A stretch of 64,000 nucleotides of DNA from positions 62,001 to 126,000 of the IMG/VR virus record IMGVR_UViG_3300028569_002417; one strand, written 5' to 3'. The notes beneath the pieces were generated by a model. The model did no database searches, was not told where the DNA came from, and saw nothing but the letters and a program-made list of their open reading frames with translations. The number at the start of each line of letters is the position of its first letter. The first letter of the stretch is position 1. The position numbers and the translations under genes are program-made. Of the stretch, positions 1 to 64,000 are shown piece by piece.

Positions 1-161
1 TTTTCAACTGGGGTGATGATGTTATCATCTTCTTTTATTTCAGGTTTACATTTCATATTATGAAGTATAAATTTTTCATTATTCCATAATGATTGTTGTT
101 TCATTACTGGGTTTGGTTTCTGGAGTGTGTAGAGAGATCCGTCCTTATTTTTGAGTGCCAT
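1..161 (-). CDS. Hypothetical protein, 5' part (runs off window)
   Basis: Manual translation from ATG at 161 gives MALKNKDGSLYTLQKPNPVMKQQSLWNNEKFILHNM..., open to the window edge. Not in the ORF track. Confidence 0.7.
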   Translation of the reverse strand, partial: MALKNKDGSLYTLQKPNPVMKQQSLWNNEKFILHNMKCKPEIKEDDNIITPVE

Positions 162-224
162 AAAATATAGTAGTGCAAAAAAAATTAGATTGTCATATAT
201 AAAATGACGCAAGAAGAGGTATTT

Positions 225-647
225 ATGGCATTGGTAGTTCCTAACGAGAGCGACATTTTGATGTTGCAATATATCGTTAATCAGTTGGCACAGGATGGTT
301 CTGCTGGCTCCGCAGGGGGCGAAAGAATCTTGCGTTTATATACTAACAACTATGTACCTTCAAAAACGACTTCAATAGGTGATTTGACTGAGACAACTGC
401 TTCTGGCTACTCTGTTATTACTTTGTATGGTGCCAACTGGACTGTGGCCACATCTACTGCTGGGACTAACTCAGCGGCATATAGTGAGCAAAGTTTCTAT
501 TTTTCGGCAGCAGTTACTGTTTACGGTTATTATGTTACTGATTTGACATCTAATTTATTGTGGGTGGAAAGATTTTCCACGGCTCCGTTCACCTTACCAT
601 CCGGTGGTGGCGAGATCGCAATTACCCCACGACTTACTCTTGATTAA
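225..647 (+). CDS. Probable virion structural protein
   Basis: ORF 204..647; the ATG at 225 follows GAGGT. Thr/Ser/Gly-rich beta-type composition, upstream ATATATA, downstream terminator. Confidence 0.6.
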   Translation: MALVVPNESDILMLQYIVNQLAQDGSAGSAGGERILRLYTNNYVPSKTTSIGDLTETTASGYSVITLYGANWTVATSTAGTNSAAYSEQSFYFSAAVTVYGYYVTDLTSNLLWVERFSTAPFTLPSGGGEIAITPRLTLD

Positions 648-667
648 AAAATATATAATTTAATTTC

Positions 668-699
668 AAAAACCCTGATCTCTTGGGATTGGGGTTTTT
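668..699 (+). terminator. Rho-independent terminator
   Basis: AAAAACCC-TGATC...GGATT-GGGGTTTTT stem followed by a T-run. Confidence 0.75.
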
Positions 700-765
700 G
701 TTTTTTTTATAAAATATCATTAAAAATTTGAGCTAACAAGTAAATAAAACAAAGGGGCAGAAATT

Positions 766-3639
766 ATGTTGGACTTTAGATCATGGCTTTTATTTACCGA
801 AGCACCATCTGATTACACATGGATTGAAAAAGATCCAGAAGATTACGAAACAGAACTTGCAGCTTATATGCAATCAAAACTTGGTAAATTAGGACAAGGT
901 GAAAGGCCAAGCCCCTACAAAAGAGTTATGGCTGACACCATAAAAGGTGTTATGTCTTCAGGTTCAGGTTCAGCAAAAACTAAAAAGAAGAAAAGAAAAA
1001 AGCCTGAAGGAACACCAGAAGAAAGAGCAGCAGCAAGAGAAATATCAAAAATAAAAAGTAAAGAAATAGCTCGCAATCCTCTTGTGCGATATATTAAAGA
1101 AATTGATGACGTATTCATGACTAAACTTGGACTTTTCAAAATAGAAAATGGCAAGAAAGTATTGGCAGAGAAAAGTCTCGCTGATATGATTATGAAAATT
1201 TGTCGTAAAGCTAAAGCGAATTTATTAAGGCGTGGAAAAGAAGTAGATATAGATGATATTTTTTCTGATACCATTAGCATATTGCACACGGCTCCAAAAG
1301 GAATTCTCAATGATAATAGCACCATCCCCGATAATCAGTTCCTAAAAGTAAAAGCAATGCAAAATTCTGATGGGACTTTGCCAGAAGATAAGTATGAAAA
1401 AGTAATGAGTATGGTTGGTAGCCAAGCAAAAAATTATTCTGGATATGTTGGTTGGGAAATAAGCATGTACGGAACAAGATGGAGAGATAGAAAAAATATA
1501 GAATCGCCAGACGTAATTAAATTCGAGCCAATTGCCACAGATAAAAAAACACAAAGACAAAAAGATATTGAAAGAGATGATCGCTTAGCTCTTAGATCAG
1601 GAATAGTAGGATCTCCAGCCGAGAGAATGTTAAATATTGAAAAAGATTTTCCAGACTTTTCTAAAAAGTTACTTGCCTATTTTAATGGTAAAGATTCAAA
1701 CGAGATGCTTCTTCAAATGGTTCGTAAACTTTTTGATGAAATGAAAAAAGATGCTGGAAACCAAAAGATAGTCAACCAAGATGAATTACAAAAAATTGTT
1801 GACAATGCTGAAATTTTATTCGTTGTCAAAAAAGAAGAAACTGCCGAAAGAGTCAAAGAAATTTCAAGAGTACAGCCAGAAACTTACAAATCTGAACGCC
1901 AAAAAAGATTAACTCGTAACCTTATTGGCACAAGCAGAGAGCCTTATACGAGTGTAAAAATTGGAGGAGAAGAAGAAGACGTATTTGCAGAACCTGATGA
2001 AAAGCTAGAAAAGAATGTTTTAAGTGTTATTGACGATTTAATAAATAATTCAACTGCCGAATTAACCAAGGAAAAGTGGAAAAAAATCAAAAAAGTAGCA
2101 TTTTATGTTCTTGATGCTGACCATAGATGGAACAAAAGTCAAGTTGCTGAGTTTTTAAGAACTAGTCCACCAAATGCCGAAATATATATCAAAGAAATCA
2201 GAAAAATAGCAAAAGAAGTTGCTCTTGATCCTAAAGGTCTTGGACTTAATGAGCCTCAAGAAACTGAAGAAATTATTAAAGGTGGAAAAATTCCACTAAC
2301 TCCTTTCCAAAAATCTCTTGCTGCTGGTAAACCTGATCCAAGTCTTAAAAGATTAGTTAGACACGGTGAAAAAGGTCAAAAACACTATACACTTCCCGGA
2401 GATTTTGCACAAGAAAGAAAAGGAACAACTCCTCAACAAGTGGCAAGGAGAGAAGTAAGTGATCAAGAAAAGAAAATAATGGCAGATGATACTCTTCGTA
2501 AAATAAATAAACTTTACAAACTTGATCAGGAAAGAATAAAAAAAGAACAATTGCCTTTATTCGTTGTTGATCAAAGAGTAAGCAACTATGGTGATGCTTC
2601 AGCAACTACAATTGATCCCGGTGAACAGCATAGATCAAGTGTGGCATCAATAAGATTGTGGAAAGCACAATCTGAATTGTCTTATGCCAAAGCAACACTA
2701 GAATCTTATGAAAATAAACTTAGAGAACTTGAAAAACAAGCTGGAAATTTAGATGTTAAGCTATTGAGTGATTTACGAAATAGCAGAGATGAGATGAAAA
2801 ATCAAGTAGATAAGCTTGAAAAGGAAATAAAAGAACTTAAATCGTTGACAGACAAGGAAGTTTCCGTACTAGGAAACATAAAGCGTTCTGAATTAACAGA
2901 TACAGCAGAAACACCTTTCCTTGTAAAATACGATAATGATCCAGAGGCAAGTCCATATGCTAGCAACAAGGGCATGGCAGGTAAAAAGCCTCTTGGAAGA
3001 TTGAAAGCATTGCGTGATATTTTGAACAAAGCAAATGATCCTCGTTTGGACAGCGAAGAAGTAAAGAAACACTTTAATGCTCCTTTACCTCGTGCTATGC
3101 CCGGAGAAAGGCTTCAAGCTCTTCCAGTTGGTCGTTTTACAAATCAGGGTCGTACCAGCAATGCCTATCTTACTGGCTTAAGACCAAGTCAAATTGGTAT
3201 TGATGCCGAAAAATCCTTTATGAATAAATATGTTACCGGAATGCCGGGAATGCGTCCCGGAAAAAAATATTATCCTCATCCCACAGATGATCCAAAAACA
3301 CGACTTGTTCCAGATCTGGATCATGATGTATTATGGGACACTGATTTCGATGGTTATCCCGAAATTCCCGGCAGCAGGGAATACATGAACTGGCAACAAA
3401 ATAGAAAAAGGCCAGAAGCACCAGAAGCACCAGAAGCACCAGAAGCACCACCAGAAGCACCAGAAGCGCCAGTTGGTGCTAAAAAGCGTGGTCGTCCTAG
3501 ATCAACACCAGAAATAATAGCACCAGTTATAGCACCAACTGGCGCTGCAAAGCGTGGTCGTCCTCGCAAAGTTGAATCAACTGGAAATGGATGGATTTCT
3601 TTGTCTGAGCATATGGCTAGAAGGCGTTTTGCATTCTAG
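766..3639 (+). CDS. Large Lys/Glu-rich protein with capsid-targeting-like N-terminus, HTH-like segment, coiled coil and two C-terminal AT-hooks
   Basis: N-terminus MLDFRSWLLFTEA; KKRGRPR and AKRGRPRK near the C-terminus; upstream GTAAATA. Confidence 0.6.
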   Translation: MLDFRSWLLFTEAPSDYTWIEKDPEDYETELAAYMQSKLGKLGQGERPSPYKRVMADTIKGVMSSGSGSAKTKKKKRKKPEGTPEERAAAREISKIKSKEIARNPLVRYIKEIDDVFMTKLGLFKIENGKKVLAEKSLADMIMKICRKAKANLLRRGKEVDIDDIFSDTISILHTAPKGILNDNSTIPDNQFLKVKAMQNSDGTLPEDKYEKVMSMVGSQAKNYSGYVGWEISMYGTRWRDRKNIESPDVIKFEPIATDKKTQRQKDIERDDRLALRSGIVGSPAERMLNIEKDFPDFSKKLLAYFNGKDSNEMLLQMVRKLFDEMKKDAGNQKIVNQDELQKIVDNAEILFVVKKEETAERVKEISRVQPETYKSERQKRLTRNLIGTSREPYTSVKIGGEEEDVFAEPDEKLEKNVLSVIDDLINNSTAELTKEKWKKIKKVAFYVLDADHRWNKSQVAEFLRTSPPNAEIYIKEIRKIAKEVALDPKGLGLNEPQETEEIIKGGKIPLTPFQKSLAAGKPDPSLKRLVRHGEKGQKHYTLPGDFAQERKGTTPQQVARREVSDQEKKIMADDTLRKINKLYKLDQERIKKEQLPLFVVDQRVSNYGDASATTIDPGEQHRSSVASIRLWKAQSELSYAKATLESYENKLRELEKQAGNLDVKLLSDLRNSRDEMKNQVDKLEKEIKELKSLTDKEVSVLGNIKRSELTDTAETPFLVKYDNDPEASPYASNKGMAGKKPLGRLKALRDILNKANDPRLDSEEVKKHFNAPLPRAMPGERLQALPVGRFTNQGRTSNAYLTGLRPSQIGIDAEKSFMNKYVTGMPGMRPGKKYYPHPTDDPKTRLVPDLDHDVLWDTDFDGYPEIPGSREYMNWQQNRKRPEAPEAPEAPEAPPEAPEAPVGAKKRGRPRSTPEIIAPVIAPTGAAKRGRPRKVESTGNGWISLSEHMARRRFAF
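3412..3471 (+). repeat. 9-nt coding tandem repeat (CCAGAAGCA, Pro-Glu-Ala) x6
   Basis: Read directly from the sequence. Confidence 0.95.
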
Positions 3640-3656
3640 AAATTTAAGGAGGGATC

Positions 3657-4199
3657 TTGGCTCTATGTAATTTGGATGGAACTCCATATCAATTAAGAGG
3701 TAGTACTCAAATGTTCGATCCATTGGATCGAACACACGACCTTTTTAATTTGTGGGATCAGGAAGCGATCAAGAGAGGTGGATCTCCGATTTATTATTAT
3801 GAGGTTATAATCAGTCCTGATATGATTGACCCTATTTATTTGGAAGCGAGAAATAAATTATTTTCAAACAATCCTGTTGAGTTGTGGTGTACTTATGAGC
3901 CTATACCTTCACAGAACTTATTGAATCAGTTTGGAATTGATGCTCCAGATGAAATGAAGTTTGAACTTAATTATCGTGCTGTTTTGCAAAATGTAGGACA
4001 TCCTCCTAAAATTGGTTCGAGATTGTTTACTCCACATCTTAGAGAAAACTGGGTTGTTGTTCAAAGAAACTTAGGTGAATTCAAGATGTGGGGAGCTTTG
4101 AGATTGGAATTGATTTGTCAGAGATTCCAAGAAGATGTTGTTACTGGAGAAGGTAAGGTTACAGAAAAACAACCTGATATCAAAATTAAAATTGTTTAA
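3657..4199 (+). CDS. Neck/head-closure protein, T4 gp14-like
   Basis: TTG start after AGGAGG. Motifs G..IYYY, IYLE..NK.F, QFGID..DE..F; located upstream of gp15/sheath. Confidence 0.65.
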   Translation: MALCNLDGTPYQLRGSTQMFDPLDRTHDLFNLWDQEAIKRGGSPIYYYEVIISPDMIDPIYLEARNKLFSNNPVELWCTYEPIPSQNLLNQFGIDAPDEMKFELNYRAVLQNVGHPPKIGSRLFTPHLRENWVVVQRNLGEFKMWGALRLELICQRFQEDVVTGEGKVTEKQPDIKIKIV

Positions 4200-4210
4200 C
4201 GAGGTGATAT

Positions 4211-4552
4211 ATGAAGTCTTTTTATGAGTTTTATCTTCAGATTCAAAGAGAAGCAGCATTAGCTCCTGCTGCTCCTGCGGCTGGTGCTGCTCCTGCCCCT
4301 GCTGCTGGTGCTGCTCCTGCTGCTGCTGCTGCCCCTGCTGCTGGTGCTGCTCCTGCTGCTCCCGGTGCTGTTGGTACAGCCCCTCCTGCTGCTCCTGTTT
4401 CTAAAGACCCCGCAATTGCCAGTTTAGCAACTGCTATTGCTAAAAACCCAGCGGGATTTAAGGTTTATAAGGATGCATTGGTCAAAGTTACAGATACCAA
4501 ATTGAAGCCAGCAGTAGATTCACTATTAGCTGCTCTCAATATTCCAAAATAA
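4211..4552 (+). CDS. Ala/Pro-rich putative internal head protein
   Basis: GAGGTG SD; N-terminus MKSFYEFYLQIQREA; PAAGAAPA repeats. Confidence 0.65.
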   Translation: MKSFYEFYLQIQREAALAPAAPAAGAAPAPAAGAAPAAAAAPAAGAAPAAPGAVGTAPPAAPVSKDPAIASLATAIAKNPAGFKVYKDALVKVTDTKLKPAVDSLLAALNIPK

Positions 4553-4697
4553 AGCTTTGTCTTTTGAATAGATTTGGTTTATGAATTTTTGGGAAGTACC
4601 AAAGAGGTAATTTAGGTTTTTGAAAAGAAGTCACTGGTTCACCTGCGATATAGGGGATGAATCTTTGACTTCTTTTTTTTATTTTATAATTTTTCAT
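4536..4697 (-). CDS. Small basic hypothetical protein (53 aa)
   Basis: MKNYKIKKRSQRFIPYIAGEPV...ILEY*; its ATG overlaps the upstream stop (ATGA) and it fills the intergenic gap. Confidence 0.45.
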   Translation of the reverse strand: MKNYKIKKRSQRFIPYIAGEPVTSFQKPKLPLWYFPKIHKPNLFKRQSFILEY

Positions 4698-5524
4698 TTT
4701 TCTTTTTTCTTTGGGAAGAAAATTTTCTTTTTCGTTATTTTTCTATATTTTCTATAAGTTTCATCAGCAATACTTTGCAGGAATTGGTGTACGCCTTCTT
4801 TCCCTTTTTTAACATAAATTCTGTTTAGGATTTTATATTTGTCATCAAAGTTATTTCCTTTATTATCATACCAATCATTTTCTGTAAATTTTTTGCAGAA
4901 TGTTTGAATTGAGTCATCTAGAAGTCCTCTTGCGGATTGTTCTCCTGATGTCATTGGTTTAATTTCGTATAGAACTTTACGAGGAACTATGAGTATTTGT
5001 GCGTATGGTTCATTTTTTCTAAAAATATAAGTTTGTCCCGGCATTGGATTTTTGAAAACAACAAAAAATATTTTTGGCCACATGATTGTATTAATGTGAC
5101 CCGGTATTACTAAAGGAACGGTATAAGTTTCATCGGTATAATATCTTGGGTGAGGTTCGATACGAAGAACATATCCATCAGGAACTTCAATATCGAGGCA
5201 TGATGTCATGCCAAAATGTCCGGGTGCGAATGTTGAAAAGGGAGGCATTATGGAATTTGGCAAAATTTTATTTTCTTCTGTGAAGTCACCTATAAATTTT
5301 ACTTCACCATTAATTGTTTTAACATGAAATTCTGTATTAAAAGAATAAAGAAGTTCAAGTCCATAGGTAGATCCTTCAACAAATGGAGTGCAATGCCAAG
5401 GTTGAGGTATATCTCCATCTTTATGATCATTTGGTTCACCAGACCATCCGGGAATCTGCAATCGAATATGTTGAGGAGGCTGGCCCTGATACCAAGACCT
5501 GTATTTCAGCAGTATTTTTTCCAT
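4694..5524 (-). CDS. DUF6065-like / dUTPase-fold protein
   Basis: HCTPFVEG..YGLEL and FRKNEPYAQIL motifs. Start moved to MEKILL because the longer call overlaps the divergent gene. Confidence 0.5.
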   Translation of the reverse strand: MEKILLKYRSWYQGQPPQHIRLQIPGWSGEPNDHKDGDIPQPWHCTPFVEGSTYGLELLYSFNTEFHVKTINGEVKFIGDFTEENKILPNSIMPPFSTFAPGHFGMTSCLDIEVPDGYVLRIEPHPRYYTDETYTVPLVIPGHINTIMWPKIFFVVFKNPMPGQTYIFRKNEPYAQILIVPRKVLYEIKPMTSGEQSARGLLDDSIQTFCKKFTENDWYDNKGNNFDDKYKILNRIYVKKGKEGVHQFLQSIADETYRKYRKITKKKIFFPKKKEK

Positions 5525-5553
5525 AAACAAACCTAGATAGATGAGGAGAAAAA

Positions 5554-6537
5554 ATGAATCCAACTGGAAATCATGGTCAAAGACCTCTTGATCAATGCAA
5601 TGATGTTGGCGGCTCACAAGATCCAATCCTTGATAAAGCGCCTCCATATTGCGAACCTGATCTTAGCAATAATCTGAGAAAAATCAATGACGAAAGTATG
5701 AATTGGCTTAAAGATCAGGCCATGCAAAAGACTGGTTTCGGAGCAAGGGCTGATAGCGACCCGATGCAAAAAGGCAGGATTATCAATGATCCTGATAATC
5801 CTGATCGTACTGTTCTTTATCGTTACTCAAAATCAATTCGTGGTTCTGATGAAGCAATGCTTGATCTTTTCCGCAATGTAATTGTGATTGACGAAGACGG
5901 AAAAGGTTGGCCAATTCCAATTATGCTTGGTCCACCAGAAAAAGCTGTTGCAGCGATGATCCAAGAAAATATTCGTAAAGATGAAACACTTGTTGTGAAT
6001 AGAATTAGATTGCCGATGATGGCTTTAACACAAGGAAGTATTGAATATGATTTAAGCAGATATACTTATCACAAAGCATTGAATTTTTTCCAACAATATG
6101 ATGGATCACCGGGAACGACAATAAGCGAAAAATATAAAAAAGATACTGTTTTGGGATTTGCAAAAGGTATTCCGGTTAATATTGGATATGCTTTAACTGC
6201 TTGGACAATGTACAGAGAAGACATGAACCAAATAGTAGAGCAAATAATTACAAAATTTAGTCAAGTTGCATACATACGAGTGACTGGTGTACCGTGGGAG
6301 GTAATAGTTAAATTAGATTCAATTGCGAACAACCTGAATAATGAGCCGGGTGATCAGCAAATTAGAGTTATAAAATACGAATTTAATATGACCGTACAGA
6401 CATATATACCTCAGCCAATTGAACGTAAGAAATCTGTTCTAAAAATGAAAGTTGACTTTGTTGACGGAATTACAGATCAGGAAATTACAGAGGTTTTAGG
6501 CAGAATTGAAAAGACAGTAAAGGAATTGGAATGTTAG
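5554..6537 (+). CDS. Tail terminator / sheath stabiliser, T4 gp15-like
   Basis: LPMMAL...IEYD..R and IPVNIGY.L......DMNQIVEQI motifs; upstream of the sheath gene. Confidence 0.8.
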   Translation: MNPTGNHGQRPLDQCNDVGGSQDPILDKAPPYCEPDLSNNLRKINDESMNWLKDQAMQKTGFGARADSDPMQKGRIINDPDNPDRTVLYRYSKSIRGSDEAMLDLFRNVIVIDEDGKGWPIPIMLGPPEKAVAAMIQENIRKDETLVVNRIRLPMMALTQGSIEYDLSRYTYHKALNFFQQYDGSPGTTISEKYKKDTVLGFAKGIPVNIGYALTAWTMYREDMNQIVEQIITKFSQVAYIRVTGVPWEVIVKLDSIANNLNNEPGDQQIRVIKYEFNMTVQTYIPQPIERKKSVLKMKVDFVDGITDQEITEVLGRIEKTVKELEC

Positions 6538-6752
6538 AAATAACGAATAAGAAGAGACATCCAGTGCAATTGATCATCAGGTCTAGGAGAGCCACAAAGT
6601 CTTTCACTACTCTAAATCTTCCCGGCGTTGGAGCAGGGAAAAATATTTTTGTTTTGGAAGATGAAAGATCAACACCATATATAGATAGAGCAGAAAAAGA
6701 TGGATTAATTTCCATAAGGCAAATAACAAACAAGTTACGAAAGGGAGAATAA
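6531..6752 (+). CDS. Hypothetical protein
   Basis: Co-oriented 73-aa ORF tightly packed between gp15-like and sheath genes. Confidence 0.65.
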   Translation: MLEITNKKRHPVQLIIRSRRATKSFTTLNLPGVGAGKNIFVLEDERSTPYIDRAEKDGLISIRQITNKLRKGE

Positions 6753-6756
6753 GACT

Positions 6757-9120
6757 ATGGCGATTCTTAAAGGTTTTCCACCATCTAATACAATCAGCCC
6801 AAGTGTTAGAATTGCTGAAAAAGACTTGAGCTTCATCGCACCTGAACAGTCAACGCATACGGCAGGATTGGTTGGATTTGCCTCTAAAGGCCCAGTCAAT
6901 CTTCCTATTGCGATTGCTACTTCACGTCAGTTGCATACAACTTTTGGCAATCCTCATCCTGATATGGGTGATCCATTCTTGATTTATGCAGCAGATCAAT
7001 ATCTCCTCGTCGCAAATACACTTTATGTAGTGCGTGTTGCAGATACCGATCCTGTTTCTGATGAGCAGGCTACAACCGCTTCAGTAGATGTTCTGGCAGC
7101 TGGATCAATTATTGAAATTGAAGCTAACGGCGAAGCCGGTCCTTACACTTTTGACGAAGATTCATTCTTCCGTTGGAAACTTAATGGTCAGCTTTCAACA
7201 AAAACACTAGTTGTTCTTGCAGATACATATACAACTGATGAACTTGTCATAGCTTTGAATGATCAGCTTGATACTATTCTTGACGGTATTGAGTTTTACG
7301 CAAATACCTCTGATGAAATTGGTGTAAAAACCGTTTGGGCCTATGGACCTAGCGCCAGCCTTGAACTGGTTTCAATTCAGAATGCAATTTACGGTGGTTC
7401 TGTAAACGATACAGATAACATTCGTGACAACCCAACTGGTTTGGGTACAGGCATGACCCGTGCTTCAGTAACAGGTTCTAATGATCGTTGGCCAATCAAT
7501 GGCTATCAGGTTTCTGGCCATTATGAATTCACAGGTCTTACCGATCAGGTAATTGAGCTTGTGGTCGATGGCACTGATAATATTTTGATTGATCAAGTTG
7601 TTCAGACAATTACAATCGCTGATGGCGCTGCTTACACAAGCATCAACGATGTTATCTCTGATATTAATGATCAGAAGGCTGAAAACGGCGGAACTCTTCC
7701 CGGTGGCTGGACAGCACTAGCCTCTGGAACACAGCTTCGCTTCGTTACTAATCATCATGGCGCTGATGCTCGTCTTCGCATCAAGCCAGCTAGCACTGAA
7801 GTTTTTGGACTTTCAACTCTTACCGTAACTGGTACAAGTCCTGAAGGTACAACTGGCTCAGTCAGCATCGAAACTTTTGGTTTGGTTAACGGTGGTGCAA
7901 ATAGCGGTGGCGATGTTTCCTTTGTTATAAACGCTGATTCACCGGGCATTGATGGTAACGTAACTCAAGTTCTTATCACTAATAGCTCTGTTGATTCAAC
8001 TTTTAACTTGGAAGTTTATGCAAATGGAGTTCAAGTTGAATCTTGGGGCAATCTGACAAAGAATGCAACAAGCCGATTCTATGTTGAAACCTATTTGGCT
8101 CTGGTATCTGATTATGTCAGACCTATAGACAACACCTTAGTTGGCGCTGGTCCTGCTAGTGGCACTTACAATCTTGCAGGCGGCTCTGACGGTATCCCCG
8201 CAGATCCTGACAAGCAAGACGTGCTTCTAATGGGCAGTCCTATTGGCTACACAGGCATTTATACTCTCAGCGAACCTGAGCAAGTAAATATTGACCTGAT
8301 TGCAGTTCCCGGTCACTCAAGCACAGCAGTTGTTCAAGAACTTCTACTGTTCTGTCGTGACTATCGTCAAGATTGTCTTGCAATCATCGACGCTCCTTTC
8401 GGTTTGACTGTTAAGGAAGTTGTTGCTTGGCAGAACGGTGCTCATCCGCTTAACAATACTCGATTTGATAGCGATTTTGGCGCACTTTACTGGCCTTGGG
8501 TTAAAATCTATGATCCATACAACAAAGTTGATGTATGGTGTCCTCCAAGCGGTTCAATCATGGCAGTTATCGCTCGTAGCGATTTTCTGGGAGCTCCTTG
8601 GTTTGCTCCAGCTGGACTTACTCGTGGTGTTGTTCCTAACATTACAGATGTCTATAGTCGTCCTACTTTGGAAGAACGTGATACGATGTACGGCAATCGC
8701 AACTGCGTAAATCCAATCATACAGTTCGCTGATGTTCAAGGTTTCGTGGTATTCGGCCAGAAAACCTTGCAGCGCACTCCTACTGCTCTTGACCGTGTTA
8801 ATGTTCGCCGTCTGATGTTTTATATCGAGAAGGCTATTCGCACCGCAAGTCGCACCTTGTTGTTCGATCCAAATGATGGAATTTTCCAGCAGAAGTTTAT
8901 AACTATCGCAGAAAATATTCTTAGTCAGGTTCAAGTTGGTCGTGGGTTGACTGCTTATATTATCAAAGCCGATGCCGAACTCAATACTGTTGATGTTATC
9001 GACCGTAATGAATTCCGTGCAAGAATTGGTGTGCAACCAACCCGTGCTGCTGAATTTATGTTCATCGAATTCTCGATTCACAGAACTGGCAGCTTTGTAG
9101 TAGGCGCTGAAACATTCTAA
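6757..9120 (+). CDS. Contractile tail sheath protein (gp18-like)
   Basis: SPSV.I.EKD, ALYWPW, PPSG, PWFAPAG, NPI, GQKT, DRVNVRRL, QPTRAAEF motifs. Confidence 0.97.
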   Translation: MAILKGFPPSNTISPSVRIAEKDLSFIAPEQSTHTAGLVGFASKGPVNLPIAIATSRQLHTTFGNPHPDMGDPFLIYAADQYLLVANTLYVVRVADTDPVSDEQATTASVDVLAAGSIIEIEANGEAGPYTFDEDSFFRWKLNGQLSTKTLVVLADTYTTDELVIALNDQLDTILDGIEFYANTSDEIGVKTVWAYGPSASLELVSIQNAIYGGSVNDTDNIRDNPTGLGTGMTRASVTGSNDRWPINGYQVSGHYEFTGLTDQVIELVVDGTDNILIDQVVQTITIADGAAYTSINDVISDINDQKAENGGTLPGGWTALASGTQLRFVTNHHGADARLRIKPASTEVFGLSTLTVTGTSPEGTTGSVSIETFGLVNGGANSGGDVSFVINADSPGIDGNVTQVLITNSSVDSTFNLEVYANGVQVESWGNLTKNATSRFYVETYLALVSDYVRPIDNTLVGAGPASGTYNLAGGSDGIPADPDKQDVLLMGSPIGYTGIYTLSEPEQVNIDLIAVPGHSSTAVVQELLLFCRDYRQDCLAIIDAPFGLTVKEVVAWQNGAHPLNNTRFDSDFGALYWPWVKIYDPYNKVDVWCPPSGSIMAVIARSDFLGAPWFAPAGLTRGVVPNITDVYSRPTLEERDTMYGNRNCVNPIIQFADVQGFVVFGQKTLQRTPTALDRVNVRRLMFYIEKAIRTASRTLLFDPNDGIFQQKFITIAENILSQVQVGRGLTAYIIKADAELNTVDVIDRNEFRARIGVQPTRAAEFMFIEFSIHRTGSFVVGAETF

Positions 9121-9151
9121 AAATTAAAGGAAGTTAAAAAAGGAGAATAAG

Positions 9152-9742
9152 ATGGCAGACATAACAAACATGGGATTAGGATCAATTGGCGGGAACAGTA
9201 TTGTTTTCAAAAGAAAGTACCGATGGACTTTCGCTGTGCGCTGGAATGGAGGAGACATTCCTACCGCATTCGTAAAAGTTGCAAACCGTCCCAATCTTAC
9301 AATTGAACAGACTGAAATTAACTATCTGCATGGTAAGATGTGGATTCCCGGTAAAGGTACTTGGGAAACACTAACTGTAAGCTACTACGATATTGGCGGT
9401 GATGATGCCAAAGGTATGAAAACCTTATGGGATTGGCTTGTTACAGTTTATAACTTCACCGATCCAGATACTCTGAAGCAGACATCAAAAAGAGGAGCTG
9501 ACGGCAACAGCACAGGTTGGGCCGCAGTTGGCAATCTTACCATGTATGATGGTACTGGTGCAGAAATGGAAAACTGGAGACTTAAGAATCTTTGGCCAGC
9601 TGCCATTAACTTCGGCGACCTTGATTACGGTTCTTCAGAAGTAGCGACACTAGATCTTACAATGAGATTTAGTGAGGCCAAATGGACTCCAAGTTGCGGT
9701 GTTCTACCACCTACTGCGACTCCAATCGGTTGCAACGGCTAA
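9152..9742 (+). CDS. Tail tube protein (gp19-like), probably major
   Basis: RP.LTIE......PGK.TWE.LTV.YYD, W.L...WP..INFGDLDY; follows the sheath gene. Confidence 0.9.
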   Translation: MADITNMGLGSIGGNSIVFKRKYRWTFAVRWNGGDIPTAFVKVANRPNLTIEQTEINYLHGKMWIPGKGTWETLTVSYYDIGGDDAKGMKTLWDWLVTVYNFTDPDTLKQTSKRGADGNSTGWAAVGNLTMYDGTGAEMENWRLKNLWPAAINFGDLDYGSSEVATLDLTMRFSEAKWTPSCGVLPPTATPIGCNG

Positions 9743-9767
9743 AATTAAAAATAAAATTTCAATTTTG

Positions 9768-9796
9768 AGCCTCGTATATAATACGAGGCTTTTTTA
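9768..9796 (+). terminator. Rho-independent terminator between the two tube genes
   Basis: AGCCTCGTAT-ATA-ATACGAGGCT perfect stem plus T-run. Confidence 0.85.
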
Positions 9797-9811
9797 TTTA
9801 TAGAGGTGTAA

Positions 9812-10321
9812 ATGGGTCAGCAAATGGGATGGGGTGATAGTTTTGGTTTAGCAGATTCTAATGCTTGCTTCAAAAGAAAAAATCGTTGGCTTTTTATGAT
9901 TCCAGACATAAGTGCAGAAGGAATCAATGCCTTACCTCCATCGAAAGCATCTAGACCTTCTCTTTCATTCAAAGAACTAAGCGTGGAACATTTGAATGAA
10001 ACAATTTATTATCCGGGAAAACCAGAATGGAAATCAATTACATTAACTCTATATGACATTTATAAGCCTCAAAACAAAATTTGGGAATGGATCAATTCAT
10101 ATTATGATGTAGAAAACGATAAATTCAAATTTGCTGTTGGATTTAAGCAACCAAGAGCGCAACTAACTTTATATGATGGAACAGGCGAAGAGATTGAAAC
10201 TTGGTTCCTTGAGTCTGTTTGGTGCCAAGACATTTCATTTGGAGACTTGGACATGGGAAGCAGTGAAGTTGTAACTGTTGATCTTATTTTAAGATATGAC
10301 AGAGCCACCTATCTATCTTAA
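9812..10321 (+). CDS. Second tail tube paralogue
   Basis: Same motifs as the first tube gene (FKRK.RW.F, PGK.EW..IT.T.YD, FGDLD.GSSEV). Confidence 0.88.
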   Translation: MGQQMGWGDSFGLADSNACFKRKNRWLFMIPDISAEGINALPPSKASRPSLSFKELSVEHLNETIYYPGKPEWKSITLTLYDIYKPQNKIWEWINSYYDVENDKFKFAVGFKQPRAQLTLYDGTGEEIETWFLESVWCQDISFGDLDMGSSEVVTVDLILRYDRATYLS

Positions 10322-10578
10322 TCTTCACTTGAATCTTCCACTTTAAGTTCTGTCTTCAAAAGTTCTTGACAGGCTTTAATGGCATCTTCAAGTTCTTTGG
10401 GTTTGCATTTTAATACTCTGCAAGCCCCACTCTTGTTTAATCGGCCTTTTTTGGTATAAACCTTTGTGTCATGCAGTAAAAAAGCATCGACAAGTTTGCC
10501 ATGTCCACTATCAATAAGTTTTTGTATAAGTTCTTGATTTTCGATCTGATCGAATAAACTTCTACCTTGCTTTATCAT
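10318..10578 (-). CDS. Small putative HTH DNA-binding protein
   Basis: RLNKSGACRVLKCKPKELEDAI helix-turn-helix-like pattern. Confidence 0.55.
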   Translation of the reverse strand: MIKQGRSLFDQIENQELIQKLIDSGHGKLVDAFLLHDTKVYTKKGRLNKSGACRVLKCKPKELEDAIKACQELLKTELKVEDSSED

Positions 10579-10659
10579 ATGAACCAACTTTTGAGTATAA
10601 ATTTAATTTTGCTTGTTTTTCTAATTTCACTTTTTGTGTAATTAAAATGCAACCATAAT

Positions 10660-10688
10660 ATTATAATGCTTTGAATATTTTTTTCCAA
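10660..10688 (-). promoter_or_regulatory. Sigma70-like promoter
   Basis: TTGGAA-17-TATAAT on the minus strand. Confidence 0.6.
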
Positions 10689-10706
10689 TTATCATTGTAT
10701 TAAAAT

Positions 10707-11252
10707 TCAAAGATCACTAACAATATTGTGTCTTTTATAAAGATTTTTGCTTTTAGTTGCAGGAAGTTTTTGATCGAATTGAATTTGTATGAAATCAAGA
10801 TATTTTCTTTTCAGTTCATTATAGTTTCTTGCGGTTCGATATAATTGACGAAAATGGTTAAGTATACATGTTGTCATATAGTTAAAAGCTTTGCCTTTAT
10901 CTGGGTCGAAACGATCAATTTTTTCAAAGCATATCATAACCCCTTCTTGAACTGCATCATCTTGATCAATTAGATTAAATTTTGCATATCTCACAATATT
11001 TTCTGAAAGTGTATAAAAAGCAATGGCAAGTTGTCCTTGCACTTCTTCATATTCTGAGGAAATAATCTTAAATTCTTTTTCGGTTAAAATCCAAGAATCT
11101 GGTTTTTGAAAATTTCCTCTTTTCATGGTTCGATGTTGAGTTTCATTGATATCGTCCATAAAGAGTTGATATTTAATTCTTTCCTTTTTAGATTTCTGAA
11201 AATGTACGATCAAGGACTCAAAGGTTTTATTATTCAAATATTCAGTGGCCAT
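10707..11252 (-). CDS. Late sigma factor, T4 gp55-like
   Basis: YLNNK, DAVQEG...CF..IDRFDP.K.KAFNY.T motif; region 2 only. Confidence 0.85.
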   Translation of the reverse strand: MATEYLNNKTFESLIVHFQKSKKERIKYQLFMDDINETQHRTMKRGNFQKPDSWILTEKEFKIISSEYEEVQGQLAIAFYTLSENIVRYAKFNLIDQDDAVQEGVMICFEKIDRFDPDKGKAFNYMTTCILNHFRQLYRTARNYNELKRKYLDFIQIQFDQKLPATKSKNLYKRHNIVSDL

Positions 11253-11282
11253 TAATATCCTTTTTTTGCGTATAATACTTAT

Positions 11283-11489
11283 ATGGACCTAGCGCAAATT
11301 TTTTATTCATTGCTTGACAAACCCAATGTACCAAAATTCTATCGTGAACTCAGGTTATATTATTTAGAAAAAAACATGTTACATGAAGCATCAGCAATTG
11401 GTTTCTTATTAGAGAACAAATTTGGTAAAAATAATGAAAAGCCCACTAGCAATACACATACTGACGAAGAACAATTCTCAAACGATTGA
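11283..11489 (+). CDS. Hypothetical protein
   Basis: 68-aa ORF filling the gap before the GT2-TPR gene. Confidence 0.5.
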   Translation: MDLAQIFYSLLDKPNVPKFYRELRLYYLEKNMLHEASAIGFLLENKFGKNNEKPTSNTHTDEEQFSND

Positions 11490-12399
11490 TTCTTTGCTTT
11501 CGTCAATTGAAGAAATCAACTGTGATTTAATTGTTGGCGATCTTGGATCTTCAGATGGCACTGTGGAAAAGCTTATATCGCATAATGCAAAAATAATTAA
11601 ATATAGTTTTGGAGATGATTTTTCATTAATTAGAAATCAAATGATTGCACAGACGAAAAATCAGTGGATATTGTTTATTGAACCCTATGAAACTATTATG
11701 GCAGGATTAGACTCAATAAAAATAGCCGTTTCTGGACCTCCTGCTTCTTATAATATAGGCGTAATGCAAGGAGATATGCTTACAAGACAGACTAGGCTTT
11801 GGCATAATTCATTACAACTTAAATTCACAAATCCAGTTTTTGAAACAATTGAAGGTAAATCAAATTTCTTAAATGCATTTATTATTGTGTCAGATCACAA
11901 ATCAGAATTTGACATGATAGATATTGCTAAAAAATGGCACAATAAAAGCCCTTTATCGCCTGACCCAATTTATTACATGGCTTGTAATGAATTATTTGCC
12001 AAAAATTGGGATTCTTTTATAAATTATGCCGATTTATATTTGCACCAACAAAAAAAGCAAACCATGTCTTATTATATGACAAATTATTACTTAGCAATGG
12101 TTTATTGTTATATAAAAAAAGATTATCAAAATGCTTTGAAAAGCATATACATGTGTGTCATCAGGAATCCAACTATGGCTGAATTTTGGTGCCTTCTTGC
12201 TGATATTTTTTATGCCATGAAATTTTATGATAAAGCTTATCATTTTTACAGTAATGCAAAAATACTTGGATCACGCCGCTTACAAGAATGTGATTGGCCT
12301 ATGGAGATTTCCAAGTATCAAGATTATCCAGAAAAAATGATGAATTCTTGTCTTAAAATTTTAGAACAAACAAAAATTTATTTTAGTGAATCAGAATAG
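11434..12399 (+). CDS. GT2-like glycosyltransferase domain + TPR
   Basis: ILTKN, GDLGSSDGT, DFS..RN, followed by TPR helices; DxD position reads IEPYE. Confidence 0.75.
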   Translation: MKSPLAIHILTKNNSQTIDSLLSSIEEINCDLIVGDLGSSDGTVEKLISHNAKIIKYSFGDDFSLIRNQMIAQTKNQWILFIEPYETIMAGLDSIKIAVSGPPASYNIGVMQGDMLTRQTRLWHNSLQLKFTNPVFETIEGKSNFLNAFIIVSDHKSEFDMIDIAKKWHNKSPLSPDPIYYMACNELFAKNWDSFINYADLYLHQQKKQTMSYYMTNYYLAMVYCYIKKDYQNALKSIYMCVIRNPTMAEFWCLLADIFYAMKFYDKAYHFYSNAKILGSRRLQECDWPMEISKYQDYPEKMMNSCLKILEQTKIYFSESE

Positions 12400-12771
12400 A
12401 ACATCAAGTTCATTCACGATTACTGTTACCATATCTTCATATCGAGCAACTGCTAGTTGCTTACGACCACTTGGTAGCTTTTGAAGTTCTTTTTCAAGGT
12501 CTTCTGCTTTACAGTTTATGACGCTCCAATGATTTTCTGCTAATTTTTTAGCTTCTTCATCAAGGTTGGCAACTATTCTGTTCGGGAAGTATTCCTGTAA
12601 TTGTGGCTTAGCATCAGTCATTATTTTTTTATAAATAGGAACATTGCAAGCACAACCGGGATTATTCAAATATTTTTGAATATCATCCTTGAATCCCTGA
12701 GGGAGACTTTCTCTAAATCTAGCATCACGAAGGGCTTGCTTAACATCCATTAAATTAATTGGTCTGCTCAT
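12391..12771 (-). CDS. Hypothetical protein
   Basis: ORF track; probable start MSRPIN; NPGCACN motif. Confidence 0.65.
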   Translation of the reverse strand: MSRPINLMDVKQALRDARFRESLPQGFKDDIQKYLNNPGCACNVPIYKKIMTDAKPQLQEYFPNRIVANLDEEAKKLAENHWSVINCKAEDLEKELQKLPSGRKQLAVARYEDMVTVIVNELDVLF

Positions 12772-13030
12772 CAGAATTTTCCTCTTCTTCTGGATTATTG
12801 TCAACCAAATATGGCTTTACAGTAAAGCCACACTGAGGACACTTGAACATTTTCAGTCTTTTTTTATCAGGAGCCATTACGGCTTTTTTCTTAATTACAT
12901 CCAATTTTGGGATATTTCTTGGTATGTCGCTTAACTTCAGTGGCGATAGATCTTTTACATCTTTGCCATTTGAGAATCTTTTATAATTGCATTTGTTGCA
13001 ATGAAGTACATATAGCTTTGTTTCATCCAT
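12755..13030 (-). CDS. Zn-ribbon protein
   Basis: CNKC ... CPQCG. Confidence 0.65.
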   Translation of the reverse strand: MDETKLYVLHCNKCNYKRFSNGKDVKDLSPLKLSDIPRNIPKLDVIKKKAVMAPDKKRLKMFKCPQCGFTVKPYLVDNNPEEEENSDEQTN

Positions 13031-13358
13031 TGTGGTCCTCAGAGGGAAGATTAACAATGGTTGCTGCTTCGAGCCAGTTCATGATTACAGCCGCAAAATT
13101 AGCAAGAAATCCACCTGCACAACCGCAGGCGAATATCTCCCAAGGATTTTGCGTCAACCACACCCATCCCATGAAAAATCCACACCATGTGCCACAGCAG
13201 AGATAGCAATCAACAACTCCTCCAAGCTTTGGAACCTTGATTTTTTCAGCGAATTTTTTCACAAATTCTCTGAACCAAAGAAGAATTGATCCATCTACAA
13301 CAATGTGGCACATTCCAACTGTGCTTATAACGAACATAAAAAGCTGAACAATATTCAT
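13023..13358 (-). CDS. Membrane protein, DUF1360-like
   Basis: About 3 hydrophobic segments and a C..C.G.W motif. Confidence 0.6.
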   Translation of the reverse strand: MNIVQLFMFVISTVGMCHIVVDGSILLWFREFVKKFAEKIKVPKLGGVVDCYLCCGTWCGFFMGWVWLTQNPWEIFACGCAGGFLANFAAVIMNWLEAATIVNLPSEDHNG

Positions 13359-13368
13359 GATTCTTCCT

Positions 13369-13728
13369 TTATCGCCAAAATGTTACAGCTGCGCCATCTT
13401 TGTTTGCTGTAATGCAAAATTCTTTGAATTCGCTATACTTGCAAAGATCGCTATGCTGATCGAATGTAAAATTATAATGTTCTGTCAGTTTGTGATTCAA
13501 TCTTCCAACATATACTTGTTGCCCAAAATGTTTACTTATTTTTTCCAAATGAGATTTATCGAGATTGTTCAAGACTTCCAAAACGCTTTTTTGAGAAAGA
13601 GGCTTAAGTCCCGGAATCATTTGTGCGATACGCCAAGAATCAAATTGTTGTCGAAATTCTGGCAACAATTCTTGTATCTTGCGATCCAAAAAAAAAGTTT
13701 CTTCTATATTTTGAAAATTTATTTCCAT
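13369..13728 (-). CDS. Hypothetical protein
   Basis: First ORF of a tightly packed minus-strand group. Confidence 0.65.
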   Translation of the reverse strand: MEINFQNIEETFFLDRKIQELLPEFRQQFDSWRIAQMIPGLKPLSQKSVLEVLNNLDKSHLEKISKHFGQQVYVGRLNHKLTEHYNFTFDQHSDLCKYSEFKEFCITANKDGAAVTFWR

Positions 13729-13790
13729 GATACTATGACAACCTTAGGTTGATAAATCACCAATTTCATAATAGTTTTGCGGAGTAAAAA

Positions 13791-14906
13791 ATGACAGACG
13801 AAAATTTTCGTATGAGAAGGCCGAGTACCAATGAAGCACCAGCATCAAATCAGGAGAGTAACGTGAGTAATCCACTTGATTCAGTCAATCAATTTCGTCA
13901 GCAGGCGAGCAATGAATCTTCAGGTCGTCCTAATGACATGCCAAGCGGCTTAGATATTCAAGGCAATGTTCCTCCTGCTTTTGCAGCGGCACTTGCTTCT
14001 GCAAAAGGTGGCCAGCCACAACAATCCAAGCGTGGATTTGGCACCATGAGTGCAGGAGGAGAAGCGCCTGCATATTCTCCTCCTCCTAAAAATCTTGCTT
14101 CTTCTTCTGGTCACCTGAAGGAACTTCTTGAAGGTCTTCGTGGATCGACAACGATTTACGAAGAAATTGAACTTCCATCTAAGGGCAAGTTCTACAATGG
14201 TGAAGATGGGCCAGTAAATGGCGTTGTTTCAATTCGACCAATGACCGGAGAAGAAGAACAAATTCTTGCCACTCCAAGATTTGTTAAGAAGGGTCAAGCG
14301 ATCAACATGATTTTCCAAAAGTGCCTTAAGGAAGGCATTCGACCAGAAAATCTTCTTACAATTGACCGCACTTATCTTCTCATTTATCTTCGTGGTATTT
14401 CCTATGGACCAAGCTATGATGTTGAAATCAAGTGTCCAGAGTGTGAAACAAAGTTCAGCACTAGCATTGACTTGAACAGTCTTTTTGTTGAATACACTCC
14501 AGCTGATTATGGCCCTGAACTGCGTGATGTTCTTCCAACATCCAAGCTTCCTTTCAGTTATCGACTTTCAACAGGTCGTGACGAACAGGAAATTCAGGAC
14601 CATCGTGATCGACGAATCAAGGCTTTTGGAGACACTGGTGCAGATGACACTCTTACCTATCGCACTGCTCAACTTCTAAACGATATTGATGGAATAACTG
14701 ATAAGTCAGAACTTCAAATATTGATTAAGAATCTTCCAATCAATGATGTTTCTCACATTCGCAACCTTCTCAACGAGCCACCATTCGGCGTGGATACAAA
14801 TGTAGAGATTGTTTGCCCAAGTTGCTTAGCAGATTTCAGCCTCGATCTGCCATTGGAGGCAAATTTTTTCTTCCCTCGACGCAAGAGGGCCAAGACCCAA
14901 GCATAA
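13791..14906 (+). CDS. Baseplate hub / tail assembly chaperone, T4 gp26-like
   Basis: ELPSKG, IRPMT..EE.IL, D..YLLI.LR..S.G, CPEC and CPSC, ending in ..NFF. Confidence 0.8.
   Translation: MTDENFRMRRPSTNEAPASNQESNVSNPLDSVNQFRQQASNESSGRPNDMPSGLDIQGNVPPAFAAALASAKGGQPQQSKRGFGTMSAGGEAPAYSPPPKNLASSSGHLKELLEGLRGSTTIYEEIELPSKGKFYNGEDGPVNGVVSIRPMTGEEEQILATPRFVKKGQAINMIFQKCLKEGIRPENLLTIDRTYLLIYLRGISYGPSYDVEIKCPECETKFSTSIDLNSLFVEYTPADYGPELRDVLPTSKLPFSYRLSTGRDEQEIQDHRDRRIKAFGDTGADDTLTYRTAQLLNDIDGITDKSELQILIKNLPINDVSHIRNLLNEPPFGVDTNVEIVCPSCLADFSLDLPLEANFFFPRRKRAKTQA
14861..14889 (+). other. Putative -1 programmed frameshift signal
   Basis: In-frame A AAT TTT and T TTT TTC heptamers; CCCTC-7-GAGGG hairpin 5 nt after the first heptamer. 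Confidence 0.65.
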
Positions 14907-15094
14907 CAATTTGGGAGCAATTGGCGGAAGAAATATTTTTCTTCCAATATCATATGCACTTGGATATGTCAGGTTCCATGAGCCTTCCAATCAATCTCAG
15001 AAAATGGATGATCGAAAGATTTATTCAGCAAAAAGAGAATGAAAATAAGTCCATGGAAGCACAGCAGAAGAAGGCTAGTCAAAGATCGAGGTAA
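14864..15094 (+). CDS. gp51-like ORF, probably the C-terminal extension of a frameshift fusion
   Basis: -1 frame relative to the gp26-like gene; EEIFFFQYHM......SLP...RKW pattern; no good independent start. Confidence 0.6.
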   Translation, partial: FFLPSTQEGQDPSITIWEQLAEEIFFFQYHMHLDMSGSMSLPINLRKWMIERFIQQKENENKSMEAQQKKASQRSR

Positions 15095-15097
15095 AGA

Positions 15098-15838
15098 ATG
15101 GTAAAAGAACGCTACCAGAAGCCTGTTTGTGGAGACACAGTCAATCTGCGTCTTTTCACATACAACGCTAATAGTTTGACAAATGTTGGAACAATAAATG
15201 AAGTTAAAATTTATGTCATCGATGATGCTCTTAAAGACGCATCAAATCCTGAAGGATTACGTTTAGTTCAAACAGTTTCTGGTTCTTCTGTTGAATTGGC
15301 TAAAACAGGAGAATATATTTTATCTATTTACCTTGATCCAGAAATTTATGGAATTGGTACATATTATGACTTTTGGAACGTCACATTTGAATCAGGAGAA
15401 TGTCCCAACACGGAAGTAAGAAATACATTTCAAATTGCTTCAGATCTTTGGTTTACAAGTTCCAGTCCAATAATATATGACTTTAACTTTCAATTCAGGC
15501 CAAATCGAATTAGAAAGGGATCTAAGCGTTATGTTCTTATTAAAGTGACTCCTAATGTTCCTCAAGGTGCTGATCTTGTATCTTATTATGATAATCTTGC
15601 CATAGTCTCCGACATAAGAGTATCTATGGAGATATCCTGCGGTGAATGTGTACCCGCAGAGACTGATCTCCGACTCGTCGTTGATCGGCACCTTGTGGAA
15701 TATAGGCAAGATAGCTACGCTTATTGGTTTTTAGACACAACTCAATTGGATGAAGGAATTTACAACATCTGGTTTGAAACAGTTGCTGGCGAAAACACCT
15801 ATATTTCTGAAAAATACGCTCTTCAGATTTACTCCTAA
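15098..15838 (+). CDS. Probable structural protein (beta-rich, possibly two Ig-like domains)
   Basis: GAGGT SD; repeated G.Y..W motif; follows the hub genes. Confidence 0.5.
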   Translation: MVKERYQKPVCGDTVNLRLFTYNANSLTNVGTINEVKIYVIDDALKDASNPEGLRLVQTVSGSSVELAKTGEYILSIYLDPEIYGIGTYYDFWNVTFESGECPNTEVRNTFQIASDLWFTSSSPIIYDFNFQFRPNRIRKGSKRYVLIKVTPNVPQGADLVSYYDNLAIVSDIRVSMEISCGECVPAETDLRLVVDRHLVEYRQDSYAYWFLDTTQLDEGIYNIWFETVAGENTYISEKYALQIYS

Positions 15839-15890
15839 TCATTTTTCCCATATCATCCTTGGCTGAGGGCAACCTAAACAAGGATTAGAC

Positions 15891-17531
15891 ATGAGCGTTT
15901 CATCAGCCAAGATTGATTTTTGGATCAACAACAACTACAACATCATGTTTGTTGGTCGTCACGGTGTTGGCAAAACAGCAATTATCAAAGAAGCATTTGA
16001 TCGACACCAACTTAAATGGCGTTATTTCTCTGCATCAACTATGGACCCATGGGTCGATTTCATTGGTGTTCCCCGTGAAAAGACAGAAGATGTCATGCCA
16101 GAGAGCTTCTTGACCATCCGTGAATTAGCCAAAATTAATCAGCAAATTGCAATTTCTTATGTGATGCAAAACTGGAAACTTGACGCTGATTCAGCAAATG
16201 AAGTTGTTCAACACGCATCTAAACCTGCTAGCACAACATATCTTGAATTGATTAGACCATTCAGCTTTGCCACAGGAGAAGTGGAAGCTTTATTTTTCGA
16301 TGAGTTCAACAGAAGCCCCAAAAAGATTAGAAACGCTGTAATGGAATTGATTCAATTCGGCAGCGTAAATGGTCACAAGTTTCCCAACCTTCGTTTCGTT
16401 TGGTGTGCAATTAATCCAGATGACGACGAACTACTGAAATATGATGTAGAAGTTTGTGATCCTGCACACCTTGATCGCTTTCATTGCTCCATTCCTATCC
16501 CCTATAAACCCAACGCAGAGTGGTTCCGTGAGAAATATGGTCAGAGATTTGCTGACTCAGCAATTCAGTGGTGGGATGATCTTAACGAAGAAGTGAAAAA
16601 CACTGTAAGTCCCAGAAGGCTTCAATACGCACTTGATATGTTTTCCAAAAAAGGTGACATTCGTGATGTATTGCCCACTGCCAGTAATGTAGGCAAGCTT
16701 ATTACATCTCTTAAAAACGGACCAATCACCGAACAAATTGAAGAACTAGTCAAAAACAAAGATCAAAGTGCTGCCTCTAAGTTTCTTGAAAATGAAAATA
16801 ATTTTTCAGCATCAATTAAGTTTATTGTGCAATCAGCAACTCTTCTTGAATATTTTGTTCCCTTGATGCCTCAAGAAAAGATTGCAAGTCTCATGGCAAC
16901 AGACGATAAAATATGCAATCATATTATCAAAAATATTGATAAAATTCCATCTTTTCATAAGATAAGCAAGCAAGTTATGAATGCCAATTTTGATGCTAGC
17001 TTAGTGAAAAAGATTCGTAGAGCTTTGACTGAAGATGAGAACTTAGCCAAAGCTTTTGCACAAGACGTTCTTGTAGTTCCAAAAAAATCTATCGCTCCTC
17101 ATTTCAACAAGCGTAAGATTAATTGGGACGCAGAGCTAATTCAATTGAATTCTATGGCTATCGATAGCGGCCCTCAAAGAATTGCCATTTACGAAAAAAT
17201 TGTAAAATCTATTCCAGAAAAAATAACAGCAGAAGAATCTTTGGCTACACTAAAACTTCTGAACGAAATATTTGGCAATACAGATAATGCTTCTGCAAAC
17301 AATCAAAAAGATAAATGGCTTTTTACATCAATCATGCTTGACCCAAGCTTTGATAAGCTTTTTGGAATCATTAATCATTGTCTCATTCAAATTCACAAAG
17401 AGAAGAATCTGACACTTACTGAAATTATGAATAATTACGATATGAAATCTTATGAAATTTTCAAAAAAATTGTTCAAACTGACATGAATTGGAAGATTCC
17501 TTCTGATGACTTTTCAGGAATTGCCAAATGA
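15891..17531 (+). CDS. MoxR-like AAA+ ATPase
   Basis: Walker A GRHGVGKT, Walker B LFFDEFNR, AINP, DPAHLDRF, SPR. Confidence 0.9.
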   Translation: MSVSSAKIDFWINNNYNIMFVGRHGVGKTAIIKEAFDRHQLKWRYFSASTMDPWVDFIGVPREKTEDVMPESFLTIRELAKINQQIAISYVMQNWKLDADSANEVVQHASKPASTTYLELIRPFSFATGEVEALFFDEFNRSPKKIRNAVMELIQFGSVNGHKFPNLRFVWCAINPDDDELLKYDVEVCDPAHLDRFHCSIPIPYKPNAEWFREKYGQRFADSAIQWWDDLNEEVKNTVSPRRLQYALDMFSKKGDIRDVLPTASNVGKLITSLKNGPITEQIEELVKNKDQSAASKFLENENNFSASIKFIVQSATLLEYFVPLMPQEKIASLMATDDKICNHIIKNIDKIPSFHKISKQVMNANFDASLVKKIRRALTEDENLAKAFAQDVLVVPKKSIAPHFNKRKINWDAELIQLNSMAIDSGPQRIAIYEKIVKSIPEKITAEESLATLKLLNEIFGNTDNASANNQKDKWLFTSIMLDPSFDKLFGIINHCLIQIHKEKNLTLTEIMNNYDMKSYEIFKKIVQTDMNWKIPSDDFSGIAK

Positions 17532-18850
17532 TTTCCTCGAAATATAAAATTGGAAATGAAGAGTGGCTTGAAATATCAAACTCTCTTGAGCCACACCATG
17601 CCGTCTTTTATAAAGTCTGGCAAATGGGTCGTCCTGTATTTGACGAATCAATTGACACTGCATGTGTTCAATTTGATCAAGAAGGGAAATTTATTCTCTT
17701 TAGGTTTAATCCAAAGTTTTGGAGCAGCCTAGATTTATACAATAAGCTTTTCGTTATATGTCACGAGGCTCTTCATATTGTTTTGAATCATGGCATTAGA
17801 GCAAAGGAAGCAGACTGCAATAGGCAAGCCACCAATGTTGCTATGGACATTGTGGTAAACCATACACTAACGAAAAATTTTGGTTTCTCTCGTGATAAAA
17901 TAACTGGCTCAGAAGATTATTGTTGGGTCGATACTGTTTTCAAAGATCGCAATCCTATGCCATCAAGCAACGAAATGTTTGAATTCTATTATAATCTTTT
18001 TGAAAAAGTCTATGGTCACGGTGGAATGGGAGATGGTGAAGGAGGAGGGCCTCAAACTGTTGATGATCATGAATCACTTGGATCTCAATCCGTTAATTGG
18101 GACAAAGTAATTGACCAGTTAAATGAAGGTCTTTCAGACGAAGAAAAGGAAGGACTTAAATCAACAATTAGCAAGCATTTTCAGAAAAAGAAACCACAAG
18201 ATGGCCAATCTAAAGAATCAGATAAAAATACACCAGCAGGTTCAGGTTCTGGAGGAATTTGGGTTTTTGCCGACTCTAAAAAAGCAAAGAAGCTTAAGAA
18301 ATGGGAAACTATCATTAAGCGTTGGGCCTTAAAGTTCTTCAAAGATGAGAACAAAGAATTTGAACAATGGGCAAGAATAAACAGACGCATGACCATGCTT
18401 CCAAGAAATATGATCATACCATCAGAAATGGAAATAGATGATCGCACTTACGATGAACATAAAATCAATGTTTGGTTCTTTTTAGATACATCAGGATCAT
18501 GCTGGAATCTAAAAGATAGGTTTTTTGCTGCTGCTGAATCTTTACCAGAAACAAGATTCAATGTAAGACTATTTTGCTTTGATACCAATGTGCAAGAAAC
18601 CAACTTAAAAGAAAGAAAGATATATGGAGGTGGAGGCACTTCTTTCAGCATCATTGAACAATATATTCAAAGAACTATGCAAAATGAAGATATTAAATAT
18701 CCTAACTCTGTTTGGATTTTAACAGATGGTTATGGAAATCAAGTGAAACCATTACATCCTGAAAAATGGCATTGGTTTTTAACAGAAGGTGGAGTTAAGA
18801 ATTACATTGATGAAAAATCAAATGTCTTTAGTCTTAAAGATTTTGAATAA
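17528..18850 (+). CDS. Metallopeptidase-VWA protein (DUF2201-like)
   Basis: HEALH, N.A.D..VN, MIDAS DTSGS, GGGT, LTDG. Confidence 0.9.
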   Translation: MISSKYKIGNEEWLEISNSLEPHHAVFYKVWQMGRPVFDESIDTACVQFDQEGKFILFRFNPKFWSSLDLYNKLFVICHEALHIVLNHGIRAKEADCNRQATNVAMDIVVNHTLTKNFGFSRDKITGSEDYCWVDTVFKDRNPMPSSNEMFEFYYNLFEKVYGHGGMGDGEGGGPQTVDDHESLGSQSVNWDKVIDQLNEGLSDEEKEGLKSTISKHFQKKKPQDGQSKESDKNTPAGSGSGGIWVFADSKKAKKLKKWETIIKRWALKFFKDENKEFEQWARINRRMTMLPRNMIIPSEMEIDDRTYDEHKINVWFFLDTSGSCWNLKDRFFAAAESLPETRFNVRLFCFDTNVQETNLKERKIYGGGGTSFSIIEQYIQRTMQNEDIKYPNSVWILTDGYGNQVKPLHPEKWHWFLTEGGVKNYIDEKSNVFSLKDFE

Positions 18851-18855
18851 TTGAC

Positions 18856-19428
18856 TTAATTATTTTCGTCTAATTTCAATTGTTCTTTATCAATGAAAAA
18901 TGAATCATCAAGTTTAAGAAGTTGTTCAAGCGCAACTGCTGTCCACTCACGATACTTCATTGAATAATTGAATTGATTCCCTGCTAGTTCTTCTGTTAAT
19001 ACAAATGCCAACCAAGGCTTTCTTGTCTTTTTCCAACACATCATAGGCTTACGACCACAACGCTCACCATCACTTGTTGCTTGCTTCAAAAAATTATCTA
19101 ATTCACTATTGCCATTTATAAAAACAGAACTCATGTCGATGCTATCGTATCCGCCTTTGGATTCAATGACAAACTTGAATCCTTTCATGACTACGATATC
19201 ACCAGAGAAAACCTCTCTTGCGTGAGCAGGAAGAACAGCTTGACTCCATCTTGCCCCTGATCCAACAGTTCTGCTAAAAGGTTGACCAAATCGTTCAGTT
19301 AAAATCTTAGTCAAGTCTAGCTCTGTACGACTTCCTTTTTTCTTACCATTTACTTTTTTCTTTTTTTTATTTGCAAGAAGGCTATCGTCTTGAACAAAAT
19401 CATCATATTCTTCAAAGTCATGTTTCAT
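18856..19428 (-). CDS. Holliday junction resolvase (PD-(D/E)xK)
   Basis: KG..E, SG, GD, IESK motifs. Confidence 0.8.
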   Translation of the reverse strand: MKHDFEEYDDFVQDDSLLANKKKKKVNGKKKGSRTELDLTKILTERFGQPFSRTVGSGARWSQAVLPAHAREVFSGDIVVMKGFKFVIESKGGYDSIDMSSVFINGNSELDNFLKQATSDGERCGRKPMMCWKKTRKPWLAFVLTEELAGNQFNYSMKYREWTAVALEQLLKLDDSFFIDKEQLKLDENN

Positions 19429-19444
19429 AATTTAATTGAGTAGA

Positions 19445-20575
19445 TCATCGATTTATAATCACGCTCATCTCCTCTAATTCTTTTCTTTTACATTCTAAGT
19501 CTGCTAAAAGTTCTTCAAATTCAGTTTTGCTTATAGAATTTTCTTGTGCTAACTGCTCACAATATTGTCTGATATTATTTACAACATCAATAATTTGATC
19601 GCATTTTTTATCAAGTACATCAAGGCGTAAATTATTTGATTTAGGGATTTCTGGCATGATAATCTCATCTTGTTCGTCGAGATCAGTAATGAAGTCGCAA
19701 ATTGGTTCACCTTCTTTTATTTCAAATCTTTTACCGTCAAATTCCCAAGGAGAAGAATCTCCCTTTTGCACATTAAATTTCATGGCAGATTGAGCGTGAG
19801 ATTGTTGTTGATCAATTCTAAAACACCAAATTTGGTTCTCAGGAAATTCAATGATTTTTTGTGATTTCGATAAGCCCTTAAGAGTGCCGCATTCTTTTAT
19901 TGATTCTTCCCATATTGAAGGATCTGATATAAAAAATATTTGGCCCAAGCATTCTCTTGTGTCTATTATCCATAAAGGACGAAAAGAATTTCTAAAAAGC
20001 CAAAGCCAACGCTCTCCATTTGCTCCTCTTTTGCCAACAGCAACAGCCATATGCCCTTCATTGATCAGGCCATAGACATCCTTGATTCCCGAAAGAATTT
20101 CTGATGGTATACTTGGCTCATTGAATTCTTTTTCTTCTGCATTTTCAATGATTCTTAAAATTATCTCTGAGTCACAATTCGATTTAACAGCGTATTTTTT
20201 AACTAGTTCGTTGTATTCGCAATCATCAACACGACCATTATGAATCAGACCTATGGATTTATCATTGCTAACAAATGGATGATTGTTTGAATTATAAATT
20301 GGCTCTCCAACTCCTTTGGAAGCACCTCTAGCATGACAAAGAAGCATGTCTAAATTAAAATTTGAAAGATTTTTCCATATGTTTTTACGCACAAAATCTT
20401 TTGATCTTGTTGGCTCTTTATGAAAGTGGATCGCTCCTTCTATTCCTTTTTCAGTTCCATAGAATCCGCTAGCATCGATTCCTCTTGATTCACTTTTTTC
20501 AAAAAGTTTAGATATGATGTGGAATGTTACTAATGGCTTCTTGGACTCACCAATAAAACCTGCAAGACCGCAAAT
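19445..20575 (-). CDS. Class II (Ntn) glutamine amidotransferase domain protein with ATT start
   Basis: (I/M)CGLAG, RGIDASG, HAR.AS, NNHPF, HNG, DSE; open frame extends 61 codons upstream of the ORF-track start. Confidence 0.85.
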   Translation of the reverse strand: MCGLAGFIGESKKPLVTFHIISKLFEKSESRGIDASGFYGTEKGIEGAIHFHKEPTRSKDFVRKNIWKNLSNFNLDMLLCHARGASKGVGEPIYNSNNHPFVSNDKSIGLIHNGRVDDCEYNELVKKYAVKSNCDSEIILRIIENAEEKEFNEPSIPSEILSGIKDVYGLINEGHMAVAVGKRGANGERWLWLFRNSFRPLWIIDTRECLGQIFFISDPSIWEESIKECGTLKGLSKSQKIIEFPENQIWCFRIDQQQSHAQSAMKFNVQKGDSSPWEFDGKRFEIKEGEPICDFITDLDEQDEIIMPEIPKSNNLRLDVLDKKCDQIIDVVNNIRQYCEQLAQENSISKTEFEELLADLECKRKELEEMSVIINR

Positions 20576-20589
20576 AAGTCACCTCTTTT

Positions 20590-21177
20590 TTACATCGCAT
20601 CTAATTGGCCTGTGCTTCCACCAAGCGGAGGTGCTGCCATGTCTTGACCTGTTCCTCCTACTGGAGGAGTTCCATCAGGAGCGGCATCCATTGTTTCAGG
20701 AGCAGGAGGAGCGCCTGCTGCCGCTGGAGGAGGAGCAGGCGCAGCAGCTGGTGGCTGTGCTGGTACATTCTCAGTTGGCGATGTTGCTTTTGTTCCTTGA
20801 TTTTGATTTTTAGGACTTTCAGTTGGAGTTAGTTTGTTGATTGGAACACCCATATCGCCAACTAATTTTTCCAACAAACCAGCTGCTCCAGAAATAGCAT
20901 TTGGCAAGTCACTTTTCTCATCAATCGATTTCATTAAGGCCACACCAGCCTTTTGCAAAATAAGCAAATTAGGCTGTTCATCTTTTGGCCAACTACTATG
21001 CAAAACACGACGAATCAAAACAACAATACGCATGGCGTATTGAGTCAGATCTCTTGTTCCCATATTAGGAGCATCTTCCCGCAATTCTTGAAGTGCCGAA
21101 AGAATATCACCAACTTTTTGTGCCAAATAGACACTTGCTTCATTCAAAAGGAATGATTTGAATCCAAATTTCATCAT
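20590..21177 (-). CDS. Putative internal head protein with Pro/Ala-rich tail
   Basis: N-terminus MKFGFKSFLLNEA; ATAGATA 4 nt before the ATG. Confidence 0.65.
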   Translation of the reverse strand: MMKFGFKSFLLNEASVYLAQKVGDILSALQELREDAPNMGTRDLTQYAMRIVVLIRRVLHSSWPKDEQPNLLILQKAGVALMKSIDEKSDLPNAISGAAGLLEKLVGDMGVPINKLTPTESPKNQNQGTKATSPTENVPAQPPAAAPAPPPAAAGAPPAPETMDAAPDGTPPVGGTGQDMAAPPLGGSTGQLDAM

Positions 21178-22814
21178 GCTTTATCTATAGTTTGAACAAC
21201 ACTTTTATTTTTAACAGCAGCCGCTATTAATCCCTTAAAAAGAGGCGAAGCTGACAACAAACGAGACTTAAATTCAGGATGCGCTTGAGTACCAATAAAA
21301 TAAGGATGAATTGATTTATCCATCTCCATGATTTCTACCAGCCCCGATCCTGTACTTGCTCCAGAAATATGAAATCCTTTTTTTGAATACTGATCAGTAA
21401 ATTCATGATTTACTTCATATCTGTGCCTATGACGCTCATTAATTATTTTATTTCCATATAATTCTAAAGCTAAACTTTCTTTCTTTAATTCGCACTCATA
21501 AGCTCCAAGTCTCATATTGGCTGACTTCTTCTCTAATTTTTCCTGACCCTCAACAAAATGAACAACAGGATATTTGGTTTCTTTGTTAAACTCTAAACTG
21601 TTGGCATCTTCCATTAAACAAACATGTCTCGCAAATTCAATAACTGCCATTTGCAAACCCAAACAAATCCCCAAGAAAGGAATTTTTCTTTCTCGAACAT
21701 ATTGTATGGCTTTAATTTTTCCTTCTGTACCACGGTTATCAAAGCCACCCGGAACAACTATCCCATCCAATCCTTCAAAATACTTATGAAGACCACGACT
21801 GTCTTTGTATTTTTCTAATTCTTCTGCCTTAATCCAACGAATATTTACCTTTACATCATTCGCTACACCAGCATGTATCAAAGCTTCTTTGAGACTCATG
21901 TAAGCTTCATCGCAATTATCATATTTGCCAAATACGCCAATTTCAATTGCCTTTTCATGATTACCAACATATTTTTCAACAACATCACGATACTTGTGAA
22001 TACGACAAGAGCTTCTATTAAGCCTAAATAAGTCAACAAACAAATCATCAATATGACGATTGTAAAATTCTAAAGGAACCTGATAGATGCTTGAAACATC
22101 AGGTGCCTCAAAAATACATTCTCTTTTTACATTTGTTTGCTGACTTATTTTAGTCAAAATCTTTTCTGGCACTTGTCTATCAACACGACAAAAAATTGCA
22201 TCTGGCTGCAATCCATGACGCTGTAATTCCTTAACAGCATTCTGCAATGGCTTACTCTTGAATTCTTTAATGGTATTGACCCAAAGAATGGGAGCGACCA
22301 TGACAACTAAAACATCATCTTTAAGCTTTTGCTTAAATTGACGCATAGCCTCAAAAAAAGCATAACTTTCACTGTCTCCAACAGTTCCACCAATTTCTGC
22401 AATCACTACATCTTTGTCTTTGCCAAGATCAAGAAGTCTTTCATGAACCTTATCTGTGATGTGTGGGCTAAGTTGAAGAGTTTGGCCTAAATACTTTCCT
22501 TCTTCTTGCTCTTCAACGAGTTCCTTGTAGAGTGTTCCAGAAGTACAAATGTTATTTTTGCTCATATTTATCCCGGCAATTCTTTCATAATGGCCGAGAT
22601 CGAGATCTGTTTCTGTCCCATCGTCACAAAGAAAGCATTCGCCATGCTCACGAGGAGCTAAAACACCAGCATTTGTATTCAAATATGGATCAAATTTAAT
22701 TAAATTAATTCTATGTCCACGAAATTTAAGCAAAAGGCCGATACTTGCAGCAGAAACCCCTTTTCCTGTACCACTAATTACTCCACCGACTACAATAATA
22801 TACTTGCAGGACAT
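21174..22814 (-). CDS. pyrG: CTP synthase
   Basis: GGVISG.GKG, DPYLN, ETDLDLGHYER, EIGGTVGD, GICLG, RHRHRYE, HPEF. Confidence 0.98.
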   Translation of the reverse strand: MSCKYIIVVGGVISGTGKGVSAASIGLLLKFRGHRINLIKFDPYLNTNAGVLAPREHGECFLCDDGTETDLDLGHYERIAGINMSKNNICTSGTLYKELVEEQEEGKYLGQTLQLSPHITDKVHERLLDLGKDKDVVIAEIGGTVGDSESYAFFEAMRQFKQKLKDDVLVVMVAPILWVNTIKEFKSKPLQNAVKELQRHGLQPDAIFCRVDRQVPEKILTKISQQTNVKRECIFEAPDVSSIYQVPLEFYNRHIDDLFVDLFRLNRSSCRIHKYRDVVEKYVGNHEKAIEIGVFGKYDNCDEAYMSLKEALIHAGVANDVKVNIRWIKAEELEKYKDSRGLHKYFEGLDGIVVPGGFDNRGTEGKIKAIQYVRERKIPFLGICLGLQMAVIEFARHVCLMEDANSLEFNKETKYPVVHFVEGQEKLEKKSANMRLGAYECELKKESLALELYGNKIINERHRHRYEVNHEFTDQYSKKGFHISGASTGSGLVEIMEMDKSIHPYFIGTQAHPEFKSRLLSASPLFKGLIAAAVKNKSVVQTIDKA

Positions 22815-22882
22815 TACAATCACCTCTGCCTCTAAAAGAGTAGAAACAGCCTAACAAAGACCAATAAAATTAACAAGTCTAA

Positions 22883-23515
22883 CTATTTCTTGGCGTAAAT
22901 CATGTAACAGCAAGTTTCTAAATGCAATTTCTCAAGAATACATTCATAACCTAATCTGGCAAATTTATCAACCATCCCAATGGCAAATTCACATTCTTTT
23001 GTTTTATCACAAAATAAACCACAAGTATGAACCTCTATCGCCCATTGCCTAACCATCTTAATGTTTTCATCAGACTCATTCAAAACAAACGCAAATTCAA
23101 ATCCTTCAATGTCTAATTTAAGGAAATCAATTTTTGATAATTTGAATTTTTCTATGATGTATTTTAGATCAATTGTTTCTATAAAGCCATTTTGACCAGT
23201 AACTTTTACATCTCTGTGGCAAACAAATGCATTTACAGGTGTAATTTTTTTATATTTTTTACAATTTTCTTTCAAATATTGATAAGTTTCCTTGTTTGAC
23301 TCAAATGAAATAATTTTTTTTGCCTTTTTTTCAAGAGCAAGCAAGGAGAATAATCCAATGCTGGCACCCAGATCTAAAACAACATCGCCTTCTTTTATTT
23401 CAAGTCCATGCCTGAAATATTCTTTATCTTCCCAAATTTCCCTATAATATTTTTCATAATTTAATTTTATATCATCGTTCCAATTTTGATTGATTTGAAA
23501 ATTTGAAAATTGCAT
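22883..23515 (-). CDS. FkbM-family methyltransferase
   Basis: VLDLGASIG, IDFLKLDIEG.E, IEVH. Confidence 0.88.
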   Translation of the reverse strand: MQFSNFQINQNWNDDIKLNYEKYYREIWEDKEYFRHGLEIKEGDVVLDLGASIGLFSLLALEKKAKKIISFESNKETYQYLKENCKKYKKITPVNAFVCHRDVKVTGQNGFIETIDLKYIIEKFKLSKIDFLKLDIEGFEFAFVLNESDENIKMVRQWAIEVHTCGLFCDKTKECEFAIGMVDKFARLGYECILEKLHLETCCYMIYAKK

Positions 23516-23528
23516 AACTATTTCCCTT

Positions 23529-23561
23529 AAAAATATTTGCCGTCACTAAGACGGCAAATAT
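23529..23561 (-). terminator. Terminator after nrdA
   Basis: ATATTTGCCGTC-5-GACGGCAAATAT perfect 12-bp stem. Confidence 0.8.
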
Positions 23562-23592
23562 GAATTGTTGATCTAAAACAATAACTTAAAAA

Positions 23593-25236
23593 TTACTCGC
23601 AGCTTTTGCACTCAAGAATATTTCGTGCAAATGTTTGAGCCGCATTCACGGAAATTTGATAATACAATGACTTAATACCCATTCTCCAAGCCTCAACCAA
23701 CAAAGTATTAACATCCTTAGTTGAAATACTTGGATGGATCATTAAGTTAAGCGATTGGCCTTGATCAATAAACTGTTGTCTCTGTGCTGCCTGAATGATA
23801 ATTTCCTTTGGACTGATTTCAGCAAATGTCTTGAAAACATCCTTTTCCTTTTCTGAAAGGAAATCAAGATGCTGAACACTTCCTCCATTCATAAGAATGT
23901 TCTTCCAGACATCATCAGTGTCTTTGCCCTTTTCCTTCAATAACTTCTCAAGTTCAATATTCTTAATCGTGAATTTGCCTTTCTGCAAATCCTTGATGTA
24001 ATAGTTTGTCCTGTGTGGCTCAATACCCTCTGAAACTTGACCTAGAATGAACGCAGATGACTTGGTGGGTGCAATTGCCATTAAGGTTGTATTACGCCGC
24101 CCATAGCCCTTACAGACTTCAGGTTCACCATATTCTTGAGCCAACTTTGCACTTGCGGCATAAGCCTTCTCTTTGATGTTCTTGGCAACTTGAGTGTTAA
24201 TCAACTTAGCTTCCATGCTCTCCCAAGGAATCATCTTGCTCTGCAAGTGACTGTGCCATCCAAGCCAGCCTATGCCTAAAGCACGATGTCTTTCTGCAAA
24301 GCGAACAGTTCGCTCCATGAACTTGATTTGTTTAGCTTTATCGATGAATTCAGTCATAACTGCATCGAGGAAGTAAGTCATCAATTCAACAGCATCAGTA
24401 TCTTTCCACTCATCGTAATGCAAAATATTCATGCTACTGAGATCACAAACAAATGATTCCTCTTCATTATCCGGCAATAAAATTTCAGAGCAAAGGTTGC
24501 TATGTGTTATCTTAATTCCTTTATCTTTATAACAATCAACAGTATTGTTGTTAGCATTGTCAATAAAAATTATATAAGGATATCCAAGATTAGATCTTGA
24601 TTCCAACACTTTAGCCCAAACCTTACGTTTGTCTGCATCTCCATCAATCATTTCCTGCATCCAATAATCTGGGACGCATACTCCAAATGATAAGTCTTGA
24701 ATTGGACATCCTTCATGTCTTAACTGTAGAAATTCTAGAATATCAGCATGATCGATAGGAAGATAAGCCGCAAAATTTCCACGTCGAGTCCTGCCCTGAG
24801 ACACAACATTAATCAGGTTGTCAAAGGCTTGCATAAAATGAACAGAACCAGAGCTTTCACCGTTTTGCTTAATCTTAGCGCCACGAGGTCTAAGGTTTCC
24901 AAAATATCCACTTGTTCCTCCGCCATGCTTAGTCATCATGGCGACTTCAGCCCAAGTGAATGCAATTGAATCCATAGAATCGCTTATAGAACTCCCAAAG
25001 CATGAAATCGGCAATCCTCGATCATTGCCAAAGTTTGTCCAGATAGGAGTGGAAAAACTATACCAACCCTTTTTGAAATTATCTTGAAAACGCTTTGCAA
25101 ATCCCTGTTTTTTCAGGATTTTTTCAGCAGCGTTGCAAATTTCCGTAACACGCTCATCGACACTTTGACCCTCAACGAGATAATCTCGTTCGAGAAAAAT
25201 GCGTGATAAATCAGTAAGCCATCTGTAATCTGACAT
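23593..25236 (-). CDS. nrdA: Ribonucleotide reductase alpha subunit (short, no ATP cone)
   Basis: PISCF, SNLCSEI, APT.SS, DQGQS.N, KSLYY, C-terminal CKSCE. Confidence 0.97.
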   Translation of the reverse strand: MSDYRWLTDLSRIFLERDYLVEGQSVDERVTEICNAAEKILKKQGFAKRFQDNFKKGWYSFSTPIWTNFGNDRGLPISCFGSSISDSMDSIAFTWAEVAMMTKHGGGTSGYFGNLRPRGAKIKQNGESSGSVHFMQAFDNLINVVSQGRTRRGNFAAYLPIDHADILEFLQLRHEGCPIQDLSFGVCVPDYWMQEMIDGDADKRKVWAKVLESRSNLGYPYIIFIDNANNNTVDCYKDKGIKITHSNLCSEILLPDNEEESFVCDLSSMNILHYDEWKDTDAVELMTYFLDAVMTEFIDKAKQIKFMERTVRFAERHRALGIGWLGWHSHLQSKMIPWESMEAKLINTQVAKNIKEKAYAASAKLAQEYGEPEVCKGYGRRNTTLMAIAPTKSSAFILGQVSEGIEPHRTNYYIKDLQKGKFTIKNIELEKLLKEKGKDTDDVWKNILMNGGSVQHLDFLSEKEKDVFKTFAEISPKEIIIQAAQRQQFIDQGQSLNLMIHPSISTKDVNTLLVEAWRMGIKSLYYQISVNAAQTFARNILECKSCE

Positions 25237-26210
25237 TAGAATAAATCCTCCGCTGTAAACGACTTCGTGAACTTACTGTAAGTGACTGGTTTCTTGTGGA
25301 AGAAATCAGTATTCACTTCGGCATGAATTTCGTCTTCAAACCACTTCAAATCCTTCAGTTTTTCCATATCAACATCGAAGTGCTTTTCGGCACCAATCAT
25401 TGCCAAACTCTCGTTGAAGCGATGTTTAACGAATTCCTTCACTACATCCTTGGTAAGAAATGGTAAGTTGCCAGCCTCAAAAATCCAATCAACAATTTTT
25501 GATTCTGCTTCATAAGCCTTGGCGCAAGCTCTTTGAAGTTTCGCATAAAAATCGTCATTGAACCAATTTAGATGTTCCTTCTTAACTTGCTTGACTATGT
25601 AAACGCCAAGAAGCGCATGAATCGCTTCTTCTTTTTGAGTAGCTTGCACAACATTATCAATATCTTTCAAGCAATTCATATATTTGTTGAAAGATTTGAT
25701 AATTAAAAACTGAGAAAACAAACTTACGTTCTCAATGAATATGCTGAATAATGCCAATGTGAGAGTGTAGTTTTCGTTGCTATTATCTGAAGCACCTTTT
25801 AGATACTTTGTAAGATAATCGACTCTGCCTTGGATGACAGGATTTTGGAGTAATTGATCGAATTCATTATTCATCCCAAGAACTTCAAGAAGGTGGGAAT
25901 AAGCGTCAGCGTGACGAACTTCTGATTCACCAAATGTAACGCCTACTTGTTCAAATTCGGCTTTTGGGAATCTTTCTCCTAATTTTGTCCAAAATTTCTT
26001 GACCGAAATTTCAATCTGAGAAATGGCGAGCATAGCGTTCTTAAGAACATTTCTTTCGATATCATTTAGTTTAACATTAAAATCATGAATGTCACCTATG
26101 AAATTCCATTCACTTACAAGCCAATAGCTATGATTGATCGCATCTTTGTATCCGATGATTTCTGGGTACTCGAATGGCTTGAAAGCCACTCGTTTTTCAA
26201 AAATACTCAT
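25236..26210 (-). CDS. nrdB: Ribonucleotide reductase beta subunit, class Id-type
   Basis: E67, K71, E97, H100, Y104 counted from MSIFEK; EE.IH; DFF C-terminal motif. Confidence 0.95.
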   Translation of the reverse strand: MSIFEKRVAFKPFEYPEIIGYKDAINHSYWLVSEWNFIGDIHDFNVKLNDIERNVLKNAMLAISQIEISVKKFWTKLGERFPKAEFEQVGVTFGESEVRHADAYSHLLEVLGMNNEFDQLLQNPVIQGRVDYLTKYLKGASDNSNENYTLTLALFSIFIENVSLFSQFLIIKSFNKYMNCLKDIDNVVQATQKEEAIHALLGVYIVKQVKKEHLNWFNDDFYAKLQRACAKAYEAESKIVDWIFEAGNLPFLTKDVVKEFVKHRFNESLAMIGAEKHFDVDMEKLKDLKWFEDEIHAEVNTDFFHKKPVTYSKFTKSFTAEDLF

Positions 26211-26245
26211 ATTTTTCCTTCCCAACTAATCTGTTGGCGTCTCAA

Positions 26246-26274
26246 ATAATACTGGGAAATTATCTAAACATCAA
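26246..26274 (-). promoter_or_regulatory. Sigma70-like promoter of nrdBA
   Basis: TTGATG-17-TATTAT. Confidence 0.55.
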
Positions 26275-26301
26275 GATCTAAAAATACAAAAATAATTTTT
26301 A

Positions 26302-28344
26302 CTATACAACCAATTTTGTAAAACCATTTTCATGAACAAGATTAAGAACATCAGTGGTTTGTAGCATTCTTAAAAGATCTGCATCATGTGTTGTGACAAA
26401 GACTTGGCGATCTTCGCTGAGTTCACAAATCATGTTGTAAATTCCTATGTTCCCAACAGGATCAACATTGGTAGAAATTTCATCTAAAAACAATATTGAA
26501 GGAACAGAACCAGAGCTTATAGACATAATATGGGCAAAGGCCTGACTGACTGCTAGATTCAATCTTCTACGTTGTCCTGTTGACATAGCGAAGTAAATGT
26601 AAGGATCGCCATCAGGAGGATTTCTTTCGATCTTTTCATTCAATTCATTGTCAAATTTCAATGTGATTTTATTGTCGATCAAGAATTGAAGCCAATAATT
26701 GATGCGATTGTTGAGTTCTGGAATAATCCCATCAACAATCCATTTGCGAATCCCATTATCGCCAAATCCTGTGATCCAATAATCATAATAAGGAAGTTCA
26801 GCCTCTAAAGACTTTACTTCAGTCTCTTTTTCTGCGACAGCGTTTGTTGCTTTTTTAAGTTCTTCTTCATCATTCTCCATAATTTCCTTAAATGGACTTT
26901 CTCCTTCCAATTCTTTTTTCTTTTCAAAAATCTGATCTTTGAATTGTTGTATTTTCTGTTGAAGCAATGCTTCTTCGTTATCTGTTTTAGGTTCACGAAC
27001 CTTACTAGCTTCGACTAATTCTTTACGCCAAACAATTAAATCTTGATCAATTGCAGAAATTTGCTTGGTAAAGTTTGAAATATATTCCTTGATTTTATCC
27101 TGTTTTGCCTTAACAGCATCTGCCTTTACTTGAATTTCCTTGCCAGAAACAACTAGTTTTTGCAATTTCACATTTATATCATTTATATCTTTTTGAAGTT
27201 TATCGATATATTCGTTTATATTTTCTTCCAGAATTTCACCTTTACATTTATCGCATCTAGTTCCGACCTCATTGGCCTTGAGTTTAGCTATTTCTTTTTC
27301 TTTTTCTTGTCTATTTCCAATTAAAATTTTGCTATTGCGAGCAACCTCTTGATACTCTTCATGAATACTTTGAGCTTCGATTTTGATTTCAGAATCTTTA
27401 TTCTTTGCTAATTGGAATTTAGATTCCAATTCTTGTTTAGATTTTTCTTTTTCTGGCATTTTTTCATTGATGGACTTGATGCTTTCTTGAGCTTTTTCAT
27501 AAGCTAAAACGGCAGCGCCGTTGTCTGATGAGCCAAGCATTTTTATAAATCTATCAGCACTGGCAATCAGATTGCTTATTTCATTTTTCTTATCTTCACG
27601 CCATTTTCCTTCTTTTTGTTTGGTTAAGGCCAAGCGTCTTACAGCATCATCTTTACTGTTCACGAACAATGTATATTCTTTTGCCTTAATGTCAATTTTA
27701 CTTTTAATTTCCTTGCGAAGTGTTTTGGCATTTTCAAACCATTCTCGATAAACGCCCAGAGAAAGCATATTCTCAACTATTTCTTTTTTTTGTTTGCTTT
27801 CACATTCAAGAAAACATGCTCTTTGATCATCGGTGAAAACAGACATGTTGATAAAAGCTTCATAGGAAAGACCAATTATTTCTTCTATTTTTTTCTGTGT
27901 AAGGGACATTGTTCCTTGTGTGATTTCAGTGTTTTTATCCCAAACAGCTTCTTTGCTTTCCCAAAGGCGCAATGAGTTCTTGGTGTCTTTTCCACCTTCT
28001 TTTCTTGTTCTAATGATGCGAATGTCATCAAAGATTAATTCAACTTTAGCATCTTTGCCAATTTTGTTATGAACTACATCATTTGCGCCTAATTTTTCTG
28101 GTCTTTTAACAGTTTTTCCAAAAAGCCCATATGATATTATTTCTTGGATGCTGCTTTTACCTGTTCCGTTGCTGCTTATTTTCATTTCATCGGAAAGTAA
28201 AGATGAATCAATCTTTTTAGCGTCACGGTTTTCGCCACGAACTAAAACTATATTTTGATAATTATCAAAATGAATATTTATTCCTTCTGGTCCGAATGGA
28301 AGAAAGTTATATGCAGCAGCAAATTTGAATTTAAGATTTTTCAT
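26302..28344 (-). CDS. sbcC: SbcC/Rad50/gp46-like ATPase
   Basis: NGTGKS, coiled coil with CDKC hook, STGQ, LFLDE, TTH; probable start MKNLKF. Confidence 0.95.
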   Translation of the reverse strand: MKNLKFKFAAAYNFLPFGPEGINIHFDNYQNIVLVRGENRDAKKIDSSLLSDEMKISSNGTGKSSIQEIISYGLFGKTVKRPEKLGANDVVHNKIGKDAKVELIFDDIRIIRTRKEGGKDTKNSLRLWESKEAVWDKNTEITQGTMSLTQKKIEEIIGLSYEAFINMSVFTDDQRACFLECESKQKKEIVENMLSLGVYREWFENAKTLRKEIKSKIDIKAKEYTLFVNSKDDAVRRLALTKQKEGKWREDKKNEISNLIASADRFIKMLGSSDNGAAVLAYEKAQESIKSINEKMPEKEKSKQELESKFQLAKNKDSEIKIEAQSIHEEYQEVARNSKILIGNRQEKEKEIAKLKANEVGTRCDKCKGEILEENINEYIDKLQKDINDINVKLQKLVVSGKEIQVKADAVKAKQDKIKEYISNFTKQISAIDQDLIVWRKELVEASKVREPKTDNEEALLQQKIQQFKDQIFEKKKELEGESPFKEIMENDEEELKKATNAVAEKETEVKSLEAELPYYDYWITGFGDNGIRKWIVDGIIPELNNRINYWLQFLIDNKITLKFDNELNEKIERNPPDGDPYIYFAMSTGQRRRLNLAVSQAFAHIMSISSGSVPSILFLDEISTNVDPVGNIGIYNMICELSEDRQVFVTTHDADLLRMLQTTDVLNLVHENGFTKLVV

Positions 28345-28377
28345 GTCAAGCCTTGCCGGTGATGAAAACAACGATTG

Positions 28378-28406
28378 AACTTAACACGGCAAGGCTAAAA
28401 AATCAA
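28378..28406 (-). promoter_or_regulatory. Sigma70-like promoter of sbcC
   Basis: TTGATT-17-TAAGTT with extended TG. Confidence 0.45.
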
Positions 28407-28414
28407 GCTTTTTA

Positions 28415-29110
28415 TCAACTAATGAATAGTTTTCTTGATAATTTTATTTTATTGGAAATTTCATATGACTTGAAAATATCGGAATATCTTTCATAGAACA
28501 TCAAATTTTTTCTTAGAGCAAGTTTTTTAAGTATTCCAGTTGGATGTATGACTGTTTGAACTTCTTCATGTAAGGATAAAAGTCCATTATTATCTTTAAG
28601 ATCTGGAACATTAATGCAGTTGAATTTATCATCGATGAATTTCACATCTGATGCGAAATATTTAACCATACATTCGACTTTATTTTCATCTTTCATGACT
28701 GAAGTTATTTTGTTTATAATGTCAAATTTTTGCCAAGCCTTGTTGCTTCCTGCTAAAAAACCGGGATTATTGTTTTTGACCATGATCATTTTGTCTTCAA
28801 TCAAATCGAAAACATGATCTATTTTTTCTTGAAACCAACAATCTGCGTCAAAATATGCAATATTGCCATCTAAATTTTTACTTAAATTTATTATGGAAGA
28901 TAAGGTAGCGTTCCTGATATTTGAATTATGGTTTTCTTTTTGAACTAATACGTCGATTTCATTTAATTTTTTTTTGGTATAATTATTCAGGCCAAAATCA
29001 ACAACAATAATTTTACATGATGTTTGAGATAATTCTTTCAATGAAGCAATCCATGAAATTCCCCATGGATTCCAATATTGATCATTCATGCCTGTTACGA
29101 TGAAATTCAA
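28415..29110 (-). CDS. GT-A fold (nucleotide-diphospho-sugar transferase-like) protein
   Basis: VVDFGL, YFDADCWFQ (DxD), N.GF.AG, IH. Confidence 0.65.
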   Translation of the reverse strand: MNFIVTGMNDQYWNPWGISWIASLKELSQTSCKIIVVDFGLNNYTKKKLNEIDVLVQKENHNSNIRNATLSSIINLSKNLDGNIAYFDADCWFQEKIDHVFDLIEDKMIMVKNNNPGFLAGSNKAWQKFDIINKITSVMKDENKVECMVKYFASDVKFIDDKFNCINVPDLKDNNGLLSLHEEVQTVIHPTGILKKLALRKNLMFYERYSDIFKSYEISNKIKLSRKLFIS

Positions 29111-29113
29111 TGG

Positions 29114-30169
29114 TCACTCCGGTCTTACACAAATTTTTTGGCCTATCGCCAATAACTTTTCACGGTCTAGACCTTCGTGTCCAACCTGATCGGCATACTT
29201 GGCAAGCATTTCGTCGCCTTTATATAGAATAGCTTTAGCATCATGAATTATATGTTCATCAATGGTTTTTTTGTGCTGTTTTATTTCCAGACTTGCAAGA
29301 TTGCTGTTTTCAAGTATTTCTTTTTTAACATTTATCAGGTCTGTTGCGCCAATATCATCCACTTTTATTTGAACATAATTACCTTCAAGTTGATATTTTT
29401 CCTTATCTGCATAATTAATGACAAGATGCTTTGGGCTGAAATTATTTTCAATGTATTCTTTTTCGTTCTTATCTCCATCGAAAACAATTATATGTTTCTT
29501 TTGGAATGCTTCGCCAAAGCTTAACTGCAATGGAGATCCAATGTATTCAACCTTTTTATTAACACGTTGTTCAGCATGATAATGGCCTAAAAAGGTGTGT
29601 GTGTAATCATTAAACAAAGCTGCGCTAATCGGAACCATGTCTCCATCATGTTCTATTGTTACATCAGAATGTTGAGAGCCATGAAGTATTGCGCCGTCCA
29701 ATGCTATATGACCTAAAGCATATTCCATCATGCTGTGAAGCTTTTTTAATTCTTCAAGAGATTCAATTGGATTGTGGGTATAGGGAATAAAGTCCCAATT
29801 ATGGCCTTCTATTTCAATTCTAGACGGTTTTGAGATTACATGTACGTTTGGCAAAGAAGAAAGAGGCATGACGCTACTTATTGTGGTTTTATCGTTAAAC
29901 CATAAATCATGGTTTCCAAGAAGGAGATATATGTCAAAAATATTTTTATTAGATGAATTGGCGAATATTTCAAAAACTTTTTGATAGGTATATATCTCAA
30001 TTTTTTGACGATCATGAAAAAGATCGCCTCCAAACAAGATTGATTTGATTTTTAGTTTTTCAGCAGTGTCAAAAACCCATTGAAGAGCCTTGAGACAATC
30101 TTCAAGCCTTTGATTGCTTCTCTTGTGTGGGTGTAAATGAATATCACTGAAAAGTAAAACTTTAGACAT
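29114..30169 (-). CDS. sbcD: SbcD/Mre11/gp47-like nuclease
   Basis: SDIH, GGDLFH, GNHD, GH, LGHYH, YIGSP; true start MSKVLL after AGGAG. Confidence 0.95.
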   Translation of the reverse strand: MSKVLLFSDIHLHPHKRSNQRLEDCLKALQWVFDTAEKLKIKSILFGGDLFHDRQKIEIYTYQKVFEIFANSSNKNIFDIYLLLGNHDLWFNDKTTISSVMPLSSLPNVHVISKPSRIEIEGHNWDFIPYTHNPIESLEELKKLHSMMEYALGHIALDGAILHGSQHSDVTIEHDGDMVPISAALFNDYTHTFLGHYHAEQRVNKKVEYIGSPLQLSFGEAFQKKHIIVFDGDKNEKEYIENNFSPKHLVINYADKEKYQLEGNYVQIKVDDIGATDLINVKKEILENSNLASLEIKQHKKTIDEHIIHDAKAILYKGDEMLAKYADQVGHEGLDREKLLAIGQKICVRPE

Positions 30170-30260
30170 GATTCTCTCCTTAAGAAGCAGTATTGCAAAA
30201 TTTGCTTGGAAAATACAAGTGCAAAGCAATAAAATGTAGCAAGGGACCATAAATAAAACA

Positions 30261-30689
30261 ATGATAACTTTCAGACAATTTATCGAACACAAGTTGTTTA
30301 CGGAAGAAGATGCTCCGGGTGGCGCACCACCCGGTGGTCCTCCCGGTGGAGCTTCACCTATGCCCATGCCTCCCGGTGGTGCAGGTGGTCCTCCCGGTGG
30401 TGCTGGACCTGCTCCCGGTGGTGCTGGACCTGCTCCCGGTGGTGCAGGTGGTCAGACTGCTGCTAAAAAATTGCGTAGTTATAATTTCTGGGATTCTGCT
30501 GAAAAGATTCTTGATCCAGAAAAATCCGAAGAAAAACCTCAAGATGATGAAGAAGCTCCTCCAGAAGAGGAAGCACCTCCACCAGAAGCTGGTCAAGAAG
30601 CTCCACCTGCTCCTGAAATGGGAGGAGCAACTCCACCTGCCCCAGCTGATATGGGTGCCGAAGCTCCTCCTGCTCCACCAGCTGCTTAG
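30261..30689 (+). CDS. Pro/Gly/Ala/Glu-rich putative internal head protein
   Basis: MITFRQFIEHKLFTEE; four 21-nt repeats at 30369-30452; ATAAATA 5 nt before the ATG. Confidence 0.7.
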   Translation: MITFRQFIEHKLFTEEDAPGGAPPGGPPGGASPMPMPPGGAGGPPGGAGPAPGGAGPAPGGAGGQTAAKKLRSYNFWDSAEKILDPEKSEEKPQDDEEAPPEEEAPPPEAGQEAPPAPEMGGATPPAPADMGAEAPPAPPAA

Positions 30690-30782
30690 AAAATATCTTA
30701 AAAAATTCTTCTTTATTACGAAGATTCTTACTGGGCAAGGATGCCTTGTTTTAATTATTTTTCACTTATGCATAAATAAAAC

Positions 30783-31370
30783 ATGATGTCTTTTAGTCAA
30801 TTTATTGAAATTAGAGAAGGATTTGGCCCTTATATAGGACCATGTGTTGATACTGATAATTATCAGGTTCAAGGAGCTTGCAGTCAACTTAATTCTGATT
30901 CTAAAAATGCGAAGATTAGCAAAGGCGAATATAAGCATAAGAAAAAGAAAAAGCATCGTTTGAAAAACGAAGAAGCATTAGCAAATCCCAAGACTGCTGT
31001 TACTGGAGCAAGTTCTCCGCTTCTCGTATCTGCTCCTGTGGCAGATAGAGAAAAATGGAGTGCTAGCAAGAAAGATATCTTGAATTTTTGGAAAACGCTT
31101 GAGGCCAACAAGCCAATTACAACAAGTCCAATTAAATATGGTTTCAAGGGATCAACATATAGCGAAGATGGAATCCGTATAACAGGAAGTCCTGCTTATA
31201 TAACAAGTGTAATAAGTCATCTAAAAGACTTCTTAGCTTATGAGAACCCACAAAGCAAGCTAGCTGTTTCATATCGTGAAACACAATCTCCAAGCAAGAT
31301 TGCCACTGGACAAAGCAAGACAAGTTATGTATTTTACATTGCCGTCAAGGACAGAGGCGATAAAAACTAA
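30783..31370 (+). CDS. Putative internal head protein
   Basis: MMSFSQFIEIREG; ATAAATA 4 nt before the ATG. Confidence 0.7.
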   Translation: MMSFSQFIEIREGFGPYIGPCVDTDNYQVQGACSQLNSDSKNAKISKGEYKHKKKKKHRLKNEEALANPKTAVTGASSPLLVSAPVADREKWSASKKDILNFWKTLEANKPITTSPIKYGFKGSTYSEDGIRITGSPAYITSVISHLKDFLAYENPQSKLAVSYRETQSPSKIATGQSKTSYVFYIAVKDRGDKN

Positions 31371-31386
31371 GAGAGGAGTTCTCAAA

Positions 31387-31491
31387 ATGGAATTTTTTCT
31401 TTGGGGAGTTGTTGCTGGAATCGGATTTTCCTTTATCTATTTCACAGCTTCTGTATACTGGATTCTGAAGGATTATCAGAAGTCACGATAA
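31387..31491 (+). CDS. 34-aa single-TM peptide
   Basis: AGGAG SD; MEFFLWGVVAGIGFSFIYFTASVYWILKDYQKSR. Confidence 0.6.
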   Translation: MEFFLWGVVAGIGFSFIYFTASVYWILKDYQKSR

Positions 31492-31515
31492 TCATTCGAG
31501 GAGTCAATTAAAGCC

Positions 31516-31875
31516 ATGATGGCAATTCTTTGTACTGATGATCAGCTTAAGCTTAGAGAAGTCGAACGAGAATGCGTCAATCAGAAGTGGATTCCACTTC
31601 TGACATTCAAGCTTGAAAAAGATGAATCAATATATCTTCCTGTATTCAGCATTGAAGATACTGCCAAAAGCTTCATCAAGCGTAATCTTCCAAGATCTTG
31701 GACTCATGCTGGAATCTATTTGTCTGATCATGACTTTCTAGTTATTGAACAAAAAGGCTGGAAACTTGAACATTTCAGCTTTCCCAGAAAAATATCAGAT
31801 CTTCCTGATGTACACTTAAGCTTTGAGATTCATGACTTTGCAGACAAGCCAGACTATAAAGTCGGTCGCCTTTGA
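31516..31875 (+). CDS. Hypothetical protein
   Basis: GAGGAG SD; ORF track. Confidence 0.7.
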   Translation: MMAILCTDDQLKLREVERECVNQKWIPLLTFKLEKDESIYLPVFSIEDTAKSFIKRNLPRSWTHAGIYLSDHDFLVIEQKGWKLEHFSFPRKISDLPDVHLSFEIHDFADKPDYKVGRL

Positions 31876-31902
31876 TCTGCCTTTCATTTAGACGAGAAAA
31901 TT

Positions 31903-32994
31903 ATGCAACTCACAGAAGAACAAAAAGATGTGATCAAAGGCATCTTGAAATCATTGGACAATGAACAGATTGTCACAATGGGAGGTCTTGCCGGAGTAGG
32001 TAAATCGACAATTTGCCGAACACTTCTCCAAGCACTTAAAAATAAAGGTCTATCTTTTGCTGTAAGTGCATATACTGGAAAAGCGGCTAATGTTCTTCGT
32101 AAGAAAGGACTTGGTGCCAACACAATCCATAGTATGATTTATCGTCCTGAAACTGACTCAAAAAGCGAAACAACTTGGCATTTGATTCCAAAATGGGAAA
32201 TAGAAGAACAAGTAGATGGTTTTATTATTGATGAAGCCAGCATGGTCAGTAGAGAAATACATCAGGATTTAGTCTCTTTTGGCTTACCAATCATATATGT
32301 TGGTGATCATGGACAGCTTGAACCAATTGGAACAAAATTTAATTTAATGGAAAACCCGATGTATAGACTTGAAACTGTACATCGTAATGCAGGTGAAATT
32401 GCACATTTTGCAGAACATCTCCGCAAAGGTAATTCGGCCAGCACATTTTCTGCATCTCAAAAAGTTCAAATAGTAGAAGAATCAGTGATAGAAGATAGGC
32501 ATTTAGCTGCTGTTGATCAAATAATTGTTGCTTTCAACAAGACTAGAGTCAAACTTAATCAAAGGGTTAGAAAAGAAAAGAAGATAGATTTTACATTTAT
32601 TGCAAAAGGTGAAAAAATAATTTGTTTAAGAAACAGCAGGCAACTTGGTCTTTTCAATGGAATGCAAGGAGTCGTAACTAAAGTTCACAAAAATGAAAAA
32701 TTTGATTTCACTTCTGATGGTTTGAGTTTTCATCAGATTAAATATGATCACGATCAATTTGGGCAAGAATCAAATCAATTTGAATTCAAGCAGGAAGCTA
32801 ATCCTTTCGACTATGCTTACGCCATCACATGCCATAAAGCTCAAGGAGATCAGTTCGGCAATGTAATAGTCTATGAGCAAAGGTGTGACAACTGGGATCA
32901 TGTAAGATGGTCTTATACCGCTGCTAGCAGGGCCGTAAACGGATTAATTTGGGTAAAATCAACAGAATTTCACCCTTCTTATCTCTTGTCTTAG
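31903..32994 (+). CDS. SF1B DNA helicase (Dda/RecD-like)
   Basis: GLAGVGKS, TIHS, DEASM, GD..QL.P, YAITCHKAQG, YTAASRA. Confidence 0.93.
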   Translation: MQLTEEQKDVIKGILKSLDNEQIVTMGGLAGVGKSTICRTLLQALKNKGLSFAVSAYTGKAANVLRKKGLGANTIHSMIYRPETDSKSETTWHLIPKWEIEEQVDGFIIDEASMVSREIHQDLVSFGLPIIYVGDHGQLEPIGTKFNLMENPMYRLETVHRNAGEIAHFAEHLRKGNSASTFSASQKVQIVEESVIEDRHLAAVDQIIVAFNKTRVKLNQRVRKEKKIDFTFIAKGEKIICLRNSRQLGLFNGMQGVVTKVHKNEKFDFTSDGLSFHQIKYDHDQFGQESNQFEFKQEANPFDYAYAITCHKAQGDQFGNVIVYEQRCDNWDHVRWSYTAASRAVNGLIWVKSTEFHPSYLLS

Positions 32995-33020
32995 AAATCG
33001 AATTGAGTTAAGATGAATGT

Positions 33021-33404
33021 GTGAAAGCCAACATCATTCATGTTACTGACCATGCAGTTGCTCGTTGGAAACAACGAGTTTCTGACGATCCTTATTTGAA
33101 TGTTTATAGAATTATTGATGTTGTCAAAAAAGCAAAATTAATTTCAAAAAAAGAAATAATTCCATTTACAACACCAAGACAGAAAAACACTATTTATGCG
33201 ATTTATGAAGACATTCTTTTTGTTATGGAGCCAATTGAAATAGATGAATATAATTTAGTTACAATCATTACTCAGACAGCGACATACACTCAAATTGTCA
33301 AAAAAACAAAAAAAATCAAAGAGCGTTTTGTACCAGAAACTAAAAAAAAGAAAAAGAAAATTCCTGCAAGGAAAAAACTAATCAATTTAATTGATGACTA
33401 TTGA
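33021..33404 (+). CDS. Hypothetical protein (T.HA..RW..R motif; possible small nuclease fold)
   Basis: HVTDHAVARWKQRV ... LVTII; basic tail. Confidence 0.5.
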   Translation: MKANIIHVTDHAVARWKQRVSDDPYLNVYRIIDVVKKAKLISKKEIIPFTTPRQKNTIYAIYEDILFVMEPIEIDEYNLVTIITQTATYTQIVKKTKKIKERFVPETKKKKKKIPARKKLINLIDDY

Positions 33405-34261
33405 CTGTCTCTGTTGGAACTGTTGATTATATTGACAATCTCTTCTCTTCTATTTTGCCAATAGGCAAGAGCAATAGATTTACCTTCTTGAACAGTTATC
33501 AAATCATTATTTTGGTATGCGCTTCCTAATGTATCCTCTACAATATTATCGCTTAAAATTCTTCTTACTAGAATTTTTACAATTTCACCTTTTTGAGCAT
33601 ATATTTTTGAACACCATATGCTTCCCAAAGGAATGCTATTTTCCGGTTCATTTGTTTGAATTTCAACAATTTGTTTTTTGTAAAAAGGTCTTTCGTTTCT
33701 TTCTCTATTTTCTTCGATTATTTTTTTTGCATTTTCCAAATCTATAAGGTCTGATTCGTTCCACATAGAACTTAACATGTCCAAATAAATTTTATGTTTA
33801 ACGCACTTTTTAATGACTACCTTTTCCAACTCACCTTTTTTTGCCGCTAATTTAGAATACAAAATATTACCAGAATTAAATTTAGAAGATGGAACACCTG
33901 CAACAGGATTGATTTTTTCTTTTTTAATGATTGGTTCAAATGCTAACATGTTAACATTTATAATGTTCTGTGCTTCCTCAAGAGTAATCAATTCATCTTC
34001 TCTGTACAAGCTGTTTAGCCTGTCTTCGTAGAAATTTACATCTTTATAAAATGTTTTAATTGTATTTTTAATATAAACTTTTTCAATTACTATTTTTTCT
34101 AACTTTCCCTTCAAAGCAGCACTTTTCAAGTAGGCTATATCTTTGCCTTTAAGATGGCCAGTTGAATAACGATCATACTTGTGATAATAATATATTTTCT
34201 TCCACTGCTTGGCGCTACCAAGAACAAATAAATTGCCACTTCCAATATAATTATATACCAT
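33398..34261 (-). CDS. Hypothetical protein with three internal repeats
   Basis: Three copies of K..A.KG.(L/I).K..(I/V)...D.L.S.(Y/W)....LI. Confidence 0.7.
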   Translation of the reverse strand: MVYNYIGSGNLFVLGSAKQWKKIYYYHKYDRYSTGHLKGKDIAYLKSAALKGKLEKIVIEKVYIKNTIKTFYKDVNFYEDRLNSLYREDELITLEEAQNIINVNMLAFEPIIKKEKINPVAGVPSSKFNSGNILYSKLAAKKGELEKVVIKKCVKHKIYLDMLSSMWNESDLIDLENAKKIIEENRERNERPFYKKQIVEIQTNEPENSIPLGSIWCSKIYAQKGEIVKILVRRILSDNIVEDTLGSAYQNNDLITVQEGKSIALAYWQNRREEIVNIINSSNRDSQ

Positions 34262-34269
34262 GTGACCTC

Positions 34270-34764
34270 TTATGCGCTTAATGTTTCAATTCGCTGATCT
34301 ATTAGTGACAACTGAGACAGATAGTAAGAACTTCTATCTCTGTAAATAAGAGATTGAGGTGTAAAGAAGCTTTTGTTTCCATCTGTTATTTCATAAGTCA
34401 ATTCTGCATCTAAGTCCCAATAAAATCCCAATACCGAATATTGAAATCCATCTGCTGTATAAACGGTATCTCCCAAATTGTATGGTAATAATTTTCTTAA
34501 TATTGAATCGAACGAAAGGAAAGCCTCTCCACTTATTTCCACGCCGCCAGTTGTAGTGATGTTATAATCAGCTTGAACAGGCGAAAAACCATCAATTATT
34601 ACACCATTTTTTGTTGTAATTACATAATTATCTGATATACCAGATATGGTTGCTCCACCAGCAGCAACTACATTCATGAGTTTTTCAACCATTGCAGCAC
34701 CATCAACCAATACACCATTTGAGCTTGGCTGAAGGTTCTGCATAATCCATTGAATGAGTGGCAT
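34270..34764 (-). CDS. Hypothetical late protein
   Basis: ATATATA 4 nt before the ATG; repeated GGxxIxG motif; YNLGDTVY. Confidence 0.65.
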   Translation of the reverse strand: MPLIQWIMQNLQPSSNGVLVDGAAMVEKLMNVVAAGGATISGISDNYVITTKNGVIIDGFSPVQADYNITTTGGVEISGEAFLSFDSILRKLLPYNLGDTVYTADGFQYSVLGFYWDLDAELTYEITDGNKSFFTPQSLIYRDRSSYYLSQLSLIDQRIETLSA

Positions 34765-34816
34765 AATTTATATATTGTGTCTACTCTATTAGAATGATTA
34801 ATTTCGAGGCGAAACC

Positions 34817-35608
34817 ATGAATTTGATAAAAAAATGTCGTTATGGACTTATGATTTACAATAACAGCGACATATGGGTTGGTCGCTCTATTGAAAAATAC
34901 GGTGAGTTTTCTGAATCAGAAGTACAAGTTTTTCAAGATATAGTGAAACCCGGCAATGTTGTTCTCAATCTTGGAGCCAATATTGGATGCCACTCTGTTG
35001 CTTTGTCTAGATTGGTTGGACCAAATGGTGTTGTTTTTTCATATGAGCCAGAAAGAAATAATTTCACAACATTGGCTGGCAATATTGCCATAAACAACCT
35101 CAGAAACGTCTATGCCTTTCAAAAAGCAGTTGGTTCAACAAGCGGTCTTATTGCAGTGCCAGAAATCAACATAGAAAAGACAGTTAACTTCGGAGGTCTT
35201 TCTCTTGTTCATGATTACAGTGGTAGCTCACACTATCCAGTTCCACTCATCACACTTGATGAATGTAATTTTATCAAGTGTGATTTAATTAAAATTGATA
35301 TTGAAGGAATGGAAAAATTAGCTTTGCAAGGATCACAAGAAACCATTAAGAAAAACAAACCAATTCTTTATGTTGAAAACGACAGAGAAGAAAAATCTAA
35401 AGATTTAATCGAATACATAAAATCATTGGATTATATTGTTTACAAACACCTTGCTCCTCTTTTTAATCCTAACAATTTTTTTGGTAACAAGGAAAATGTT
35501 TTTGTAAATGAAAATAATGCCTTGATAGTGTCAAGCAACCTTTATTGTCACCATAAAAGCATTGATTCTCCAATTAATGTCAAAAAATTTGCAATGGAGT
35601 TAATTTGA
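34817..35608 (+). CDS. FkbM-family methyltransferase
   Basis: LGANIG.H, EP, LIKIDIEGME, P.LYVEN. Confidence 0.92.
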   Translation: MNLIKKCRYGLMIYNNSDIWVGRSIEKYGEFSESEVQVFQDIVKPGNVVLNLGANIGCHSVALSRLVGPNGVVFSYEPERNNFTTLAGNIAINNLRNVYAFQKAVGSTSGLIAVPEINIEKTVNFGGLSLVHDYSGSSHYPVPLITLDECNFIKCDLIKIDIEGMEKLALQGSQETIKKNKPILYVENDREEKSKDLIEYIKSLDYIVYKHLAPLFNPNNFFGNKENVFVNENNALIVSSNLYCHHKSIDSPINVKKFAMELI

Positions 35609-36498
35609 TTACAGCATTTATTGTTTTTTTAAGTTTAGGTCAAAATGCGCCTGAAACAACAGGACTTCCTTATGATCGCAATGCCAAAAACATTGCGACT
35701 CTCTTCACCATGACAAATGAAGATGGAAGGCTTGAAAACATCCAAATTATGGAAAGTATTTTCAAAGATGGAAGTCTTGGATTCAAATCTGAATCACATC
35801 ATAATAAGTCTTCAAAATACATTTACGAGAGATTAGAATCTGCCGCAAAAGAAGTAGGAACATACGGAACACTTCTTTTTTATGTAAATAGTCATGGAGG
35901 AGGAAGCTGGAAAAATTTTTCAATGACTGCTGCTGGAGGTGATTTCAAATTCAGCAAAGCTCTTCAAGCTATTGCAAAAGGAAACAAAGTGAAAAGACTT
36001 ATTATTTTCATAGACACATGTCACGCAGAAGGAGGAATTCAAGAAGGATTCCAAGAAGGAGGCAAGCAGATTTTGAACATAAGAACAGGTTTGCAAGAAC
36101 TACCTTCAATTTATAAGGTTTCTGACCCAGATAAGTTTTTTGACACAGAAATTACAATTAATTATGGACAAGATAGCGGTTCTTATTCAGAAGCACTGAT
36201 ACTTGCCTCGACAAATGTTAACACATTATCAACAAGAACTATTTTCCCAACAAAAATGAAAGCAACACTTCAAAAAATAAAAAATGAAAAAACAATTACA
36301 GTAGCACAATTCTTAAAGAAATTCGCAGAATCACACAATGACGTTTATCAAAAACCATTATACAAAGTTTTACCAGATGATAAAATTTTGAGTGAACCTT
36401 TGTTTGCTAATGTTGTAAGAGAGATCACGATATTTGACAGAGTTGAAAATAAAAAAATCAATTTACCGAGCAGTTATGTCATTTTGCCTTCTGATTAA
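35605..36498 (+). CDS. Signal-peptide-bearing caspase-like (clan CD) protease
   Basis: Hydrophobic N-terminus; LFYVNSHG and IFIDTCH dyad motifs. Confidence 0.65.
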   Translation: MITAFIVFLSLGQNAPETTGLPYDRNAKNIATLFTMTNEDGRLENIQIMESIFKDGSLGFKSESHHNKSSKYIYERLESAAKEVGTYGTLLFYVNSHGGGSWKNFSMTAAGGDFKFSKALQAIAKGNKVKRLIIFIDTCHAEGGIQEGFQEGGKQILNIRTGLQELPSIYKVSDPDKFFDTEITINYGQDSGSYSEALILASTNVNTLSTRTIFPTKMKATLQKIKNEKTITVAQFLKKFAESHNDVYQKPLYKVLPDDKILSEPLFANVVREITIFDRVENKKINLPSSYVILPSD

Positions 36499-37855
36499 TT
36501 GGTAAGCTTTCTACAACTTCATGGATAAGGTCTTTCCAAGTTGTTTTACAACGAAACAATCTTGCAGATGGATACCAAGGAGTTGTTTCTACATCATCAA
36601 ACCATCGCCAATCACAATGTTTTGCCAGTAAAATCCAAACTGGCTTACCCATGGCTCCACACAAGTGAGCTAGTCCCGTATCAACTGTAATGACCAGATC
36701 AAGACTTTCAATGATGTTGGCTAAGTCTGTAAAGTTTTGTATTTTTTTACTCATGTCGATTACAGAAAAAGATTCAATTCCTTCATTCAAATCAATACTT
36801 CCTTGTGGCCAATCCCTTTTTGTTTTAACGCCTTTCATAAGACTGTAACATTGAACATTTTTACATTCAATCAGTTCTTTCATGGCAATAATTGGCATTG
36901 ATCTTAAAAAATCTCTTGCGTGGTCTGAGTTTCCTCCCCAACATATTCCTATTTTCATTTTACTTTTTGGACATTTTAATTTAATTTTTCCCGTTGACTT
37001 GAAATAAGGCTCGCAAAAAACGTCTTCTGAATTGCATGTTTTGAATATTTTAGGCAAACTGCAAACAGAAATACAGTAATCACTCTTGGGAGGGTCTGGC
37101 CAATTATTATTATTTTGTCTTGATATAACTTCATCGATATCAAAACTATCACGCACCATTTGTGCAATTGGCTCTTGAACCTCACAAATTATTTTACCAA
37201 CAAGTGGACGAATTCTTTTTATAAATCTGGAAAAGAAAATAAAGTCTCCCAACCCTTGCTCGCTATAAATAAGCAATGATTTTTTCTTGATCTTTTGTCC
37301 TTCCCATTCTGGCTGTAAAAACCTTTTCTTGAATCTCGAAGTAATATCATGGGAAAAAAATCTATAATCATAAAGCCTAAATCCTTCCTCATATTCTCCA
37401 CGCCTAAGCAAACTTAACCCTAAGTTGAAATTACTCATGGCATGATTAGGATTTATATTAAGCGATTTTCGATACATTTCTTCAGATTCTTTGTATCTTA
37501 ATACATTTGCAAGAACTACTCCTGCATTATAATAAGGGTCAAGATTTTCTCCCCTTGAGTAGTCAATAGTTTTCATCGCTGTTTCAACAGAATTATCGTG
37601 ATCTCCCATTACGCTGTAAACATGAGTCAAATTAGACCAAATATGCCAATTTGAAGGATCAATTTTTAGAGCCGACTCAAATGTTTCTAATGATTTTTTA
37701 TAATCTTTCAAATTGGTGCAATATGATAGCCCTAAACAGTTTAGCGCCTGAACAGCCATGTGTTCACAAGACCAAATAGCCTCTCCATTCCTTCCTTGAG
37801 AAGTCAAACTAGTGTAATCGGTGTAAAAATCAGACAGTAATTTTTCTAAATGCAT
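36479..37855 (-). CDS. TPR + GT-B (GT9-like) glycosyltransferase
   Basis: TPRs; EQGLGD, IGICW.G, DLVITVDT..AHL.GAMG.P, WRW, PWYPS. Confidence 0.88.
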   Translation of the reverse strand: MHLEKLLSDFYTDYTSLTSQGRNGEAIWSCEHMAVQALNCLGLSYCTNLKDYKKSLETFESALKIDPSNWHIWSNLTHVYSVMGDHDNSVETAMKTIDYSRGENLDPYYNAGVVLANVLRYKESEEMYRKSLNINPNHAMSNFNLGLSLLRRGEYEEGFRLYDYRFFSHDITSRFKKRFLQPEWEGQKIKKKSLLIYSEQGLGDFIFFSRFIKRIRPLVGKIICEVQEPIAQMVRDSFDIDEVISRQNNNNWPDPPKSDYCISVCSLPKIFKTCNSEDVFCEPYFKSTGKIKLKCPKSKMKIGICWGGNSDHARDFLRSMPIIAMKELIECKNVQCYSLMKGVKTKRDWPQGSIDLNEGIESFSVIDMSKKIQNFTDLANIIESLDLVITVDTGLAHLCGAMGKPVWILLAKHCDWRWFDDVETTPWYPSARLFRCKTTWKDLIHEVVESLPINQKAK

Positions 37856-37914
37856 CTGTTTTGTCCTATATAAAATAGTTTTGAACCTAAAAATAAAATG
37901 AAAAGGCAATCTTT

Positions 37915-38142
37915 ATGGCAGACTTATTTAGTAACAATCTAGATTTAACAATAATGCGCCATGAACATGCAAAAATGATTGCTCAGGTGAACATCCAAGC
38001 CAAAAGCATCAGAATAATTGAGTTACAAGAAGAAATTGTTCGTTGTAATAACGATATGGAAGCACAAAAAAAAGTAATCGAAGAAGCAGAGAGAAACATA
38101 AAAATCCATCAAGAGGCTAAAAATTCCAAAGAAAAGGAGTAA
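37915..38142 (+). CDS. Small coiled-coil protein
   Basis: Heptad-like composition; first gene of the fibre cluster. Confidence 0.65.
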   Translation: MADLFSNNLDLTIMRHEHAKMIAQVNIQAKSIRIIELQEEIVRCNNDMEAQKKVIEEAERNIKIHQEAKNSKEKE

Positions 38143-38146
38143 TTAA

Positions 38147-39724
38147 ATGGCTGATATACAGACGCAACTTCCAGTAAAGCTTACAGATAATACAAACACA
38201 GCGGCAATTACAGCTGGAAACGCTCTGAAAGTTGACAACTCAAGCGTTACTCAGCCAGTTAGTGGAACAATAACTGCTGTTCCAACTGGAACCTATACAG
38301 TTGCTGGTACTATATCCGCCACTGTTAGTGGAACACAAACCGTAACTGGTTTAGGTACTGCTGGAACAGCTAATGCAGGAGTCATAACAATTCAAGGCAT
38401 CGCAGGCATGACAGCCTTAGATGTTACAGGAACAGTTGACACAACTGGCAGTACAGTAACTATTGGTAATTCAATTACTGTTGGCGATGGTACAATCACT
38501 GTCGCTAACCCAGTAAACACAGTAACAGTTGCTAACACAGTAGAAACAGTTACTGTTGCGAGCGGTACTATTTCAGTCAATGATGGTACAATCACCGTTG
38601 CCAACCCAGTAAACACGGTAACGGTTGCTAACACAGTAGAAACAGTCACAATTGCTAGTGGTACAGTCACTGTTGCTAGTGGTACTATTTCGGTCAATGA
38701 CGGTACAATAACTGTTGCCAACCCAGTAAATACAGTAACAGTTGCTAACACAGTAGAAACAGTCACAATTGCAAGCGGTACAGTTACTGTTGCGAGCGGT
38801 ACTATTTCGGTCAATGATGGTACAATCACCGTTGCTAACCCAGTAAACACAGTAACGGTTGCCAATACAGTAGAAACGGTCACAGTTGCAAGCGGTACAG
38901 TCACAGTTGCAAGCGGTACAGTCACAGTTGCAAGCGGTACTATTTCGGTCAATGACGGTACAATCACCGTTGCCAACCCAGTAAACACGGTAACGGTTGC
39001 TAACACAGTAGAAACGGTCACAATTGCTAGTGGTACAGTCACTGTTGCTAGTGGTACAGTCACTGTTGCGAGCGGTACTATTTCGGTCAATGATGGTACA
39101 ATCACCGTTGCTAACCCAGTAAACACAGTAACGGTTGCCAATACAGTAGAAACGGTCACAGTTGCAAGCGGTACAGTCACAGTTGCAAGTGGTACTATTT
39201 CGGTTAATGACGGTACAATCACCGTTGCAAACCCAGTAAGCACAGTGACAATTGCAAGCGGTACAGTAACCACTTCGCCTTCTGGAACTCAAACTATAAC
39301 AGGAAGTGGAACTGCTGGAACCGCTGCTGCTGGCGTTGTAAGTATTCAAGGTATCAACAACGCTTACAACTTAAATGTTAGTCTTCTTTCTCAGACTGGA
39401 ATAGTTGTAAATCATGATACTTCTGTTGATGTTGCGAATAGCAGCACTGGCACCGTTTCTTACACAGTTACGGCTGGAAAAACATTTTATCTTAAGGGCA
39501 TTATTGCAAGTTCTTCTGGAGCGCCTTGCAAGGTAATTGTTGATTCTGGAGCAGGTCCAACTGTTTATGGAGTAGGATTCTATTCTGCGGCCATACCATA
39601 TTTGGCAATGAATTTCGTTCAGCCTCCTGCAATATCTGCTGCTACAGTAGTCAGGGTTAAAATTCAGAATAATGCGGGATCGGCACAAACTGTTTATGCA
39701 ACAATTATGGGTGAAGAGAGATAA
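38147..39724 (+). CDS. Thr/Val-rich repeat fibre-like protein
   Basis: AAGGAG SD; TxT repeat core; globular C-terminus. Confidence 0.75.
   Translation: MADIQTQLPVKLTDNTNTAAITAGNALKVDNSSVTQPVSGTITAVPTGTYTVAGTISATVSGTQTVTGLGTAGTANAGVITIQGIAGMTALDVTGTVDTTGSTVTIGNSITVGDGTITVANPVNTVTVANTVETVTVASGTISVNDGTITVANPVNTVTVANTVETVTIASGTVTVASGTISVNDGTITVANPVNTVTVANTVETVTIASGTVTVASGTISVNDGTITVANPVNTVTVANTVETVTVASGTVTVASGTVTVASGTISVNDGTITVANPVNTVTVANTVETVTIASGTVTVASGTVTVASGTISVNDGTITVANPVNTVTVANTVETVTVASGTVTVASGTISVNDGTITVANPVSTVTIASGTVTTSPSGTQTITGSGTAGTAAAGVVSIQGINNAYNLNVSLLSQTGIVVNHDTSVDVANSSTGTVSYTVTAGKTFYLKGIIASSSGAPCKVIVDSGAGPTVYGVGFYSAAIPYLAMNFVQPPAISAATVVRVKIQNNAGSAQTVYATIMGEER
38492..39262 (+). repeat. 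Hierarchical coding repeat array
   Basis: Units TITVANPVN, TVTVANTVE, TVT(V/I)ASG x1-3, TISVNDG; six super-units. Confidence 0.95.
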
Positions 39725-39748
39725 AATCAACATTGAGGTCAAATTTAC

Positions 39749-39780
39749 AAAAGCCCGCAAAAACACTTGCGGGTTTTTTT
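39749..39780 (+). terminator. Rho-independent terminator
   Basis: AAAAGCCCGCAA-6-TTGCGGGTTTTTTT. Confidence 0.88.
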
Positions 39781-39826
39781 GTGTAAAAACAGTAGTTTTA
39801 CTAACCTTAGGGATAAATAAATAATC

Positions 39827-40390
39827 ATGGGTGACTTATCAAGAGTTCAAACTTCAATTCCTGTTCAGCTTGTAGATGCAAATGATTTACAGGTTGTTGA
39901 CATTACTACAAGTACGCCTAGCGGTACTGAAGCTGGTGTAGTTGTTCGTAATATACCTAGTGGGACGCAAACTGTAGAGGGAACCGTAACTGCTTCTCCT
40001 AGTGGAACTTACACTGTGGCTGGTGGTGGTTCTGCTGGGACTGCTGCTGCTGGTGTAGTTACGGTTCAGGGTATAGCGAGTGGTGTTTCTGTAGCTGTGG
40101 CTTTAGATAATAGCAGTTATAAAAGTAAAGGCACAAATACATTTACTACATCTGCTCCTAATGGAACAGCTACATCAATAATTGGATCGAATGCTAATCG
40201 AGCATCTTTACTCATTTACAATGCTGGTTCTGCGACAGTTTATCTTGGGAAGTCAGGTAGTGTGACTACTGGCAATGGCGTTCCTTTGTTGCCTAATGCG
40301 AGCATTGAAGACACAGAAAGCACAGATTCTTGGTATGGAATCACTGGTGGAACCACAGGTGATTTAAGGGTAATTGAAACAGCAATATAA
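39827..40390 (+). CDS. Structural protein sharing a module with 38147..39724
   Basis: Shared QT..PV.L.D and SPSGT.T..G.G.AGTAAAGVV..QGI. Confidence 0.7.
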   Translation: MGDLSRVQTSIPVQLVDANDLQVVDITTSTPSGTEAGVVVRNIPSGTQTVEGTVTASPSGTYTVAGGGSAGTAAAGVVTVQGIASGVSVAVALDNSSYKSKGTNTFTTSAPNGTATSIIGSNANRASLLIYNAGSATVYLGKSGSVTTGNGVPLLPNASIEDTESTDSWYGITGGTTGDLRVIETAI

Positions 40391-40409
40391 TCAAGAATGG
40401 GAATGAAAG

Positions 40410-43400
40410 ATGCGAATAAATCAACCACCATTATTTTCAGGGGCAGTAGTCAGCGGATTTATAGGTGACTCTGCTGTAGTTTCTGGATCTGTTGGATCGG
40501 GGCAAATTGGATCAATTCATTTAGCAAGCGGTACAATTCCTGCTGGTTTTAGCCTTACTTCGGGTGTTATTGTTTCTGGTTTTATTGGTGATAATGCTGT
40601 AAATTCTGGTAATATTAGTAGTGGTGCGATTGGTGTCAATCATTTAATTTCTGGTTTAATTACGACATTGTCCCTTGGTTCTGGTCAAGTAACTAGCGGA
40701 AATATTGCTTCTGGTGTTGTATTCAGATTACTTTCAGGAAGTATTAATAGTGGTAATATTGGTGATAATGCTGTAAATTCTGGTAATGTTAGCAGTGGAA
40801 GTATTGGACTAGTTCATTTAGCAAGTGGTACTGTATTTTCTGGTACATTCGTTGCCTCTGGAACAGTACAGAGCGGATCATTAGGTAATGCTTCTGTTGT
40901 ATCTGGAAGTATCGCTAGTGGTGTGATTGGACTCAGTCATATTGCGTCTGGTGTAATTCAATCGGGGATTACACTAACTTCTGGTTCTGTTGTTTCTGGT
41001 TTTATAGGTAACAATGCTATTAATTCTGGTAATGTTAGTAGTGGTAGTATTGGTGTCAATCATTTAATTTCTGGATTAATTACAACATTATCTCTTGGTT
41101 CTGGTCAAGTAAACAGTGGTAATATTGCTTCTGGTGTTGTATTTAGATTGCTTTCTGGATCAATTAACAGCGGAAACATTGGCGACACTGCTGTAAATTC
41201 TGGTAATATTAGTAGTGGAAGTATCGGTTTATCACATTTAGCCTCTGGTACTGTATTTTCTGGTACATTCGTTGGTTCTGGAACAGTACAAAGTGGATCA
41301 TTAGGTAATGCTTCTGTAGTTTCTGGTAGTATCGCTAGTGGTGTGATTGGACTCAGTCATATTGCTTCTGGTGTAATTCAATCAGGTATTACATTAACTT
41401 CTGGAAGTGTTGTTTCTGGTTTCATTGGTGACGCTGCTGTAAATTCTGGTAATATTGCATCTGGGCAGATAACTGGTAATCATCTTGCATCTGGAACGGT
41501 ATTAACACAATTAACTTCTGGAATTATTACTTCTGGAATGATTGGTAATGCTGCTGTTGTCTCTGGAAGTATTGCTAGTGGTGCGATTATTGCGGCTGGT
41601 ACAAATGCACAGTTGCAATATAATCTCTCAGGATATTTTGCTGGCACAGATGCAATTTCCTATAACAATTCGTCTGGTCATTTATCCATAACCGCACAAA
41701 GTGGAACATATGTTCCCTTAATTATTAAGGGAGCGGCGCTTCAGAGTGCTGATTTATTTGATATAATTGATGCTTCTGGAAACAAAAAATTATATTTTAG
41801 TTATACAAATAACAGTGTCGCAACAATGTCCATAAGAGCGCATGGTGGCGGTTTTGGTACTATGGGCTGGGATATTGGAAGTGATTCAGCATACAATTAT
41901 CTCAAACCAGTAGGTGGCGCTGGTCCCGGTCAATGGAACATAAGAGATACAGTTATAATGAATATGTATGGTCCATCATATACAGGACCAAATACATCTC
42001 CTCTTCCAAACATTTATTTTGTTGAACAAAATACTAATGCTGGGATTAGCATAGAACCAAGTTTTGTAAGCACGATTCCAAATTTAACATTTTCTGCAAT
42101 TTCTTATGGCTCTGGAACAACGAGAGCAACATTGATTGCTGGCAGATTAACTCTTGCCACTCCTAATCCAACAAATGTTGGTCTGACTGTAAAAGGTGCA
42201 AATTCTCAAACTGGGAATTTGCAAGAATGGTCCAATAGTAGTGGATCTGCTTATGCATCCATCAATGCTTCTGGAACTTTTTTTGGAACGCTTTCTTCTG
42301 GAATAGTTATATCAGGAAATATTGGTAACAATGCTATAAATTCTGGAAATGTCAGCAGTGGAAGCATTGGACTGGTTCACCTTGCTTCTGGCACTGTATT
42401 CTCTGGCACATTTGTTGGTTCTGGTAGTGTTCAGAGTGGATCATTGGGCGACTCTGCTGTTCTTTCGGGAAACATTGGGTCAGGACAAATTGGAAGTATA
42501 CACTTAGCTTCTGGAACAATTCCTGCTAGCTTTAGTCTTACTTCGGGTGTTATTGTTTCTGGTTTTATTGGCAACAATGCTGTAAACAGTGGGAATATTA
42601 GTAGTGGTAGTGTTGCTGGTCCTCATTTAGCTTCTGGTGTGATTAATGCTATTTCTGGTAATGTTGCTATTAGTTCTGGTAGTCTTAGTGTTAACACTAT
42701 TTTTGCAACAAGTGGAAATGTTGGTGTTGGGACAAGTCTAGTTCTTAGAGCAGCAAATGCTGTTACTTCTGGTGCTGGTGGGGATATTATCCTACAACCG
42801 GGAACACAAAGTGTTACGGGTGGTAACGGAAGCGTTAAATTTTTAAGAACTAATTCAACAACAGCAATTGCTGTATTGCCAAATTACAATTCAAATAATG
42901 GAGGAATACTATGGTACAGAAAATCTGATAATGCTGAAATTGCTCGTATCAATTGTTCAGACCCTGACTCTGGTTCGCTTAATTTTGATTGTCCATTTTC
43001 TTTTAATTTTAATAATCAAGCAAGTTTTAATGGCAGCATAGCCATCATTGCCAATGGCAGTATAGCCATTGGTGGACTAGTTGGTGGAGCACTTAAGTCA
43101 GCAACAAGACATATAATTGGAGTTTATTCAGATTATCTTACTACTTCTGGTGGATCTTTTTCTTTTCCATCAAATACTACCAATATCAATTCAGATACAA
43201 ATAACTTAACTATTAGTGCATCGGCTTTCCAAAGACTAAATGTGACATCAGGTTGCACAATAACTGGCTTATCTTTCCCAACTGCTGCCTCACATGTAGA
43301 CGGCAGATTCATCAGACTTGCAAACGTAGGAACGCAAAATCTAACATTATCAAATCAAGATGCGCTCAGTAGTGGAAACAATAGATTTTATAATTACACA

Positions 43401-45083
43401 AGTGGAAACATAGTTCTTGGACCAAATCGCTTTGTTGATGCAGTTTACGATAGTACAACAGGTGGTTGGAGGGTTTATGGTGATAATTATCCTTATGTTT
43501 TACCAACAACAAATGGAACAAGTGGACAATTACTCACAACTAATGGTGTTAATAATTTAGCTTGGGCTAATGGATTTGCTCTAACTTCTGGAAGTGTTAC
43601 TTCTGGTTTTATTGGTGATAATTCTGTAAACAGTGGTAATGTTAGTAGCGGAAGCATTGGATTGGTTCATCTTGCTTCTGGCACTGTATTTTCTGGTACA
43701 TTCGTAACCTCTGGTAGTGTTCAGAGTGGAGCATTGGGCGACTCTGCTGTCCTTTCAGGAAGCGTTGGGTCAGGACAAATTGGAAGTATACACTTAGCTT
43801 CTGGAACAATTCCTGCTATCTTTAGCCTTACTTCGGGTGTTATTGTTTCTGGAATGATCGGAAATGAAGCTGTTGTTTCAGGAAGTATTGCAAGTGGAAG
43901 TATAGGGCAATTTGCAATTGCAAGTGGTAGTATCACAACTGAACATATCGCTTCTGGCGCTGTAATAAATGCAGATATTGCTGATAATGCAGTTACTAGT
44001 GGTAAAATATCTTCTGGCATTGTTGGTTCGGTTCATATTAGTAATGCTGGAGTTCTTTCTGGTAATATTGGTTCTGGACAGATAGGGTTTTATCATATTG
44101 CTTCTGGTGTAATTTCTACTGCTACACTTGGTTCAGGGCAAGTGACTTCTGGTGTAATTGCTAGCGGAAGTATTAGTAGTTTTAATTTATCTTCTGGTGT
44201 TGTCCAAAGTGGTCATATTGGTAATAATGCTGTAAATTCTGGAAATATAAGTAGTGGAAGTATTGGTGTTAATCATTTAATTTCTGGTTTGATTACGACA
44301 TTGACATTGGGAAGTGGACAGGTAACGAGTGGAAGTATAGCAAGTGGAAGTATAGGACGATTTCATATTAGTAATGCTGCTGTCGTCAGTGGAAGTATAG
44401 CAAGTGGAAGTATAGGACGATTTCATATTAGTAATGCTGCTGTCGTCAGTGGAAGTATAGCAAGTGGAAGTATAGGAACGAATCATTGTTCATCTGGTAC
44501 ACTTTTCACAGTAACAAATCCTTCGACAAATAGAGTTATCACAAGTTTGGCATCTGGTACAAATTCTGCAACAGCTAATACCAATTTGACTTATGATGGA
44601 TCAACTCTTACCGCTAATTCAGTAACGAGTGGTAGCACTGTTATAAGTGTTACTGGTCAAGCGGGTCAATTATTTTCTGTAACTGATAGTAATACTGGAG
44701 ATATTTATCAAATAGGTGATATTTCTGGTGTTCCGATCATGACTGTAAACAGTAATGGTTATGTAAAAATTGTAAGTAATACTTTTACTGGTCAATCTTC
44801 TAGTTTTACTGCTTTTAGTATTGCTGATACATCTGGTGTTGCAGCATTTATTGAATATTATGCGATCAACACAACAACTAGTGCATATAGGGCTGGAACT
44901 GTTTCATCTGTTTGGAATTCCACTGCTGACACGCTTGTTTATTCTGAAACATCTACAGACGATTTGGGTGGATCAACAATTGGACTTACATTTAGTGCTG
45001 CAATTACAAGTAACAATTTCGTTTTAACTGCTAATATAACTACTGGTACTTGGACCATTAAACTAGGAACTAGGGTGCTATAA
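40410..45083 (+). CDS. Ser-Gly pentapeptide-repeat fibre protein (1557 aa)
   Basis: (SGxI/Vx)n blocks separated by unique beta-rich domains. Confidence 0.8.
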   Translation: MRINQPPLFSGAVVSGFIGDSAVVSGSVGSGQIGSIHLASGTIPAGFSLTSGVIVSGFIGDNAVNSGNISSGAIGVNHLISGLITTLSLGSGQVTSGNIASGVVFRLLSGSINSGNIGDNAVNSGNVSSGSIGLVHLASGTVFSGTFVASGTVQSGSLGNASVVSGSIASGVIGLSHIASGVIQSGITLTSGSVVSGFIGNNAINSGNVSSGSIGVNHLISGLITTLSLGSGQVNSGNIASGVVFRLLSGSINSGNIGDTAVNSGNISSGSIGLSHLASGTVFSGTFVGSGTVQSGSLGNASVVSGSIASGVIGLSHIASGVIQSGITLTSGSVVSGFIGDAAVNSGNIASGQITGNHLASGTVLTQLTSGIITSGMIGNAAVVSGSIASGAIIAAGTNAQLQYNLSGYFAGTDAISYNNSSGHLSITAQSGTYVPLIIKGAALQSADLFDIIDASGNKKLYFSYTNNSVATMSIRAHGGGFGTMGWDIGSDSAYNYLKPVGGAGPGQWNIRDTVIMNMYGPSYTGPNTSPLPNIYFVEQNTNAGISIEPSFVSTIPNLTFSAISYGSGTTRATLIAGRLTLATPNPTNVGLTVKGANSQTGNLQEWSNSSGSAYASINASGTFFGTLSSGIVISGNIGNNAINSGNVSSGSIGLVHLASGTVFSGTFVGSGSVQSGSLGDSAVLSGNIGSGQIGSIHLASGTIPASFSLTSGVIVSGFIGNNAVNSGNISSGSVAGPHLASGVINAISGNVAISSGSLSVNTIFATSGNVGVGTSLVLRAANAVTSGAGGDIILQPGTQSVTGGNGSVKFLRTNSTTAIAVLPNYNSNNGGILWYRKSDNAEIARINCSDPDSGSLNFDCPFSFNFNNQASFNGSIAIIANGSIAIGGLVGGALKSATRHIIGVYSDYLTTSGGSFSFPSNTTNINSDTNNLTISASAFQRLNVTSGCTITGLSFPTAASHVDGRFIRLANVGTQNLTLSNQDALSSGNNRFYNYTSGNIVLGPNRFVDAVYDSTTGGWRVYGDNYPYVLPTTNGTSGQLLTTNGVNNLAWANGFALTSGSVTSGFIGDNSVNSGNVSSGSIGLVHLASGTVFSGTFVTSGSVQSGALGDSAVLSGSVGSGQIGSIHLASGTIPAIFSLTSGVIVSGMIGNEAVVSGSIASGSIGQFAIASGSITTEHIASGAVINADIADNAVTSGKISSGIVGSVHISNAGVLSGNIGSGQIGFYHIASGVISTATLGSGQVTSGVIASGSISSFNLSSGVVQSGHIGNNAVNSGNISSGSIGVNHLISGLITTLTLGSGQVTSGSIASGSIGRFHISNAAVVSGSIASGSIGRFHISNAAVVSGSIASGSIGTNHCSSGTLFTVTNPSTNRVITSLASGTNSATANTNLTYDGSTLTANSVTSGSTVISVTGQAGQLFSVTDSNTGDIYQIGDISGVPIMTVNSNGYVKIVSNTFTGQSSSFTAFSIADTSGVAAFIEYYAINTTTSAYRAGTVSSVWNSTADTLVYSETSTDDLGGSTIGLTFSAAITSNNFVLTANITTGTWTIKLGTRVL
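44328..44477 (+). repeat. Exact 60-nt tandem repeat x2.5
   Basis: Lines 44341 and 44401 are identical. Confidence 0.97.
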
Positions 45084-45856
45084 TGGCTATAATCGTAAAA
45101 GGTACTGTCAAGATAGCAAGACCAATTGTTCCAACAGATATTGCTGGTCTTCAACTATGGCTAGATGCTTCTGATTCTACCACTTTATTCCAAAATTCAG
45201 ATGGTACTACGCCTGCAACTGCTGATAGTGACCCAATAGGATATTGGGGAGATAAAAGTGGAAATGGCAACAATGTAATTCAATCTGATGTTTCATTAAA
45301 ACCATCTTTGAAATTGACAATACAGAATAATAAAAACACACTTCGATTTGACGGAACAAATGATAAATTAACTGGAAATTTATCTCCACAATCAAGTGAT
45401 CGCACAATGTTCATTGTTGCTAAAAGAACTAGCACTACATCTGCATGGCGTGGAGCAATTTTACTTAATTCCAATGACATAAATGATCAAACGGGAACAA
45501 CTAAATACATAATACAACAAGCTGGAAATGGAACAAACAGTCTTGGTGGCGGTCGCCCAACTCCTGGATTAGAATATACATATACTGGAAATGGTACTAA
45601 TTATTTTATAATTAGTCAGACAAATACGCTTACTGGATCGGCGGCTAAAATGAACGGTGCATCTGCTGGAAGTGTATCTCATGCATCGACTTCTATTGGG
45701 ACAGGAGTTCAAGTGCGAATAGGTTCTGGCAGACTTTCCAACACTGAAACGTGGTACGGTGATATTGCAGAAGTTATTGTTTATAATTCAGTATTATCAG
45801 CATATAATATAGTATTTTTAGAATCCTACCTCAATACGAAGTGGGGTGTTTACTAA
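45083..45856 (+). CDS. LamG/ConA-like lectin domain protein
   Basis: LQLWLDA.D, W.DKSGNG, FDG.ND, GDIAEVIVYN..LS, YL..KWG. Confidence 0.85.
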   Translation: MAIIVKGTVKIARPIVPTDIAGLQLWLDASDSTTLFQNSDGTTPATADSDPIGYWGDKSGNGNNVIQSDVSLKPSLKLTIQNNKNTLRFDGTNDKLTGNLSPQSSDRTMFIVAKRTSTTSAWRGAILLNSNDINDQTGTTKYIIQQAGNGTNSLGGGRPTPGLEYTYTGNGTNYFIISQTNTLTGSAAKMNGASAGSVSHASTSIGTGVQVRIGSGRLSNTETWYGDIAEVIVYNSVLSAYNIVFLESYLNTKWGVY

Positions 45857-46530
45857 TGAGTGTCATTTCTGGTCCAAATATTGTCATAGATGGATTGATT
45901 TTCCATGCAGATGCTGGAAACACAAAAAGTTATTCTGGTTCAGGAACAACTTGGACTGATTTAAGCGGTAATAGCAGGCACATAACACTTATCAATAGCC
46001 CTACATTTAATTCTGATAGTGTTTTATTTAATGGAAGCAACCATTATAGTGAAAGTGTTATATTCACTCCAAATATTACATCAAAAACAACAATGGCATG
46101 GTGCAAATTAACTTCAATATCACAAACTGCTGGTGGTTTAATTGGAATTATGGGAAGCGGAGGAGAACCTTTTGACTCTATAGTTTATAACGAAACCAGT
46201 AACGGATGGGGTTTTGGTTCAACCGGATTCCAGAGAACAGCATGGTCTGGTGTAAAAGAAACATCGACATCAGCTTGGGTTCATTTAGCAGCAACATATT
46301 CAAATCTAAATTACAATCTATACAGAAACGGTGTCAACATACTTACAACAACACTTTATAATGCTCTAAATTACAACTTTGCTTCTAAAATAATAATGGG
46401 GAAGAGACATGGATCACTTATAGGACCATTAGGCGCATATATTTCTCAAGGAATGGTTTACAGTCGTGCTTTGTCATCAGCAGAAGTTTTGCAGAATTAT
46501 AATTCATTAAAAAGTAGATACAACCTATAA
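45856..46530 (+). CDS. LamG/ConA-like lectin domain protein
   Basis: IV.DGL....DAGN..SY.GSGTTW.DLSGN, W.H.AAT, LY.NG, YSRALS..EV.QNYN. Confidence 0.85.
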   Translation: MSVISGPNIVIDGLIFHADAGNTKSYSGSGTTWTDLSGNSRHITLINSPTFNSDSVLFNGSNHYSESVIFTPNITSKTTMAWCKLTSISQTAGGLIGIMGSGGEPFDSIVYNETSNGWGFGSTGFQRTAWSGVKETSTSAWVHLAATYSNLNYNLYRNGVNILTTTLYNALNYNFASKIIMGKRHGSLIGPLGAYISQGMVYSRALSSAEVLQNYNSLKSRYNL

Positions 46531-46540
46531 AGGAGAATTT

Positions 46541-46855
46541 ATGAATATTGAGCCAATTATTTCGACGAATCCAGTTACAACAGTTCCAGTTCCAGAAAAG
46601 GTTTATGACACATGGTTTCTATCAGATTTTCGTCTAAGCGCAACAGGTGATCGTAAATTTGTTGCAGAAATATTCTGGACATTAGGAAAAATTAATGCAG
46701 ATGGAACATCAGAACTAAGCGAAAAAAGAACAAATCACTTTATTCCAGATCTTTTAAGTGAAGAAAGTTTACTCGCAAACCCAGAAATTGCAACTTTAGT
46801 TCCAGATTTCTTGTCTACTCTGGCAGCAGTTAGCAAAAGAGCTAATGTTATTTAA
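46541..46855 (+). CDS. Hypothetical protein (possible fibre assembly factor)
   Basis: AAGGAG SD; located within the fibre cluster. Confidence 0.6.
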   Translation: MNIEPIISTNPVTTVPVPEKVYDTWFLSDFRLSATGDRKFVAEIFWTLGKINADGTSELSEKRTNHFIPDLLSEESLLANPEIATLVPDFLSTLAAVSKRANVI

Positions 46856-46917
46856 TGATAACAGACTAAATACAATAAATAAGTTTTCTTTTTGGAAAGT
46901 GAAGAAAAGGAAATAAA

Positions 46918-49452
46918 ATGTCTAATGAATTTGTAGTTAAAAAAGGCTTGATTCTAAATAATCAAGCCCCAGTTAAGTTTACAGATGCGTCTGGAACAAT
47001 CTATGTTGCTGTTCAAGCTCCAAGTGCTGTTAGTTCAGGCAATGTAAATATAACTCTACCCGGATCTTATGGTACAAGTGGTCAAATACTAGCAACCAAT
47101 TCATCTGGAACACTTTCTTGGGTCACACCAGCATCAATAACTTCTGGTTCTGTCACTTCTGGATTTATTGGTGACGCTGCTGTAGTTAGTGGATCTGTTG
47201 GAAGTGGTCAAATAGGAGCAGTTCACTTAGCGTCTGGTACTATCCCTTCTGGTTTTGCTTTATCTTCTGGATCTGTCATCTCTGGCTATATTGGTGATGC
47301 TGCTGTAGTTAGTGGAAGCATTGCTTCTGGACAAATTGGTGCTAACCACATTGCTTCTGGTGTAATTCCGACAAGTTTCAGCTTAACTTCAGGAATTGTT
47401 CAGAGTGGGAACATTGGTAACAATGCAGTAAACAGTGGAAATGTCAGTAGTGGAAGCATTGGTTTAGTTCATCTTGCAAGTGGAACTGTATTCTCTGGAA
47501 CATTTGTTGCATCTGGAACAGTACAAAGTGGATCATTAGGTAATGCTTCTGTAGTTTCTGGTAGTATCGCTAGTGGAAGCATTGGAAGTATTCATTTGGC
47601 TTCTGGAGTTTTAGTTCCGACTTATATTTCTGGAACAGCAAATCAAATTCTTGGAATCAATGCTGGAGCAACAGCAAATGAATACAAAACACTTGCTGCT
47701 GCTGGAAATATATCAATTACAAATAATCCAAATCTGGTTACAATTGGAACAACAGGTGAAGTTCCTCTTGGATATTACATTTCAGCATATTCAGATGTGA
47801 CACAAACTAATACAGGATTAGCTTCTGGCAATTTAATGACATATAATAATGTTGCCGAAGCAAATGGAATTTCAGTTAGATCTGGATCAAATGTCGTATT
47901 TGGATACCCCGGAACTTATAATATTCAGTTTTCAGCACAACTTGATAAAACAGATTCTGGATTAGATCAAATTGATATTTGGTTAAAATTAAATGGATCA
48001 AATGTTGATAACAGTAGCACAAGACTTGATTTGACTGGTAATGATGCTAAAGTAGTAGCAGCATGGAACTGGGTTTTATCTGTTTCTTCAGGCGATTATA
48101 CAGAAATTGCTTGGTATTCAGCAGATGCAGATTTAAGGTTGTATGCCGAAGCATTAATTAGCGGTCGTATTCACCCAGCCATCCCATCTGTTATCATGAC
48201 AGCTGTTCAGGTCATGAACACAAGTGCTTATGGAACAGTGACTAATGTTGATTTAAGTTTACCTAATCAATTTGTTGTAAGTGGTAATCCAGTAGTTTCT
48301 TCTGGAACATTAAGTGCTGCATGGGCATATCAACCACAAAATACATTCCTAGCTGCTCCTGCAAATACTAGTGGAACTCCAAGTTTCAGAGTTATTTCTT
48401 CTGGTGATCTTATTTCTGGACAAGTAATGTCTGGAAGCATTAGTAGCGGACAAATTGGAAGTATTCATTTAGCTTCTGGAGTTGTTGTTGGCTTTTTGAC
48501 TTCTGGAATTATAACTTCTGGAATGATTGGCTCAGGGGTAGTTTTCAACAATAATATTGCATCTGGTGGAGTTGTTAGTGGAAAACTTGCTGACGGTTCT
48601 GTTGTTTCTGGAAGCATAGCTTCTGGTCAAATTGGTGTTAGTCATTTAATTTCTGGATTAATTACAACATTAACATTAGGAAGTGGTCAGGTAACTAGTG
48701 GAAACATTGCTAGTGGAGTTGCATTTAGATTACTTTCTGGAAGTATTACTTCTGGATTTATTGGTGATAATGCTGTTGTTTCTGGAAGCATAGCATCTGG
48801 ACAGATTGGACAATTCCATCATGCTTCTGGATCGGTAACAAGTGGAAGCATTGGTAATGCTGCTGTAGTAAGCGGAAGTATAGCATCTGGGCAAATTGGT
48901 GTTAATCACTTAATTTCTGGATTAATCACAACATTGTCCCTTGGTTCTGGTCAGGTAACCAGCGGAAATATTGCTAGTGGAGTTGTGTTTAGATTGCTTT
49001 CTGGAAGTATTACTTCTGGATTTGTTGGTGATAATGCTGTAAACAGTGGAAATATTAGTTCTGGACAGATATTTACATTACATATTGCTTCAGGTGGATT
49101 ACTTTCGGGAGCAATTGGTAGTGGTCAAATTGGTTCTTTTCATTTAGCTTCTGGTGCAGTCACTTCTGGAGACATAGGTAACGCTGCTGTAGTTAGTGGA
49201 AGTATCGGATCTGGTCAGATTGGACAATTTCACTTAGCTTCTGGTGTAGGTGGTGGTGGAGCTAGTCTTACTTCAGGTTCTGTTACATCTGGATATATTG
49301 GAAATGCTGCTGTAGTAAGTGGAAGTATTGGTAGTGGACAAATTTCTTATCCGCATATAGCAGTTGCATCTGGATTTATAGCTGGTCAAATGTTGGCTAT
49401 AAGTTATTCTGGAACTCTATATTTTAGTAATATAGATGGAGGGACTTTCTAA
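46918..49452 (+). CDS. SG-repeat fibre protein with central C1q/TNF-like domain
   Basis: SG repeats; G.YNIQFSAQ..., IWL..NG, GDY.EI.W; ends IDGGTF. Confidence 0.75.
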   Translation: MSNEFVVKKGLILNNQAPVKFTDASGTIYVAVQAPSAVSSGNVNITLPGSYGTSGQILATNSSGTLSWVTPASITSGSVTSGFIGDAAVVSGSVGSGQIGAVHLASGTIPSGFALSSGSVISGYIGDAAVVSGSIASGQIGANHIASGVIPTSFSLTSGIVQSGNIGNNAVNSGNVSSGSIGLVHLASGTVFSGTFVASGTVQSGSLGNASVVSGSIASGSIGSIHLASGVLVPTYISGTANQILGINAGATANEYKTLAAAGNISITNNPNLVTIGTTGEVPLGYYISAYSDVTQTNTGLASGNLMTYNNVAEANGISVRSGSNVVFGYPGTYNIQFSAQLDKTDSGLDQIDIWLKLNGSNVDNSSTRLDLTGNDAKVVAAWNWVLSVSSGDYTEIAWYSADADLRLYAEALISGRIHPAIPSVIMTAVQVMNTSAYGTVTNVDLSLPNQFVVSGNPVVSSGTLSAAWAYQPQNTFLAAPANTSGTPSFRVISSGDLISGQVMSGSISSGQIGSIHLASGVVVGFLTSGIITSGMIGSGVVFNNNIASGGVVSGKLADGSVVSGSIASGQIGVSHLISGLITTLTLGSGQVTSGNIASGVAFRLLSGSITSGFIGDNAVVSGSIASGQIGQFHHASGSVTSGSIGNAAVVSGSIASGQIGVNHLISGLITTLSLGSGQVTSGNIASGVVFRLLSGSITSGFVGDNAVNSGNISSGQIFTLHIASGGLLSGAIGSGQIGSFHLASGAVTSGDIGNAAVVSGSIGSGQIGQFHLASGVGGGGASLTSGSVTSGYIGNAAVVSGSIGSGQISYPHIAVASGFIAGQMLAISYSGTLYFSNIDGGTF

Positions 49453-50030
49453 TGAGAAAAATTGGAGTCTTAATTTTAGGAACATATAGATCAGGCACCA
49501 GTGTTACTGCTGGTGTAATGCATCATTTAGGATTTGACACAAATTCAAAGACGGCAGAAGAAGAAAATTCAAAATTTAATCCAACCGGATCTTTTTCAGA
49601 CAAACATTTCCACATACCAGTAAAAATTGACTTTCAAGAATATTTTTTAATCAAAAATAAATTTGATTTGTGGGCATGTAAAAGTCATTTGTTTTTTCAA
49701 AACAATTTAATTGAAGATTATAAGAAAAATTTTCCAGAAGATAGAGAATCTTGGTTGATAGTAACCGACAGACAAACTCAAAATTCAATTGATTCGTTCA
49801 CATCAGTTAGCGGTGGTCGTGATTTATCATCTGAAATAAACAAACAAAAGAAAATTTGCCAAGAAACATATGATTCATGGGATAGCGACAAAAAAATAAT
49901 TGTAAATTTTAATGAACTTAAAAATAATACTTTTGAAACTATAAAAAACATTTGCTCTAAATTAAATGTAAATTTTGTAGAAGAATCACAAAATCATGTT
50001 CAAGCTAATTTAAGCAAGTTTGGGGAATAA
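49452..50030 (+). CDS. Sulfotransferase-like P-loop protein
   Basis: ILG..RSGTS..AG..H.LG, NP.G.F, K.H, S..S, F.EL. Confidence 0.75.
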   Translation: MRKIGVLILGTYRSGTSVTAGVMHHLGFDTNSKTAEEENSKFNPTGSFSDKHFHIPVKIDFQEYFLIKNKFDLWACKSHLFFQNNLIEDYKKNFPEDRESWLIVTDRQTQNSIDSFTSVSGGRDLSSEINKQKKICQETYDSWDSDKKIIVNFNELKNNTFETIKNICSKLNVNFVEESQNHVQANLSKFGE

Positions 50031-50032
50031 AA

Positions 50033-52213
50033 ATGGCACAAACACATCATTACCTATTTGATACGGCTACTGGGTTTAATGACAGTACTGGAAGCGACAA
50101 TTTCGTAAACACAACGGGGACTATTGACGCTTCTGGCAAAATTAATCAAGGTTTTCGTTTTGAATACTTGGGTATGATACCAACAAGCACAGCAAATAAC
50201 TTGTTGCCAACATCTGGCGCATTTACAATAGCTTTTTGGATGAACGAAAACTTTGGTGGTGCTGGTCTTCTTTTGTTCACTGTCGGAGACATGAGTGTTG
50301 CAGTTTACGGAAAAAGTAGTGAAATAGGAGTTTATCAGACTGGATCTGGTACTTTTTATTTCCCCAGAACTAGCGGCTCTTATACTCATTACATCATAAG
50401 TACAAATGGATCTGGAACTTGGACAGTTTATAAAAATAATGTCTCACAAACATTAACAGGTGCTTCAAGTTGGACACCAAACGCCACAACATATAACTCT
50501 ACTAGTGATTTTAGTTTTAATGGTGGATCAAATGGCGATCCAGTATTCATAGACGATCTTAGAATTTATAACGAAGTCATAGATGCCACAGAACGAGCAT
50601 TCATCTATAATTCTGGCACAGGTACACAATCTGATAGTGGTGGTGGCGGTGGAGGATCAGCAACACAACTTAGCGTTACGACACAACCAACAAGATCTTA
50701 TTCAACAAGAAACATTCCAACTCAACCAGTTATAAATCTTCTCACAAGTGGTGGGACAGTTGATGGTGCAGCTACAAATACAGTTTTTGCAAATGTTGTT
50801 TCTGGTGCTGGTACTATCGGTGGTAGTACAAGTGTATCTGCAACTAGTGGTGTTGCTACATTTTCTGGATTAAGCGTTACTGGATTTGGTCCTATTGGAC
50901 TAGGTTTTACCGCATCTGGATTAACAGCAGCTTATGCTACCAGTTTCTTAGTAGACATACCTGTTCCCATTAGACCAATAAGGTCTGAAACTTCTGGATT
51001 AGTTCCAACTTCTGGTCAACTTCAAATTGGTGAATTAGCAATAAACATAGTTGATCAAAAAGGTTATGTTAAAAAAACAGATGGAACAATTGCCACAGTT
51101 TGGCAACCATCAACTCTTACTTCTGGTTCTGTCACTTCTGGATTCATAGGTAACGCTGCTGTAGTCAGCGGAAGTGTCGGCTCTGGACAAATTGGACAAT
51201 TTCATCTTGCTAGCGGAGTTGGAGGCAGTTCTAGCCTTACTTCAGGACAAGTAGTTAGTGGAAATATTGGAAATAATTCAGTTAACTCTGGAAATATCAG
51301 TTCAGGACAGATTGGAACATTTCATCTGGCATCTGGCACATTTTCTTCAGGTCAATTCTTTGTTTCAGGAGCAGTTACATCTGGCGATGTAACTATAAAC
51401 GGCATTTCAATTGGTAGAGGTCTAAGTAACGAGGAAACAAATACAGTTATTGGAAACACTGATGTTTATCCTGCATCTGGAGGTCAAAATGTTTATATTG
51501 GCTATGAAGTTGGAAATTACACTTCTGGACTAGGCGCAAATGTCGTCATTGGCGGATTGGCTGCTCGATATCAAAGAGAGTTGAATCAATCAGTTATTAT
51601 TGGTAGCTTAGTTGCGATTTCGTCTGGAACATTAAACAATGCGACAATTATTGGTGCCAGTGCTGCAATTAATGTTCAATCTGGTATAAATACAACAATT
51701 TTGGGAACATCGGCAGGATCAGATACGTTTCTGAGTGGCAAGGTTACCTCATTATCAAACTGTCTTTTACTTGGCGCATTTGCATCACCTAAATTTCCGT
51801 CAGAAAGCGATTCCATAGCTATTGGTCAAGCTGCAACAACAGAAGGCTCTCAAACCCTAGTAATTGGAACTTCTGTAATTATTTCAGGTACAATTCACGG
51901 TAATATAAATTTCCCCAAAGGCATAAGAATTGGCGGAACAACAGCAAGCATTACATCCGGTGGTTTGCTTACTGCAACACTAGCCTCTGGCATTGTCACT
52001 TCTGGATCAATTGGCAACGGAAGTGTATTTTCCGGGTCGATTGCAAGCGGACAAATAGGCAAATACAGTTTAACAAGTGGTCTTGTCCCATCTTTTACAA
52101 TTAGCGCATCTACTCCATCTAGCCCACTTTATGGTGATAGGTGGTTCGATACAAATACAGGAACATTACTAACTTATATTTATGATGGTGCTACAGCACA
52201 ATGGGTCCAGTAA
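50033..52213 (+). CDS. Mosaic fibre protein (LamG + Ig-like + GELAIN anchor motif + SG repeats + beta-helix)
   Basis: IDDLRIYN; L...TQP...GVATFSGL; RS...G.VP....L..GELAIN; N..IG repeats; GD.WFDT. Confidence 0.75.
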   Translation: MAQTHHYLFDTATGFNDSTGSDNFVNTTGTIDASGKINQGFRFEYLGMIPTSTANNLLPTSGAFTIAFWMNENFGGAGLLLFTVGDMSVAVYGKSSEIGVYQTGSGTFYFPRTSGSYTHYIISTNGSGTWTVYKNNVSQTLTGASSWTPNATTYNSTSDFSFNGGSNGDPVFIDDLRIYNEVIDATERAFIYNSGTGTQSDSGGGGGGSATQLSVTTQPTRSYSTRNIPTQPVINLLTSGGTVDGAATNTVFANVVSGAGTIGGSTSVSATSGVATFSGLSVTGFGPIGLGFTASGLTAAYATSFLVDIPVPIRPIRSETSGLVPTSGQLQIGELAINIVDQKGYVKKTDGTIATVWQPSTLTSGSVTSGFIGNAAVVSGSVGSGQIGQFHLASGVGGSSSLTSGQVVSGNIGNNSVNSGNISSGQIGTFHLASGTFSSGQFFVSGAVTSGDVTINGISIGRGLSNEETNTVIGNTDVYPASGGQNVYIGYEVGNYTSGLGANVVIGGLAARYQRELNQSVIIGSLVAISSGTLNNATIIGASAAINVQSGINTTILGTSAGSDTFLSGKVTSLSNCLLLGAFASPKFPSESDSIAIGQAATTEGSQTLVIGTSVIISGTIHGNINFPKGIRIGGTTASITSGGLLTATLASGIVTSGSIGNGSVFSGSIASGQIGKYSLTSGLVPSFTISASTPSSPLYGDRWFDTNTGTLLTYIYDGATAQWVQ

Positions 52214-52229
52214 AAATTTAGGATAAAAA

Positions 52230-54464
52230 ATGCCAATTAGTTTTCCATCATCACCAACTTCAGGACAAAGATATGAATTCAGCTTCAATGCTTGGATTTA
52301 TAATGGTACATTTTGGCGTTCAACTAACGCCTCTGGAAGCATTACAAGCGGTCAGTTGGGCGACAATGTTATATTCAGCGGTAATATCGCCTCTGGGCAG
52401 GTAGGACAGTACCATCTTGCTAGTGGAGTAGGTGGTGGAGGCGGAGGTAGCCTTACCTCTGGACAAGTCCAGTCGGGGAATATAGGTAACAATTCCGTCA
52501 CAAGCGGCAACATCGCTTCTGGTCAGGTGGGACAGTACCACATTGCCAGCGGAGCAATTGTTCTTTCTTCTGGTCAAGTCCAGTCGGGGAATATTGGCGA
52601 CAATGCAATATTTAGCGGTAATATTGCAATTGGACAAATTGGTTTTTTCCATTTAGCGAGTGGAACACTTGAATTGAGTTCTGGGCAGGTCACAAGTGGC
52701 GAAATTGGCAATAATGCAGTCTTGAGTGGCAACATCGCTTCGGGTCAGGTGGGACAATTTCACATTGCAAGTGGAGCAATTGTTTTATATTCTGGACAAA
52801 TTCAGTCTGGAAATGTGGGCGATAATGCTATATTAAGCGGAAATATTGCATCAGGACAGGTAGGACAATTTCATGTATCAAGTGGAGCCATTACTGTTTC
52901 CTCTGGTCAAGTTCAAAGTGGAAATATTGGCAACAATGCGGTCCTGAGTGGTTCAATTTCTTCGGGTCAGATAGGTCAGTTTCATCTTTCAAGTGGTTCT
53001 GTGACGAGTGGAGCCATAGCCTCTGGTCAAATATTCTCGTTTCACATTGGAAGTGGCGCTGTTCAAAGTGGACAATTAGGTAGCGGACAAGTAGGTTATC
53101 CTCACATTGCCTCAGGAGCAATCACATCAGGCAAGCTGGCGGCAGGCGCTGTGCTAAGTGGAAACTTGGCTTCAGGTCAATTCGGCGGTTTGCATCTGGT
53201 TTCAGGTGCTGTTCAGAATTTTCACATACAGTCGGGTCAAATTTTTGATTATCATATTTTGTCTGGTGCTGTCATAAGTGGAAAATTATCACTAAACGCA
53301 GTTTTAAGTGGAAACATTGCTTCGGGAAATATCGACTGGATTCATATTGCCAACGCTGGTGTGAGAAGCGGAAACATAGCCAGTGGTCAAATCGGCGCTC
53401 CTCACTTGGCAAGCGGTGCAGTCAGAAGCGGAGCCATAGCATCAGGTCAAATCGGACAATTTCACATTTCGTCGGGAGCAATATCAAGTGGTAAAATAAG
53501 TTCAGGATCTATTCTTAGTGGAAATATAGCAAGTGGTCAAATCGGTAGCGGTCACCTAGCGGCAGGTGTCGTCCTTGGGGCTAATATAAAATCAGGCGAT
53601 ATTAAGTCAGGCATGGTTGGAGACGGCGCTGTATTTAATTTTAACATTGCCTCAGGTCAAATATTCAATAACAACATAGCATCAGGCGTTATCTTCAACA
53701 CAAATTTGGGATCAGGTTCTGTAACAAGTGGTGCCATAGCTTCAGGTCAAATTGGACAATTTCATCTTGCCAACAACTCTGTAAGAAGTGGAAATATTGC
53801 CAGCGGTCAGGTCGGTGGTTTTCATATTTCAAGTGGAACTTTTATAAGTGGAGTAATCGCAAGTGGAATTATAGGTTCGGTTCACCTGAGTTCAGGAGCC
53901 TTGTCAAGTGGTCAAATCGGCAGTGGTCAGATAGGCACATTCCATCTTGCGAGTTCATCTATTATTGGAGCCAATATTGGTTCAGGTCAAATTGACACTG
54001 TTCATATTTCTCCTACTGCTGTTGCTTTGCAGGCTTACAGATTGATGACAACAACTTTTAATGCTGGCGAGCTTATTTCTGGAATAAAATCTGTTTGTAT
54101 CGGTTCTGGTGGTGTGATTTTATTAGCTCAATGTGGTAGTGGATTGAGATTACCAGCAATAGGTGTCACTATGAGTGGAGCTTTAAGTGGAACTGCGTGT
54201 TCTGTTGTTTCTTACGGAAGAATATTTAGTGCTGCTTCTGGGATGATTGCAAGTGGATTTGAAGGTAACTTACTTTATGTTGGTTCTGGCGGAATTGTTG
54301 TGAACAGAAGTGGCTTTACTATTGGTGGTGTTTTGTCAGCACCGGGACTTTCTGGTGATATGCAGCAGTCAATCGGCGTGTATGTTAGTGGCGGAATGTT
54401 TGTTATGCCAAGCTTGTGCGTCCACAGAAGTGGATTTGCAAACAACTTACCTTATGATGTTTAA
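52230..54464 (+). CDS. SG pentapeptide-repeat fibre protein (744 aa)
   Basis: Nearly continuous SGNIA-SGQIG-xxHLA repeats; termini shared with the next gene. Confidence 0.8.
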   Translation: MPISFPSSPTSGQRYEFSFNAWIYNGTFWRSTNASGSITSGQLGDNVIFSGNIASGQVGQYHLASGVGGGGGGSLTSGQVQSGNIGNNSVTSGNIASGQVGQYHIASGAIVLSSGQVQSGNIGDNAIFSGNIAIGQIGFFHLASGTLELSSGQVTSGEIGNNAVLSGNIASGQVGQFHIASGAIVLYSGQIQSGNVGDNAILSGNIASGQVGQFHVSSGAITVSSGQVQSGNIGNNAVLSGSISSGQIGQFHLSSGSVTSGAIASGQIFSFHIGSGAVQSGQLGSGQVGYPHIASGAITSGKLAAGAVLSGNLASGQFGGLHLVSGAVQNFHIQSGQIFDYHILSGAVISGKLSLNAVLSGNIASGNIDWIHIANAGVRSGNIASGQIGAPHLASGAVRSGAIASGQIGQFHISSGAISSGKISSGSILSGNIASGQIGSGHLAAGVVLGANIKSGDIKSGMVGDGAVFNFNIASGQIFNNNIASGVIFNTNLGSGSVTSGAIASGQIGQFHLANNSVRSGNIASGQVGGFHISSGTFISGVIASGIIGSVHLSSGALSSGQIGSGQIGTFHLASSSIIGANIGSGQIDTVHISPTAVALQAYRLMTTTFNAGELISGIKSVCIGSGGVILLAQCGSGLRLPAIGVTMSGALSGTACSVVSYGRIFSAASGMIASGFEGNLLYVGSGGIVVNRSGFTIGGVLSAPGLSGDMQQSIGVYVSGGMFVMPSLCVHRSGFANNLPYDV

Positions 54465-54477
54465 GAGAATATAAAAA

Positions 54478-57400
54478 ATGCCAATCAGCTTTCCATCTTC
54501 GCCTTCATCTGGACAAAGATATGAGTTCAGCTTCAACGCTTGGACTTATAATGGTACATTTTGGCAATCGACGGGATCTTCTGGCCAAATTACCAGTGGT
54601 GCAATAGGCGACAATGTAATTTTTAGTGGCAATATTGCCAGTGGAAGTATTAGTGCTTTTAATTTAGCTAGTGGAGTAGGTGGTTCCAGTCTTGTTCTGA
54701 CAAGTGGTTCAATTACATCTGGTTTTATTGGAAATGATGCAGTAACAAGCGGAAACATCGCATCAGGTCAGGTGGGTCGAGTCCAAATAAATGATTATAA
54801 TGTGGGAACTAATCTCTCCAAAATAAGAGATGGAATAAAAGGATATTTTGCTGGTGGAAGTACTGGAGATTATGTTGCAACAGCAGACAAATTAACATAT
54901 TCGACTGACACGACTGCTGCACAAACCACTGCGAATATAAGTCAAGCAAGAGAGCAATTAGCAGGAATTTCAGAAGGATCAACAAAAGGTTATTTTGCTG
55001 GTGGAATTAATGCAGGAGGTTTTATTGCAACAGCAGATAAAATAACATATTCAAATGATACGACTATAGCACAAACCACTGCAAATTTAAGTAAAGAAAG
55101 ACAAGGATTGGCTGGTTGTTCTGGACAAGGAACAAAAGGTTATTTTGCTGGTGGATCTAGTGGTGCACTTGTTGCAACAGCAGACAAATTAACATATTCG
55201 ACTGACACGACTGCTGCACAAACCACTGCGAATATAAGTCAAGCAAGAGAGCAATTAGCAGGAATTTCAGAAGGATCAACAAAAGGTTATTTTGCTGGTG
55301 GTCGTAGTAGTTTAACCCAGTACAGCACAACGGATAAGATATTATATTCCACAGATACAACTGCTGCACAAACAACAGCCAATCTAAGTCAAGCAAGACG
55401 ACAATTGGCTGGATGCGATGGAGAAGGAAAAAAAGGCTATTTTGCTGGTGGGAATGGTCCTGTGGCAACAGCAGACAAATTAACATATTCCACAGACATA
55501 ACTGTCGCCCAAACAACAGCAAATTTAAGTCAAGCAAAAAATAGTTTAGCAGGTTGTTCTGGAGAAGGAACAAAAGGATTCTTTGCTGGTGGGACTACTG
55601 GTGCCACGCCTATCGCAACAGCAGATAAAATAACATATTCAACTGATACAACTATAGCACAAACAAGTGCTAATTTAAGTCAAGCAAGATTTAACTTGGC
55701 AGGTGTTGGAAATAATTATTCAACAGTATTTGGAGATAATTGCGTTTTTTCTGGCAATATTTCTTCAAGCGAAATTGGATCAATTCATTTTGGATTCTCG
55801 TATCCAACTAGCGGTTCAATTAAATCAGGCAATATCGGCGACAATTCTGTAAATTCTGGAAATATTGGTAGTGGACAAGTTGGAAGATTTCATATAAGTT
55901 ATTTTAATCCGGGTAATAATTTAGCTTTAGTTAGAGGTGGAATAAAAGGTTATTTTGCTGGTGGATATATTGCTGGTGGTGTTGCAACAGCAAATAAATT
56001 AACATATTCAACAGACACAACTACAGTTCAAGCAACAGCAAATTTAAGTCAGTCAAGAGGTTTTTTGGCAGGTTGTTCTGGAGAAGGATCAAAAGGTTAT
56101 TTTGCTGGTGGATCTAATGACGCATCTACAGCATTAGCAACGGCAGATATAGTATCATATTTAACAGATACAACTGCTGCTCAAACAAGTGCAAATCTAA
56201 GTCAAGCAAGATATATATTAGCTGGTTGTTCTGGAGAAAAAACAAAAGGTTATTTTGCTGGTGGAAACACAGGTGCTGCTGTTGCAACAGCAGACAAATT
56301 AACATATTCAACTGACACAACTGCCGCTCAAGCAAGTGCAAATCTAAGTCAAGCGAGAGGATACTTAGCAGGAGTTTCTGAAGGATCAACAAAAGGTTAT
56401 TTTGCTGGTGGATCTACATCTGATGAATCTGGTGTAGCATTATTAACAGCAGATAAATTAACATATTCAACAGACACAACCGCTGCCCAAACATCAGCTA
56501 ATCTAAGTCAAGCAAGATCAGGATTAGCAGGTTGTGACGGAGATGGAATAAAAGGTTATTTTGCTGGTGGATATACTAGCAACTATGTTGCAACATCAGA
56601 TAAATTAACATATTCAACAGACACAACCGCTGCCCAAACATCAGCTAATCTAAGTCAAGCAAGATTATCTTTGGCTGGAATTTCAGAAGGATTAACAAAA
56701 GGTTATTTTGCTGGTGGAAACATAGGTTCAAGTGTTGCAACAGCAGACAAATTAACATATTCAACTGACACAACTATTGCCCAAACAACTGCAAATCTAA
56801 GTCAAGCAAGAGCACAATTGGCTGGAGCAAGTCAAGAATTCACTAGTGTATTTGGCAACAATTCAATAACTTCTGGCAACATATCATCTGGTCAAATTGG
56901 ACAATTTCATTTTTTATCTGGAGTTATACGAACTGCAACGAATATCGTAAACAGTGGAAATTTTGGTGATTCTTCCGTTAATTCAGGAAACATTGCATCA
57001 GGAGTTGTATCCCAATTTAATTTTTCTGATTCTTCTATTTACTCTGATTCAGTAAGAAGCGGAAACGTATCAACATTTAAGTTCGCCAATAATGCCGTTT
57101 TCAGCGGAAATATAAGTAGTAGCAATACAATAACAACTGTAAACTTAGCTTCAGGAGGCGTGCGGAGTGGTGCATTTGGTGACAATGCAATAAGTAGTGG
57201 AGATATTCTCAGCGGTAGAATCACCAGAGATAACATCAGTAGCGGAGCATTCCAATCATTTAATATTGCGAGCGGATCAATAAGCACTGTGAAACTGGCA
57301 AGCGGAGCAGCAGTAGGCGCATTCAACCTTGCAAGCGGAATTGTCGTGAGCGGAAACATTGCTTCTGGCTCTATATTTTTTACCCCATTTATTGATGGAG

Positions 57401-60400
57401 CTATTGAAAGCGGTAACATTGCAAGCGGCGCAATTGGAAATACACATTTGGGGGCTGCGTCCGTAACAAGTGGTGCAGTTCCTAGTGGAACAGTTATTTT
57501 CAATATGGTTGGTGCGAATGCAACAGTTGCTTATAACTTTGCAGATGTCGCATTAGCTTCAGGAAACTTTGCACTCCAGTCTGTAACTGGTGAAAATCTT
57601 GCAGATGGACTTTGGCCAATTCCTACTGCATTTTATGTGTCTGGCGGTATTACCGCTTTCATGTTCAATAACAACTCAATTGTTAGTGGATCAATATCAA
57701 CAACAACCACTTTAATTAGTCAAGGTTATTTTGCAGGTGGATCTACAGGAGCAAATGTTTCAACAACAGACAAAATATTATATTCAACAGACACAACTGC
57801 CGCTCAAACATCTGCCAATCTAAGTCAATCAAGAAATGAATTGGCGGGAATTTCTGATTATACAACTAATGGTTATTTTGCTGGTGGAGCAACATCTTCG
57901 TTTTCTGGACATGTTGCAACAACAGATAAAATTGTATATTCAACAGACACAACTGCCGCTCAAACATCTGCAAATTTAAGTCAAGCAAGACAAGGATTGG
58001 CTGGATGTTCAGGAGAAAGAACAAAAGGATATTTTGCTGGTGGAACTACTCATCAAGTAAACAGCTTAAACACAGCAGACAAGCTAACATATTCAACAGG
58101 CACAACTACCGCACAATCAAGTGCAAACTTAAGTCAAGCAAGATATTACCTTACTGGAATTTCAGAAGGAACAACTAAAGGTTATTTTGCTGGTGGGCAG
58201 AGTAGCACCGTTTTAGTAACGGCAGACAAATTAACATTTTCAAATGATACAACTGCTGCTCAAACAACAGCGGATCTTAGCACGGCAACAGCCTATATTT
58301 CTGGATGTTCTGGCGAAGGAACTAAAGGTTATTTTGCTGGTGGTGGTACATTTGCCATAACAATTAATGCATATAAATTAACATACACAACAGATACAAC
58401 TACCGCTCAAACTACTGCAAATTTAAGTCAAGCAAGAAGAGAATTAGCAGGAATTTCAGAAGGATCAACTGAAGGTTATTTTGCTGGCGGTAACGGTCCT
58501 GTGACAACAACGGATAAGCTATTATTTTCTACTGATACAACTGCTGCACAAACAACCGCTAATTTGAGTCAAGCAAGAAATAGTTTAGCAGGAATTGATG
58601 GCGCACAAAATTATTTAATCATACCTTACCTAGTCACTTCTGGAAAACTAACAACAACAGAAGCCAACGAAATTCGTTTTACAAACTTGGCATCTGGTTC
58701 AGTATTAAGCGGAAATATAGTTTCTGGTGTTGTATTCAGCGATGCAACCACAAATAACTTCTCAAACGCAGGAGTAAGAAGCGGAAATATTGCCTCTGGA
58801 CAAGTTGGTAGAGTTCATTTTGCCAATGAAACAATACTTTCAGGAAATATAGGAAGCGGTGTAATAAGATTCCCAGAATTCTTCGGCGATACTACAACAT
58901 ACACAAATATTGCCAGCGGACAAATTGGGAATGTACATCTTGAATCAATCGATGTTTCACTTCAAACAAAAATGGGATATTTTGCTCCTGTTACATTTTT
59001 TGGTATAACAGGAAATAAATTAAATTATTCCACAGATACAACTTCTTCAATTATAATTTTGAACCAAGCAAGAGTTGCTTTAACTGGAATATCAGAAGGA
59101 TTAACAAAAGGATATTTTGCAGGAGGATATAGTACAGGCGGGACAATTGTTGCAATAACAGAAAAATTCTCATATTCAACAGAAACAACTATTACTCAAG
59201 CAACAGCAAATCTAAGCCAAGCAAGATATCGTTTGGCGGGATGCTCTGGAGAAAGAACAAAAGGTTATTTTGCCGGTGGAACTACTGGAGGATCAGATAT
59301 TGCAACAGCAGACAAATTAACATATTCAACAGACACAACTGTCGCACAAGCAAGCGCAAACTTAAGTCAAGGAAGATTTTACCTTGCTGGAATTTCAGAA
59401 GGATTAACAAAAGGTTATTTTGCTGGTGGAGTATCAATAGCAATCGTTGCAACAGCAGAAAAATTAACATATTCAACAGACACCACAACGGCACAAACAA
59501 CTGCAAATTTAAGCCAAGCAAGATCAGGGGTGGTTGGATGCTCAGGTGAAGGAACAAAAGGTTATTTTGCTGGCGGAGATACAGATTCAGTAGTCACAAC
59601 AGCAGATAAAATAACATATTCAACTGATACGACTGTTGCTCAAACAAGTGCTAATTTAAGTCAAGCAAGATTTTCATTATCAAGTGTATCCCAAGGATCT
59701 ACAAAAGGTTATTTTACAGGAGGAACACTCGATTTTAGTATTATTTATAAAACAGCAGATAAATTAACATATTCAACAGAAACAACTGCTGCTCAAACAA
59801 CAGCAGATTTAAGTGGAGCAAATTATGATTTTGCTGGAATTGATGGTGGCGTGTCTTATTCTCAATTGATTGCAAGCAGCAAGCTTTCATCTGGAACAAT
59901 TGGTCTTACAACAGCAAGTGGACAGAATGCAGCATTCCCATACAATCTCTCAGAAACAGCAGAAATAAATACAAACAGACCAATGTTTGATTATTTCGTT
60001 TTCCAAGAACAGTGTTCAGGCATCAAAGCAGTTTGCATTGCATCTGGAAGCAGAGTTGTAAGGGCACAAAGAGCAAGTGGAATGAGACTTCCAGCAATTG
60101 GCGTTACAAGCGGAACTGTCAACAGCGGAACAATTGGAGCAGTTTACTATTACGGATATGTTGGAAGAACTGGAACATTCGCTCAAAACTCTGGTCTAAA
60201 TAATGGAATTTCTGGATTCCAAGGAAGACCTCTTTATGTCGGATCGGGCGGAAATATCGTTAATCAAAGCGGAATGCGTGGAGCATCCTCTGGCGCACCA
60301 TTCATATCAGGCGACATGCAACAACAAATAGGCATCGCCATGAGCGGAGGACTATTCGTTATGCCAAGTCCAAGAGTTGTAAGATCAGGATTCAGAGGCA

Positions 60401-60426
60401 CATTACCTTATAATCATCCTGCTTAA
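54478..60426 (+). CDS. SG-repeat fibre carrying four 6-bladed Kelch-like propellers (1982 aa)
   Basis: 24 repeats of KGYFAGG-var-ATADKLTYSTDT...ANLSQAR-xx-LAG in 4 groups of 6. Confidence 0.85.
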   Translation: MPISFPSSPSSGQRYEFSFNAWTYNGTFWQSTGSSGQITSGAIGDNVIFSGNIASGSISAFNLASGVGGSSLVLTSGSITSGFIGNDAVTSGNIASGQVGRVQINDYNVGTNLSKIRDGIKGYFAGGSTGDYVATADKLTYSTDTTAAQTTANISQAREQLAGISEGSTKGYFAGGINAGGFIATADKITYSNDTTIAQTTANLSKERQGLAGCSGQGTKGYFAGGSSGALVATADKLTYSTDTTAAQTTANISQAREQLAGISEGSTKGYFAGGRSSLTQYSTTDKILYSTDTTAAQTTANLSQARRQLAGCDGEGKKGYFAGGNGPVATADKLTYSTDITVAQTTANLSQAKNSLAGCSGEGTKGFFAGGTTGATPIATADKITYSTDTTIAQTSANLSQARFNLAGVGNNYSTVFGDNCVFSGNISSSEIGSIHFGFSYPTSGSIKSGNIGDNSVNSGNIGSGQVGRFHISYFNPGNNLALVRGGIKGYFAGGYIAGGVATANKLTYSTDTTTVQATANLSQSRGFLAGCSGEGSKGYFAGGSNDASTALATADIVSYLTDTTAAQTSANLSQARYILAGCSGEKTKGYFAGGNTGAAVATADKLTYSTDTTAAQASANLSQARGYLAGVSEGSTKGYFAGGSTSDESGVALLTADKLTYSTDTTAAQTSANLSQARSGLAGCDGDGIKGYFAGGYTSNYVATSDKLTYSTDTTAAQTSANLSQARLSLAGISEGLTKGYFAGGNIGSSVATADKLTYSTDTTIAQTTANLSQARAQLAGASQEFTSVFGNNSITSGNISSGQIGQFHFLSGVIRTATNIVNSGNFGDSSVNSGNIASGVVSQFNFSDSSIYSDSVRSGNVSTFKFANNAVFSGNISSSNTITTVNLASGGVRSGAFGDNAISSGDILSGRITRDNISSGAFQSFNIASGSISTVKLASGAAVGAFNLASGIVVSGNIASGSIFFTPFIDGAIESGNIASGAIGNTHLGAASVTSGAVPSGTVIFNMVGANATVAYNFADVALASGNFALQSVTGENLADGLWPIPTAFYVSGGITAFMFNNNSIVSGSISTTTTLISQGYFAGGSTGANVSTTDKILYSTDTTAAQTSANLSQSRNELAGISDYTTNGYFAGGATSSFSGHVATTDKIVYSTDTTAAQTSANLSQARQGLAGCSGERTKGYFAGGTTHQVNSLNTADKLTYSTGTTTAQSSANLSQARYYLTGISEGTTKGYFAGGQSSTVLVTADKLTFSNDTTAAQTTADLSTATAYISGCSGEGTKGYFAGGGTFAITINAYKLTYTTDTTTAQTTANLSQARRELAGISEGSTEGYFAGGNGPVTTTDKLLFSTDTTAAQTTANLSQARNSLAGIDGAQNYLIIPYLVTSGKLTTTEANEIRFTNLASGSVLSGNIVSGVVFSDATTNNFSNAGVRSGNIASGQVGRVHFANETILSGNIGSGVIRFPEFFGDTTTYTNIASGQIGNVHLESIDVSLQTKMGYFAPVTFFGITGNKLNYSTDTTSSIIILNQARVALTGISEGLTKGYFAGGYSTGGTIVAITEKFSYSTETTITQATANLSQARYRLAGCSGERTKGYFAGGTTGGSDIATADKLTYSTDTTVAQASANLSQGRFYLAGISEGLTKGYFAGGVSIAIVATAEKLTYSTDTTTAQTTANLSQARSGVVGCSGEGTKGYFAGGDTDSVVTTADKITYSTDTTVAQTSANLSQARFSLSSVSQGSTKGYFTGGTLDFSIIYKTADKLTYSTETTAAQTTADLSGANYDFAGIDGGVSYSQLIASSKLSSGTIGLTTASGQNAAFPYNLSETAEINTNRPMFDYFVFQEQCSGIKAVCIASGSRVVRAQRASGMRLPAIGVTSGTVNSGTIGAVYYYGYVGRTGTFAQNSGLNNGISGFQGRPLYVGSGGNIVNQSGMRGASSGAPFISGDMQQQIGIAMSGGLFVMPSPRVVRSGFRGTLPYNHPA
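54838..59850 (+). repeat. Kelch-like repeat blocks (~54838-55710, 55945-56835, 57721-58600, 58972-59850)
   Basis: Unit about 141-159 nt; repeats counted manually. Confidence 0.9.
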
Positions 60427-61013
60427 AACTTATCAAAAAATATATTGAAACTCATGCTGATTCTGTCTTCAGAAGACCTATTCATCTGAACACTATGCAT
60501 AAGCCAAGAAGGGAATATATAACATCTTCCCGCTATTGCAGGATAAATTAAATTATTTGCAGTAACAATACTAAAATCCTTATAAGTAGCATCAAGCATC
60601 CCCTTCGCAATCAAAGGGGAATGGAAAATAATATTTCCAGAATTTTCAGGTGCCTGTAAATAATAACACCCAGAAAATATGTTGCGTGGATGTGTATGAC
60701 TCGCATTATATGCGCCAGAAGGATTAACATTAACCCAAGAATTATAAATTTTTATTTCTTCAACAATAGTCAAAGATTCACGAATATTTTGAACAAAACC
60801 AGATAAATCACGCTTCAACTCAGAACAAACATGATTATCAAGAAAATTGTCTTGGCTCTGCCAACCACCACCCATATTCGTTTTTTCAACACCAACAGGA
60901 TCAGAAGCCTGTCGGTATCTCGTGTAATCAATTAAATTTTGCCTGTAACCCTGATCATTCAAATCACAAACATATATCGTCGAAGGAAATGCTAACTCAC
61001 ACTTAATCATCAA
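60423..61013 (-). CDS. 2OG-Fe(II) oxygenase (TIGR02466-like)
   Basis: W.N.N, H.H, SG.YY, FPSWL.H.V, RIS.SFN. Confidence 0.88.
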   Translation of the reverse strand: MMIKCELAFPSTIYVCDLNDQGYRQNLIDYTRYRQASDPVGVEKTNMGGGWQSQDNFLDNHVCSELKRDLSGFVQNIRESLTIVEEIKIYNSWVNVNPSGAYNASHTHPRNIFSGCYYLQAPENSGNIIFHSPLIAKGMLDATYKDFSIVTANNLIYPAIAGRCYIFPSWLMHSVQMNRSSEDRISMSFNIFFDKF

Positions 61014-61381
61014 TCATCCAACCACTTTGAAAACTTATATCTCGTCTGGCCACCAACAAATTTCTTTTCAACCTCAAGATCTGAATTCAAAATGCGATAA
61101 TCTGGAATACTCTTAACCTTATACTTTTTCTTCAAAGTCGAATTTTCATCTACATCAACAATAAGCACCACAAACTTATCAAGCTTTTCCTTTACCTCTT
61201 TTTCCTTAAACATTTTCTTCATGGATTGACATGGCGCACACCAAGATGCACCAAAATAAAGGAAAATTTTCTTTTTATCTTTCTTCGCAATCTTAACAGC
61301 CTCATCATAAGATGAGGCTTCCTCTGCCTTAATAAAACTCAATGACAAAAACAATAAAACAAGAACTAAAATTCTAAACAT
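61010..61381 (-). CDS. Thioredoxin-like protein with signal peptide
   Basis: WCAPC, cis-Pro SIP; start MFRILVLVLLFL after GAGG. Confidence 0.85.
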   Translation of the reverse strand: MFRILVLVLLFLSLSFIKAEEASSYDEAVKIAKKDKKKIFLYFGASWCAPCQSMKKMFKEKEVKEKLDKFVVLIVDVDENSTLKKKYKVKSIPDYRILNSDLEVEKKFVGGQTRYKFSKWLDD

Positions 61382-61388
61382 AATCGCC

Positions 61389-62558
61389 TCATTCGTATGA
61401 ATTGCCAGTAGCAAAATCAACATGACGACAACGAACACTTGCATCAACCAACAACTTAAATCCCTTCTCACGCAACTTCTGAGACAAAAAACTATCCTGC
61501 GTGAGATGAGCAGTTGTCACTGTCCAAGGATATTCTGTCTGAAGAAAACATTCAATAGGGAAAAGAGTGAAACCTTGAGCAATAGTGTAAACTTCATGCA
61601 CACCAACATCATCTTTATTCAAAGTCAATGCCTGACGCTTGCCAGCAATAACCTGAATGTGAACACCTTCTGGATATGGGACTTTCTTCACATAATATCC
61701 ACCCAAAACAGCCTTAGGATCACCAATTTCACGGTAACGAGCCAAAAGCCTTTGGAATCCATCAGTAGGTGGGAAAGTATCATCCTCAACAGTCAAAAGC
61801 ATATCGCAACCATCATTCAGGGCAGTCTGGATGGCATCGTTATACGCTTCTGCGGTTGTCCTCCCAAATACATTCAGGAATTTAACCTGAACTCCTGATG
61901 GAATGGCTAGATTTTCCAAAACAGGCAATCTCTCTGCCTTTTCACGAGTTGGAACAACAATTAAAATCTTGACATCACCAACTTCTAGATACTTTTTCTC
62001 AACTTCCCTGATATGGTCCAGCTTTGGAGTCGCTGCAAGATTGATCTGGCGTAGTGCTTCACTGTTACCAACGCCAACCCTTCCAGTCGCCTGAAGATCT
62101 TGCTGCGCTTGTCGATCTAGACGAAGCTTCCAATAGCTTTCCTGAGCATTATCAATTTCTTCTCGTGTATATTTCTTGGGAAAACTTTGATAAATCTTAT
62201 AAAGAGCATCCAATTCTCTTAAAGCGCCTAGCACGGCATAATCTTGTTCTTGAAGGTCAATTCTTTTCAAGTCTGCATCAATCTGATCAATTTCAGTTCC
62301 CTTGTCTTCAAGTTCTTTAATTTGAATTTCGATCCTTCTTTTTCCTAGTTTCGCTCTTTTCAAATTAGCAACTTTTATTTGTATCTCAAGGACACACTGG
62401 CTAAATTGCATTTCAATTGTATCGTGCTGACCAACTACAAATTTTTCAATTACATATGATGTTCTTGGCTGTTGGATCTCAAGAAATGATTGTTCCAATT
62501 CCTCAATAGCTTTTACTGCTTCATTTACTCTTTCATCAATCGTAGTCAATTCGTTCAT
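61389..62558 (-). CDS. Coiled-coil domain fused to GT2-like domain
   Basis: N-terminal helical domain; ILIVVPT, AYN, VEDD, GFTL, QD..L, D..V.C.H. Confidence 0.75.
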   Translation of the reverse strand: MNELTTIDERVNEAVKAIEELEQSFLEIQQPRTSYVIEKFVVGQHDTIEMQFSQCVLEIQIKVANLKRAKLGKRRIEIQIKELEDKGTEIDQIDADLKRIDLQEQDYAVLGALRELDALYKIYQSFPKKYTREEIDNAQESYWKLRLDRQAQQDLQATGRVGVGNSEALRQINLAATPKLDHIREVEKKYLEVGDVKILIVVPTREKAERLPVLENLAIPSGVQVKFLNVFGRTTAEAYNDAIQTALNDGCDMLLTVEDDTFPPTDGFQRLLARYREIGDPKAVLGGYYVKKVPYPEGVHIQVIAGKRQALTLNKDDVGVHEVYTIAQGFTLFPIECFLQTEYPWTVTTAHLTQDSFLSQKLREKGFKLLVDASVRCRHVDFATGNSYE

Positions 62559-62571
62559 TTTTAAGCCTCAT

Positions 62572-62620
62572 TTGAAAAAATAAATCTATTACATTATAAT
62601 GTCAATGACACCATTGTCAA
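62572..62620. promoter_or_regulatory. Overlapping divergent sigma70 promoters sharing a palindromic -10
   Basis: Plus strand TTGAAA-17-TATAAT; minus strand TTGACA-16-TATAAT. Confidence 0.75.
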
Positions 62621-62638
62621 AATAAATGAGATTCAATT

Positions 62639-63292
62639 ATGCCGGGATCATGGGAACTTATCAATCAAAATCGTGTCCTATGTTGCATTTTAACGAGAGA
62701 ATATGCACCAGTTGCATGGGCTTTCGGACTCAGAAACCTGCAAATTCCCGGTGCAGTCACAGCACTCCAAGGAATGCCATATGACCATGCACGAAATACA
62801 GGATGCTTAAAACTACTCGAACTCGGCTGGGAATGGCTATTCTTTCTCGATGACGATGTCATTCCTCCTCCTGATGCAATCATAAAACTAATGTCTCACA
62901 AGAAACCAATCGTAAGTGGCTTGTACTACAGAAGATACGAACCACTTGCCCCTGTAATGTTGAGAGAATCAGAAAATGGTCCTCAATGGATTCAAGAATT
63001 TAATGCTCCTGACCTTCTGGAAGTCGATTATGTAGGAGCAGGATGCCTTCTCATACATCGTGATGTTATCAAACAATTACCTCCACTCAGCAATCGTTGC
63101 CAATGGTTTGAATGGCGATGCGATAGAACTGATCTTCCTCATCTTGAAAAAACAAGCGAAGACTTTACTTTCTGCAAACATGCCAGAAATCATGGATTCA
63201 AAATTTATGTTGATACCAGTGTGCAATGCCGACATGCAGGATTGGGACAAAGTGAAATTGGCGGATTCAAACCATTGGAGATCAGAGCCTGA
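62639..63292 (+). CDS. GT2-like glycosyltransferase
   Basis: ARN, FFLDDD, VSGLY, GAGCLLI, SEDF.FC, D....C.H. Confidence 0.88.
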   Translation: MPGSWELINQNRVLCCILTREYAPVAWAFGLRNLQIPGAVTALQGMPYDHARNTGCLKLLELGWEWLFFLDDDVIPPPDAIIKLMSHKKPIVSGLYYRRYEPLAPVMLRESENGPQWIQEFNAPDLLEVDYVGAGCLLIHRDVIKQLPPLSNRCQWFEWRCDRTDLPHLEKTSEDFTFCKHARNHGFKIYVDTSVQCRHAGLGQSEIGGFKPLEIRA

Positions 63293-64000
63293 TGAAACTT
63301 ACATACTTGCCAACAACTCCAATGAAAAAGTTAAAAATCTGTGTCATATCCAGCACAGTCCTACATTGCCCCCCAAAGGGCTATTCTGGACTAGAAATGC
63401 TGGCTTGGCAAATAGCTGAAGGGCTTACAGCCAAAGGTCATGAAGTAATGCTTGTTGCACCAAGAGGATCAACAAGTAGTTGTGAAATTCATGAAACAAC
63501 ACAATATGAACCAGAAGGACAAGCCTACAGCGGTTATTGGCACAAACTACCAAGCTTTGATGTGATCATCGATCATAGTTGGGAAAAATGGAGCTACATC
63601 CTGAAAATGGAAGGTAAGCTTCCACAACCAATCCTTGGCGTTCTACACGCTCCTGTAGACACTATGTACAGCACAGCACCATCAGTCCCATTCCCATGCT
63701 TTGTTTGCATCAGCAAAGACCAATCAGATGGTTGCTCCGCACACCTGAAAGTCGCTTCCCGTGTCGCTTATAACGGAGTTGATGTTAATTTTTATAAAAA
63801 CACAGGATTAACAAGAAACGACCGTTATCTCTTCCTCGCCAGAATAAGCACAATCAAGGGTCCACATATTGCTGTTGATGTGGCCAATACTTGTAAAATT
63901 GGACTTGATCTCGTAGGAGATGACAGAATCACAGGAGAACCAGAACTTCTCAACAGTATTAAATCTAAATGCTCTGTATCGCCCAATCTTAGGTATGTAG
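63292..64000 (+). CDS. GT4 (GT-B) glycosyltransferase, partial
   Basis: Manual translation MKLTYLPTTPMKKLKICVIS...PPKGYSGLE...GHEV...YNGVD...FLARI...KG; open to the window end. Confidence 0.85.
   Translation, partial: MKLTYLPTTPMKKLKICVISSTVLHCPPKGYSGLEMLAWQIAEGLTAKGHEVMLVAPRGSTSSCEIHETTQYEPEGQAYSGYWHKLPSFDVIIDHSWEKWSYILKMEGKLPQPILGVLHAPVDTMYSTAPSVPFPCFVCISKDQSDGCSAHLKVASRVAYNGVDVNFYKNTGLTRNDRYLFLARISTIKGPHIAVDVANTCKIGLDLVGDDRITGEPELLNSIKSKCSVSPNLRYV

What the first reader, a model, noticed from the sequence alone, without database searches (positions are those of the whole stretch)
13791..15094. Lambda G/GT-style -1 frameshift fusing the gp26-like and gp51-like ORFs
Seen: near the end of the gp26-like gene, GCA AAT TTT TTC contains two overlapping in-frame X XXY YYZ heptamers (14861-67 and 14864-70). 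A CCCTC/GAGGG hairpin begins 5 nt after the first, a second CCCAA/TTGGG stem follows, and GGAGG lies just upstream. The next ORF is in the -1 frame, is open across the site, and its first ATG (14954, no SD) falls after the WEQLAEEIFFFQYH segment. A shift gives a 434-aa fusion versus 371 aa. Known: G/GT frameshifts are widespread in tail chaperones, whereas T4 26 and 51 are treated as separate genes. Inference: the gp26/gp51 pair is a G/GT equivalent in this lineage.
Basis: partly seen in the sequence, partly recalled or inferred. Interest (0 to 1): 0.8.

Follow-up and report, generated by a model that had tools for sequence, protein, structure and literature searches.

The report
Frameshift makes two baseplate-hub chaperone forms
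A freshwater giant-phage gene of the T4 gp26/gp51 baseplate-hub family almost certainly uses a conserved slippery U-run to make a short and a long protein from one gene, the same pair that phage T4 encodes as two separate genes.

Summary
On their own they are not beyond chance in this 37% GC window. Comparison with relatives makes the case.

- **Slippery site:** among 43 distinct relatives, the only codon-invariant conserved columns are AAT-TTT-TTC. These form U_UUU_UUC at 14864-14870.
- **Phase:** the downstream ORF is in the -1 frame in 58 of 58 related loci.
- **No own start:** the ORF evolves as coding sequence upstream of any start codon. 25 of 40 distinct sequences have no start codon before its best-conserved motif.
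- **Natural fusions:** in two related contigs the gene is duplicated in tandem. One copy is short. The other carries the extension in frame; in the closer relative its junction (FF-LP) is the one the shift predicts here.
- **T4 link:** gp26 and gp51 are both PF12322 paralogues. The 74-aa extension corresponds to the extra C-terminal tail of gp51 and is not a gp51 gene.
- **Distant relatives:** the same extension sits in the -1 or +1 frame behind a T-run, often in a sheath-tube-[this gene]-tape-measure order.

The fold is unrelated to lambda G, so the G/GT likeness is analogy. I found no published report.

The parts
13791..14906 (+). Zero-frame ORF giving the short product (371 aa). It has a low-complexity N-terminal region of about 105 aa, then a PF12322 (T4 gp26/gp51) domain with two CxxC pairs, and ends ...LEANFFFPRRKRAKTQA.
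   Evidence: Pfam PF12322 at 70.4 bits against a cut-off of 24.5, residues 125-347. phrog_150 'baseplate hub' at 7.5e-23. 23% identity to T4 gp26 over 203 aa.
14864..14870 (+). Conserved slippery heptamer U_UUU_UUC, the proposed site of the -1 shift. Both slipping tRNAs would be tRNA-Phe.
   Evidence: Invariant in all 40-43 distinct relatives. Of 136 conserved degenerate codon columns, only AAT, TTT and TTC (codons 358-360) never vary. The same heptamer sits at the same FF motif in LR756511, Atu_ph07, PA5oct, 121Q and relatives of 121Q.
14861..14867 (+). Overlapping heptamer A_AAU_UUU. It is present here but is not the conserved one.
   Evidence: Destroyed in relatives that read GCC AAT, GCG AAT, GCA AGT or TCC GGT.
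14870..15094 (+). Extension in the -1 frame: 74 codons plus a stop. It starts LPSTQEG, contains the motifs LAEEIFFFQYH and LPINLRKWMIERFIQQKE, and has a basic tail. Joined to codons 1-360 it gives the 434-aa long product.
   Evidence: In the -1 frame in 58 of 58 family loci. Codon-position entropies of 0.74 / 0.44 / 1.23 upstream of the first ATG. 233 cluster representatives in a profile search. In frame in P0027 and P0147. Predicted to form two long helices in the natural long form.
14870..14906 (+). Dual-coding overlap. The zero frame encodes the short form's basic tail (PRRKRAKTQA, then stop). The -1 frame encodes the linker of the long form (LPSTQEGQDPS).
   Evidence: Both translations are conserved across the family. 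Third positions of the -1 frame are unusually constrained here.
14873..14915 (+). They are present in this sequence but are not a conserved stimulator.
   Evidence: 63.2% of cells paired against 63.3% in shuffles, with 1 compensatory cell. Mean z of downstream folds across relatives is -0.94.
6757..10321 (+). Context: tail sheath gene (6757-9120) and two tail tube genes (9152-9742 and 9812-10321), 3.5 kb upstream on the same strand.
   Evidence: phrog_23 at 1e-76; phrog_4542 at 2e-24 and 2e-23.

Best explanation
The gene at 13791-14906 encodes a member of the T4 gp26/gp51 baseplate-hub assembly family (PF12322).

Most ribosomes terminate at TAA 14904 and make a 371-aa short form with a conserved basic tail. 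A fraction of ribosomes slip back one base when they hold tRNA-Phe on UUU (P site) and UUC (A site) at U_UUU_UUC (14864-14870). Both tRNAs re-pair with UUU. Translation then continues in the -1 frame through LPSTQEG... to 15094. The result is a 434-aa long form that carries a 74-aa, two-helix C-terminal extension.

So one gene supplies the two proteins that T4 and some relatives encode as two paralogous genes: the short form corresponds to gp26, and the long form, with its tail, to gp51.

- **Shown:** the site, the conservation of the phase, the coding character of the extension without a start of its own, and the natural in-frame and duplicated versions.
- **Inferred:** that the slip is ribosomal rather than transcriptional, its efficiency, and the function. 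The proposed function is assembly chaperones for the hub and tape measure, acting like lambda G/GT.
For: 1. **Synonymous-site conservation.** In 43 distinct ORFs at 50-95% protein identity, only 3 of 136 conserved degenerate columns are codon-invariant. They are the consecutive codons AAT, TTT and TTC. Family-wide TTT:TTC usage is 347:327, and the FFF motif inside the extension varies its codons freely.
2. **Phase.** The -1 ORF is open across the site in 58 of 58 loci. In many loci a -1-frame stop lies immediately 5' of the site, which confines the shift to that spot.
3. **Coding without a start.** The extension shows coding periodicity, with codon-position entropies of 0.74 / 0.44 / 1.23, in the stretch upstream of the window's first ATG. 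25 of 40 distinct sequences have no ATG, GTG or TTG before the invariant EEIFFF motif.
4. **Natural experiment.** Contig L073 is 50-54% identical and has the same downstream gene order. It carries two tandem paralogues. The short one ends GFFFP...stop and has lost the heptamer (GGG TTC TTT TTC). The long one reads ...GFF-LPSPDSEKG... into the extension in frame, which is the predicted junction. L074 shows the same two-gene layout.
5. **T4.** gp26 and gp51 both match PF12322 (8.8e-64 and 3.9e-52). gp51 has an extra tail of about 48 aa that aligns with the extension. hhalign gives P = 0.0026, and 1 of 300 column shuffles reaches the observed score. The order of secondary-structure elements is the same in both AlphaFold2 models.
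6. **Distant relatives.** They keep T_TTT_TTC with a -1 extension, or a TTT TTT T run with a +1 extension in 78 of 78 loci of another clade.
Against: - There is no protein-level evidence.
- No conserved downstream structure or upstream Shine-Dalgarno-like stimulator was found, so efficiency cannot be argued from the sequence.
- A run of six U cannot by sequence alone exclude slippage by RNA polymerase.
- The homology between the extension and the gp51 tail is statistically modest when taken alone.
- The only RNA data are low-depth metatranscriptome contigs.
- The natural fusions each come from a single assembled contig.
Confidence: 0.8

Rival explanations
1. Transcriptional slippage. RNA polymerase occasionally adds one U while copying the T6 run (14864-14869). 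A subset of mRNAs then encodes the long form in a single frame, and the ribosome does not shift.
For: The conserved element is a homopolymeric T-run. A related clade uses a T7 run with the extension in the other (+1) frame. No conserved ribosomal stimulator was found.
Against: Six T is shorter than the runs of about nine or more that give efficient slippage by bacterial RNA polymerase (my background knowledge, not tested here). The conserved unit fits X_XXY_YYZ exactly and in frame, including the T at the third position of the preceding codon even when that amino acid changes from N to S or G. One metatranscriptome contig spanning the site has no indel, which is weak evidence.
Confidence: 0.12
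2. Two separate genes. The downstream ORF is translated on its own from TTG 14921 or ATG 14954, or by termination-reinitiation, as a peptide of 45-60 aa, which is how gene callers annotate it. No fusion protein is made.
For: Public gene calls list it as small hypothetical proteins of 40-64 aa. In 121Q an ATG overlaps the upstream stop.
Against: The called starts fall at many different profile positions. 25 of 40 relatives have no start codon before the most conserved motif, and the rest have scattered TTG or ATG codons without a Shine-Dalgarno sequence. Coding constraint begins at the shift site. Relatives of 121Q lack the ATG but keep the heptamer. In-frame fusions exist in nature.
Confidence: 0.04
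3. Artefact or decay. A homopolymer sequencing or assembly error, or a recent frameshift mutation, has split what is really one long gene.
For: Homopolymer runs are prone to error. In-frame long forms exist elsewhere.
Against: The same arrangement is found in 43 distinct sequences from dozens of independent metagenomes and in many sequencing runs. The zero-frame tail and its stop codon are themselves conserved. The synonymous invariance is specific to the site.
Confidence: 0.02

Closest known systems
Lambda G/GT, and P2 E/E+E', programmed -1 frameshift in tail assembly chaperone genes (Xu, Hendrix & Duda 2004, seen here only as a reference cited in PMC9024508; the lambda and P2 details are my background knowledge)
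   Same: - Two products share an N-terminus.
- The slip occurs at an in-frame heptamer close to the 3' end of the upstream ORF. P2 uses a T-run (T_TTT_TTG).
- The extension is tens of residues long.
- The shift direction varies between lineages while the two-product arrangement is kept.
- In five relatives the gene sits between the tail tube and tape measure genes.
   Different: - The protein family and fold are unrelated. This is PF12322, about 250 aa with a zinc-ribbon-like domain. There is no Pfam tail-chaperone hit, and Foldseek finds no solved structure with E below 1.
- In this genome the gene is separated from the tube genes by 3.5 kb and is not followed by a recognisable tape measure gene.
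- T4 genetics assigns the family to baseplate hub assembly.
T4 gp26 and gp51 (baseplate hub assembly proteins)
   Same: - Same Pfam family, PF12322.
- The short product ends a few residues after the FF motif, like gp26 (...EFFELL, then stop).
- The long product carries a helical tail like that of gp51 (DEIFTFYQ...MIPAERGF...).
   Different: - T4 encodes the two forms as separate, divergently transcribed paralogous genes with no frameshift.
- Here a single gene makes both forms.
- The window protein has an extra low-complexity N-terminal region of about 105 aa.
E. coli dnaX tau/gamma -1 frameshift
   Same: Bacterial -1 tandem slippage that yields two functional forms of one protein in a set ratio.
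   Different: In dnaX the shifted product is the shorter one, and the shift depends on a defined upstream Shine-Dalgarno-like element and a downstream hairpin (background knowledge). No such conserved elements are found here.

Membership tests
PF12322 T4_baseplate (gp26/gp51 family) | HMM match above Pfam's gathering score | tested here: met
   70.4 bits against a cut-off of 24.5, residues 125-347. Also phrog_150 at 7.5e-23. Foldseek against BFVD finds baseplate hub subunit and hub assembly proteins down to 2.7e-17 for the related long form.
Programmed -1 ribosomal frameshift cassette | In-frame X_XXY_YYZ heptamer with the -1 ORF open across it | tested here: met
   U_UUU_UUC at 14864-14870; the -1 frame is open from 14813 to 15094.
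Programmed -1 ribosomal frameshift cassette | Heptamer and phase conserved beyond what the amino-acid sequence requires | tested here: met
   The only 3 codon-invariant columns out of 136 are at the site. The phase is -1 in 58 of 58 loci.
Programmed -1 ribosomal frameshift cassette | Downstream ORF lacks its own conserved initiation signal but is under coding selection from the site onward | tested here: met
Programmed -1 ribosomal frameshift cassette | Conserved stimulatory element (3' hairpin or pseudoknot 5-9 nt downstream, or a 5' Shine-Dalgarno-like sequence) | tested here: not met
   No covariation; paired cells equal the shuffled level. RNAalifold finds only an invariant long-range pairing. 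The GGAGG requires a GAG codon for the glutamate just before the site, which 8 of 43 sequences have.
Programmed -1 ribosomal frameshift cassette | Trans-frame protein detected | not testable with these tools
   No proteomic data are available. The natural in-frame homologue P0027 has the predicted FF-LP junction.
Lambda G/GT-type tail assembly chaperones | Sequence or structural homology to known chaperone families | tested here: not met
   No tail-chaperone family in Pfam, PHROGs or NCBIfam. No PDB match by sequence or fold.
Lambda G/GT-type tail assembly chaperones | Gene lies between the tail tube gene and the tape measure gene | tested here: inconclusive
   Met in SP-15, LIS04, HSE3, immuto and Mel-JY01. 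In the window the gene lies 3.5 kb after the tube genes, and no tape measure gene was recognised downstream.
Lambda G/GT-type tail assembly chaperones | Binds the tape measure protein and is absent from virions | not testable with these tools
   There is only indirect support. A T4 review lists gp26 and gp51 as hub assembly chaperones (PMC3004832). The GenBank record of phage Berthold names gp26, gp51 and gp28 'tape measure protein assembly chaperone'.
T4 gp51 (tested for the downstream ORF alone) | Contains the PF12322 domain | tested here: not met
   The 74-aa ORF has no PF12322 match and no BLAST similarity to gp51 (E = 11). It matches only the gp51 C-terminal tail at profile level (P = 0.0026).

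The most novel reading that the evidence does not exclude
The PF12322 (gp26/gp51) family is the functional counterpart of the lambda G/GT tail-assembly chaperone pair in T4-like, jumbo and many other myoviruses. Every lineage must make a short and a long form. It does so by a -1 shift, by a +1 shift, or by gene duplication. On this reading, T4's puzzling pair of essential hub 'catalysts', gp26 and gp51, is an anciently resolved frameshift gene.
Probability: 0.5. Interest if true: 0.8.

Novelty: new variant of a known kind. Interest (0 to 1): 0.72.

Why it matters
T4 is the reference myovirus, yet the roles of gp26 and gp51 in hub assembly are still described as uncertain (PMC3004832). No frameshifted chaperone pair of the G/GT type is recognised for T4.

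Relatives make a gp26-like form and a gp51-like form from one gene by recoding, and the gene often sits in the tube-to-tape-measure slot. This gives a concrete, testable model: two forms that share a domain and are needed in a fixed ratio.

It also has practical consequences.
- Hundreds of small 'hypothetical' ORFs in phage genomes and metagenomes would be re-annotated as frameshift extensions.
- It adds a large, independent protein family in which -1, +1 and two-gene solutions can be compared.

Tried and rejected
Pair counts on 38 sequences equal the shuffled level. Per-sequence folds show no common stem. RNAalifold gives only an invariant UUUCUUC/GAAGAAA pairing with no covariation. Rejected as conserved elements.
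2. **BLAST of the extension against T4 gp51.** Nothing found (E = 11). hhalign against single-sequence and small profiles was weak (E = 0.058 and 0.031). Only a 110-sequence profile gave P = 0.0026.
3. **One alignment of the long form plus short-form and extension fragments, for structure prediction.** MAFFT misplaced the fragments (A5), so the alignment was discarded. I used A6 without the fragments.
4. **The search for related loci with the very diverse alignment A7.** It had no usable conserved stretch, so I used single proteins instead.
5. **The search for homologous proteins on the tail region of P0027.** It found only P0027 itself.
6. **Metatranscriptome runs.** Only Logan contigs at a depth of 2-4 were available. 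One contig crosses the site without an indel. This is too thin to test RNA slippage.
7. **Literature searches.** I found no paper describing a frameshift in gp26/gp51 homologues.
8. **Search for a tape measure gene in the window.** It was inconclusive.

Full report
**1. What is in the sequence**

The window is identical to part of a 225-kb IMG/VR contig from lake water. Its nearest deposited relative is a 595-kb uncultured huge phage.

The ORF at 13791-14906 encodes 371 aa. Its residues 125-347 match Pfam PF12322 'T4_baseplate' at 70.4 bits against a cut-off of 24.5. It also matches phrog_150 'baseplate hub'.

Near its end the zero frame reads GCA AAT TTT TTC TTC CCT.

**2. Chance versus conservation**

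- The window is 37% GC.
- The 10-mer is expected 1.8 times and is found twice.
- In-frame slippery heptamers occur 4.3 times per 1000 codons.

The comparative data change this. The search for related loci returned 59 loci that encode relatives at 50-100% protein identity.
- In 58 of the 58 that reach the stop codon, the -1 frame is open from at least 46 nt upstream of the zero-frame stop to 176-197 nt beyond it. In many of them a -1-frame stop lies directly 5' of the T-run. The frames can therefore only be joined at that spot.
- Across 43 distinct nucleotide versions of the gene, 136 amino-acid columns are at least 90% conserved and have degenerate codons. Only three never vary in codon: N358 AAT (40 of 40), F359 TTT (43 of 43) and F360 TTC (43 of 43).
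- Family-wide TTT:TTC usage is 347:327. The FFF motif inside the extension switches freely between TTT and TTC.
- When residue 358 changes to Ser or Gly, its third base stays T (AGT, GGT). This keeps U_UUU_UUC intact.
- A_AAU_UUU is broken in those sequences and in the GCC AAT and GCG AAT variants.

The conserved site is therefore 14864-14870.

**3. The downstream ORF is coding but has no start of its own**

- The most conserved part of the -1 product is L-W-x-x-L-A-E-E-I-F-F-F-Q-Y-H. It lies upstream of the window's first ATG.
- In that stretch the codon-position entropies are 0.74, 0.44 and 1.23 for positions 1, 2 and 3. This is the signature of purifying selection in the -1 frame.
- 25 of 40 distinct sequences have no ATG, GTG or TTG between the T-run and the EEIFFF motif.
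- The others have scattered TTG or ATG codons at different positions, and only one has a Shine-Dalgarno-like sequence.
- A profile of the extension found 233 cluster representatives among 1.84 billion proteins. Nearly all are 32-120-aa gene calls that begin at different profile positions. The sources call them 'hypothetical protein', with no Pfam assignment. That is what is expected when gene callers pick arbitrary internal starts.

**4. Natural in-frame versions**

Two hits from that search are long proteins that carry the extension at the C-terminus of a PF12322 domain.

*P0027 and contig L073.* L073 has the same downstream genes as the window: an unknown ORF of about 245 aa, an AAA ATPase and a DUF2201 protein. 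It holds two tandem PF12322 genes that are 65% identical to each other and 50-54% identical to the window protein.
- The first gene (371 aa) ends ...GFFFPIAKRETEEK, then stop. It has lost the heptamer and reads GGG TTC TTT TTC.
- The second gene (327 aa) reads ...ETGFF-LPSPDSEKG... straight into the extension. The FF-LP junction is exactly the one predicted for the shift in the window.

*L074.* This more distant contig shows the same layout, a short gene followed by a long gene.

These are natural equivalents of 'short only' and 'long only' alleles. They indicate that both products are wanted. The conservation of the zero-frame basic tail (PRRKKxKTQA) and of its stop codon points the same way.

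**5. Relation to T4**

In T4, genes 26 and 51 are adjacent but divergent, so they cannot be fused there. Both proteins match the whole PF12322 model, at 8.8e-64 for gp26 and 3.9e-52 for gp51. Both also match phrog_150. They are paralogues.
- gp26 ends three residues after an FF motif (...EFFELL).
- gp51 continues for about 48 residues (...[20 protein letters not shown]...KMIPAERGFVLKLIEKDKQ).

This tail aligns with the extension motif for motif.

Statistically the match is modest but real.
- hhalign of a 110-sequence extension profile against 87 gp51 tails gives a score of 20.5 and P = 0.0026.
- Column-shuffled tails give 10.4 ± 2.4, and 1 of 300 shuffles reaches the observed score.

AlphaFold2 models of the natural long form (pLDDT 86.9) and of a gp51 homologue (pLDDT 90.7) have the same order of elements after the last beta-hairpin. 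That order is a short helix at the FF position, a long helix, a short helix and a long helix.

The downstream ORF is not a gp51 gene. It is the piece that turns a gp26-like protein into a gp51-like one.

**6. The wider family**

| Group | Frame of the extension | Sequence at the FF motif |
|---|---|---|
| LR756511, Atu_ph07, PA5oct, 121Q | -1 | T_TTT_TTC |
| Relatives of 121Q | -1 | T_TTT_TTC; the ATG annotated in 121Q is missing |
| SP-15, LIS04, HSE3, GXN1, Mel-JY01, the immuto phages, LR756508, L060 | +1 | varies: TTT TTT, TTC TTT C, TTT CTT T or TTT CTA T |
| 78 IMG/VR relatives of Mel-JY01 | +1 in 78 of 78 | TTT TTT T in frame in 74 of 78 |

All of these are only about 18-50% identical to the window protein or to SP-15 in the shared domain.

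In SP-15, LIS04, HSE3, immuto and Mel-JY01 the gene order is sheath, tube, this gene with its small ORF, then tape measure. That is the slot occupied by G/GT-type chaperones in other tailed phages.

In the window, the sheath gene and two tube genes lie 3.5 kb upstream on the same strand. A sigma factor gene and a glycosyltransferase gene, among other ORFs, lie in between. No tape measure gene was recognised downstream.

**7. Mechanism and rivals**

The simplest mechanism is tandem -1 slippage of two tRNA-Phe on U_UUU_UUC. Either heptamer would give the same peptide (...ANFF-LPST...).

No conserved stimulator could be found.
- The GGAGG depends on a GAG codon that only 8 of 43 sequences have.

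Efficiency is therefore unknown.

RNA polymerase slippage on the T-run cannot be excluded from the sequence. I give it about 0.12. Six T is short for this. The conserved unit also respects the codon phase. The one RNA-library contig across the site shows no indel, but that evidence is thin.

Independent initiation and sequencing artefact are both poorly compatible with sections 2-4.

**8. Known or new**

Programmed frameshifts in tail assembly genes are classical. T4 reviews call gp26 and gp51 hub assembly chaperones (PMC3004832). One GenBank record names gp26, gp51 and gp28 'tape measure protein assembly chaperone'. The functional idea is therefore not new.

I could not find two things in eight literature searches or in any of the twelve annotated phage records that I opened:
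- recognition that PF12322 genes are recoded;
- recognition that T4's 26/51 pair corresponds to the short and long products of one frameshifting gene.

The fold has no match among solved structures, so the likeness to G/GT is convergence in expression logic and not homology. I rate this a new variant of a known kind.

**9. Limits**

- There is no protein-level evidence.
- The natural fusions each rest on one assembled contig.
- The hidden Markov model used for the frame census was built from the same sequences it scored, so only the frames are independent observations, not the detections.
- The chaperone function is an inference from T4 genetics and from gene order in relatives.

Noticed in passing
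L075-L154 (IMG/VR relatives of Microcystis phage Mel-JY01); L066:2770-2790: A very abundant clade (at least 600 hits in IMG/VR) has the homologous extension in the +1 frame in 78 of 78 loci. It sits behind an almost invariant TTT TTT T GG CCT run (74 of 78 in frame). This implies a conserved +1 or -2 recoding event, or deletion of one U during transcription.
   Followed up: partly
L073:1883-3984 and L074:91-2025: Tandem duplicated PF12322 genes, one short without the extension and one long with it in frame. In L073 the short copy keeps the low-complexity N-terminal region of about 100 aa, and the long copy lacks it.
   Followed up: partly
P0151-P0242 (gp51 homologues): Precomputed annotations give gp51 homologues a second Pfam family, PF28602, beside PF12322. 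That family is not in the local Pfam copy. It presumably models the gp51 tail and could be tested against the extension.
   Followed up: no
L064, L067, L068, L065 (SP-15, LIS04, HSE3, GXN1): In Gram-positive-host phages the +1 extension follows TTT TTT C, TTT TTT A or TTC TTT CGT. The C-containing contexts resemble the UUU-pyrimidine sites reported to allow +1 slips. Only small separate ORFs, or nothing, are annotated there.
   Followed up: partly
window 14930-14944: The extension contains a second E-x-I-F-F-F motif (GAA ATA TTT TTC TTC) that echoes the E-A-N-F-F-F at the shift site, in both amino acids and nucleotides. RNAalifold pairs GAAGAAA here with the UUUCUUC at the shift site, but without covariation.
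   Followed up: partly
window 13791-14105: The N-terminal region of about 105 residues in the gp26-like protein is low-complexity (rich in Q, S, P and A). It lies outside PF12322 and is absent from T4 gp26 and gp51 and from the long paralogue P0027.
   Followed up: no
window 15098-18850: Downstream are an unknown 246-aa ORF, an AAA ATPase (phrog_1297) and a 440-aa protein with a DUF2201_N metallopeptidase-like domain. The same gene order follows the PF12322 genes in L073. The reason for this linkage to a tail gene is unknown.
   Followed up: no
window 9152-10321 and 10707-12399: There are two adjacent tail tube paralogues. A late sigma factor gene on the minus strand and a glycosyltransferase-like gene are inserted between the tube genes and the gp26-like gene.
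   Followed up: no
window 4694-5647 (-) and 49452-50030 (+): Two other ORFs have an in-frame slippery heptamer within their last 20 codons: CCCAAAG 21 nt before the stop, and AAATTTT 60 nt before the stop. This is probably chance in an AT-rich genome.
   Followed up: no
window 766-3639: A 957-aa ORF with no family match beyond a weak coiled-coil hit lies just upstream of the tail sheath stabiliser and sheath genes. It is a possible tape measure or other tail protein.
   Followed up: no

What the first reader, a model, noticed from the sequence alone, without database searches (positions are those of the whole stretch)
34817..64000. Candidate virion 'glycocalyx' system: Ser/Thr-rich fibres with dedicated modifying enzymes
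Seen: about 22 kb of fibre genes extremely rich in Ser-Gly and Thr. A sulfotransferase-like gene is translationally coupled inside the operon (49452). The cluster is bracketed by FkbM and TPR-GT-B genes on the left and a 2OG oxygenase, two GT2 and one GT4 on the right; GT2-TPR, a GT-A, a second FkbM, a GATase and pyrG lie elsewhere in the window. Known: TPR-fused GTs usually act on proteins; FkbM enzymes and sulfotransferases decorate glycans; Ser-Gly is the eukaryotic proteoglycan attachment dipeptide; giant viruses glycosylate their fibrils. Inference: the phage builds methylated/sulfated glycans on its fibres for shielding, adhesion or host mimicry.
Basis: inference. Interest (0 to 1): 0.8.

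Follow-up and report, generated by a model that had tools for sequence, protein, structure and literature searches.

The report
Phage fibre genes beside glycan-enzyme island
An uncultured freshwater T4-like phage keeps a sulfotransferase gene inside its tail-fibre operon and a large island of sugar-adding, methylating and sulfating enzymes next to it; this suggests, but does not prove, that the phage decorates its own fibres, while the Ser-Gly richness itself is just a structural repeat.

Summary
Window 38147-60426 encodes about 22 kb of fibre proteins. Ser-Gly is 2.3-3.6 times over expectation in the five large ones. 49452-50030 is a true sulfotransferase fold. FkbM, TPR-GT9-like, 2OG oxygenase, two GT-A paralogues and a GT4 flank the module.

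Ser-Gly dipeptides recur at multiples of five residues, as part of an ordered repeat, and the proteoglycan-type motif is absent. The same repeat occurs in a 45-kb cyanopodovirus with no annotated glycosyltransferase. The proteoglycan analogy therefore fails.

Two new facts favour a link between fibres and enzymes:
- The enzyme set continues past the window as an island of about 13 kb: a second GT4, five or more methyltransferase domains, two GT25, a second sulfotransferase and a second TPR-GT9. Its four-gene core lies beside such fibres in all 20 related contigs with enough flank, in three arrangements.
- The 192-aa sulfotransferase belongs to a family that sits next to fibre-like genes of unrelated repeat types.

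Against a link, the cassette has sigma-70-type (early-looking) promoters and LPS-core-type GT families. Fibre modification is my best reading (about 0.4); remodelling of the host envelope is the main rival (about 0.3).

The parts
34817..35608 (+). FkbM-family SAM methyltransferase (263 aa)
   Evidence: Pfam Methyltransf_21 8.6e-17; TIGR01444 6e-23; no TM-like segment
35605..36498 (+).
   Evidence: Pfam 7.4e-06, 26.2 bits against a cut-off of 21.4
36479..37909 (-). TPR repeats (about residues 55-180) fused to a GT9-like (heptosyltransferase-like) GT-B domain
   Evidence: TPR_1 1e-12 and Glyco_transf_9 6.7e-06. The C-terminal part matches GT9 clusters in the Atlas at 0.97. Weak WaaC hits. No close relative in IMG/VR other than itself.
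38147..39724 (+). 525-aa Thr/Val beta-repeat structural protein, followed by an intrinsic terminator at 39754-39773
   Evidence: Translation shows ordered T/V repeats; Thr 21%; terminator
39827..40390 (+). 187-aa protein at the head of the first fibre operon, preceded by a T4-late-like ATAAATA motif
   Evidence: 98% identical in L016
40410..45083 (+). 1557-aa fibre with pentapeptide-periodic SG repeats
   Evidence: 129 SG against 42 expected; spacing 5 or 10 in 91 of 128 gaps; sequence
45083..45856 (+). 257-aa virion structural protein with a weak ConA/LamG-like C-terminus
   Evidence: phrog_10356 4.5e-24; Laminin_G_3 sub-threshold
45841..46530 (+). 229-aa LamG/ConA-like lectin-fold protein
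   Evidence: Laminin_G_3 1e-15; phrog_24074 and phrog_8510 virion proteins
46541..46855 (+). 104-aa protein, conserved in relatives
   Evidence: 74% identical in L024
46918..49452 (+). 844-aa SG-repeat fibre at the head of the second fibre operon (ATAAATA motif at 46875)
   Evidence: 81 SG against 23 expected; tail-fibre PHROGs
49452..50030 (+). Compact 192-aa PAPS-type sulfotransferase, with its start overlapping the stop of the upstream fibre gene
   Evidence: Motifs GTYRSGTS and R107-x7-S115 are conserved. Profile against PDB sulfotransferases 1e-9. AF2 pLDDT 94. Foldseek top hits are olefin synthase/CurM ST, Stf9 and TPST1/2. Family context next to fibre-like genes.
50033..52213 (+). 726-aa fibre with a conserved N-terminus (begins MAQTHHYLFD) and SG repeats. 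Its homologue follows the sulfotransferase in the two close-relative contexts read.
52230..54464 (+). 744-aa SG-repeat fibre
   Evidence: 84 SG against 23 expected; tail-fibre PHROGs down to 2.5e-40; SG positions are the invariant columns; the AF2 monomer is uninformative
54478..60426 (+). 1982-aa fibre with SG repeats plus many copies of a ~47-aa Thr-rich ordered repeat
   Evidence: only weak Kelch-like PDB hits; repeat-copy variation in lake metagenomes
60423..61013 (-). 2OG-Fe(II) oxygenase (PF13759 / TIGR02466 family)
   Evidence: 1e-23; 3.6e-31
61010..61471 (-).
   Evidence: Thioredoxin 2.9e-15; two TM-like windows
61389..62558 (-). 389-aa protein whose C-terminal half is a phage-type GT-A (GT2/Anp1-like) domain
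   Evidence: phrog_12406 glycosyltransferase 1.9e-4; Atlas neighbours are viral GT2 clusters; paralogue of 62639-63292 at 9e-11
62559..62638 (.). Divergent intergenic region with two near-consensus sigma-70-type promoters (12/12 on the minus strand, 11/12 on the plus strand)
   Evidence: conserved in L016 and L018
62639..63292 (+). 217-aa phage-type GT-A (GT2/Anp1-like), first gene of the conserved four-gene cassette
   Evidence: Anp1 6e-4, sub-threshold; Atlas 0.97-0.99 to viral GT2/Anp1 clusters; conserved at 60-100% identity in 28 of 29 loci (the 29th begins inside the GT4)
63292..64000 (+). N-terminal 236 aa of a 352-aa GT4 glycosyltransferase. The island continues for about 9.5 kb beyond the window.
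   Evidence: Full length in L017: Glycos_transf_1 4.6e-19 and Glyco_transf_4 1.6e-06

Best explanation
The window is part of a 225-kb uncultured freshwater T4-like myovirus.

The fibre module. 38147-60426 is its late fibre module. Five long fibres are built from an ordered five-residue-periodic repeat (hydrophobic-x-Ser-Gly-x, four units of about 20 aa). Ser-Gly richness is therefore a structural feature, probably the turns of a beta-rich, likely oligomeric shaft (inferred).

The enzymes. Inside the operon sits a compact PAPS-type sulfotransferase. It belongs to a family that recurs next to fibre-like genes whatever their repeat type. Immediately to the right lies an island of about 13 kb encoding enzymes that, apart from the thioredoxin, are predicted to be soluble:
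- GT-A x2, GT4 x2, GT25 x2 and a small GT2;
- a TPR-GT9-like protein, in addition to the one on the left flank;
- five or more SAM-methyltransferase domains;
- a second sulfotransferase, a 2OG oxygenase and a thioredoxin.
Its four-gene core (GT-A, GT4, GT4, triple methyltransferase) stays beside the fibres in related phages.

Proposed mechanism (inferred, not shown). In the infected cell's cytoplasm these enzymes build a short methylated, possibly sulfated, glycan on the phage's own fibre or other surface proteins. The TPR-GTs would recognise the protein. The operon-encoded sulfotransferase would act on the fibre or its glycan as it is made. The nearest working analogies are Ser-heptosylation of beta-helical autotransporter adhesins by WaaC-like TibC/Aah, the TPR-fused flagellin glycosyltransferase FlmG, and mycobacteriophage virion glycosylation.
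For: - T4-like identity: gp15, sheath, tube, gp55-like sigma, baseplate, RNR and gp46/47-like genes. Contig identity.
- Sulfotransferase fold and PAPS-binding motifs, with start/stop overlap inside the operon.
- Homologues at 23-65% identity lie directly beside a non-SG repeat fibre (L003), SG fibres (L005-L007), a collagen-like fibre (L008), and other Ser/Thr/Gly-rich proteins (L009, L125, L127). That is 7 of 9 informative contexts.
- Island content: GT4 x2, MT x3 genes, GT25 x2, Sulfotransfer_3 at 2.9e-17, second TPR-GT9-like, GT2. No TM-like segments except in the thioredoxin and one weak window in the distant second FkbM (22883-23515). No flippase-, polymerase- or ligase-like gene in the roughly 84 kb examined.
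- The core cassette is conserved in 29 IMG/VR loci (60-100% identity). It adjoins classifier-positive SG fibres in 20 of the 22 loci with upstream flank; the other two carry weaker SG-enriched fibres. The three arrangements are tandem, separated by a minus-strand block, and divergent.
- In the most distant relatives the other side of the cassette carries 1700-2300-aa proteins with 5 to 17 poly-Thr/Ser/Pro linkers.
- Control: the island's GT2_227 has homologues in about 55 other viral contigs. Each stands alone with no SG fibre nearby.
- Precedents: TibC heptosylates Ser in the beta-helix of TibA, including an N-S-G-G site, and resembles WaaC (PMC4358343). FlmG (PMC7591256). Virion glycosylation in mycobacteriophages (cited in PMC12619734).
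Against: - No direct evidence of any modification.
- The right-hand cassette has its own sigma-70-type promoters. T4-late-like ATAAATA motifs precede the fibre operons but not the GT genes. This fits early genes better than virion maturation.
- GT9, GT25, GT4 and GT2 are the families typical of LPS-core synthesis. Comparable islands in large cyanomyoviruses are usually read as host cell-wall modification (PMC12801897).
- The 29 syntenic loci are one lineage, so adjacency may be inherited rather than selected.
- SG-repeat fibres exist in phages where I found no GT.
- The left-flank TPR-GT9 has no detectable relatives in IMG/VR.
- The SG-fibre structure could not be modelled (pLDDT 40), so exposure of the Ser residues is unknown.
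Confidence: 0.4

Rival explanations
1. Host-envelope remodelling. The GT/MT/ST island is expressed early from host-type promoters. It rebuilds the infected cell's LPS core or another surface glycan, for example to block superinfection or stop progeny re-adsorbing. It lies next to the fibre genes only because both occupy the flexible part of T4-like genomes.
For: Near-consensus sigma-70 promoters at 62559-62638, conserved in close relatives. GT9-, GT25-, GT4- and GT2-type families, with the best weak hits to LPS heptosyltransferases. A NoeE-like weak hit for the second sulfotransferase. The published reading of similar cyanomyovirus islands (PMC12801897). Soluble GTs are also what inner-leaflet core synthesis uses.
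Against: It does not explain a sulfotransferase overlapping the stop codon of a fibre gene, nor why that family follows fibre-like genes of different kinds. It does not explain two TPR-fused GTs. No sugar-nucleotide, lipid-carrier, flippase or ligase genes were seen in about 84 kb. Cassette-fibre adjacency survives three rearrangements.
Confidence: 0.3
2. No common target. The region is a mosaic of independently acquired accessory genes with unrelated substrates (small molecules, host proteins, nucleotides). Only the operon-embedded sulfotransferase has anything to do with fibres.
For: Accessory genes vary between relatives: 2OG, thioredoxin, GTA389, MT234/232, GT25, ST263 and TPR-GT9b come and go. 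GT2_227 occurs alone in many phages. The left flank is unique to this genome. A caspase-like gene and a thioredoxin are interspersed.
Against: The four-gene core is invariant and tightly packed with overlapping or near-abutting genes. The concentration of about 16 glycan-type enzymes in 13 kb is hard to see as unrelated.
Confidence: 0.15
3. The 192-aa sulfotransferase-like protein is not an enzyme here. It would be a fibre assembly or attachment factor that reuses the fold, sitting where tail-fibre chaperone genes usually sit.
For: It lies immediately downstream of a fibre gene with start/stop overlap. It is about 100 residues shorter than characterised sulfotransferases. Pfam is sub-threshold for this member.
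Against: Both PAPS-binding motifs are invariant or nearly so across 26 members at 21-65% identity, as expected for a working nucleotide site. Relatives pass Sulfotransfer_3.
Confidence: 0.07
4. DNA hypermodification. The glycosyltransferases and methyltransferases decorate modified bases in phage DNA, as T4 glucosyltransferases do.
For: The phage is T4-like. Early-type promoters. pyrG, RNR, a GATase and a second FkbM sit in the nucleotide-metabolism block. Phage GTs that build glycans on DNA are known (Pyle et al. 2024, cited in PMC12619734).
Against: TPR fusions, sulfotransferases, GT25 and GT9 types and about 16 enzymes are far more than any known DNA glycan needs. No hydroxymethylase was seen in the part examined. 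The island is linked to fibres, not to replication genes.
Confidence: 0.05

Closest known systems
Bacterial autotransporter heptosyltransferases (TibC/Aah) acting on TibA/AIDA-I
   Same: A WaaC-like GT-B enzyme modifies many Ser residues laid out periodically on a beta-solenoid adhesin, including Ser in an S-G context (PMC4358343). Here there are GT9/WaaC-like domains and adhesin-like fibres with periodic, invariant SG.
   Different: The phage enzymes carry TPR domains. The TibC iron-finger and dodecamer were not tested. The fibres are phage tail fibres, not secreted passengers, and their fold is unresolved. No modification has been shown.
Mycobacteriophage virion glycosylation (Freeman et al. 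2023, as cited in PMC12619734)
   Same: Phage-encoded glycosyltransferases beside structural genes, proposed to coat virion proteins with glycans.
   Different: There the targets are capsid and tail-tube C-termini in siphoviruses of Actinobacteria, with two to a few GTs. Here it is a T4-like myovirus with about 16 enzymes including sulfotransferases, with fibres as the candidate target and no experimental data.
Cell-wall/LPS modification islands of large cyanomyoviruses (P-SSM2, S-SCSM1, S-SCSM2R)
   Same: Large T4-like aquatic phages with many GT2, GT4 and GT25-type genes clustered in a flexible region (PMC12801897).
   Different: Those islands include sugar-nucleotide epimerases and KDO genes and are read as acting on the host surface. 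This one lacks such genes in the part examined. It contains sulfotransferases and TPR-GTs and is tied to the fibre module. The best cultured-phage match for the sheath is only about 35% identical.
TPR-fused protein O-glycosyltransferases (FlmG of Caulobacter, OGT/SPINDLY, cyanobacterial Ogt on pilin)
   Same: An N-terminal TPR array plus a C-terminal GT-B domain. These act in the cytoplasm on filament-forming proteins (PMC7591256; bioRxiv 10.1101/2021.07.06.449578).
   Different: The catalytic domain here is GT9-like, not GT41 or FlmG-type. The only sequence similarity to OGT is in the TPRs.
PAPS-dependent sulfotransferases (CurM/olefin synthase ST, mycobacterial Stf, TPST1/2)
   Same: Fold, 5'-phosphosulfate loop and 3'-phosphate motif.
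   Different: About 190 aa against 270-390 aa, lacking most of the acceptor-binding insertions. A family seen only on short metagenomic contigs, mostly beside fibre-like genes. Acceptor unknown.
Pentapeptide-repeat (Rfr-fold) proteins
   Same: Strict five-residue periodicity with about 20 aa per four units. The weak best PDB hits are designed or natural pentapeptide solenoids.
   Different: No Pfam Pentapeptide hit. The consensus is h-x-S-G-x, not A(D/N)LxX. The hits are not significant (E = 0.03-0.7).

Membership tests
PAPS-dependent sulfotransferase superfamily (49452-50030) | 5'-phosphosulfate-binding loop (GxxRSGT[ST]-type P-loop after strand 1) | tested here: met
   GTYRSGTS at residues 10-17. 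G10 and G15 are invariant; R13, T16 and S17 are at least 90% conserved in 26 members.
PAPS-dependent sulfotransferase superfamily (49452-50030) | 3'-phosphate-binding motif (Arg ... Ser, R-x7-S) | tested here: met
   R107 is invariant and S115 is at least 90% conserved. The region aligns to the same region of Stf1 and the olefin synthase ST.
PAPS-dependent sulfotransferase superfamily (49452-50030) | Sulfotransferase alpha/beta fold | tested here: met
   AF2 pLDDT 94, pTM 0.91. 20 of the top 20 Foldseek PDB hits are sulfotransferases, query-normalised TM-score 0.43-0.65.
PAPS-dependent sulfotransferase superfamily (49452-50030) | Passes the curated Pfam threshold | tested here: not met
   Sulfotransfer_1 scores 15.9 bits against a cut-off of 22. 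Relatives P0010, P0011 and P0014 do carry Sulfotransfer_3.
PAPS-dependent sulfotransferase superfamily (49452-50030) | Sulfuryl transfer from PAPS to an acceptor | not testable with these tools
   Needs an enzyme assay.
Eukaryote-type proteoglycan (GAG) attachment | Ser-Gly in an acidic SGxG context within a flexible region | tested here: not met
   0-1 [DE]..SGxG per fibre. Acidic residues are 2-6%. SG sits in an ordered five-residue repeat.
Eukaryote-type proteoglycan (GAG) attachment | Xylosyltransferase or linkage-region enzymes | tested here: not met
   No such family among the Pfam hits of the window or the island.
BAHT-autotransporter type solenoid Ser-glycosylation | WaaC-like GT-B catalytic domain | tested here: met
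   Glyco_transf_9 scores 26 bits against a cut-off of 22. GT9 clusters at 0.97 in the Atlas. The match covers only the C-terminal lobe in HMM searches.
BAHT-autotransporter type solenoid Ser-glycosylation | Iron-finger (four-Cys) motif and dodecameric ring | not tested
   The phage proteins have TPRs in its place; oligomeric state is unknown.
BAHT-autotransporter type solenoid Ser-glycosylation | Acceptor is a beta-solenoid with surface Ser at regular positions | tested here: inconclusive
   Periodicity and invariance of SG are shown. The 3D model is unusable (pLDDT 40).
Phage virion glycosylation (mycobacteriophage type) | GT genes next to or within the virion structural genes | tested here: met
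Phage virion glycosylation (mycobacteriophage type) | Glycan detected on virion proteins | not testable with these tools
   Needs virions and mass spectrometry.
Host LPS/cell-wall modification island (cyanomyovirus type) | LPS-type GT families | tested here: met
   GT9-like, GT25 x2, GT4 x2 and GT2
Host LPS/cell-wall modification island (cyanomyovirus type) | Sugar-nucleotide or KDO biosynthesis genes alongside | tested here: not met
   None in window 1-64000, L017 or L061. The remaining ~140 kb of the genome was not examined.
T4-like myoviruses | gp15, sheath, tube, baseplate, gp55-type sigma and gp46/47-like genes | tested here: met
Pentapeptide-repeat family (PF00805) | Five-residue periodicity | tested here: met
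Pentapeptide-repeat family (PF00805) | Family HMM match / A(D/N)LxX consensus | tested here: not met
   No Pfam hit. PDB hits are not significant.

The most novel reading that the evidence does not exclude
Tail fibres of an abundant freshwater phage lineage carry a methylated and sulfated glycan, or are directly sulfated. The modification would be installed by a fibre-operon-embedded mini-sulfotransferase family together with a conserved GT-A/GT4/GT4/triple-methyltransferase cassette. This would be the first sulfated virion component known in bacteriophages and a new layer of host-range or adhesion control.
Probability: 0.2. Interest if true: 0.85.

Novelty: new variant of a known kind. Interest (0 to 1): 0.6.

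Why it matters
Virion glycosylation is established for giant viruses and a few mycobacteriophages but not for T4-like phages of aquatic bacteria. Sulfation of a phage particle has, to my knowledge and in the literature search here, not been described.

This phage lineage is common in lakes, estuaries and drinking water, and reaches a contig depth of about 185 in one lake metagenome. If its fibres are decorated, that would change how receptor binding, host range, particle stickiness and grazing or immune recognition are modelled for environmental phages.

It would also give a function to the many orphan glycosyltransferase islands of large phages. Even without that, the fibre-linked ~190-aa sulfotransferase family is a concrete and cheaply testable lead.

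Tried and rejected
- Nucleotide search of the fibre module and the left half against GenBank phages: nothing close, only an RNR fragment.
- tblastn of the sulfotransferase against cultured phages: no match.
- AF2 monomer of the 744-aa SG fibre with a 6-row alignment: pLDDT 40, unusable. No fold search was done, and the solenoid idea rests on periodicity only.
- PDB sequence searches of the SG fibre and of the 47-aa repeat: only non-significant pentapeptide-solenoid and Kelch hits.
- T4 late promoter TATAAATA: 5 hits against 4.5 expected, so no enrichment. The shorter ATAAATA lies before both fibre operon heads, but a late consensus could not be defined rigorously.
- Related loci for the left-flank TPR-GT9: only the contig itself. 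Related loci for p187 gave no informative left flanks.
- Reads: only assembled contigs were available, without strand or timing. RNA runs hold scattered fragments of both fibre and enzyme genes that may be DNA carry-over, so expression timing stays unresolved.
- NCBIfam gave only sub-threshold generic GT4 and heptosyltransferase hits, with no specific function.
- The proteoglycan analogy was rejected.
- The mucin-like reading of the window's own fibres was rejected, because Thr sits in ordered repeats. True poly-Thr/Ser/Pro linkers do occur in neighbouring giant proteins of relatives.

Full report
WHAT THE WINDOW IS
The window carries T4-type genes: a tail sheath stabiliser, sheath, two tube paralogues, a gp55-like sigma factor, a baseplate protein, RNR, CTP synthase, gp46/47-like nuclease subunits and a Dda-like helicase. 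It equals positions 62001-126000 of IMG/VR contig UViG_3300028569_002417, which is 225.5 kb. No cultured phage is close; the sheath is about 35% identical at best. Nearly identical sequence is held by many lake, estuary and drinking-water metagenomes, with a contig depth of about 185 in one lake run.

CHECKING THE OBSERVATION
- Nine + strand ORFs fill 38147-60426.
- The five large ones hold 129, 81, 39, 84 and 79 Ser-Gly dipeptides against 42, 23, 15, 23 and 34 expected from composition. Thr reaches 21% in 38147-39724 and 13% in 54478-60426.
- FkbM (34817-35608), a TPR plus GT9-like protein (36479-37909, minus strand) and a 2OG oxygenase (60423-61013) are confirmed.
- 61010-61471 is a thioredoxin with a hydrophobic N-terminus, not a glycosyltransferase.
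- 61389-62558 and 62639-63292 are paralogues (E = 9e-11) of a phage-specific GT-A (GT2/Anp1-like) family.
- A GT4 starts at 63292 and leaves the window.
- A caspase-like gene (35605-36498) sits between FkbM and the TPR-GT.
- 'GT2-TPR' at 11422-12399 is borderline.

WHY THE FIBRES ARE SER-GLY AND THR RICH
- The spacing between successive SG dipeptides is 5 or 10 residues in most cases, and pair distances peak at every multiple of five. The local consensus is hydrophobic-x-S-G-x (sequences).
- In an alignment of homologues down to 32% identity, the SG positions make up most of the invariant columns within the repeat region.
- The acidic SGxG motif of proteoglycan attachment occurs 0-1 times per protein.
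- Thr-richness comes from an ordered T/V repeat in 38147-39724 and from a ~47-aa repeat in 54478-60426.
- The SG repeat matches tail-fibre PHROGs. By tblastn it also matches fibres of T7-like cyanopodoviruses and of roseophages, Arthrobacter, Marinitoga and Terrisporobacter phages.
- Of these, P-GSP1 (45 kb) has no annotated glycosyltransferase.
- SG is therefore a structural repeat element. The proteoglycan analogy does not hold.
- The 3D fold is unresolved. PDB hits to pentapeptide solenoids are not significant and the AF2 monomer failed (pLDDT 40).

THE SULFOTRANSFERASE
- Pfam alone is sub-threshold for 49452-50030.
- An exhaustive search found 36 relatives, mostly about 190 aa. Their alignment conserves a GxxRSGT[ST] loop and an R-x7-S motif.
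- The family profile hits solved sulfotransferases at 1e-9: Stf1, the olefin synthase and CurM ST domains, and TPST1/2.
- The AF2 model is confident (pLDDT 94). Its best structural matches are all sulfotransferases.
- The start codon overlaps the stop codon of the 844-aa fibre gene, and the next fibre gene starts 3 bases after its stop codon (2-nt gap).

CONTEXT OF THE SULFOTRANSFERASE FAMILY
- In the two close-relative contexts read, the gene is followed by a homologue of 50033-52213 with the same N-terminus. In L003/L004 the neighbouring fibres use a different, non-SG repeat.
- More distant members sit directly upstream of a collagen-like fibre (L008). Others sit downstream of an 854-aa Ser/Thr/Gly-rich protein (L009), or upstream of a conserved ~190-aa Ser/Thr/Gly-rich partner (L009, L125, L127).
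- Two contexts show no fibre: the P0010 contig and L124. Two others are too short to judge.
- The link is thus to fibre-like genes in general, not to SG.

- Beyond the window (L017) follow, in order: the GT4, two methyltransferases, a second GT4, a 540-aa protein with three methyltransferase domains, two GT25, a canonical sulfotransferase (Sulfotransfer_3 2.9e-17), a second TPR-GT9-like protein and a small GT2.
- After these come a UvsW-like helicase, an exonuclease and two collagen-repeat proteins.
- None of these enzymes has a membrane-like segment except the thioredoxin.
- No sugar-nucleotide, lipid-carrier, flippase or ligase genes were seen in the roughly 84 kb examined.

CO-OCCURRENCE
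- A search with the GT4 found 29 IMG/VR loci at 60-100% identity.
- In every locus that extends far enough, the core GT-A/GT4/GT4/triple-methyltransferase cassette is present. In 20 of the 22 loci with upstream flank it lies next to classifier-positive SG-periodic fibres. The other two (L018, L032) carry weaker SG-enriched fibres.
- There are three arrangements: same-strand tandem, separated by the minus-strand 2OG/(thioredoxin)/GT-A block, and divergent.
- In the most distant members the other side of the cassette carries 1700-2300-aa RCC1-like proteins with 5 to 17 poly-Thr/Ser/Pro linkers.
- As a control, the island's small GT2 has homologues in about 55 other viral contigs. There it stands alone with no SG fibre nearby.
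- Caveat: the 29 loci are one lineage, so adjacency may partly reflect descent.

EXPRESSION SIGNALS
- The 80-bp gap at 62559-62638 holds a 12/12 and an 11/12 sigma-70 consensus promoter pointing into the two enzyme blocks. These are the best two in 17 kb, and they are conserved in close relatives.
- T4-late-like ATAAATA motifs lie in the intergenic regions before the two fibre operon heads (39827, 46918), but not before the enzyme genes.
- The full TATAAATA is not enriched.
- This favours early expression of the cassette. That fits host- or DNA-directed roles better, though early enzymes can persist.
- Public RNA runs gave no usable timing or strand information.

INTERPRETATION
The idea that this phage modifies its fibres remains the best single reading (about 0.4).
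- It rests on five points: the operon-embedded, evidently functional sulfotransferase and its family-wide fibre association; the TPR-fused GTs; the predicted-soluble, export-free enzyme set; the rearrangement-resistant adjacency of the core cassette to fibres; and Thr/Ser/Pro-linker giants in relatives.
- A good mechanistic precedent is TibC/Aah. This WaaC-like enzyme heptosylates periodically placed Ser residues on beta-helical adhesins, including an N-S-G-G site (PMC4358343). Others are FlmG and cyanobacterial Ogt and mycobacteriophage virion glycosylation (cited).
- The main rival (about 0.3) is remodelling of the host LPS core or surface. It is supported by the promoters, the GT families and the usual reading of cyanomyovirus islands.
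- Lesser rivals are a mosaic without a common target, a non-catalytic chaperone role for the small sulfotransferase, and DNA hypermodification.

NOVELTY
Phage virion glycosylation and phage GT islands are known kinds. Three things appear new: the fibre-linked mini-sulfotransferase family, the conserved cassette tied to SG fibres, and the possibility of a sulfated virion. No relevant paper was found. I rate this a new variant of a known kind, interest 0.6.

Noticed in passing
window 35605-36498: A caspase-like (Peptidase_C14) gene sits between the FkbM methyltransferase and the TPR-GT9 gene. Its role is unknown; it could be a processing protease or defence-related.
   Followed up: no
L061 982-7173 (contig 138348-144539, about 12 kb right of the window): Two large collagen-triple-helix repeat proteins (806 and 1248 aa; Pfam Collagen 2.5e-90 and 3.5e-103) lie just beyond the enzyme island. 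The island also holds two GT25 genes and a 2OG oxygenase. This combination recalls collagen hydroxylation and glycosylation.
   Followed up: partly
L033 13716-20672; L037 13885-20685; L027 11539-16737; L028: In distant relatives the GT cassette is flanked by 1700-2300-aa RCC1-like repeat proteins with 5 to 17 poly-Thr/Ser/Pro linkers. These are true mucin-like tracts, unlike the window's own fibres.
   Followed up: partly
L009 3183-3758; L125 1465-2022; L127 1479-2036: Distant members of the mini-sulfotransferase family are each followed by a conserved ~190-aa Ser/Thr/Gly-rich protein. This looks like a second recurrent gene pair.
   Followed up: partly
window 50033-50075 and homologues in L003-L007: The N-terminus of the fibre downstream of the sulfotransferase (begins MAQTHHYLFD) is almost invariant, even where the rest of the fibre and the sulfotransferase have diverged to 48-65% identity. 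It contains a Tyr near an Asp; whether this is a modification or docking site is unknown.
   Followed up: no
window 59236-59787: In lake and estuary metagenomes this part of the 47-aa repeat region shows 5-6 times higher summed contig depth. It also shows many skip or go-back joints (for example 159, 168 and 321 bases). This indicates repeat collapse and/or repeat-copy variation, whereas the adjacent enzyme genes assemble as single contigs with about 2% differences.
   Followed up: partly
window 45083-45856 and 45841-46530: Two overlapping ORFs match consecutive C-terminal parts of much larger PHROG virion proteins and both have LamG-like ends. They may be a split or frameshifted gene, or tandem paralogues (three tandem copies occur in L033).
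   Followed up: no
window 30368-30450: A tandem repeat of GCACCACCGGGAGCAGGTCCA-like units lies upstream of the gp47-like gene. It would encode a Pro/Gly-rich stretch if the ORF is extended.
   Followed up: no
L017 19546-20229 and L063-L115: The small GT2 at the far end of the island has homologues at 31-75% identity in about 55 diverse viral contigs. There it occurs without the other island genes, so it is a widespread solitary phage glycosyltransferase of unknown role.
   Followed up: partly
window 39754-39773: A strong GC-rich hairpin followed by a T-run comes right after the 525-aa T/V-repeat protein gene. This suggests the gene is transcribed as a separate, probably abundant, unit.
   Followed up: no

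What the first reader, a model, noticed from the sequence alone, without database searches (positions are those of the whole stretch)
40410..60426. Period-5 Ser-Gly repeat family with regularly spaced His shared by five genes
Seen: (S-G-x-[IVL]-x)n, e.g. AVxSG-NIASG-QIGxx-HLASG, in the 1557-, 844-, 726-, 744- and 1982-aa proteins, with His recurring about every 20 aa in the purest tracts. It is not collagen. Inference: an uncharacterised beta-helical shaft, possibly metal-stapled in a trimer, used as a universal spacer between different domains.
Basis: partly seen in the sequence, partly recalled or inferred. Interest (0 to 1): 0.6.

Follow-up and report, generated by a model that had tools for sequence, protein, structure and literature searches.

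The report
Ser-Gly decapeptide shaft of phage fibres
Five neighbouring fibre genes of a 225-kb uncultured phage share a very regular five-residue Ser-Gly repeat with conserved histidines; it is most likely a thin three-chain beta-stranded fibre shaft, common in phages but with no curated family or solved structure.

Summary
In the 225.5-kb phage genome the repeat occurs only in the five ORFs named (112, 73, 69, 50 and 20 pentads, against 4 or fewer in any other ORF).

- **Repeat unit.** The pentad is G-x-[IVL]-[AG]-S. His sits almost only at the residue just before the hydrophobic one.
- **True period.** His-His spacings are multiples of 10 (44:0 in the window, 939:102 in 120 homologues). Asn shares the His phase and Gln has the opposite phase. 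The structural unit is therefore a decapeptide of two unlike pentads, usually arranged as a 20-mer.
- **Known families.** Pfam and NCBIfam have no matching model, and no solved structure contains the repeat. Only PHROG tail-fibre clusters match.
- **Fold predictions.** AlphaFold monomer models fail (pLDDT 49-56). A three-copy model passes its controls (score 0.78 against 0.00) and puts every fifth aliphatic residue on the three-fold axis.
- **Spacer role.** Related phages join the same end domains through tracts of different length.

Best reading: an intertwined trimeric beta shaft used as a modular spacer. Metal stapling is not supported: there is no HxH motif, and Asn or Lys can occupy the His position. 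I rate this a new variant of a known kind, of moderate interest.

The parts
40410..45083 (+). Fibre gene 1 (P0001, 1557 aa). Repeat tracts at aa 11-390 (nt 40440-41579), 626-737 (42285-42620) and 1061-1357 (43590-44480). Three non-repeat domains lie between and after them.
   Evidence: ORF and translation; tracts. 112 in-phase pentads. His spacing mostly 41. Matches phrog_13518 (E 8e-34) and phrog_892 'tail fiber' (E 5e-16).
44328..44447 (+). Perfect tandem duplication of one 60-nt (20-aa) repeat unit inside gene 1.
   Evidence: family D13: copies 44328-44387 and 44388-44447 are 100% identical. This shows recent expansion by one 20-mer.
46918..49452 (+). Fibre gene 2 (P0002, 844 aa). Tracts at aa 72-239 (nt 47131-47634), 496-594 (48403-48699), 608-770 (48739-49227) and 787-811 (49276-49350). 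A non-repeat domain of about 250 aa lies at aa 242-488.
   Evidence: 69 pentads; phrog_13518, 892 and 28766.
50033..52213 (+). Fibre gene 3 (P0003, 726 aa). Short tracts at aa 365-455 (nt 51125-51397) and 643-687 (51959-52093), between larger non-repeat domains.
   Evidence: 20 pentads; phrog_28766 'tail fiber', weak.
52230..54464 (+). Fibre gene 4 (P0004, 744 aa), the purest example. Tracts at aa 36-60 (nt 52335-52409), 78-102 (52461-52535) and 115-595 (52572-54014). aa 78-250 hold four 37-aa units and aa 251-600 hold seventeen 20-aa units.
   Evidence: 111-nt repeat family D15. AF2 monomer pLDDT below 50 over aa 1-603. Three-copy model of aa 430-744 scores 0.78 against control 0.00.
54039..54434 (+). 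C-terminal globular 'bead' domain of P0004 (aa 604-735). P0005 has the same domain at aa 1844-1979 (nt 60007-60414).
   Evidence: pLDDT about 90. Fold matches to phage capsid decoration proteins and the phi29 head-fibre base, Z 7-10.6. Profile hit to the C-terminal part (chain residues 122-238) of Anabaena phage A-1(L) neck fibre gp82, chain 8keg_a, E 5e-5. 53% identical between P0004 and P0005.
54478..60426 (+). Fibre gene 5 (P0005, 1982 aa). Ser-Gly tracts at aa 36-106 (nt 54583-54795), 421-470 (55738-55887), 827-1033 (56956-57576), 1389-1416 (58642-58725) and 1431-1490 (58768-58947). They separate four blocks of a different repeat of about 49 aa.
   Evidence: 50 pentads; phrog_19111 E 6e-142 for the second repeat; DNA families D1, D4 and D8.

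Best explanation
The repeat is the shaft of homotrimeric phage fibres.

**Model.** Three parallel, in-register chains wind around a common three-fold axis as a thin beta-stranded rod. It is of the same general kind as the narrow triple beta-helix of T4 gp34 and gp12. Every fifth residue (Ile/Val/Leu) goes into the core, and the Ser-Gly dipeptides make the turns.

**Structural unit.** The unit is a decapeptide of two unlike pentads, not a pentad:
- pentad A, G-(Q/A)-(V/I)-(G/x)-x, whose aliphatic residue meets its symmetry mates on the axis;
- pentad B, (G/F)-(H/N)-(I/L)-A-S, which packs against the neighbouring chain.

Two decads usually form the 20-mer SG-N-I-A-SG-Q-I-G-x-x-H-L-A-SG-A-V-x.

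**Role of His.** The conserved His (or Asn) sits beside the B core residue at a chain-to-chain interface. It most likely serves as a hydrogen-bonding or packing residue that ties chains together, not as a metal ligand.

**Role of the tract.** It is a rigid, length-adjustable spacer. Duplication or loss of 20-, 37- or 41-residue units changes fibre length. Recombination within tracts re-joins different end domains.

**Shown:** sequence pattern, phase rules, conservation, distribution and mosaicism. **Predicted only:** trimer and core geometry. **Inferred:** the role of His and the rod dimensions.
For: 1. **Phage and fibre context.** The genome encodes a tail sheath, a gp19-like tube, RNR and gp46/47-like nucleases. 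The five proteins match PHROG tail-fibre clusters. tblastn finds the repeat in proteins annotated tail fibre, host specificity J or minor tail in cyanopodoviruses, roseophages, Arthrobacter jumbo phages and others.
2. **Monomer folding fails.** AF2 gives pLDDT below 50 and no strands over aa 1-603 of P0004. A pure tract with its own alignment gives pLDDT 56 and pTM 0.26, and its best PDB match has Z 2.2.
3. **Three copies of P0004:430-744 pass the control test.** The score is 0.78 (runs 0.81, 0.78, 0.78) against a best control of 0.00. Partner pLDDT is 78-80 and the runs agree in at least 93% of contacts. In calibration the mark was reached by 20 of 30 proteins solved as pairs and 1 of 23 solved as single chains, though the job differs from that calibration (three copies, own alignment). 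Nearly every shaft residue touches another chain. The lowest-error pairs are i:i for V468, I478, V498, I508 and V518, and i:i+4, i+5 and i+9 between neighbouring chains.
4. **Independent sequence support for two unlike pentads.** His-His lags are multiples of 10 (44:0 and 939:102). Asn at i-1 is in phase with His and Gln is out of phase.
5. **His is conserved.** It is 96% conserved in four orthologues of 73-84% identity, against 80% for all i-1 residues.
6. **The S-TIP37 tail fibre-like protein.** After its T7 tail-fibre N-terminal domain (PF03906) come 29 in-phase decads D-x-A-V-T-T-A-K-I-A. They align in the same A/B register, with His opposite Lys. T7-type fibres are trimers (PMC10575957).
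7. **The C-terminal bead.** It resembles trimeric decoration proteins and the C-terminal part of trimeric A-1(L) gp82 (PMC10966104).
8. **Closest solved analogue.** The T4 gp34 triple beta-helix is 2 nm wide, with an Ile/Leu core, Gly/Ser/Asn turns and only inter-chain hydrogen bonds (PMC5537660).
9. **Mosaic relatives and unit-sized indels**.
Against: - The trimer is only a model. The tool gave no coordinates, so cross-section, handedness, rise per repeat and His geometry could not be inspected.
- The job differed from its calibration (three copies, own alignment).
- The interface lists are not perfectly three-fold symmetric around aa 534-550.
- A 20-residue super-repeat of four distinct pentads is also what a four-sided pentapeptide-repeat coil would give.
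- The only PDB sequence hits to the tracts are pentapeptide-repeat proteins (E 0.03-0.7, same register).
- The low-confidence monomer model resembles those proteins at Z 5-8.
- No experiment shows that these proteins are in the virion.
Confidence: 0.6

Rival explanations
1. Each chain folds alone as a right-handed four-sided beta-helix of the pentapeptide-repeat (Rfr/MfpA/Qnr) type. Four pentads (20 residues) make one coil, so the His residues form a ladder on one face.
For: - The pattern G-(N/Q/H)-I-(A/G)-S mirrors A-(D/N)-L-x-x.
- phmmer finds only pentapeptide-repeat proteins in the PDB, in the same register (4yfo E 0.028, 2j8k E 0.095).
- The low-confidence monomer model of aa 450-604 aligns to 4yfo, AhQnr, MfpA and Np275/276 at Z 5.3-8.0.
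- The commonest super-repeat is 20 residues with four distinct pentads.
- One phage record annotates such a protein as 'pentapeptide repeats containing'.
Against: - No Pfam Pentapeptide model matches any of the five proteins or 36 homologues.
- AF2 monomer confidence is poor twice. The pure tract has no fold match above Z 2.2.
- His lags of 10, 30 and 50 are common, and units of 37 (7 pentads + 2) and 41 (8 + 1) residues recur. These would break a 20-residue ladder.
- Gly rather than Ala at i-2, and Ile/Val rather than Leu/Phe at i, would under-fill a four-sided core (inference).
- Phage fibres and the attached bead domain are trimeric.
Confidence: 0.17
2. A metal-stapled trimer. The three symmetry-related His of each 20-mer bind a metal ion on or near the fibre axis, as the HxH sites do in the T4 gp37 needle.
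For: - His is the best conserved residue type at its position (96%).
- It recurs regularly.
- Metal sites on the axis are known in T4 gp37 and gp12 fibres (established knowledge; cited in PMC9509320).
Against: - None of the five proteins has an HxH motif.
- His lies directly beside the residue that the model puts in the core, so in a beta-strand it should point the other way.
- No His-His pair is among the 25 lowest-error contacts shown. His 512 instead touches Ile 503 and Ile 508 of a neighbouring chain.
- Asn occupies the same phase position. Lys occupies it in 74% of the 31 ten-residue rows tabulated for S-TIP37.
Confidence: 0.07
3. A flexible, largely unstructured Ser/Gly-rich linker with no defined fold.
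For: High Ser + Gly content (about 33%). AF2 monomer models have no secondary structure.
Against: - An aliphatic residue sits strictly at every fifth position, with strict phase rules over hundreds of residues and 120 homologues.
- Residues are 75-82% identical at four of the five pentad positions (67% at i+1) in orthologues of 73-84% identity.
- The trimer model is confident.
- True poly-Gly hinges exist separately, for example at P0004 aa 68-73.
Confidence: 0.04

Closest known systems
Narrow triple beta-helix of T4 long and short tail fibre proteins gp34 and gp12 (PMC5537660)
   Same: A trimeric, intertwined, parallel beta rod in a myovirus fibre. It has an aliphatic core on the three-fold axis and small Gly/Ser/Asn residues in the turns. 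Globular domains interrupt it, and it serves as a shaft.
   Different: The T4 helix has no clear sequence motif. Here the sequence is a strict penta/decapeptide repeat running for up to 480 residues, with a conserved His/Asn position. There is no detectable sequence similarity to gp34 or gp12. The geometry here is only predicted.
Pentapeptide repeat proteins (A(D/N)LXX; Rfr fold: MfpA, Qnr, Np275/276)
   Same: Period of five with a central aliphatic residue, a small residue at i-2 and a polar Asn/Gln/His at i-1. Weak in-register sequence matches.
   Different: No Pfam Pentapeptide hit. Gly rather than Ala at i-2. A two-pentad (decapeptide) phase rule. The predicted state is an intertwined trimer, not a monomeric four-sided coil. 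The context is a phage fibre, not a DNA mimic or lumenal protein.
Decapeptide tract of T7-like cyanophage tail fibre-like proteins (S-TIP37 gp39; also P-SSP2/3, P-GSP1, NATL1A-7)
   Same: It aligns with P0004 in the same A/B register (BLASTP E 4e-34 for the pair). Val is the A centre and Ile/Leu the B centre, with Ala at B(i+1). The tract lies directly after the T7 tail-fibre N-terminal domain, which is the shaft position.
   Different: The consensus is D-x-A-V-T-T-A-K-I-A: no Ser-Gly turns, and Lys where this family has His or Asn. That part of cyanopodovirus fibres is also unresolved structurally (PMC10575957).
Bead-chain neck fibre of Anabaena myophage A-1(L) (gp82-gp81-gp80; PMC10966104, PDB 8keg)
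   Same: The C-terminal bead of P0004 and P0005 matches the C-terminal part of gp82 (chain residues 122-238; E 5e-5). Homologues carry 1-4 such beads strung between Ser-Gly tracts, which is a bead-on-string trimeric fibre.
   Different: A-1(L) builds its chain from many separate small proteins without Ser-Gly tracts. Here the beads and long shafts are in one polypeptide.

Membership tests
Pentapeptide repeat family (Pfam PF00805/PF13599/PF13576; Rfr fold) | Matches a Pfam Pentapeptide model | tested here: not met
   No Pentapeptide hit at E 0.1 or better for the five proteins, nor at E 0.001 or better for 36 homologues.
Pentapeptide repeat family (Pfam PF00805/PF13599/PF13576; Rfr fold) | Tandem pentads with a central hydrophobic residue and a small residue at i-2 | tested here: met
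   i = I/V/L in 95%; i-2 = Gly 63% (Ala only 6%); 468 pentads.
Pentapeptide repeat family (Pfam PF00805/PF13599/PF13576; Rfr fold) | A single chain folds as a four-sided beta-helix with 20 residues per coil | tested here: inconclusive
   AF2 monomers give pLDDT 49 and 56 with no strands. The Z 5-8 matches to such proteins come from a low-confidence region. The pure tract reaches only Z 2.2.
Triple beta-helix fibre shaft (T4 gp34/gp12 type) | Intertwined parallel homotrimer | tested here: met
   Prediction only. Three copies score 0.78 against a best control of 0.00, pLDDT 78-80, about 1000 inter-chain contacts.
Triple beta-helix fibre shaft (T4 gp34/gp12 type) | Aliphatic core on the three-fold axis | tested here: met
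   In the model the lowest-error pairs include i:i contacts of V468, I478, V498, I508 and V518.
Triple beta-helix fibre shaft (T4 gp34/gp12 type) | Triangular cross-section about 2 nm wide, with only inter-chain main-chain hydrogen bonds | not testable with these tools
   Complex prediction returns no coordinates.
Triple beta-helix fibre shaft (T4 gp34/gp12 type) | Sequence relationship to gp34 or gp12 | tested here: not met
   No such PDB hit for any of the five proteins or for profile A2.
Metal-binding fibre needle (T4 gp37 type) | HxH motifs whose His residues face the axis | tested here: not met
   Zero HxH in the five proteins. His is at i-1, beside the core residue.
Collagen-like phage fibre | G-X-Y triplet period | tested here: not met
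   The period is 5 and 10, not 3.
Pfam PF25296 'Decapeptide repeat region' | Matches the model at its gathering score (45 bits) | tested here: not met
   No hit for the five proteins. The related S-TIP37 tract scores only 10.6 bits.
PHROG tail-fibre clusters (phrog_892, 28766, 21412; also 13518, 32822) | Profile match | tested here: met
   P0004: phrog_13518 E 2.5e-40, phrog_892 E 8.4e-32. P0001 and P0002 match likewise, and P0003 matches phrog_28766 weakly (E 0.0015). P0005 matches only phrog_19111, through its other repeat. These clusters carry a name only, with no described repeat or fold.

The most novel reading that the evidence does not exclude
Pentapeptide-repeat-like sequence here builds a fibre architecture not yet described: a three-chain intertwined beta-solenoid whose unit is a decapeptide. 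It has one inner pentad on the axis and one outer pentad between chains, and a conserved His/Asn (Lys in cyanopodoviruses) inter-chain polar ladder. This would be distinct both from the monomeric four-sided Rfr fold and from the motif-less T4 triple beta-helix. It would be widespread as a length-tunable, recombination-prone shaft in fibres of many tailed phages.
Probability: 0.35. Interest if true: 0.7.

Novelty: new variant of a known kind. Interest (0 to 1): 0.5.

Why it matters
- **Annotation gap.** Fibre shafts set how far a phage reaches and how its receptor-binding domains are presented, yet most are structurally unresolved because they are flexible. This family is abundant: at least 339 metagenomic relatives, in phages of cyanobacteria, roseobacters, actinobacteria, Thermotogota (Marinitoga) and Firmicutes. 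It is invisible to Pfam and NCBIfam, so thousands of fibre proteins stay 'hypothetical'.
- **Recognition from sequence.** A simple signature (the G-x-[IVL]-[AG]-S pentad, the decapeptide phase rule and His/Asn at B(i-1)) would let such shafts be recognised and their length estimated from sequence alone.
- **Engineering.** The mosaic relatives point to natural cut-and-paste sites for engineering fibre length or swapping tips in laboratory phage-host systems.
- **Protein folding.** If the trimeric decapeptide geometry is confirmed, it would show that one sequence theme can give either a one-chain four-sided helix or a three-chain helix.

Tried and rejected
- **DNA searches.** megablast and blastn of the fibre genes and the upstream 10 kb against the phage collection found nothing. 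The tool notes that the window's own genome, or one very near it, may be left out of that collection.
- **Family scans.** Pfam and NCBIfam scans of the five proteins gave nothing meaningful.
- **Locus search.** The single protein worked.
- **HMM of the 20-mer.** A 20-residue HMM gave too few full-length hits. I replaced it with direct register counting.
- **Monomer folding.** Both AF2 monomer jobs gave low-confidence models. The fold search of the second was empty.
- **Atlas.** The ESM Atlas search returned only unnamed clusters.
- **Literature.** Searches on pentapeptide repeat + tail fibre, cyanophage fibre + beta-helix, triple beta-helix + histidine, and decapeptide repeat + phage found no description of this repeat. 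The RBPseg fibre atlas paper does not mention it.
- **SU10.** The SU10 paper contains no mention of 'tip fiber', 'beta-helix' or 'triple', so it gave no description of the repeat-like stretch of chain 7z4b_EA.
- **Not run.** The 1.84-billion-protein profile search was not run, because the word search already showed many relatives and the operators asked for restraint. The reads tools were not used.
- **Considered and rejected.** Collagen (wrong period), and a simple model of one equivalent pentad per layer (it does not explain the multiples-of-10 rule or the i:i+9 contacts).


Full report
**What is in the window.** The window is bases 62001-126000 of a single 225,527-bp contig with 36% G+C. 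It encodes:
- a contractile-tail sheath (6757-9120) and a weak gp19-like tube protein;
- ribonucleotide reductase, gp46/47-like SbcCD nucleases and a Dda-like helicase;
- a 2OG-Fe(II) oxygenase and several glycosyltransferases.

It is therefore a large myovirus of the T4 superfamily in the broad sense. It is distant from cultured phages: the sheath is less than 40% identical to any record. Six close relatives exist as uncultured viral contigs in IMG/VR.

**The observation.** The five + strand ORFs lie exactly at the stated coordinates. SG-to-SG spacings are almost all 5 or 10, and Gly and Ile/Val/Leu autocorrelate at multiples of five. Counting pentads whose aliphatic centre is in phase with its neighbours gives the consensus G / x / I,V,L / G,A / S. 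Across the whole genome the five genes hold 112, 73, 69, 50 and 20 such pentads, and no other ORF of 150 aa or more holds over 4. The repeat is real, far beyond chance, and confined to these genes. At the DNA level the copies are only 60-85% alike, so the protein pattern is what is maintained. The exception is one perfect 60-nt tandem duplication at 44328-44447.

**Anatomy of the repeat.** Of 56 His in the tracts, 55 lie at i-1, directly before the aliphatic residue. In 120 homologues the figure is 974 of 1043.

His-His distances that are multiples of 5 are nearly always multiples of 10: 44 to 0 in the window and 939 to 102 in homologues. Asn at i-1 is in phase with His (offsets of 10 and 20). 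Gln at i-1 is out of phase (offsets -5 and +15). So there are two unlike pentads:
- A: G-(Q/A)-(V/I)-(G/x)-x
- B: (G/F)-(H/N)-(I/L)-A-S

The real unit is a decapeptide. The commonest arrangement is the 20-mer SG-N-I-A-SG-Q-I-G-x-x-H-L-A-SG-A-V-x, which is also the consensus in the homologues. Variant units also recur:
- 41 residues (eight pentads plus one residue), in the 1557- and 844-aa proteins;
- 37 residues (seven pentads plus two residues), in the N-terminal part of the 744-aa protein.

In the 37-mer one B pentad is replaced by a two-residue link (my reading of the sequence). A change of phase thus comes with a local irregularity.

**Conservation.** In four orthologues of the 744-aa protein (73-84% identical), His is kept in 72 of 75 cases (96%), against 80% for all i-1 residues. 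Length differences between orthologues are 37, 37, 72 and 632 residues, which are whole units or runs of them.

**Known families.** No Pfam or NCBIfam model matches the tracts in the five proteins or in 36 homologues. That includes the Pentapeptide models and PF25296 'Decapeptide'. PHROG clusters 13518, 892, 28766, 32822 and 21412 match; several are labelled tail fibre, but they describe no repeat or fold.

The word-index search found 339 relatives among the 8000 candidates scored. Nearly all are unnamed metagenomic proteins without Pfam domains. tblastn against cultured phages finds the repeat in:
- T7-like cyanophages;
- DSS3 roseophages ('host specificity protein J');
- Arthrobacter jumbo phages ('minor tail protein');
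- Marinitoga, Alteromonas, Paracoccus and Terrisporobacter phages.

No solved structure contains the tract. The only PDB sequence hits are weak, in-register matches to pentapeptide-repeat proteins (E 0.03-0.7).

**Fold.** Two AlphaFold2 monomer runs failed:
- The whole 744-aa protein with 36 sequences gave pLDDT below 50 and no strands over aa 1-603.
- A pure 171-residue tract with its own 28-sequence alignment gave pLDDT 56 and pTM 0.26, with no PDB match above Z 2.2.

Three copies of aa 430-744 gave a very different result:
- The score was 0.78 (0.81, 0.78, 0.78) against 0.00 for the best of three controls.
- pLDDT was 78-80, with about 1000 inter-chain contacts, and the runs agreed in at least 93% of contacts.
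- The tool's calibration: 20 of 30 proteins solved as pairs reach the mark, against 1 of 23 solved as single chains. This job is unlike that calibration.
- Nearly every shaft residue of the scored chain touches another chain.
- The lowest-error pairs are self-contacts of the A-pentad aliphatic residues (V468, I478, V498, I508, V518), and contacts from residue i of one chain to i+4, i+5 and i+9 of the next.
- His 512 touches Ile 503 and Ile 508 of a neighbour, not another His.

This is the signature of an in-register, parallel, heavily intertwined trimer. A residues lie on the axis and B residues sit between chains. It agrees with the A/B rule derived independently from sequence. The tool returns no coordinates, so the exact topology, dimensions and His geometry remain open.

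**Supporting context for a trimeric shaft.**
- The tail fibre-like protein of Synechococcus phage S-TIP37 has the T7 tail-fibre N-terminal domain (PF03906, E 3e-17). Twenty-nine in-phase decads D-x-A-V-T-T-A-K-I-A follow directly.
- Those decads align with the 744-aa protein in the same A/B register, with His opposite Lys. T7-type fibres are homotrimers, and the distal part of the cyanopodovirus fibre has not been resolved (PMC10575957).
- The C-terminal domain of the 744- and 1982-aa proteins (pLDDT about 90) resembles trimeric capsid decoration proteins and the phi29 head-fibre base (Z 7-10.6).
- That domain also matches the C-terminal part of the trimeric neck-fibre protein gp82 of Anabaena phage A-1(L), a 'bead-chain' fibre (E 5e-5; PMC10966104). 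In homologues it occurs one to four times per protein between Ser-Gly tracts.
- The closest solved analogue of the shaft is the narrow triple beta-helix of T4 gp34 and gp12. [quoted passage not shown]

**The spacer idea.** Within the window the tracts connect unlike modules:
- three unknown domains in the 1557-aa protein;
- one unknown domain of about 250 aa in the 844-aa protein;
- large N-terminal and central domains in the 726-aa protein;
- the bead domain in the 744-aa protein;
- four blocks of a 49-aa repeat plus the bead in the 1982-aa protein.

In related phages the modules are re-joined:
- An 884-aa protein starts like the 1557-aa protein and ends like the 726-aa protein.
- A 1275-aa protein starts like the 844-aa protein and ends like the 726-aa protein.
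- A 1408-aa protein has both ends of the 744-aa protein, with 632 extra residues of repeat.

This supports a modular, length-variable spacer that also serves as a recombination substrate.

**The histidines.** They are conserved and regularly placed, but metal stapling is unlikely:
- there is no HxH motif;
- there is one His per chain per 20 residues, next to the core residue;
- Asn occupies the same phase position, and Lys does so in the S-TIP37 tract;
- no His-His pair is among the best model contacts.

I infer a hydrogen-bonding or packing role at the chain interface. This inference is untested.

**Verdict.** It is an uncharacterised beta shaft, a trimer by prediction, and a modular spacer; the metal staple is not supported. 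I classify it as a new variant of a known kind, the trimeric beta-structured phage fibre shaft. There is a fair chance (about one in three) that its geometry is a new fibre fold.

Noticed in passing
window 54839-59837 (P0005 aa about 118-420, 500-830, 1085-1380, 1545-1790): The 1982-aa protein has a second, unrelated repeat. About 21-27 copies of a unit of roughly 49 aa (K-G-Y-F-A-G-G ... A-T-A-D-K-L-T-Y-S-T-D-T-T ... A-N-L-S-Q-A-R ... L-A-G) lie in four blocks of 5-7, at 141-159-nt spacing. It matches phrog_19111 at E 6e-142 and only weakly matches DUF6374. The blade-like length and the G-G motif suggest beta-propellers, but this was not tested.
   Followed up: partly
window 54039-54434 and 60007-60414: The shared C-terminal domain of P0004 and P0005 has the fold of phage capsid decoration or cement proteins and the phi29 head-fibre base (Z 7-10.6). 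It also matches the C-terminal part of the A-1(L) neck-fibre protein gp82. These fibres could therefore be neck or head fibres rather than tail fibres.
   Followed up: partly
window 52109-52210 (end of P0003), 52230-52320 (start of P0004), 54478-54570 (start of P0005): The same motif of about 30 aa (P-S-S-P-x-x-G-x-R-[WY] ... [WY]-x-[YN]-[DN]-G-x-x-x-W) ends one fibre protein and begins the next two. The DNA at 52223-52396 and 54471-54644 is 78% identical. Relatives keep this end-to-start arrangement. It may be a head-to-tail docking module between fibre proteins.
   Followed up: no
window 52431-52448 (P0004 aa 68-73); also P0002 aa 778-781 and P0005 aa 67-70: Short runs of Gly, or of Gly and Ser, directly after a His (or equivalent) pentad interrupt the tracts (…L-A-S-G-V-G-G-G-G…). 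They are likely hinges in the fibres.
   Followed up: no
window 45083-45856, 45841-46530 and 49452-50030: Small ORFs lie between the fibre genes. The 229-aa one has a Laminin_G_3 / concanavalin-like lectin domain (E 1e-15) and the 257-aa one a weak match to the same family. The 192-aa one is unknown. They are candidates for distal adhesins or assembly factors.
   Followed up: partly
window 34817-37909 and 60423-63999: Modification-type genes flank the fibre block. Upstream are an FkbM methyltransferase, a caspase-like Peptidase_C14 protein and a TPR + glycosyltransferase-9 protein. Downstream are a 2OG-Fe(II) oxygenase, a thioredoxin-like protein and three glycosyltransferase-like proteins. 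Whether they modify the Ser-rich fibres is unknown.
   Followed up: no
L002:1600-4254, L004:2123-5950, L005:389-4615, L006:373-6837 (IMG/VR relatives): Related uncultured phages carry differently assembled fibre genes of 884, 1275, 1408 and 2154 aa. They are built from the same end modules and up to 208 SG dipeptides, which shows rapid modular turnover of this locus.
   Followed up: partly
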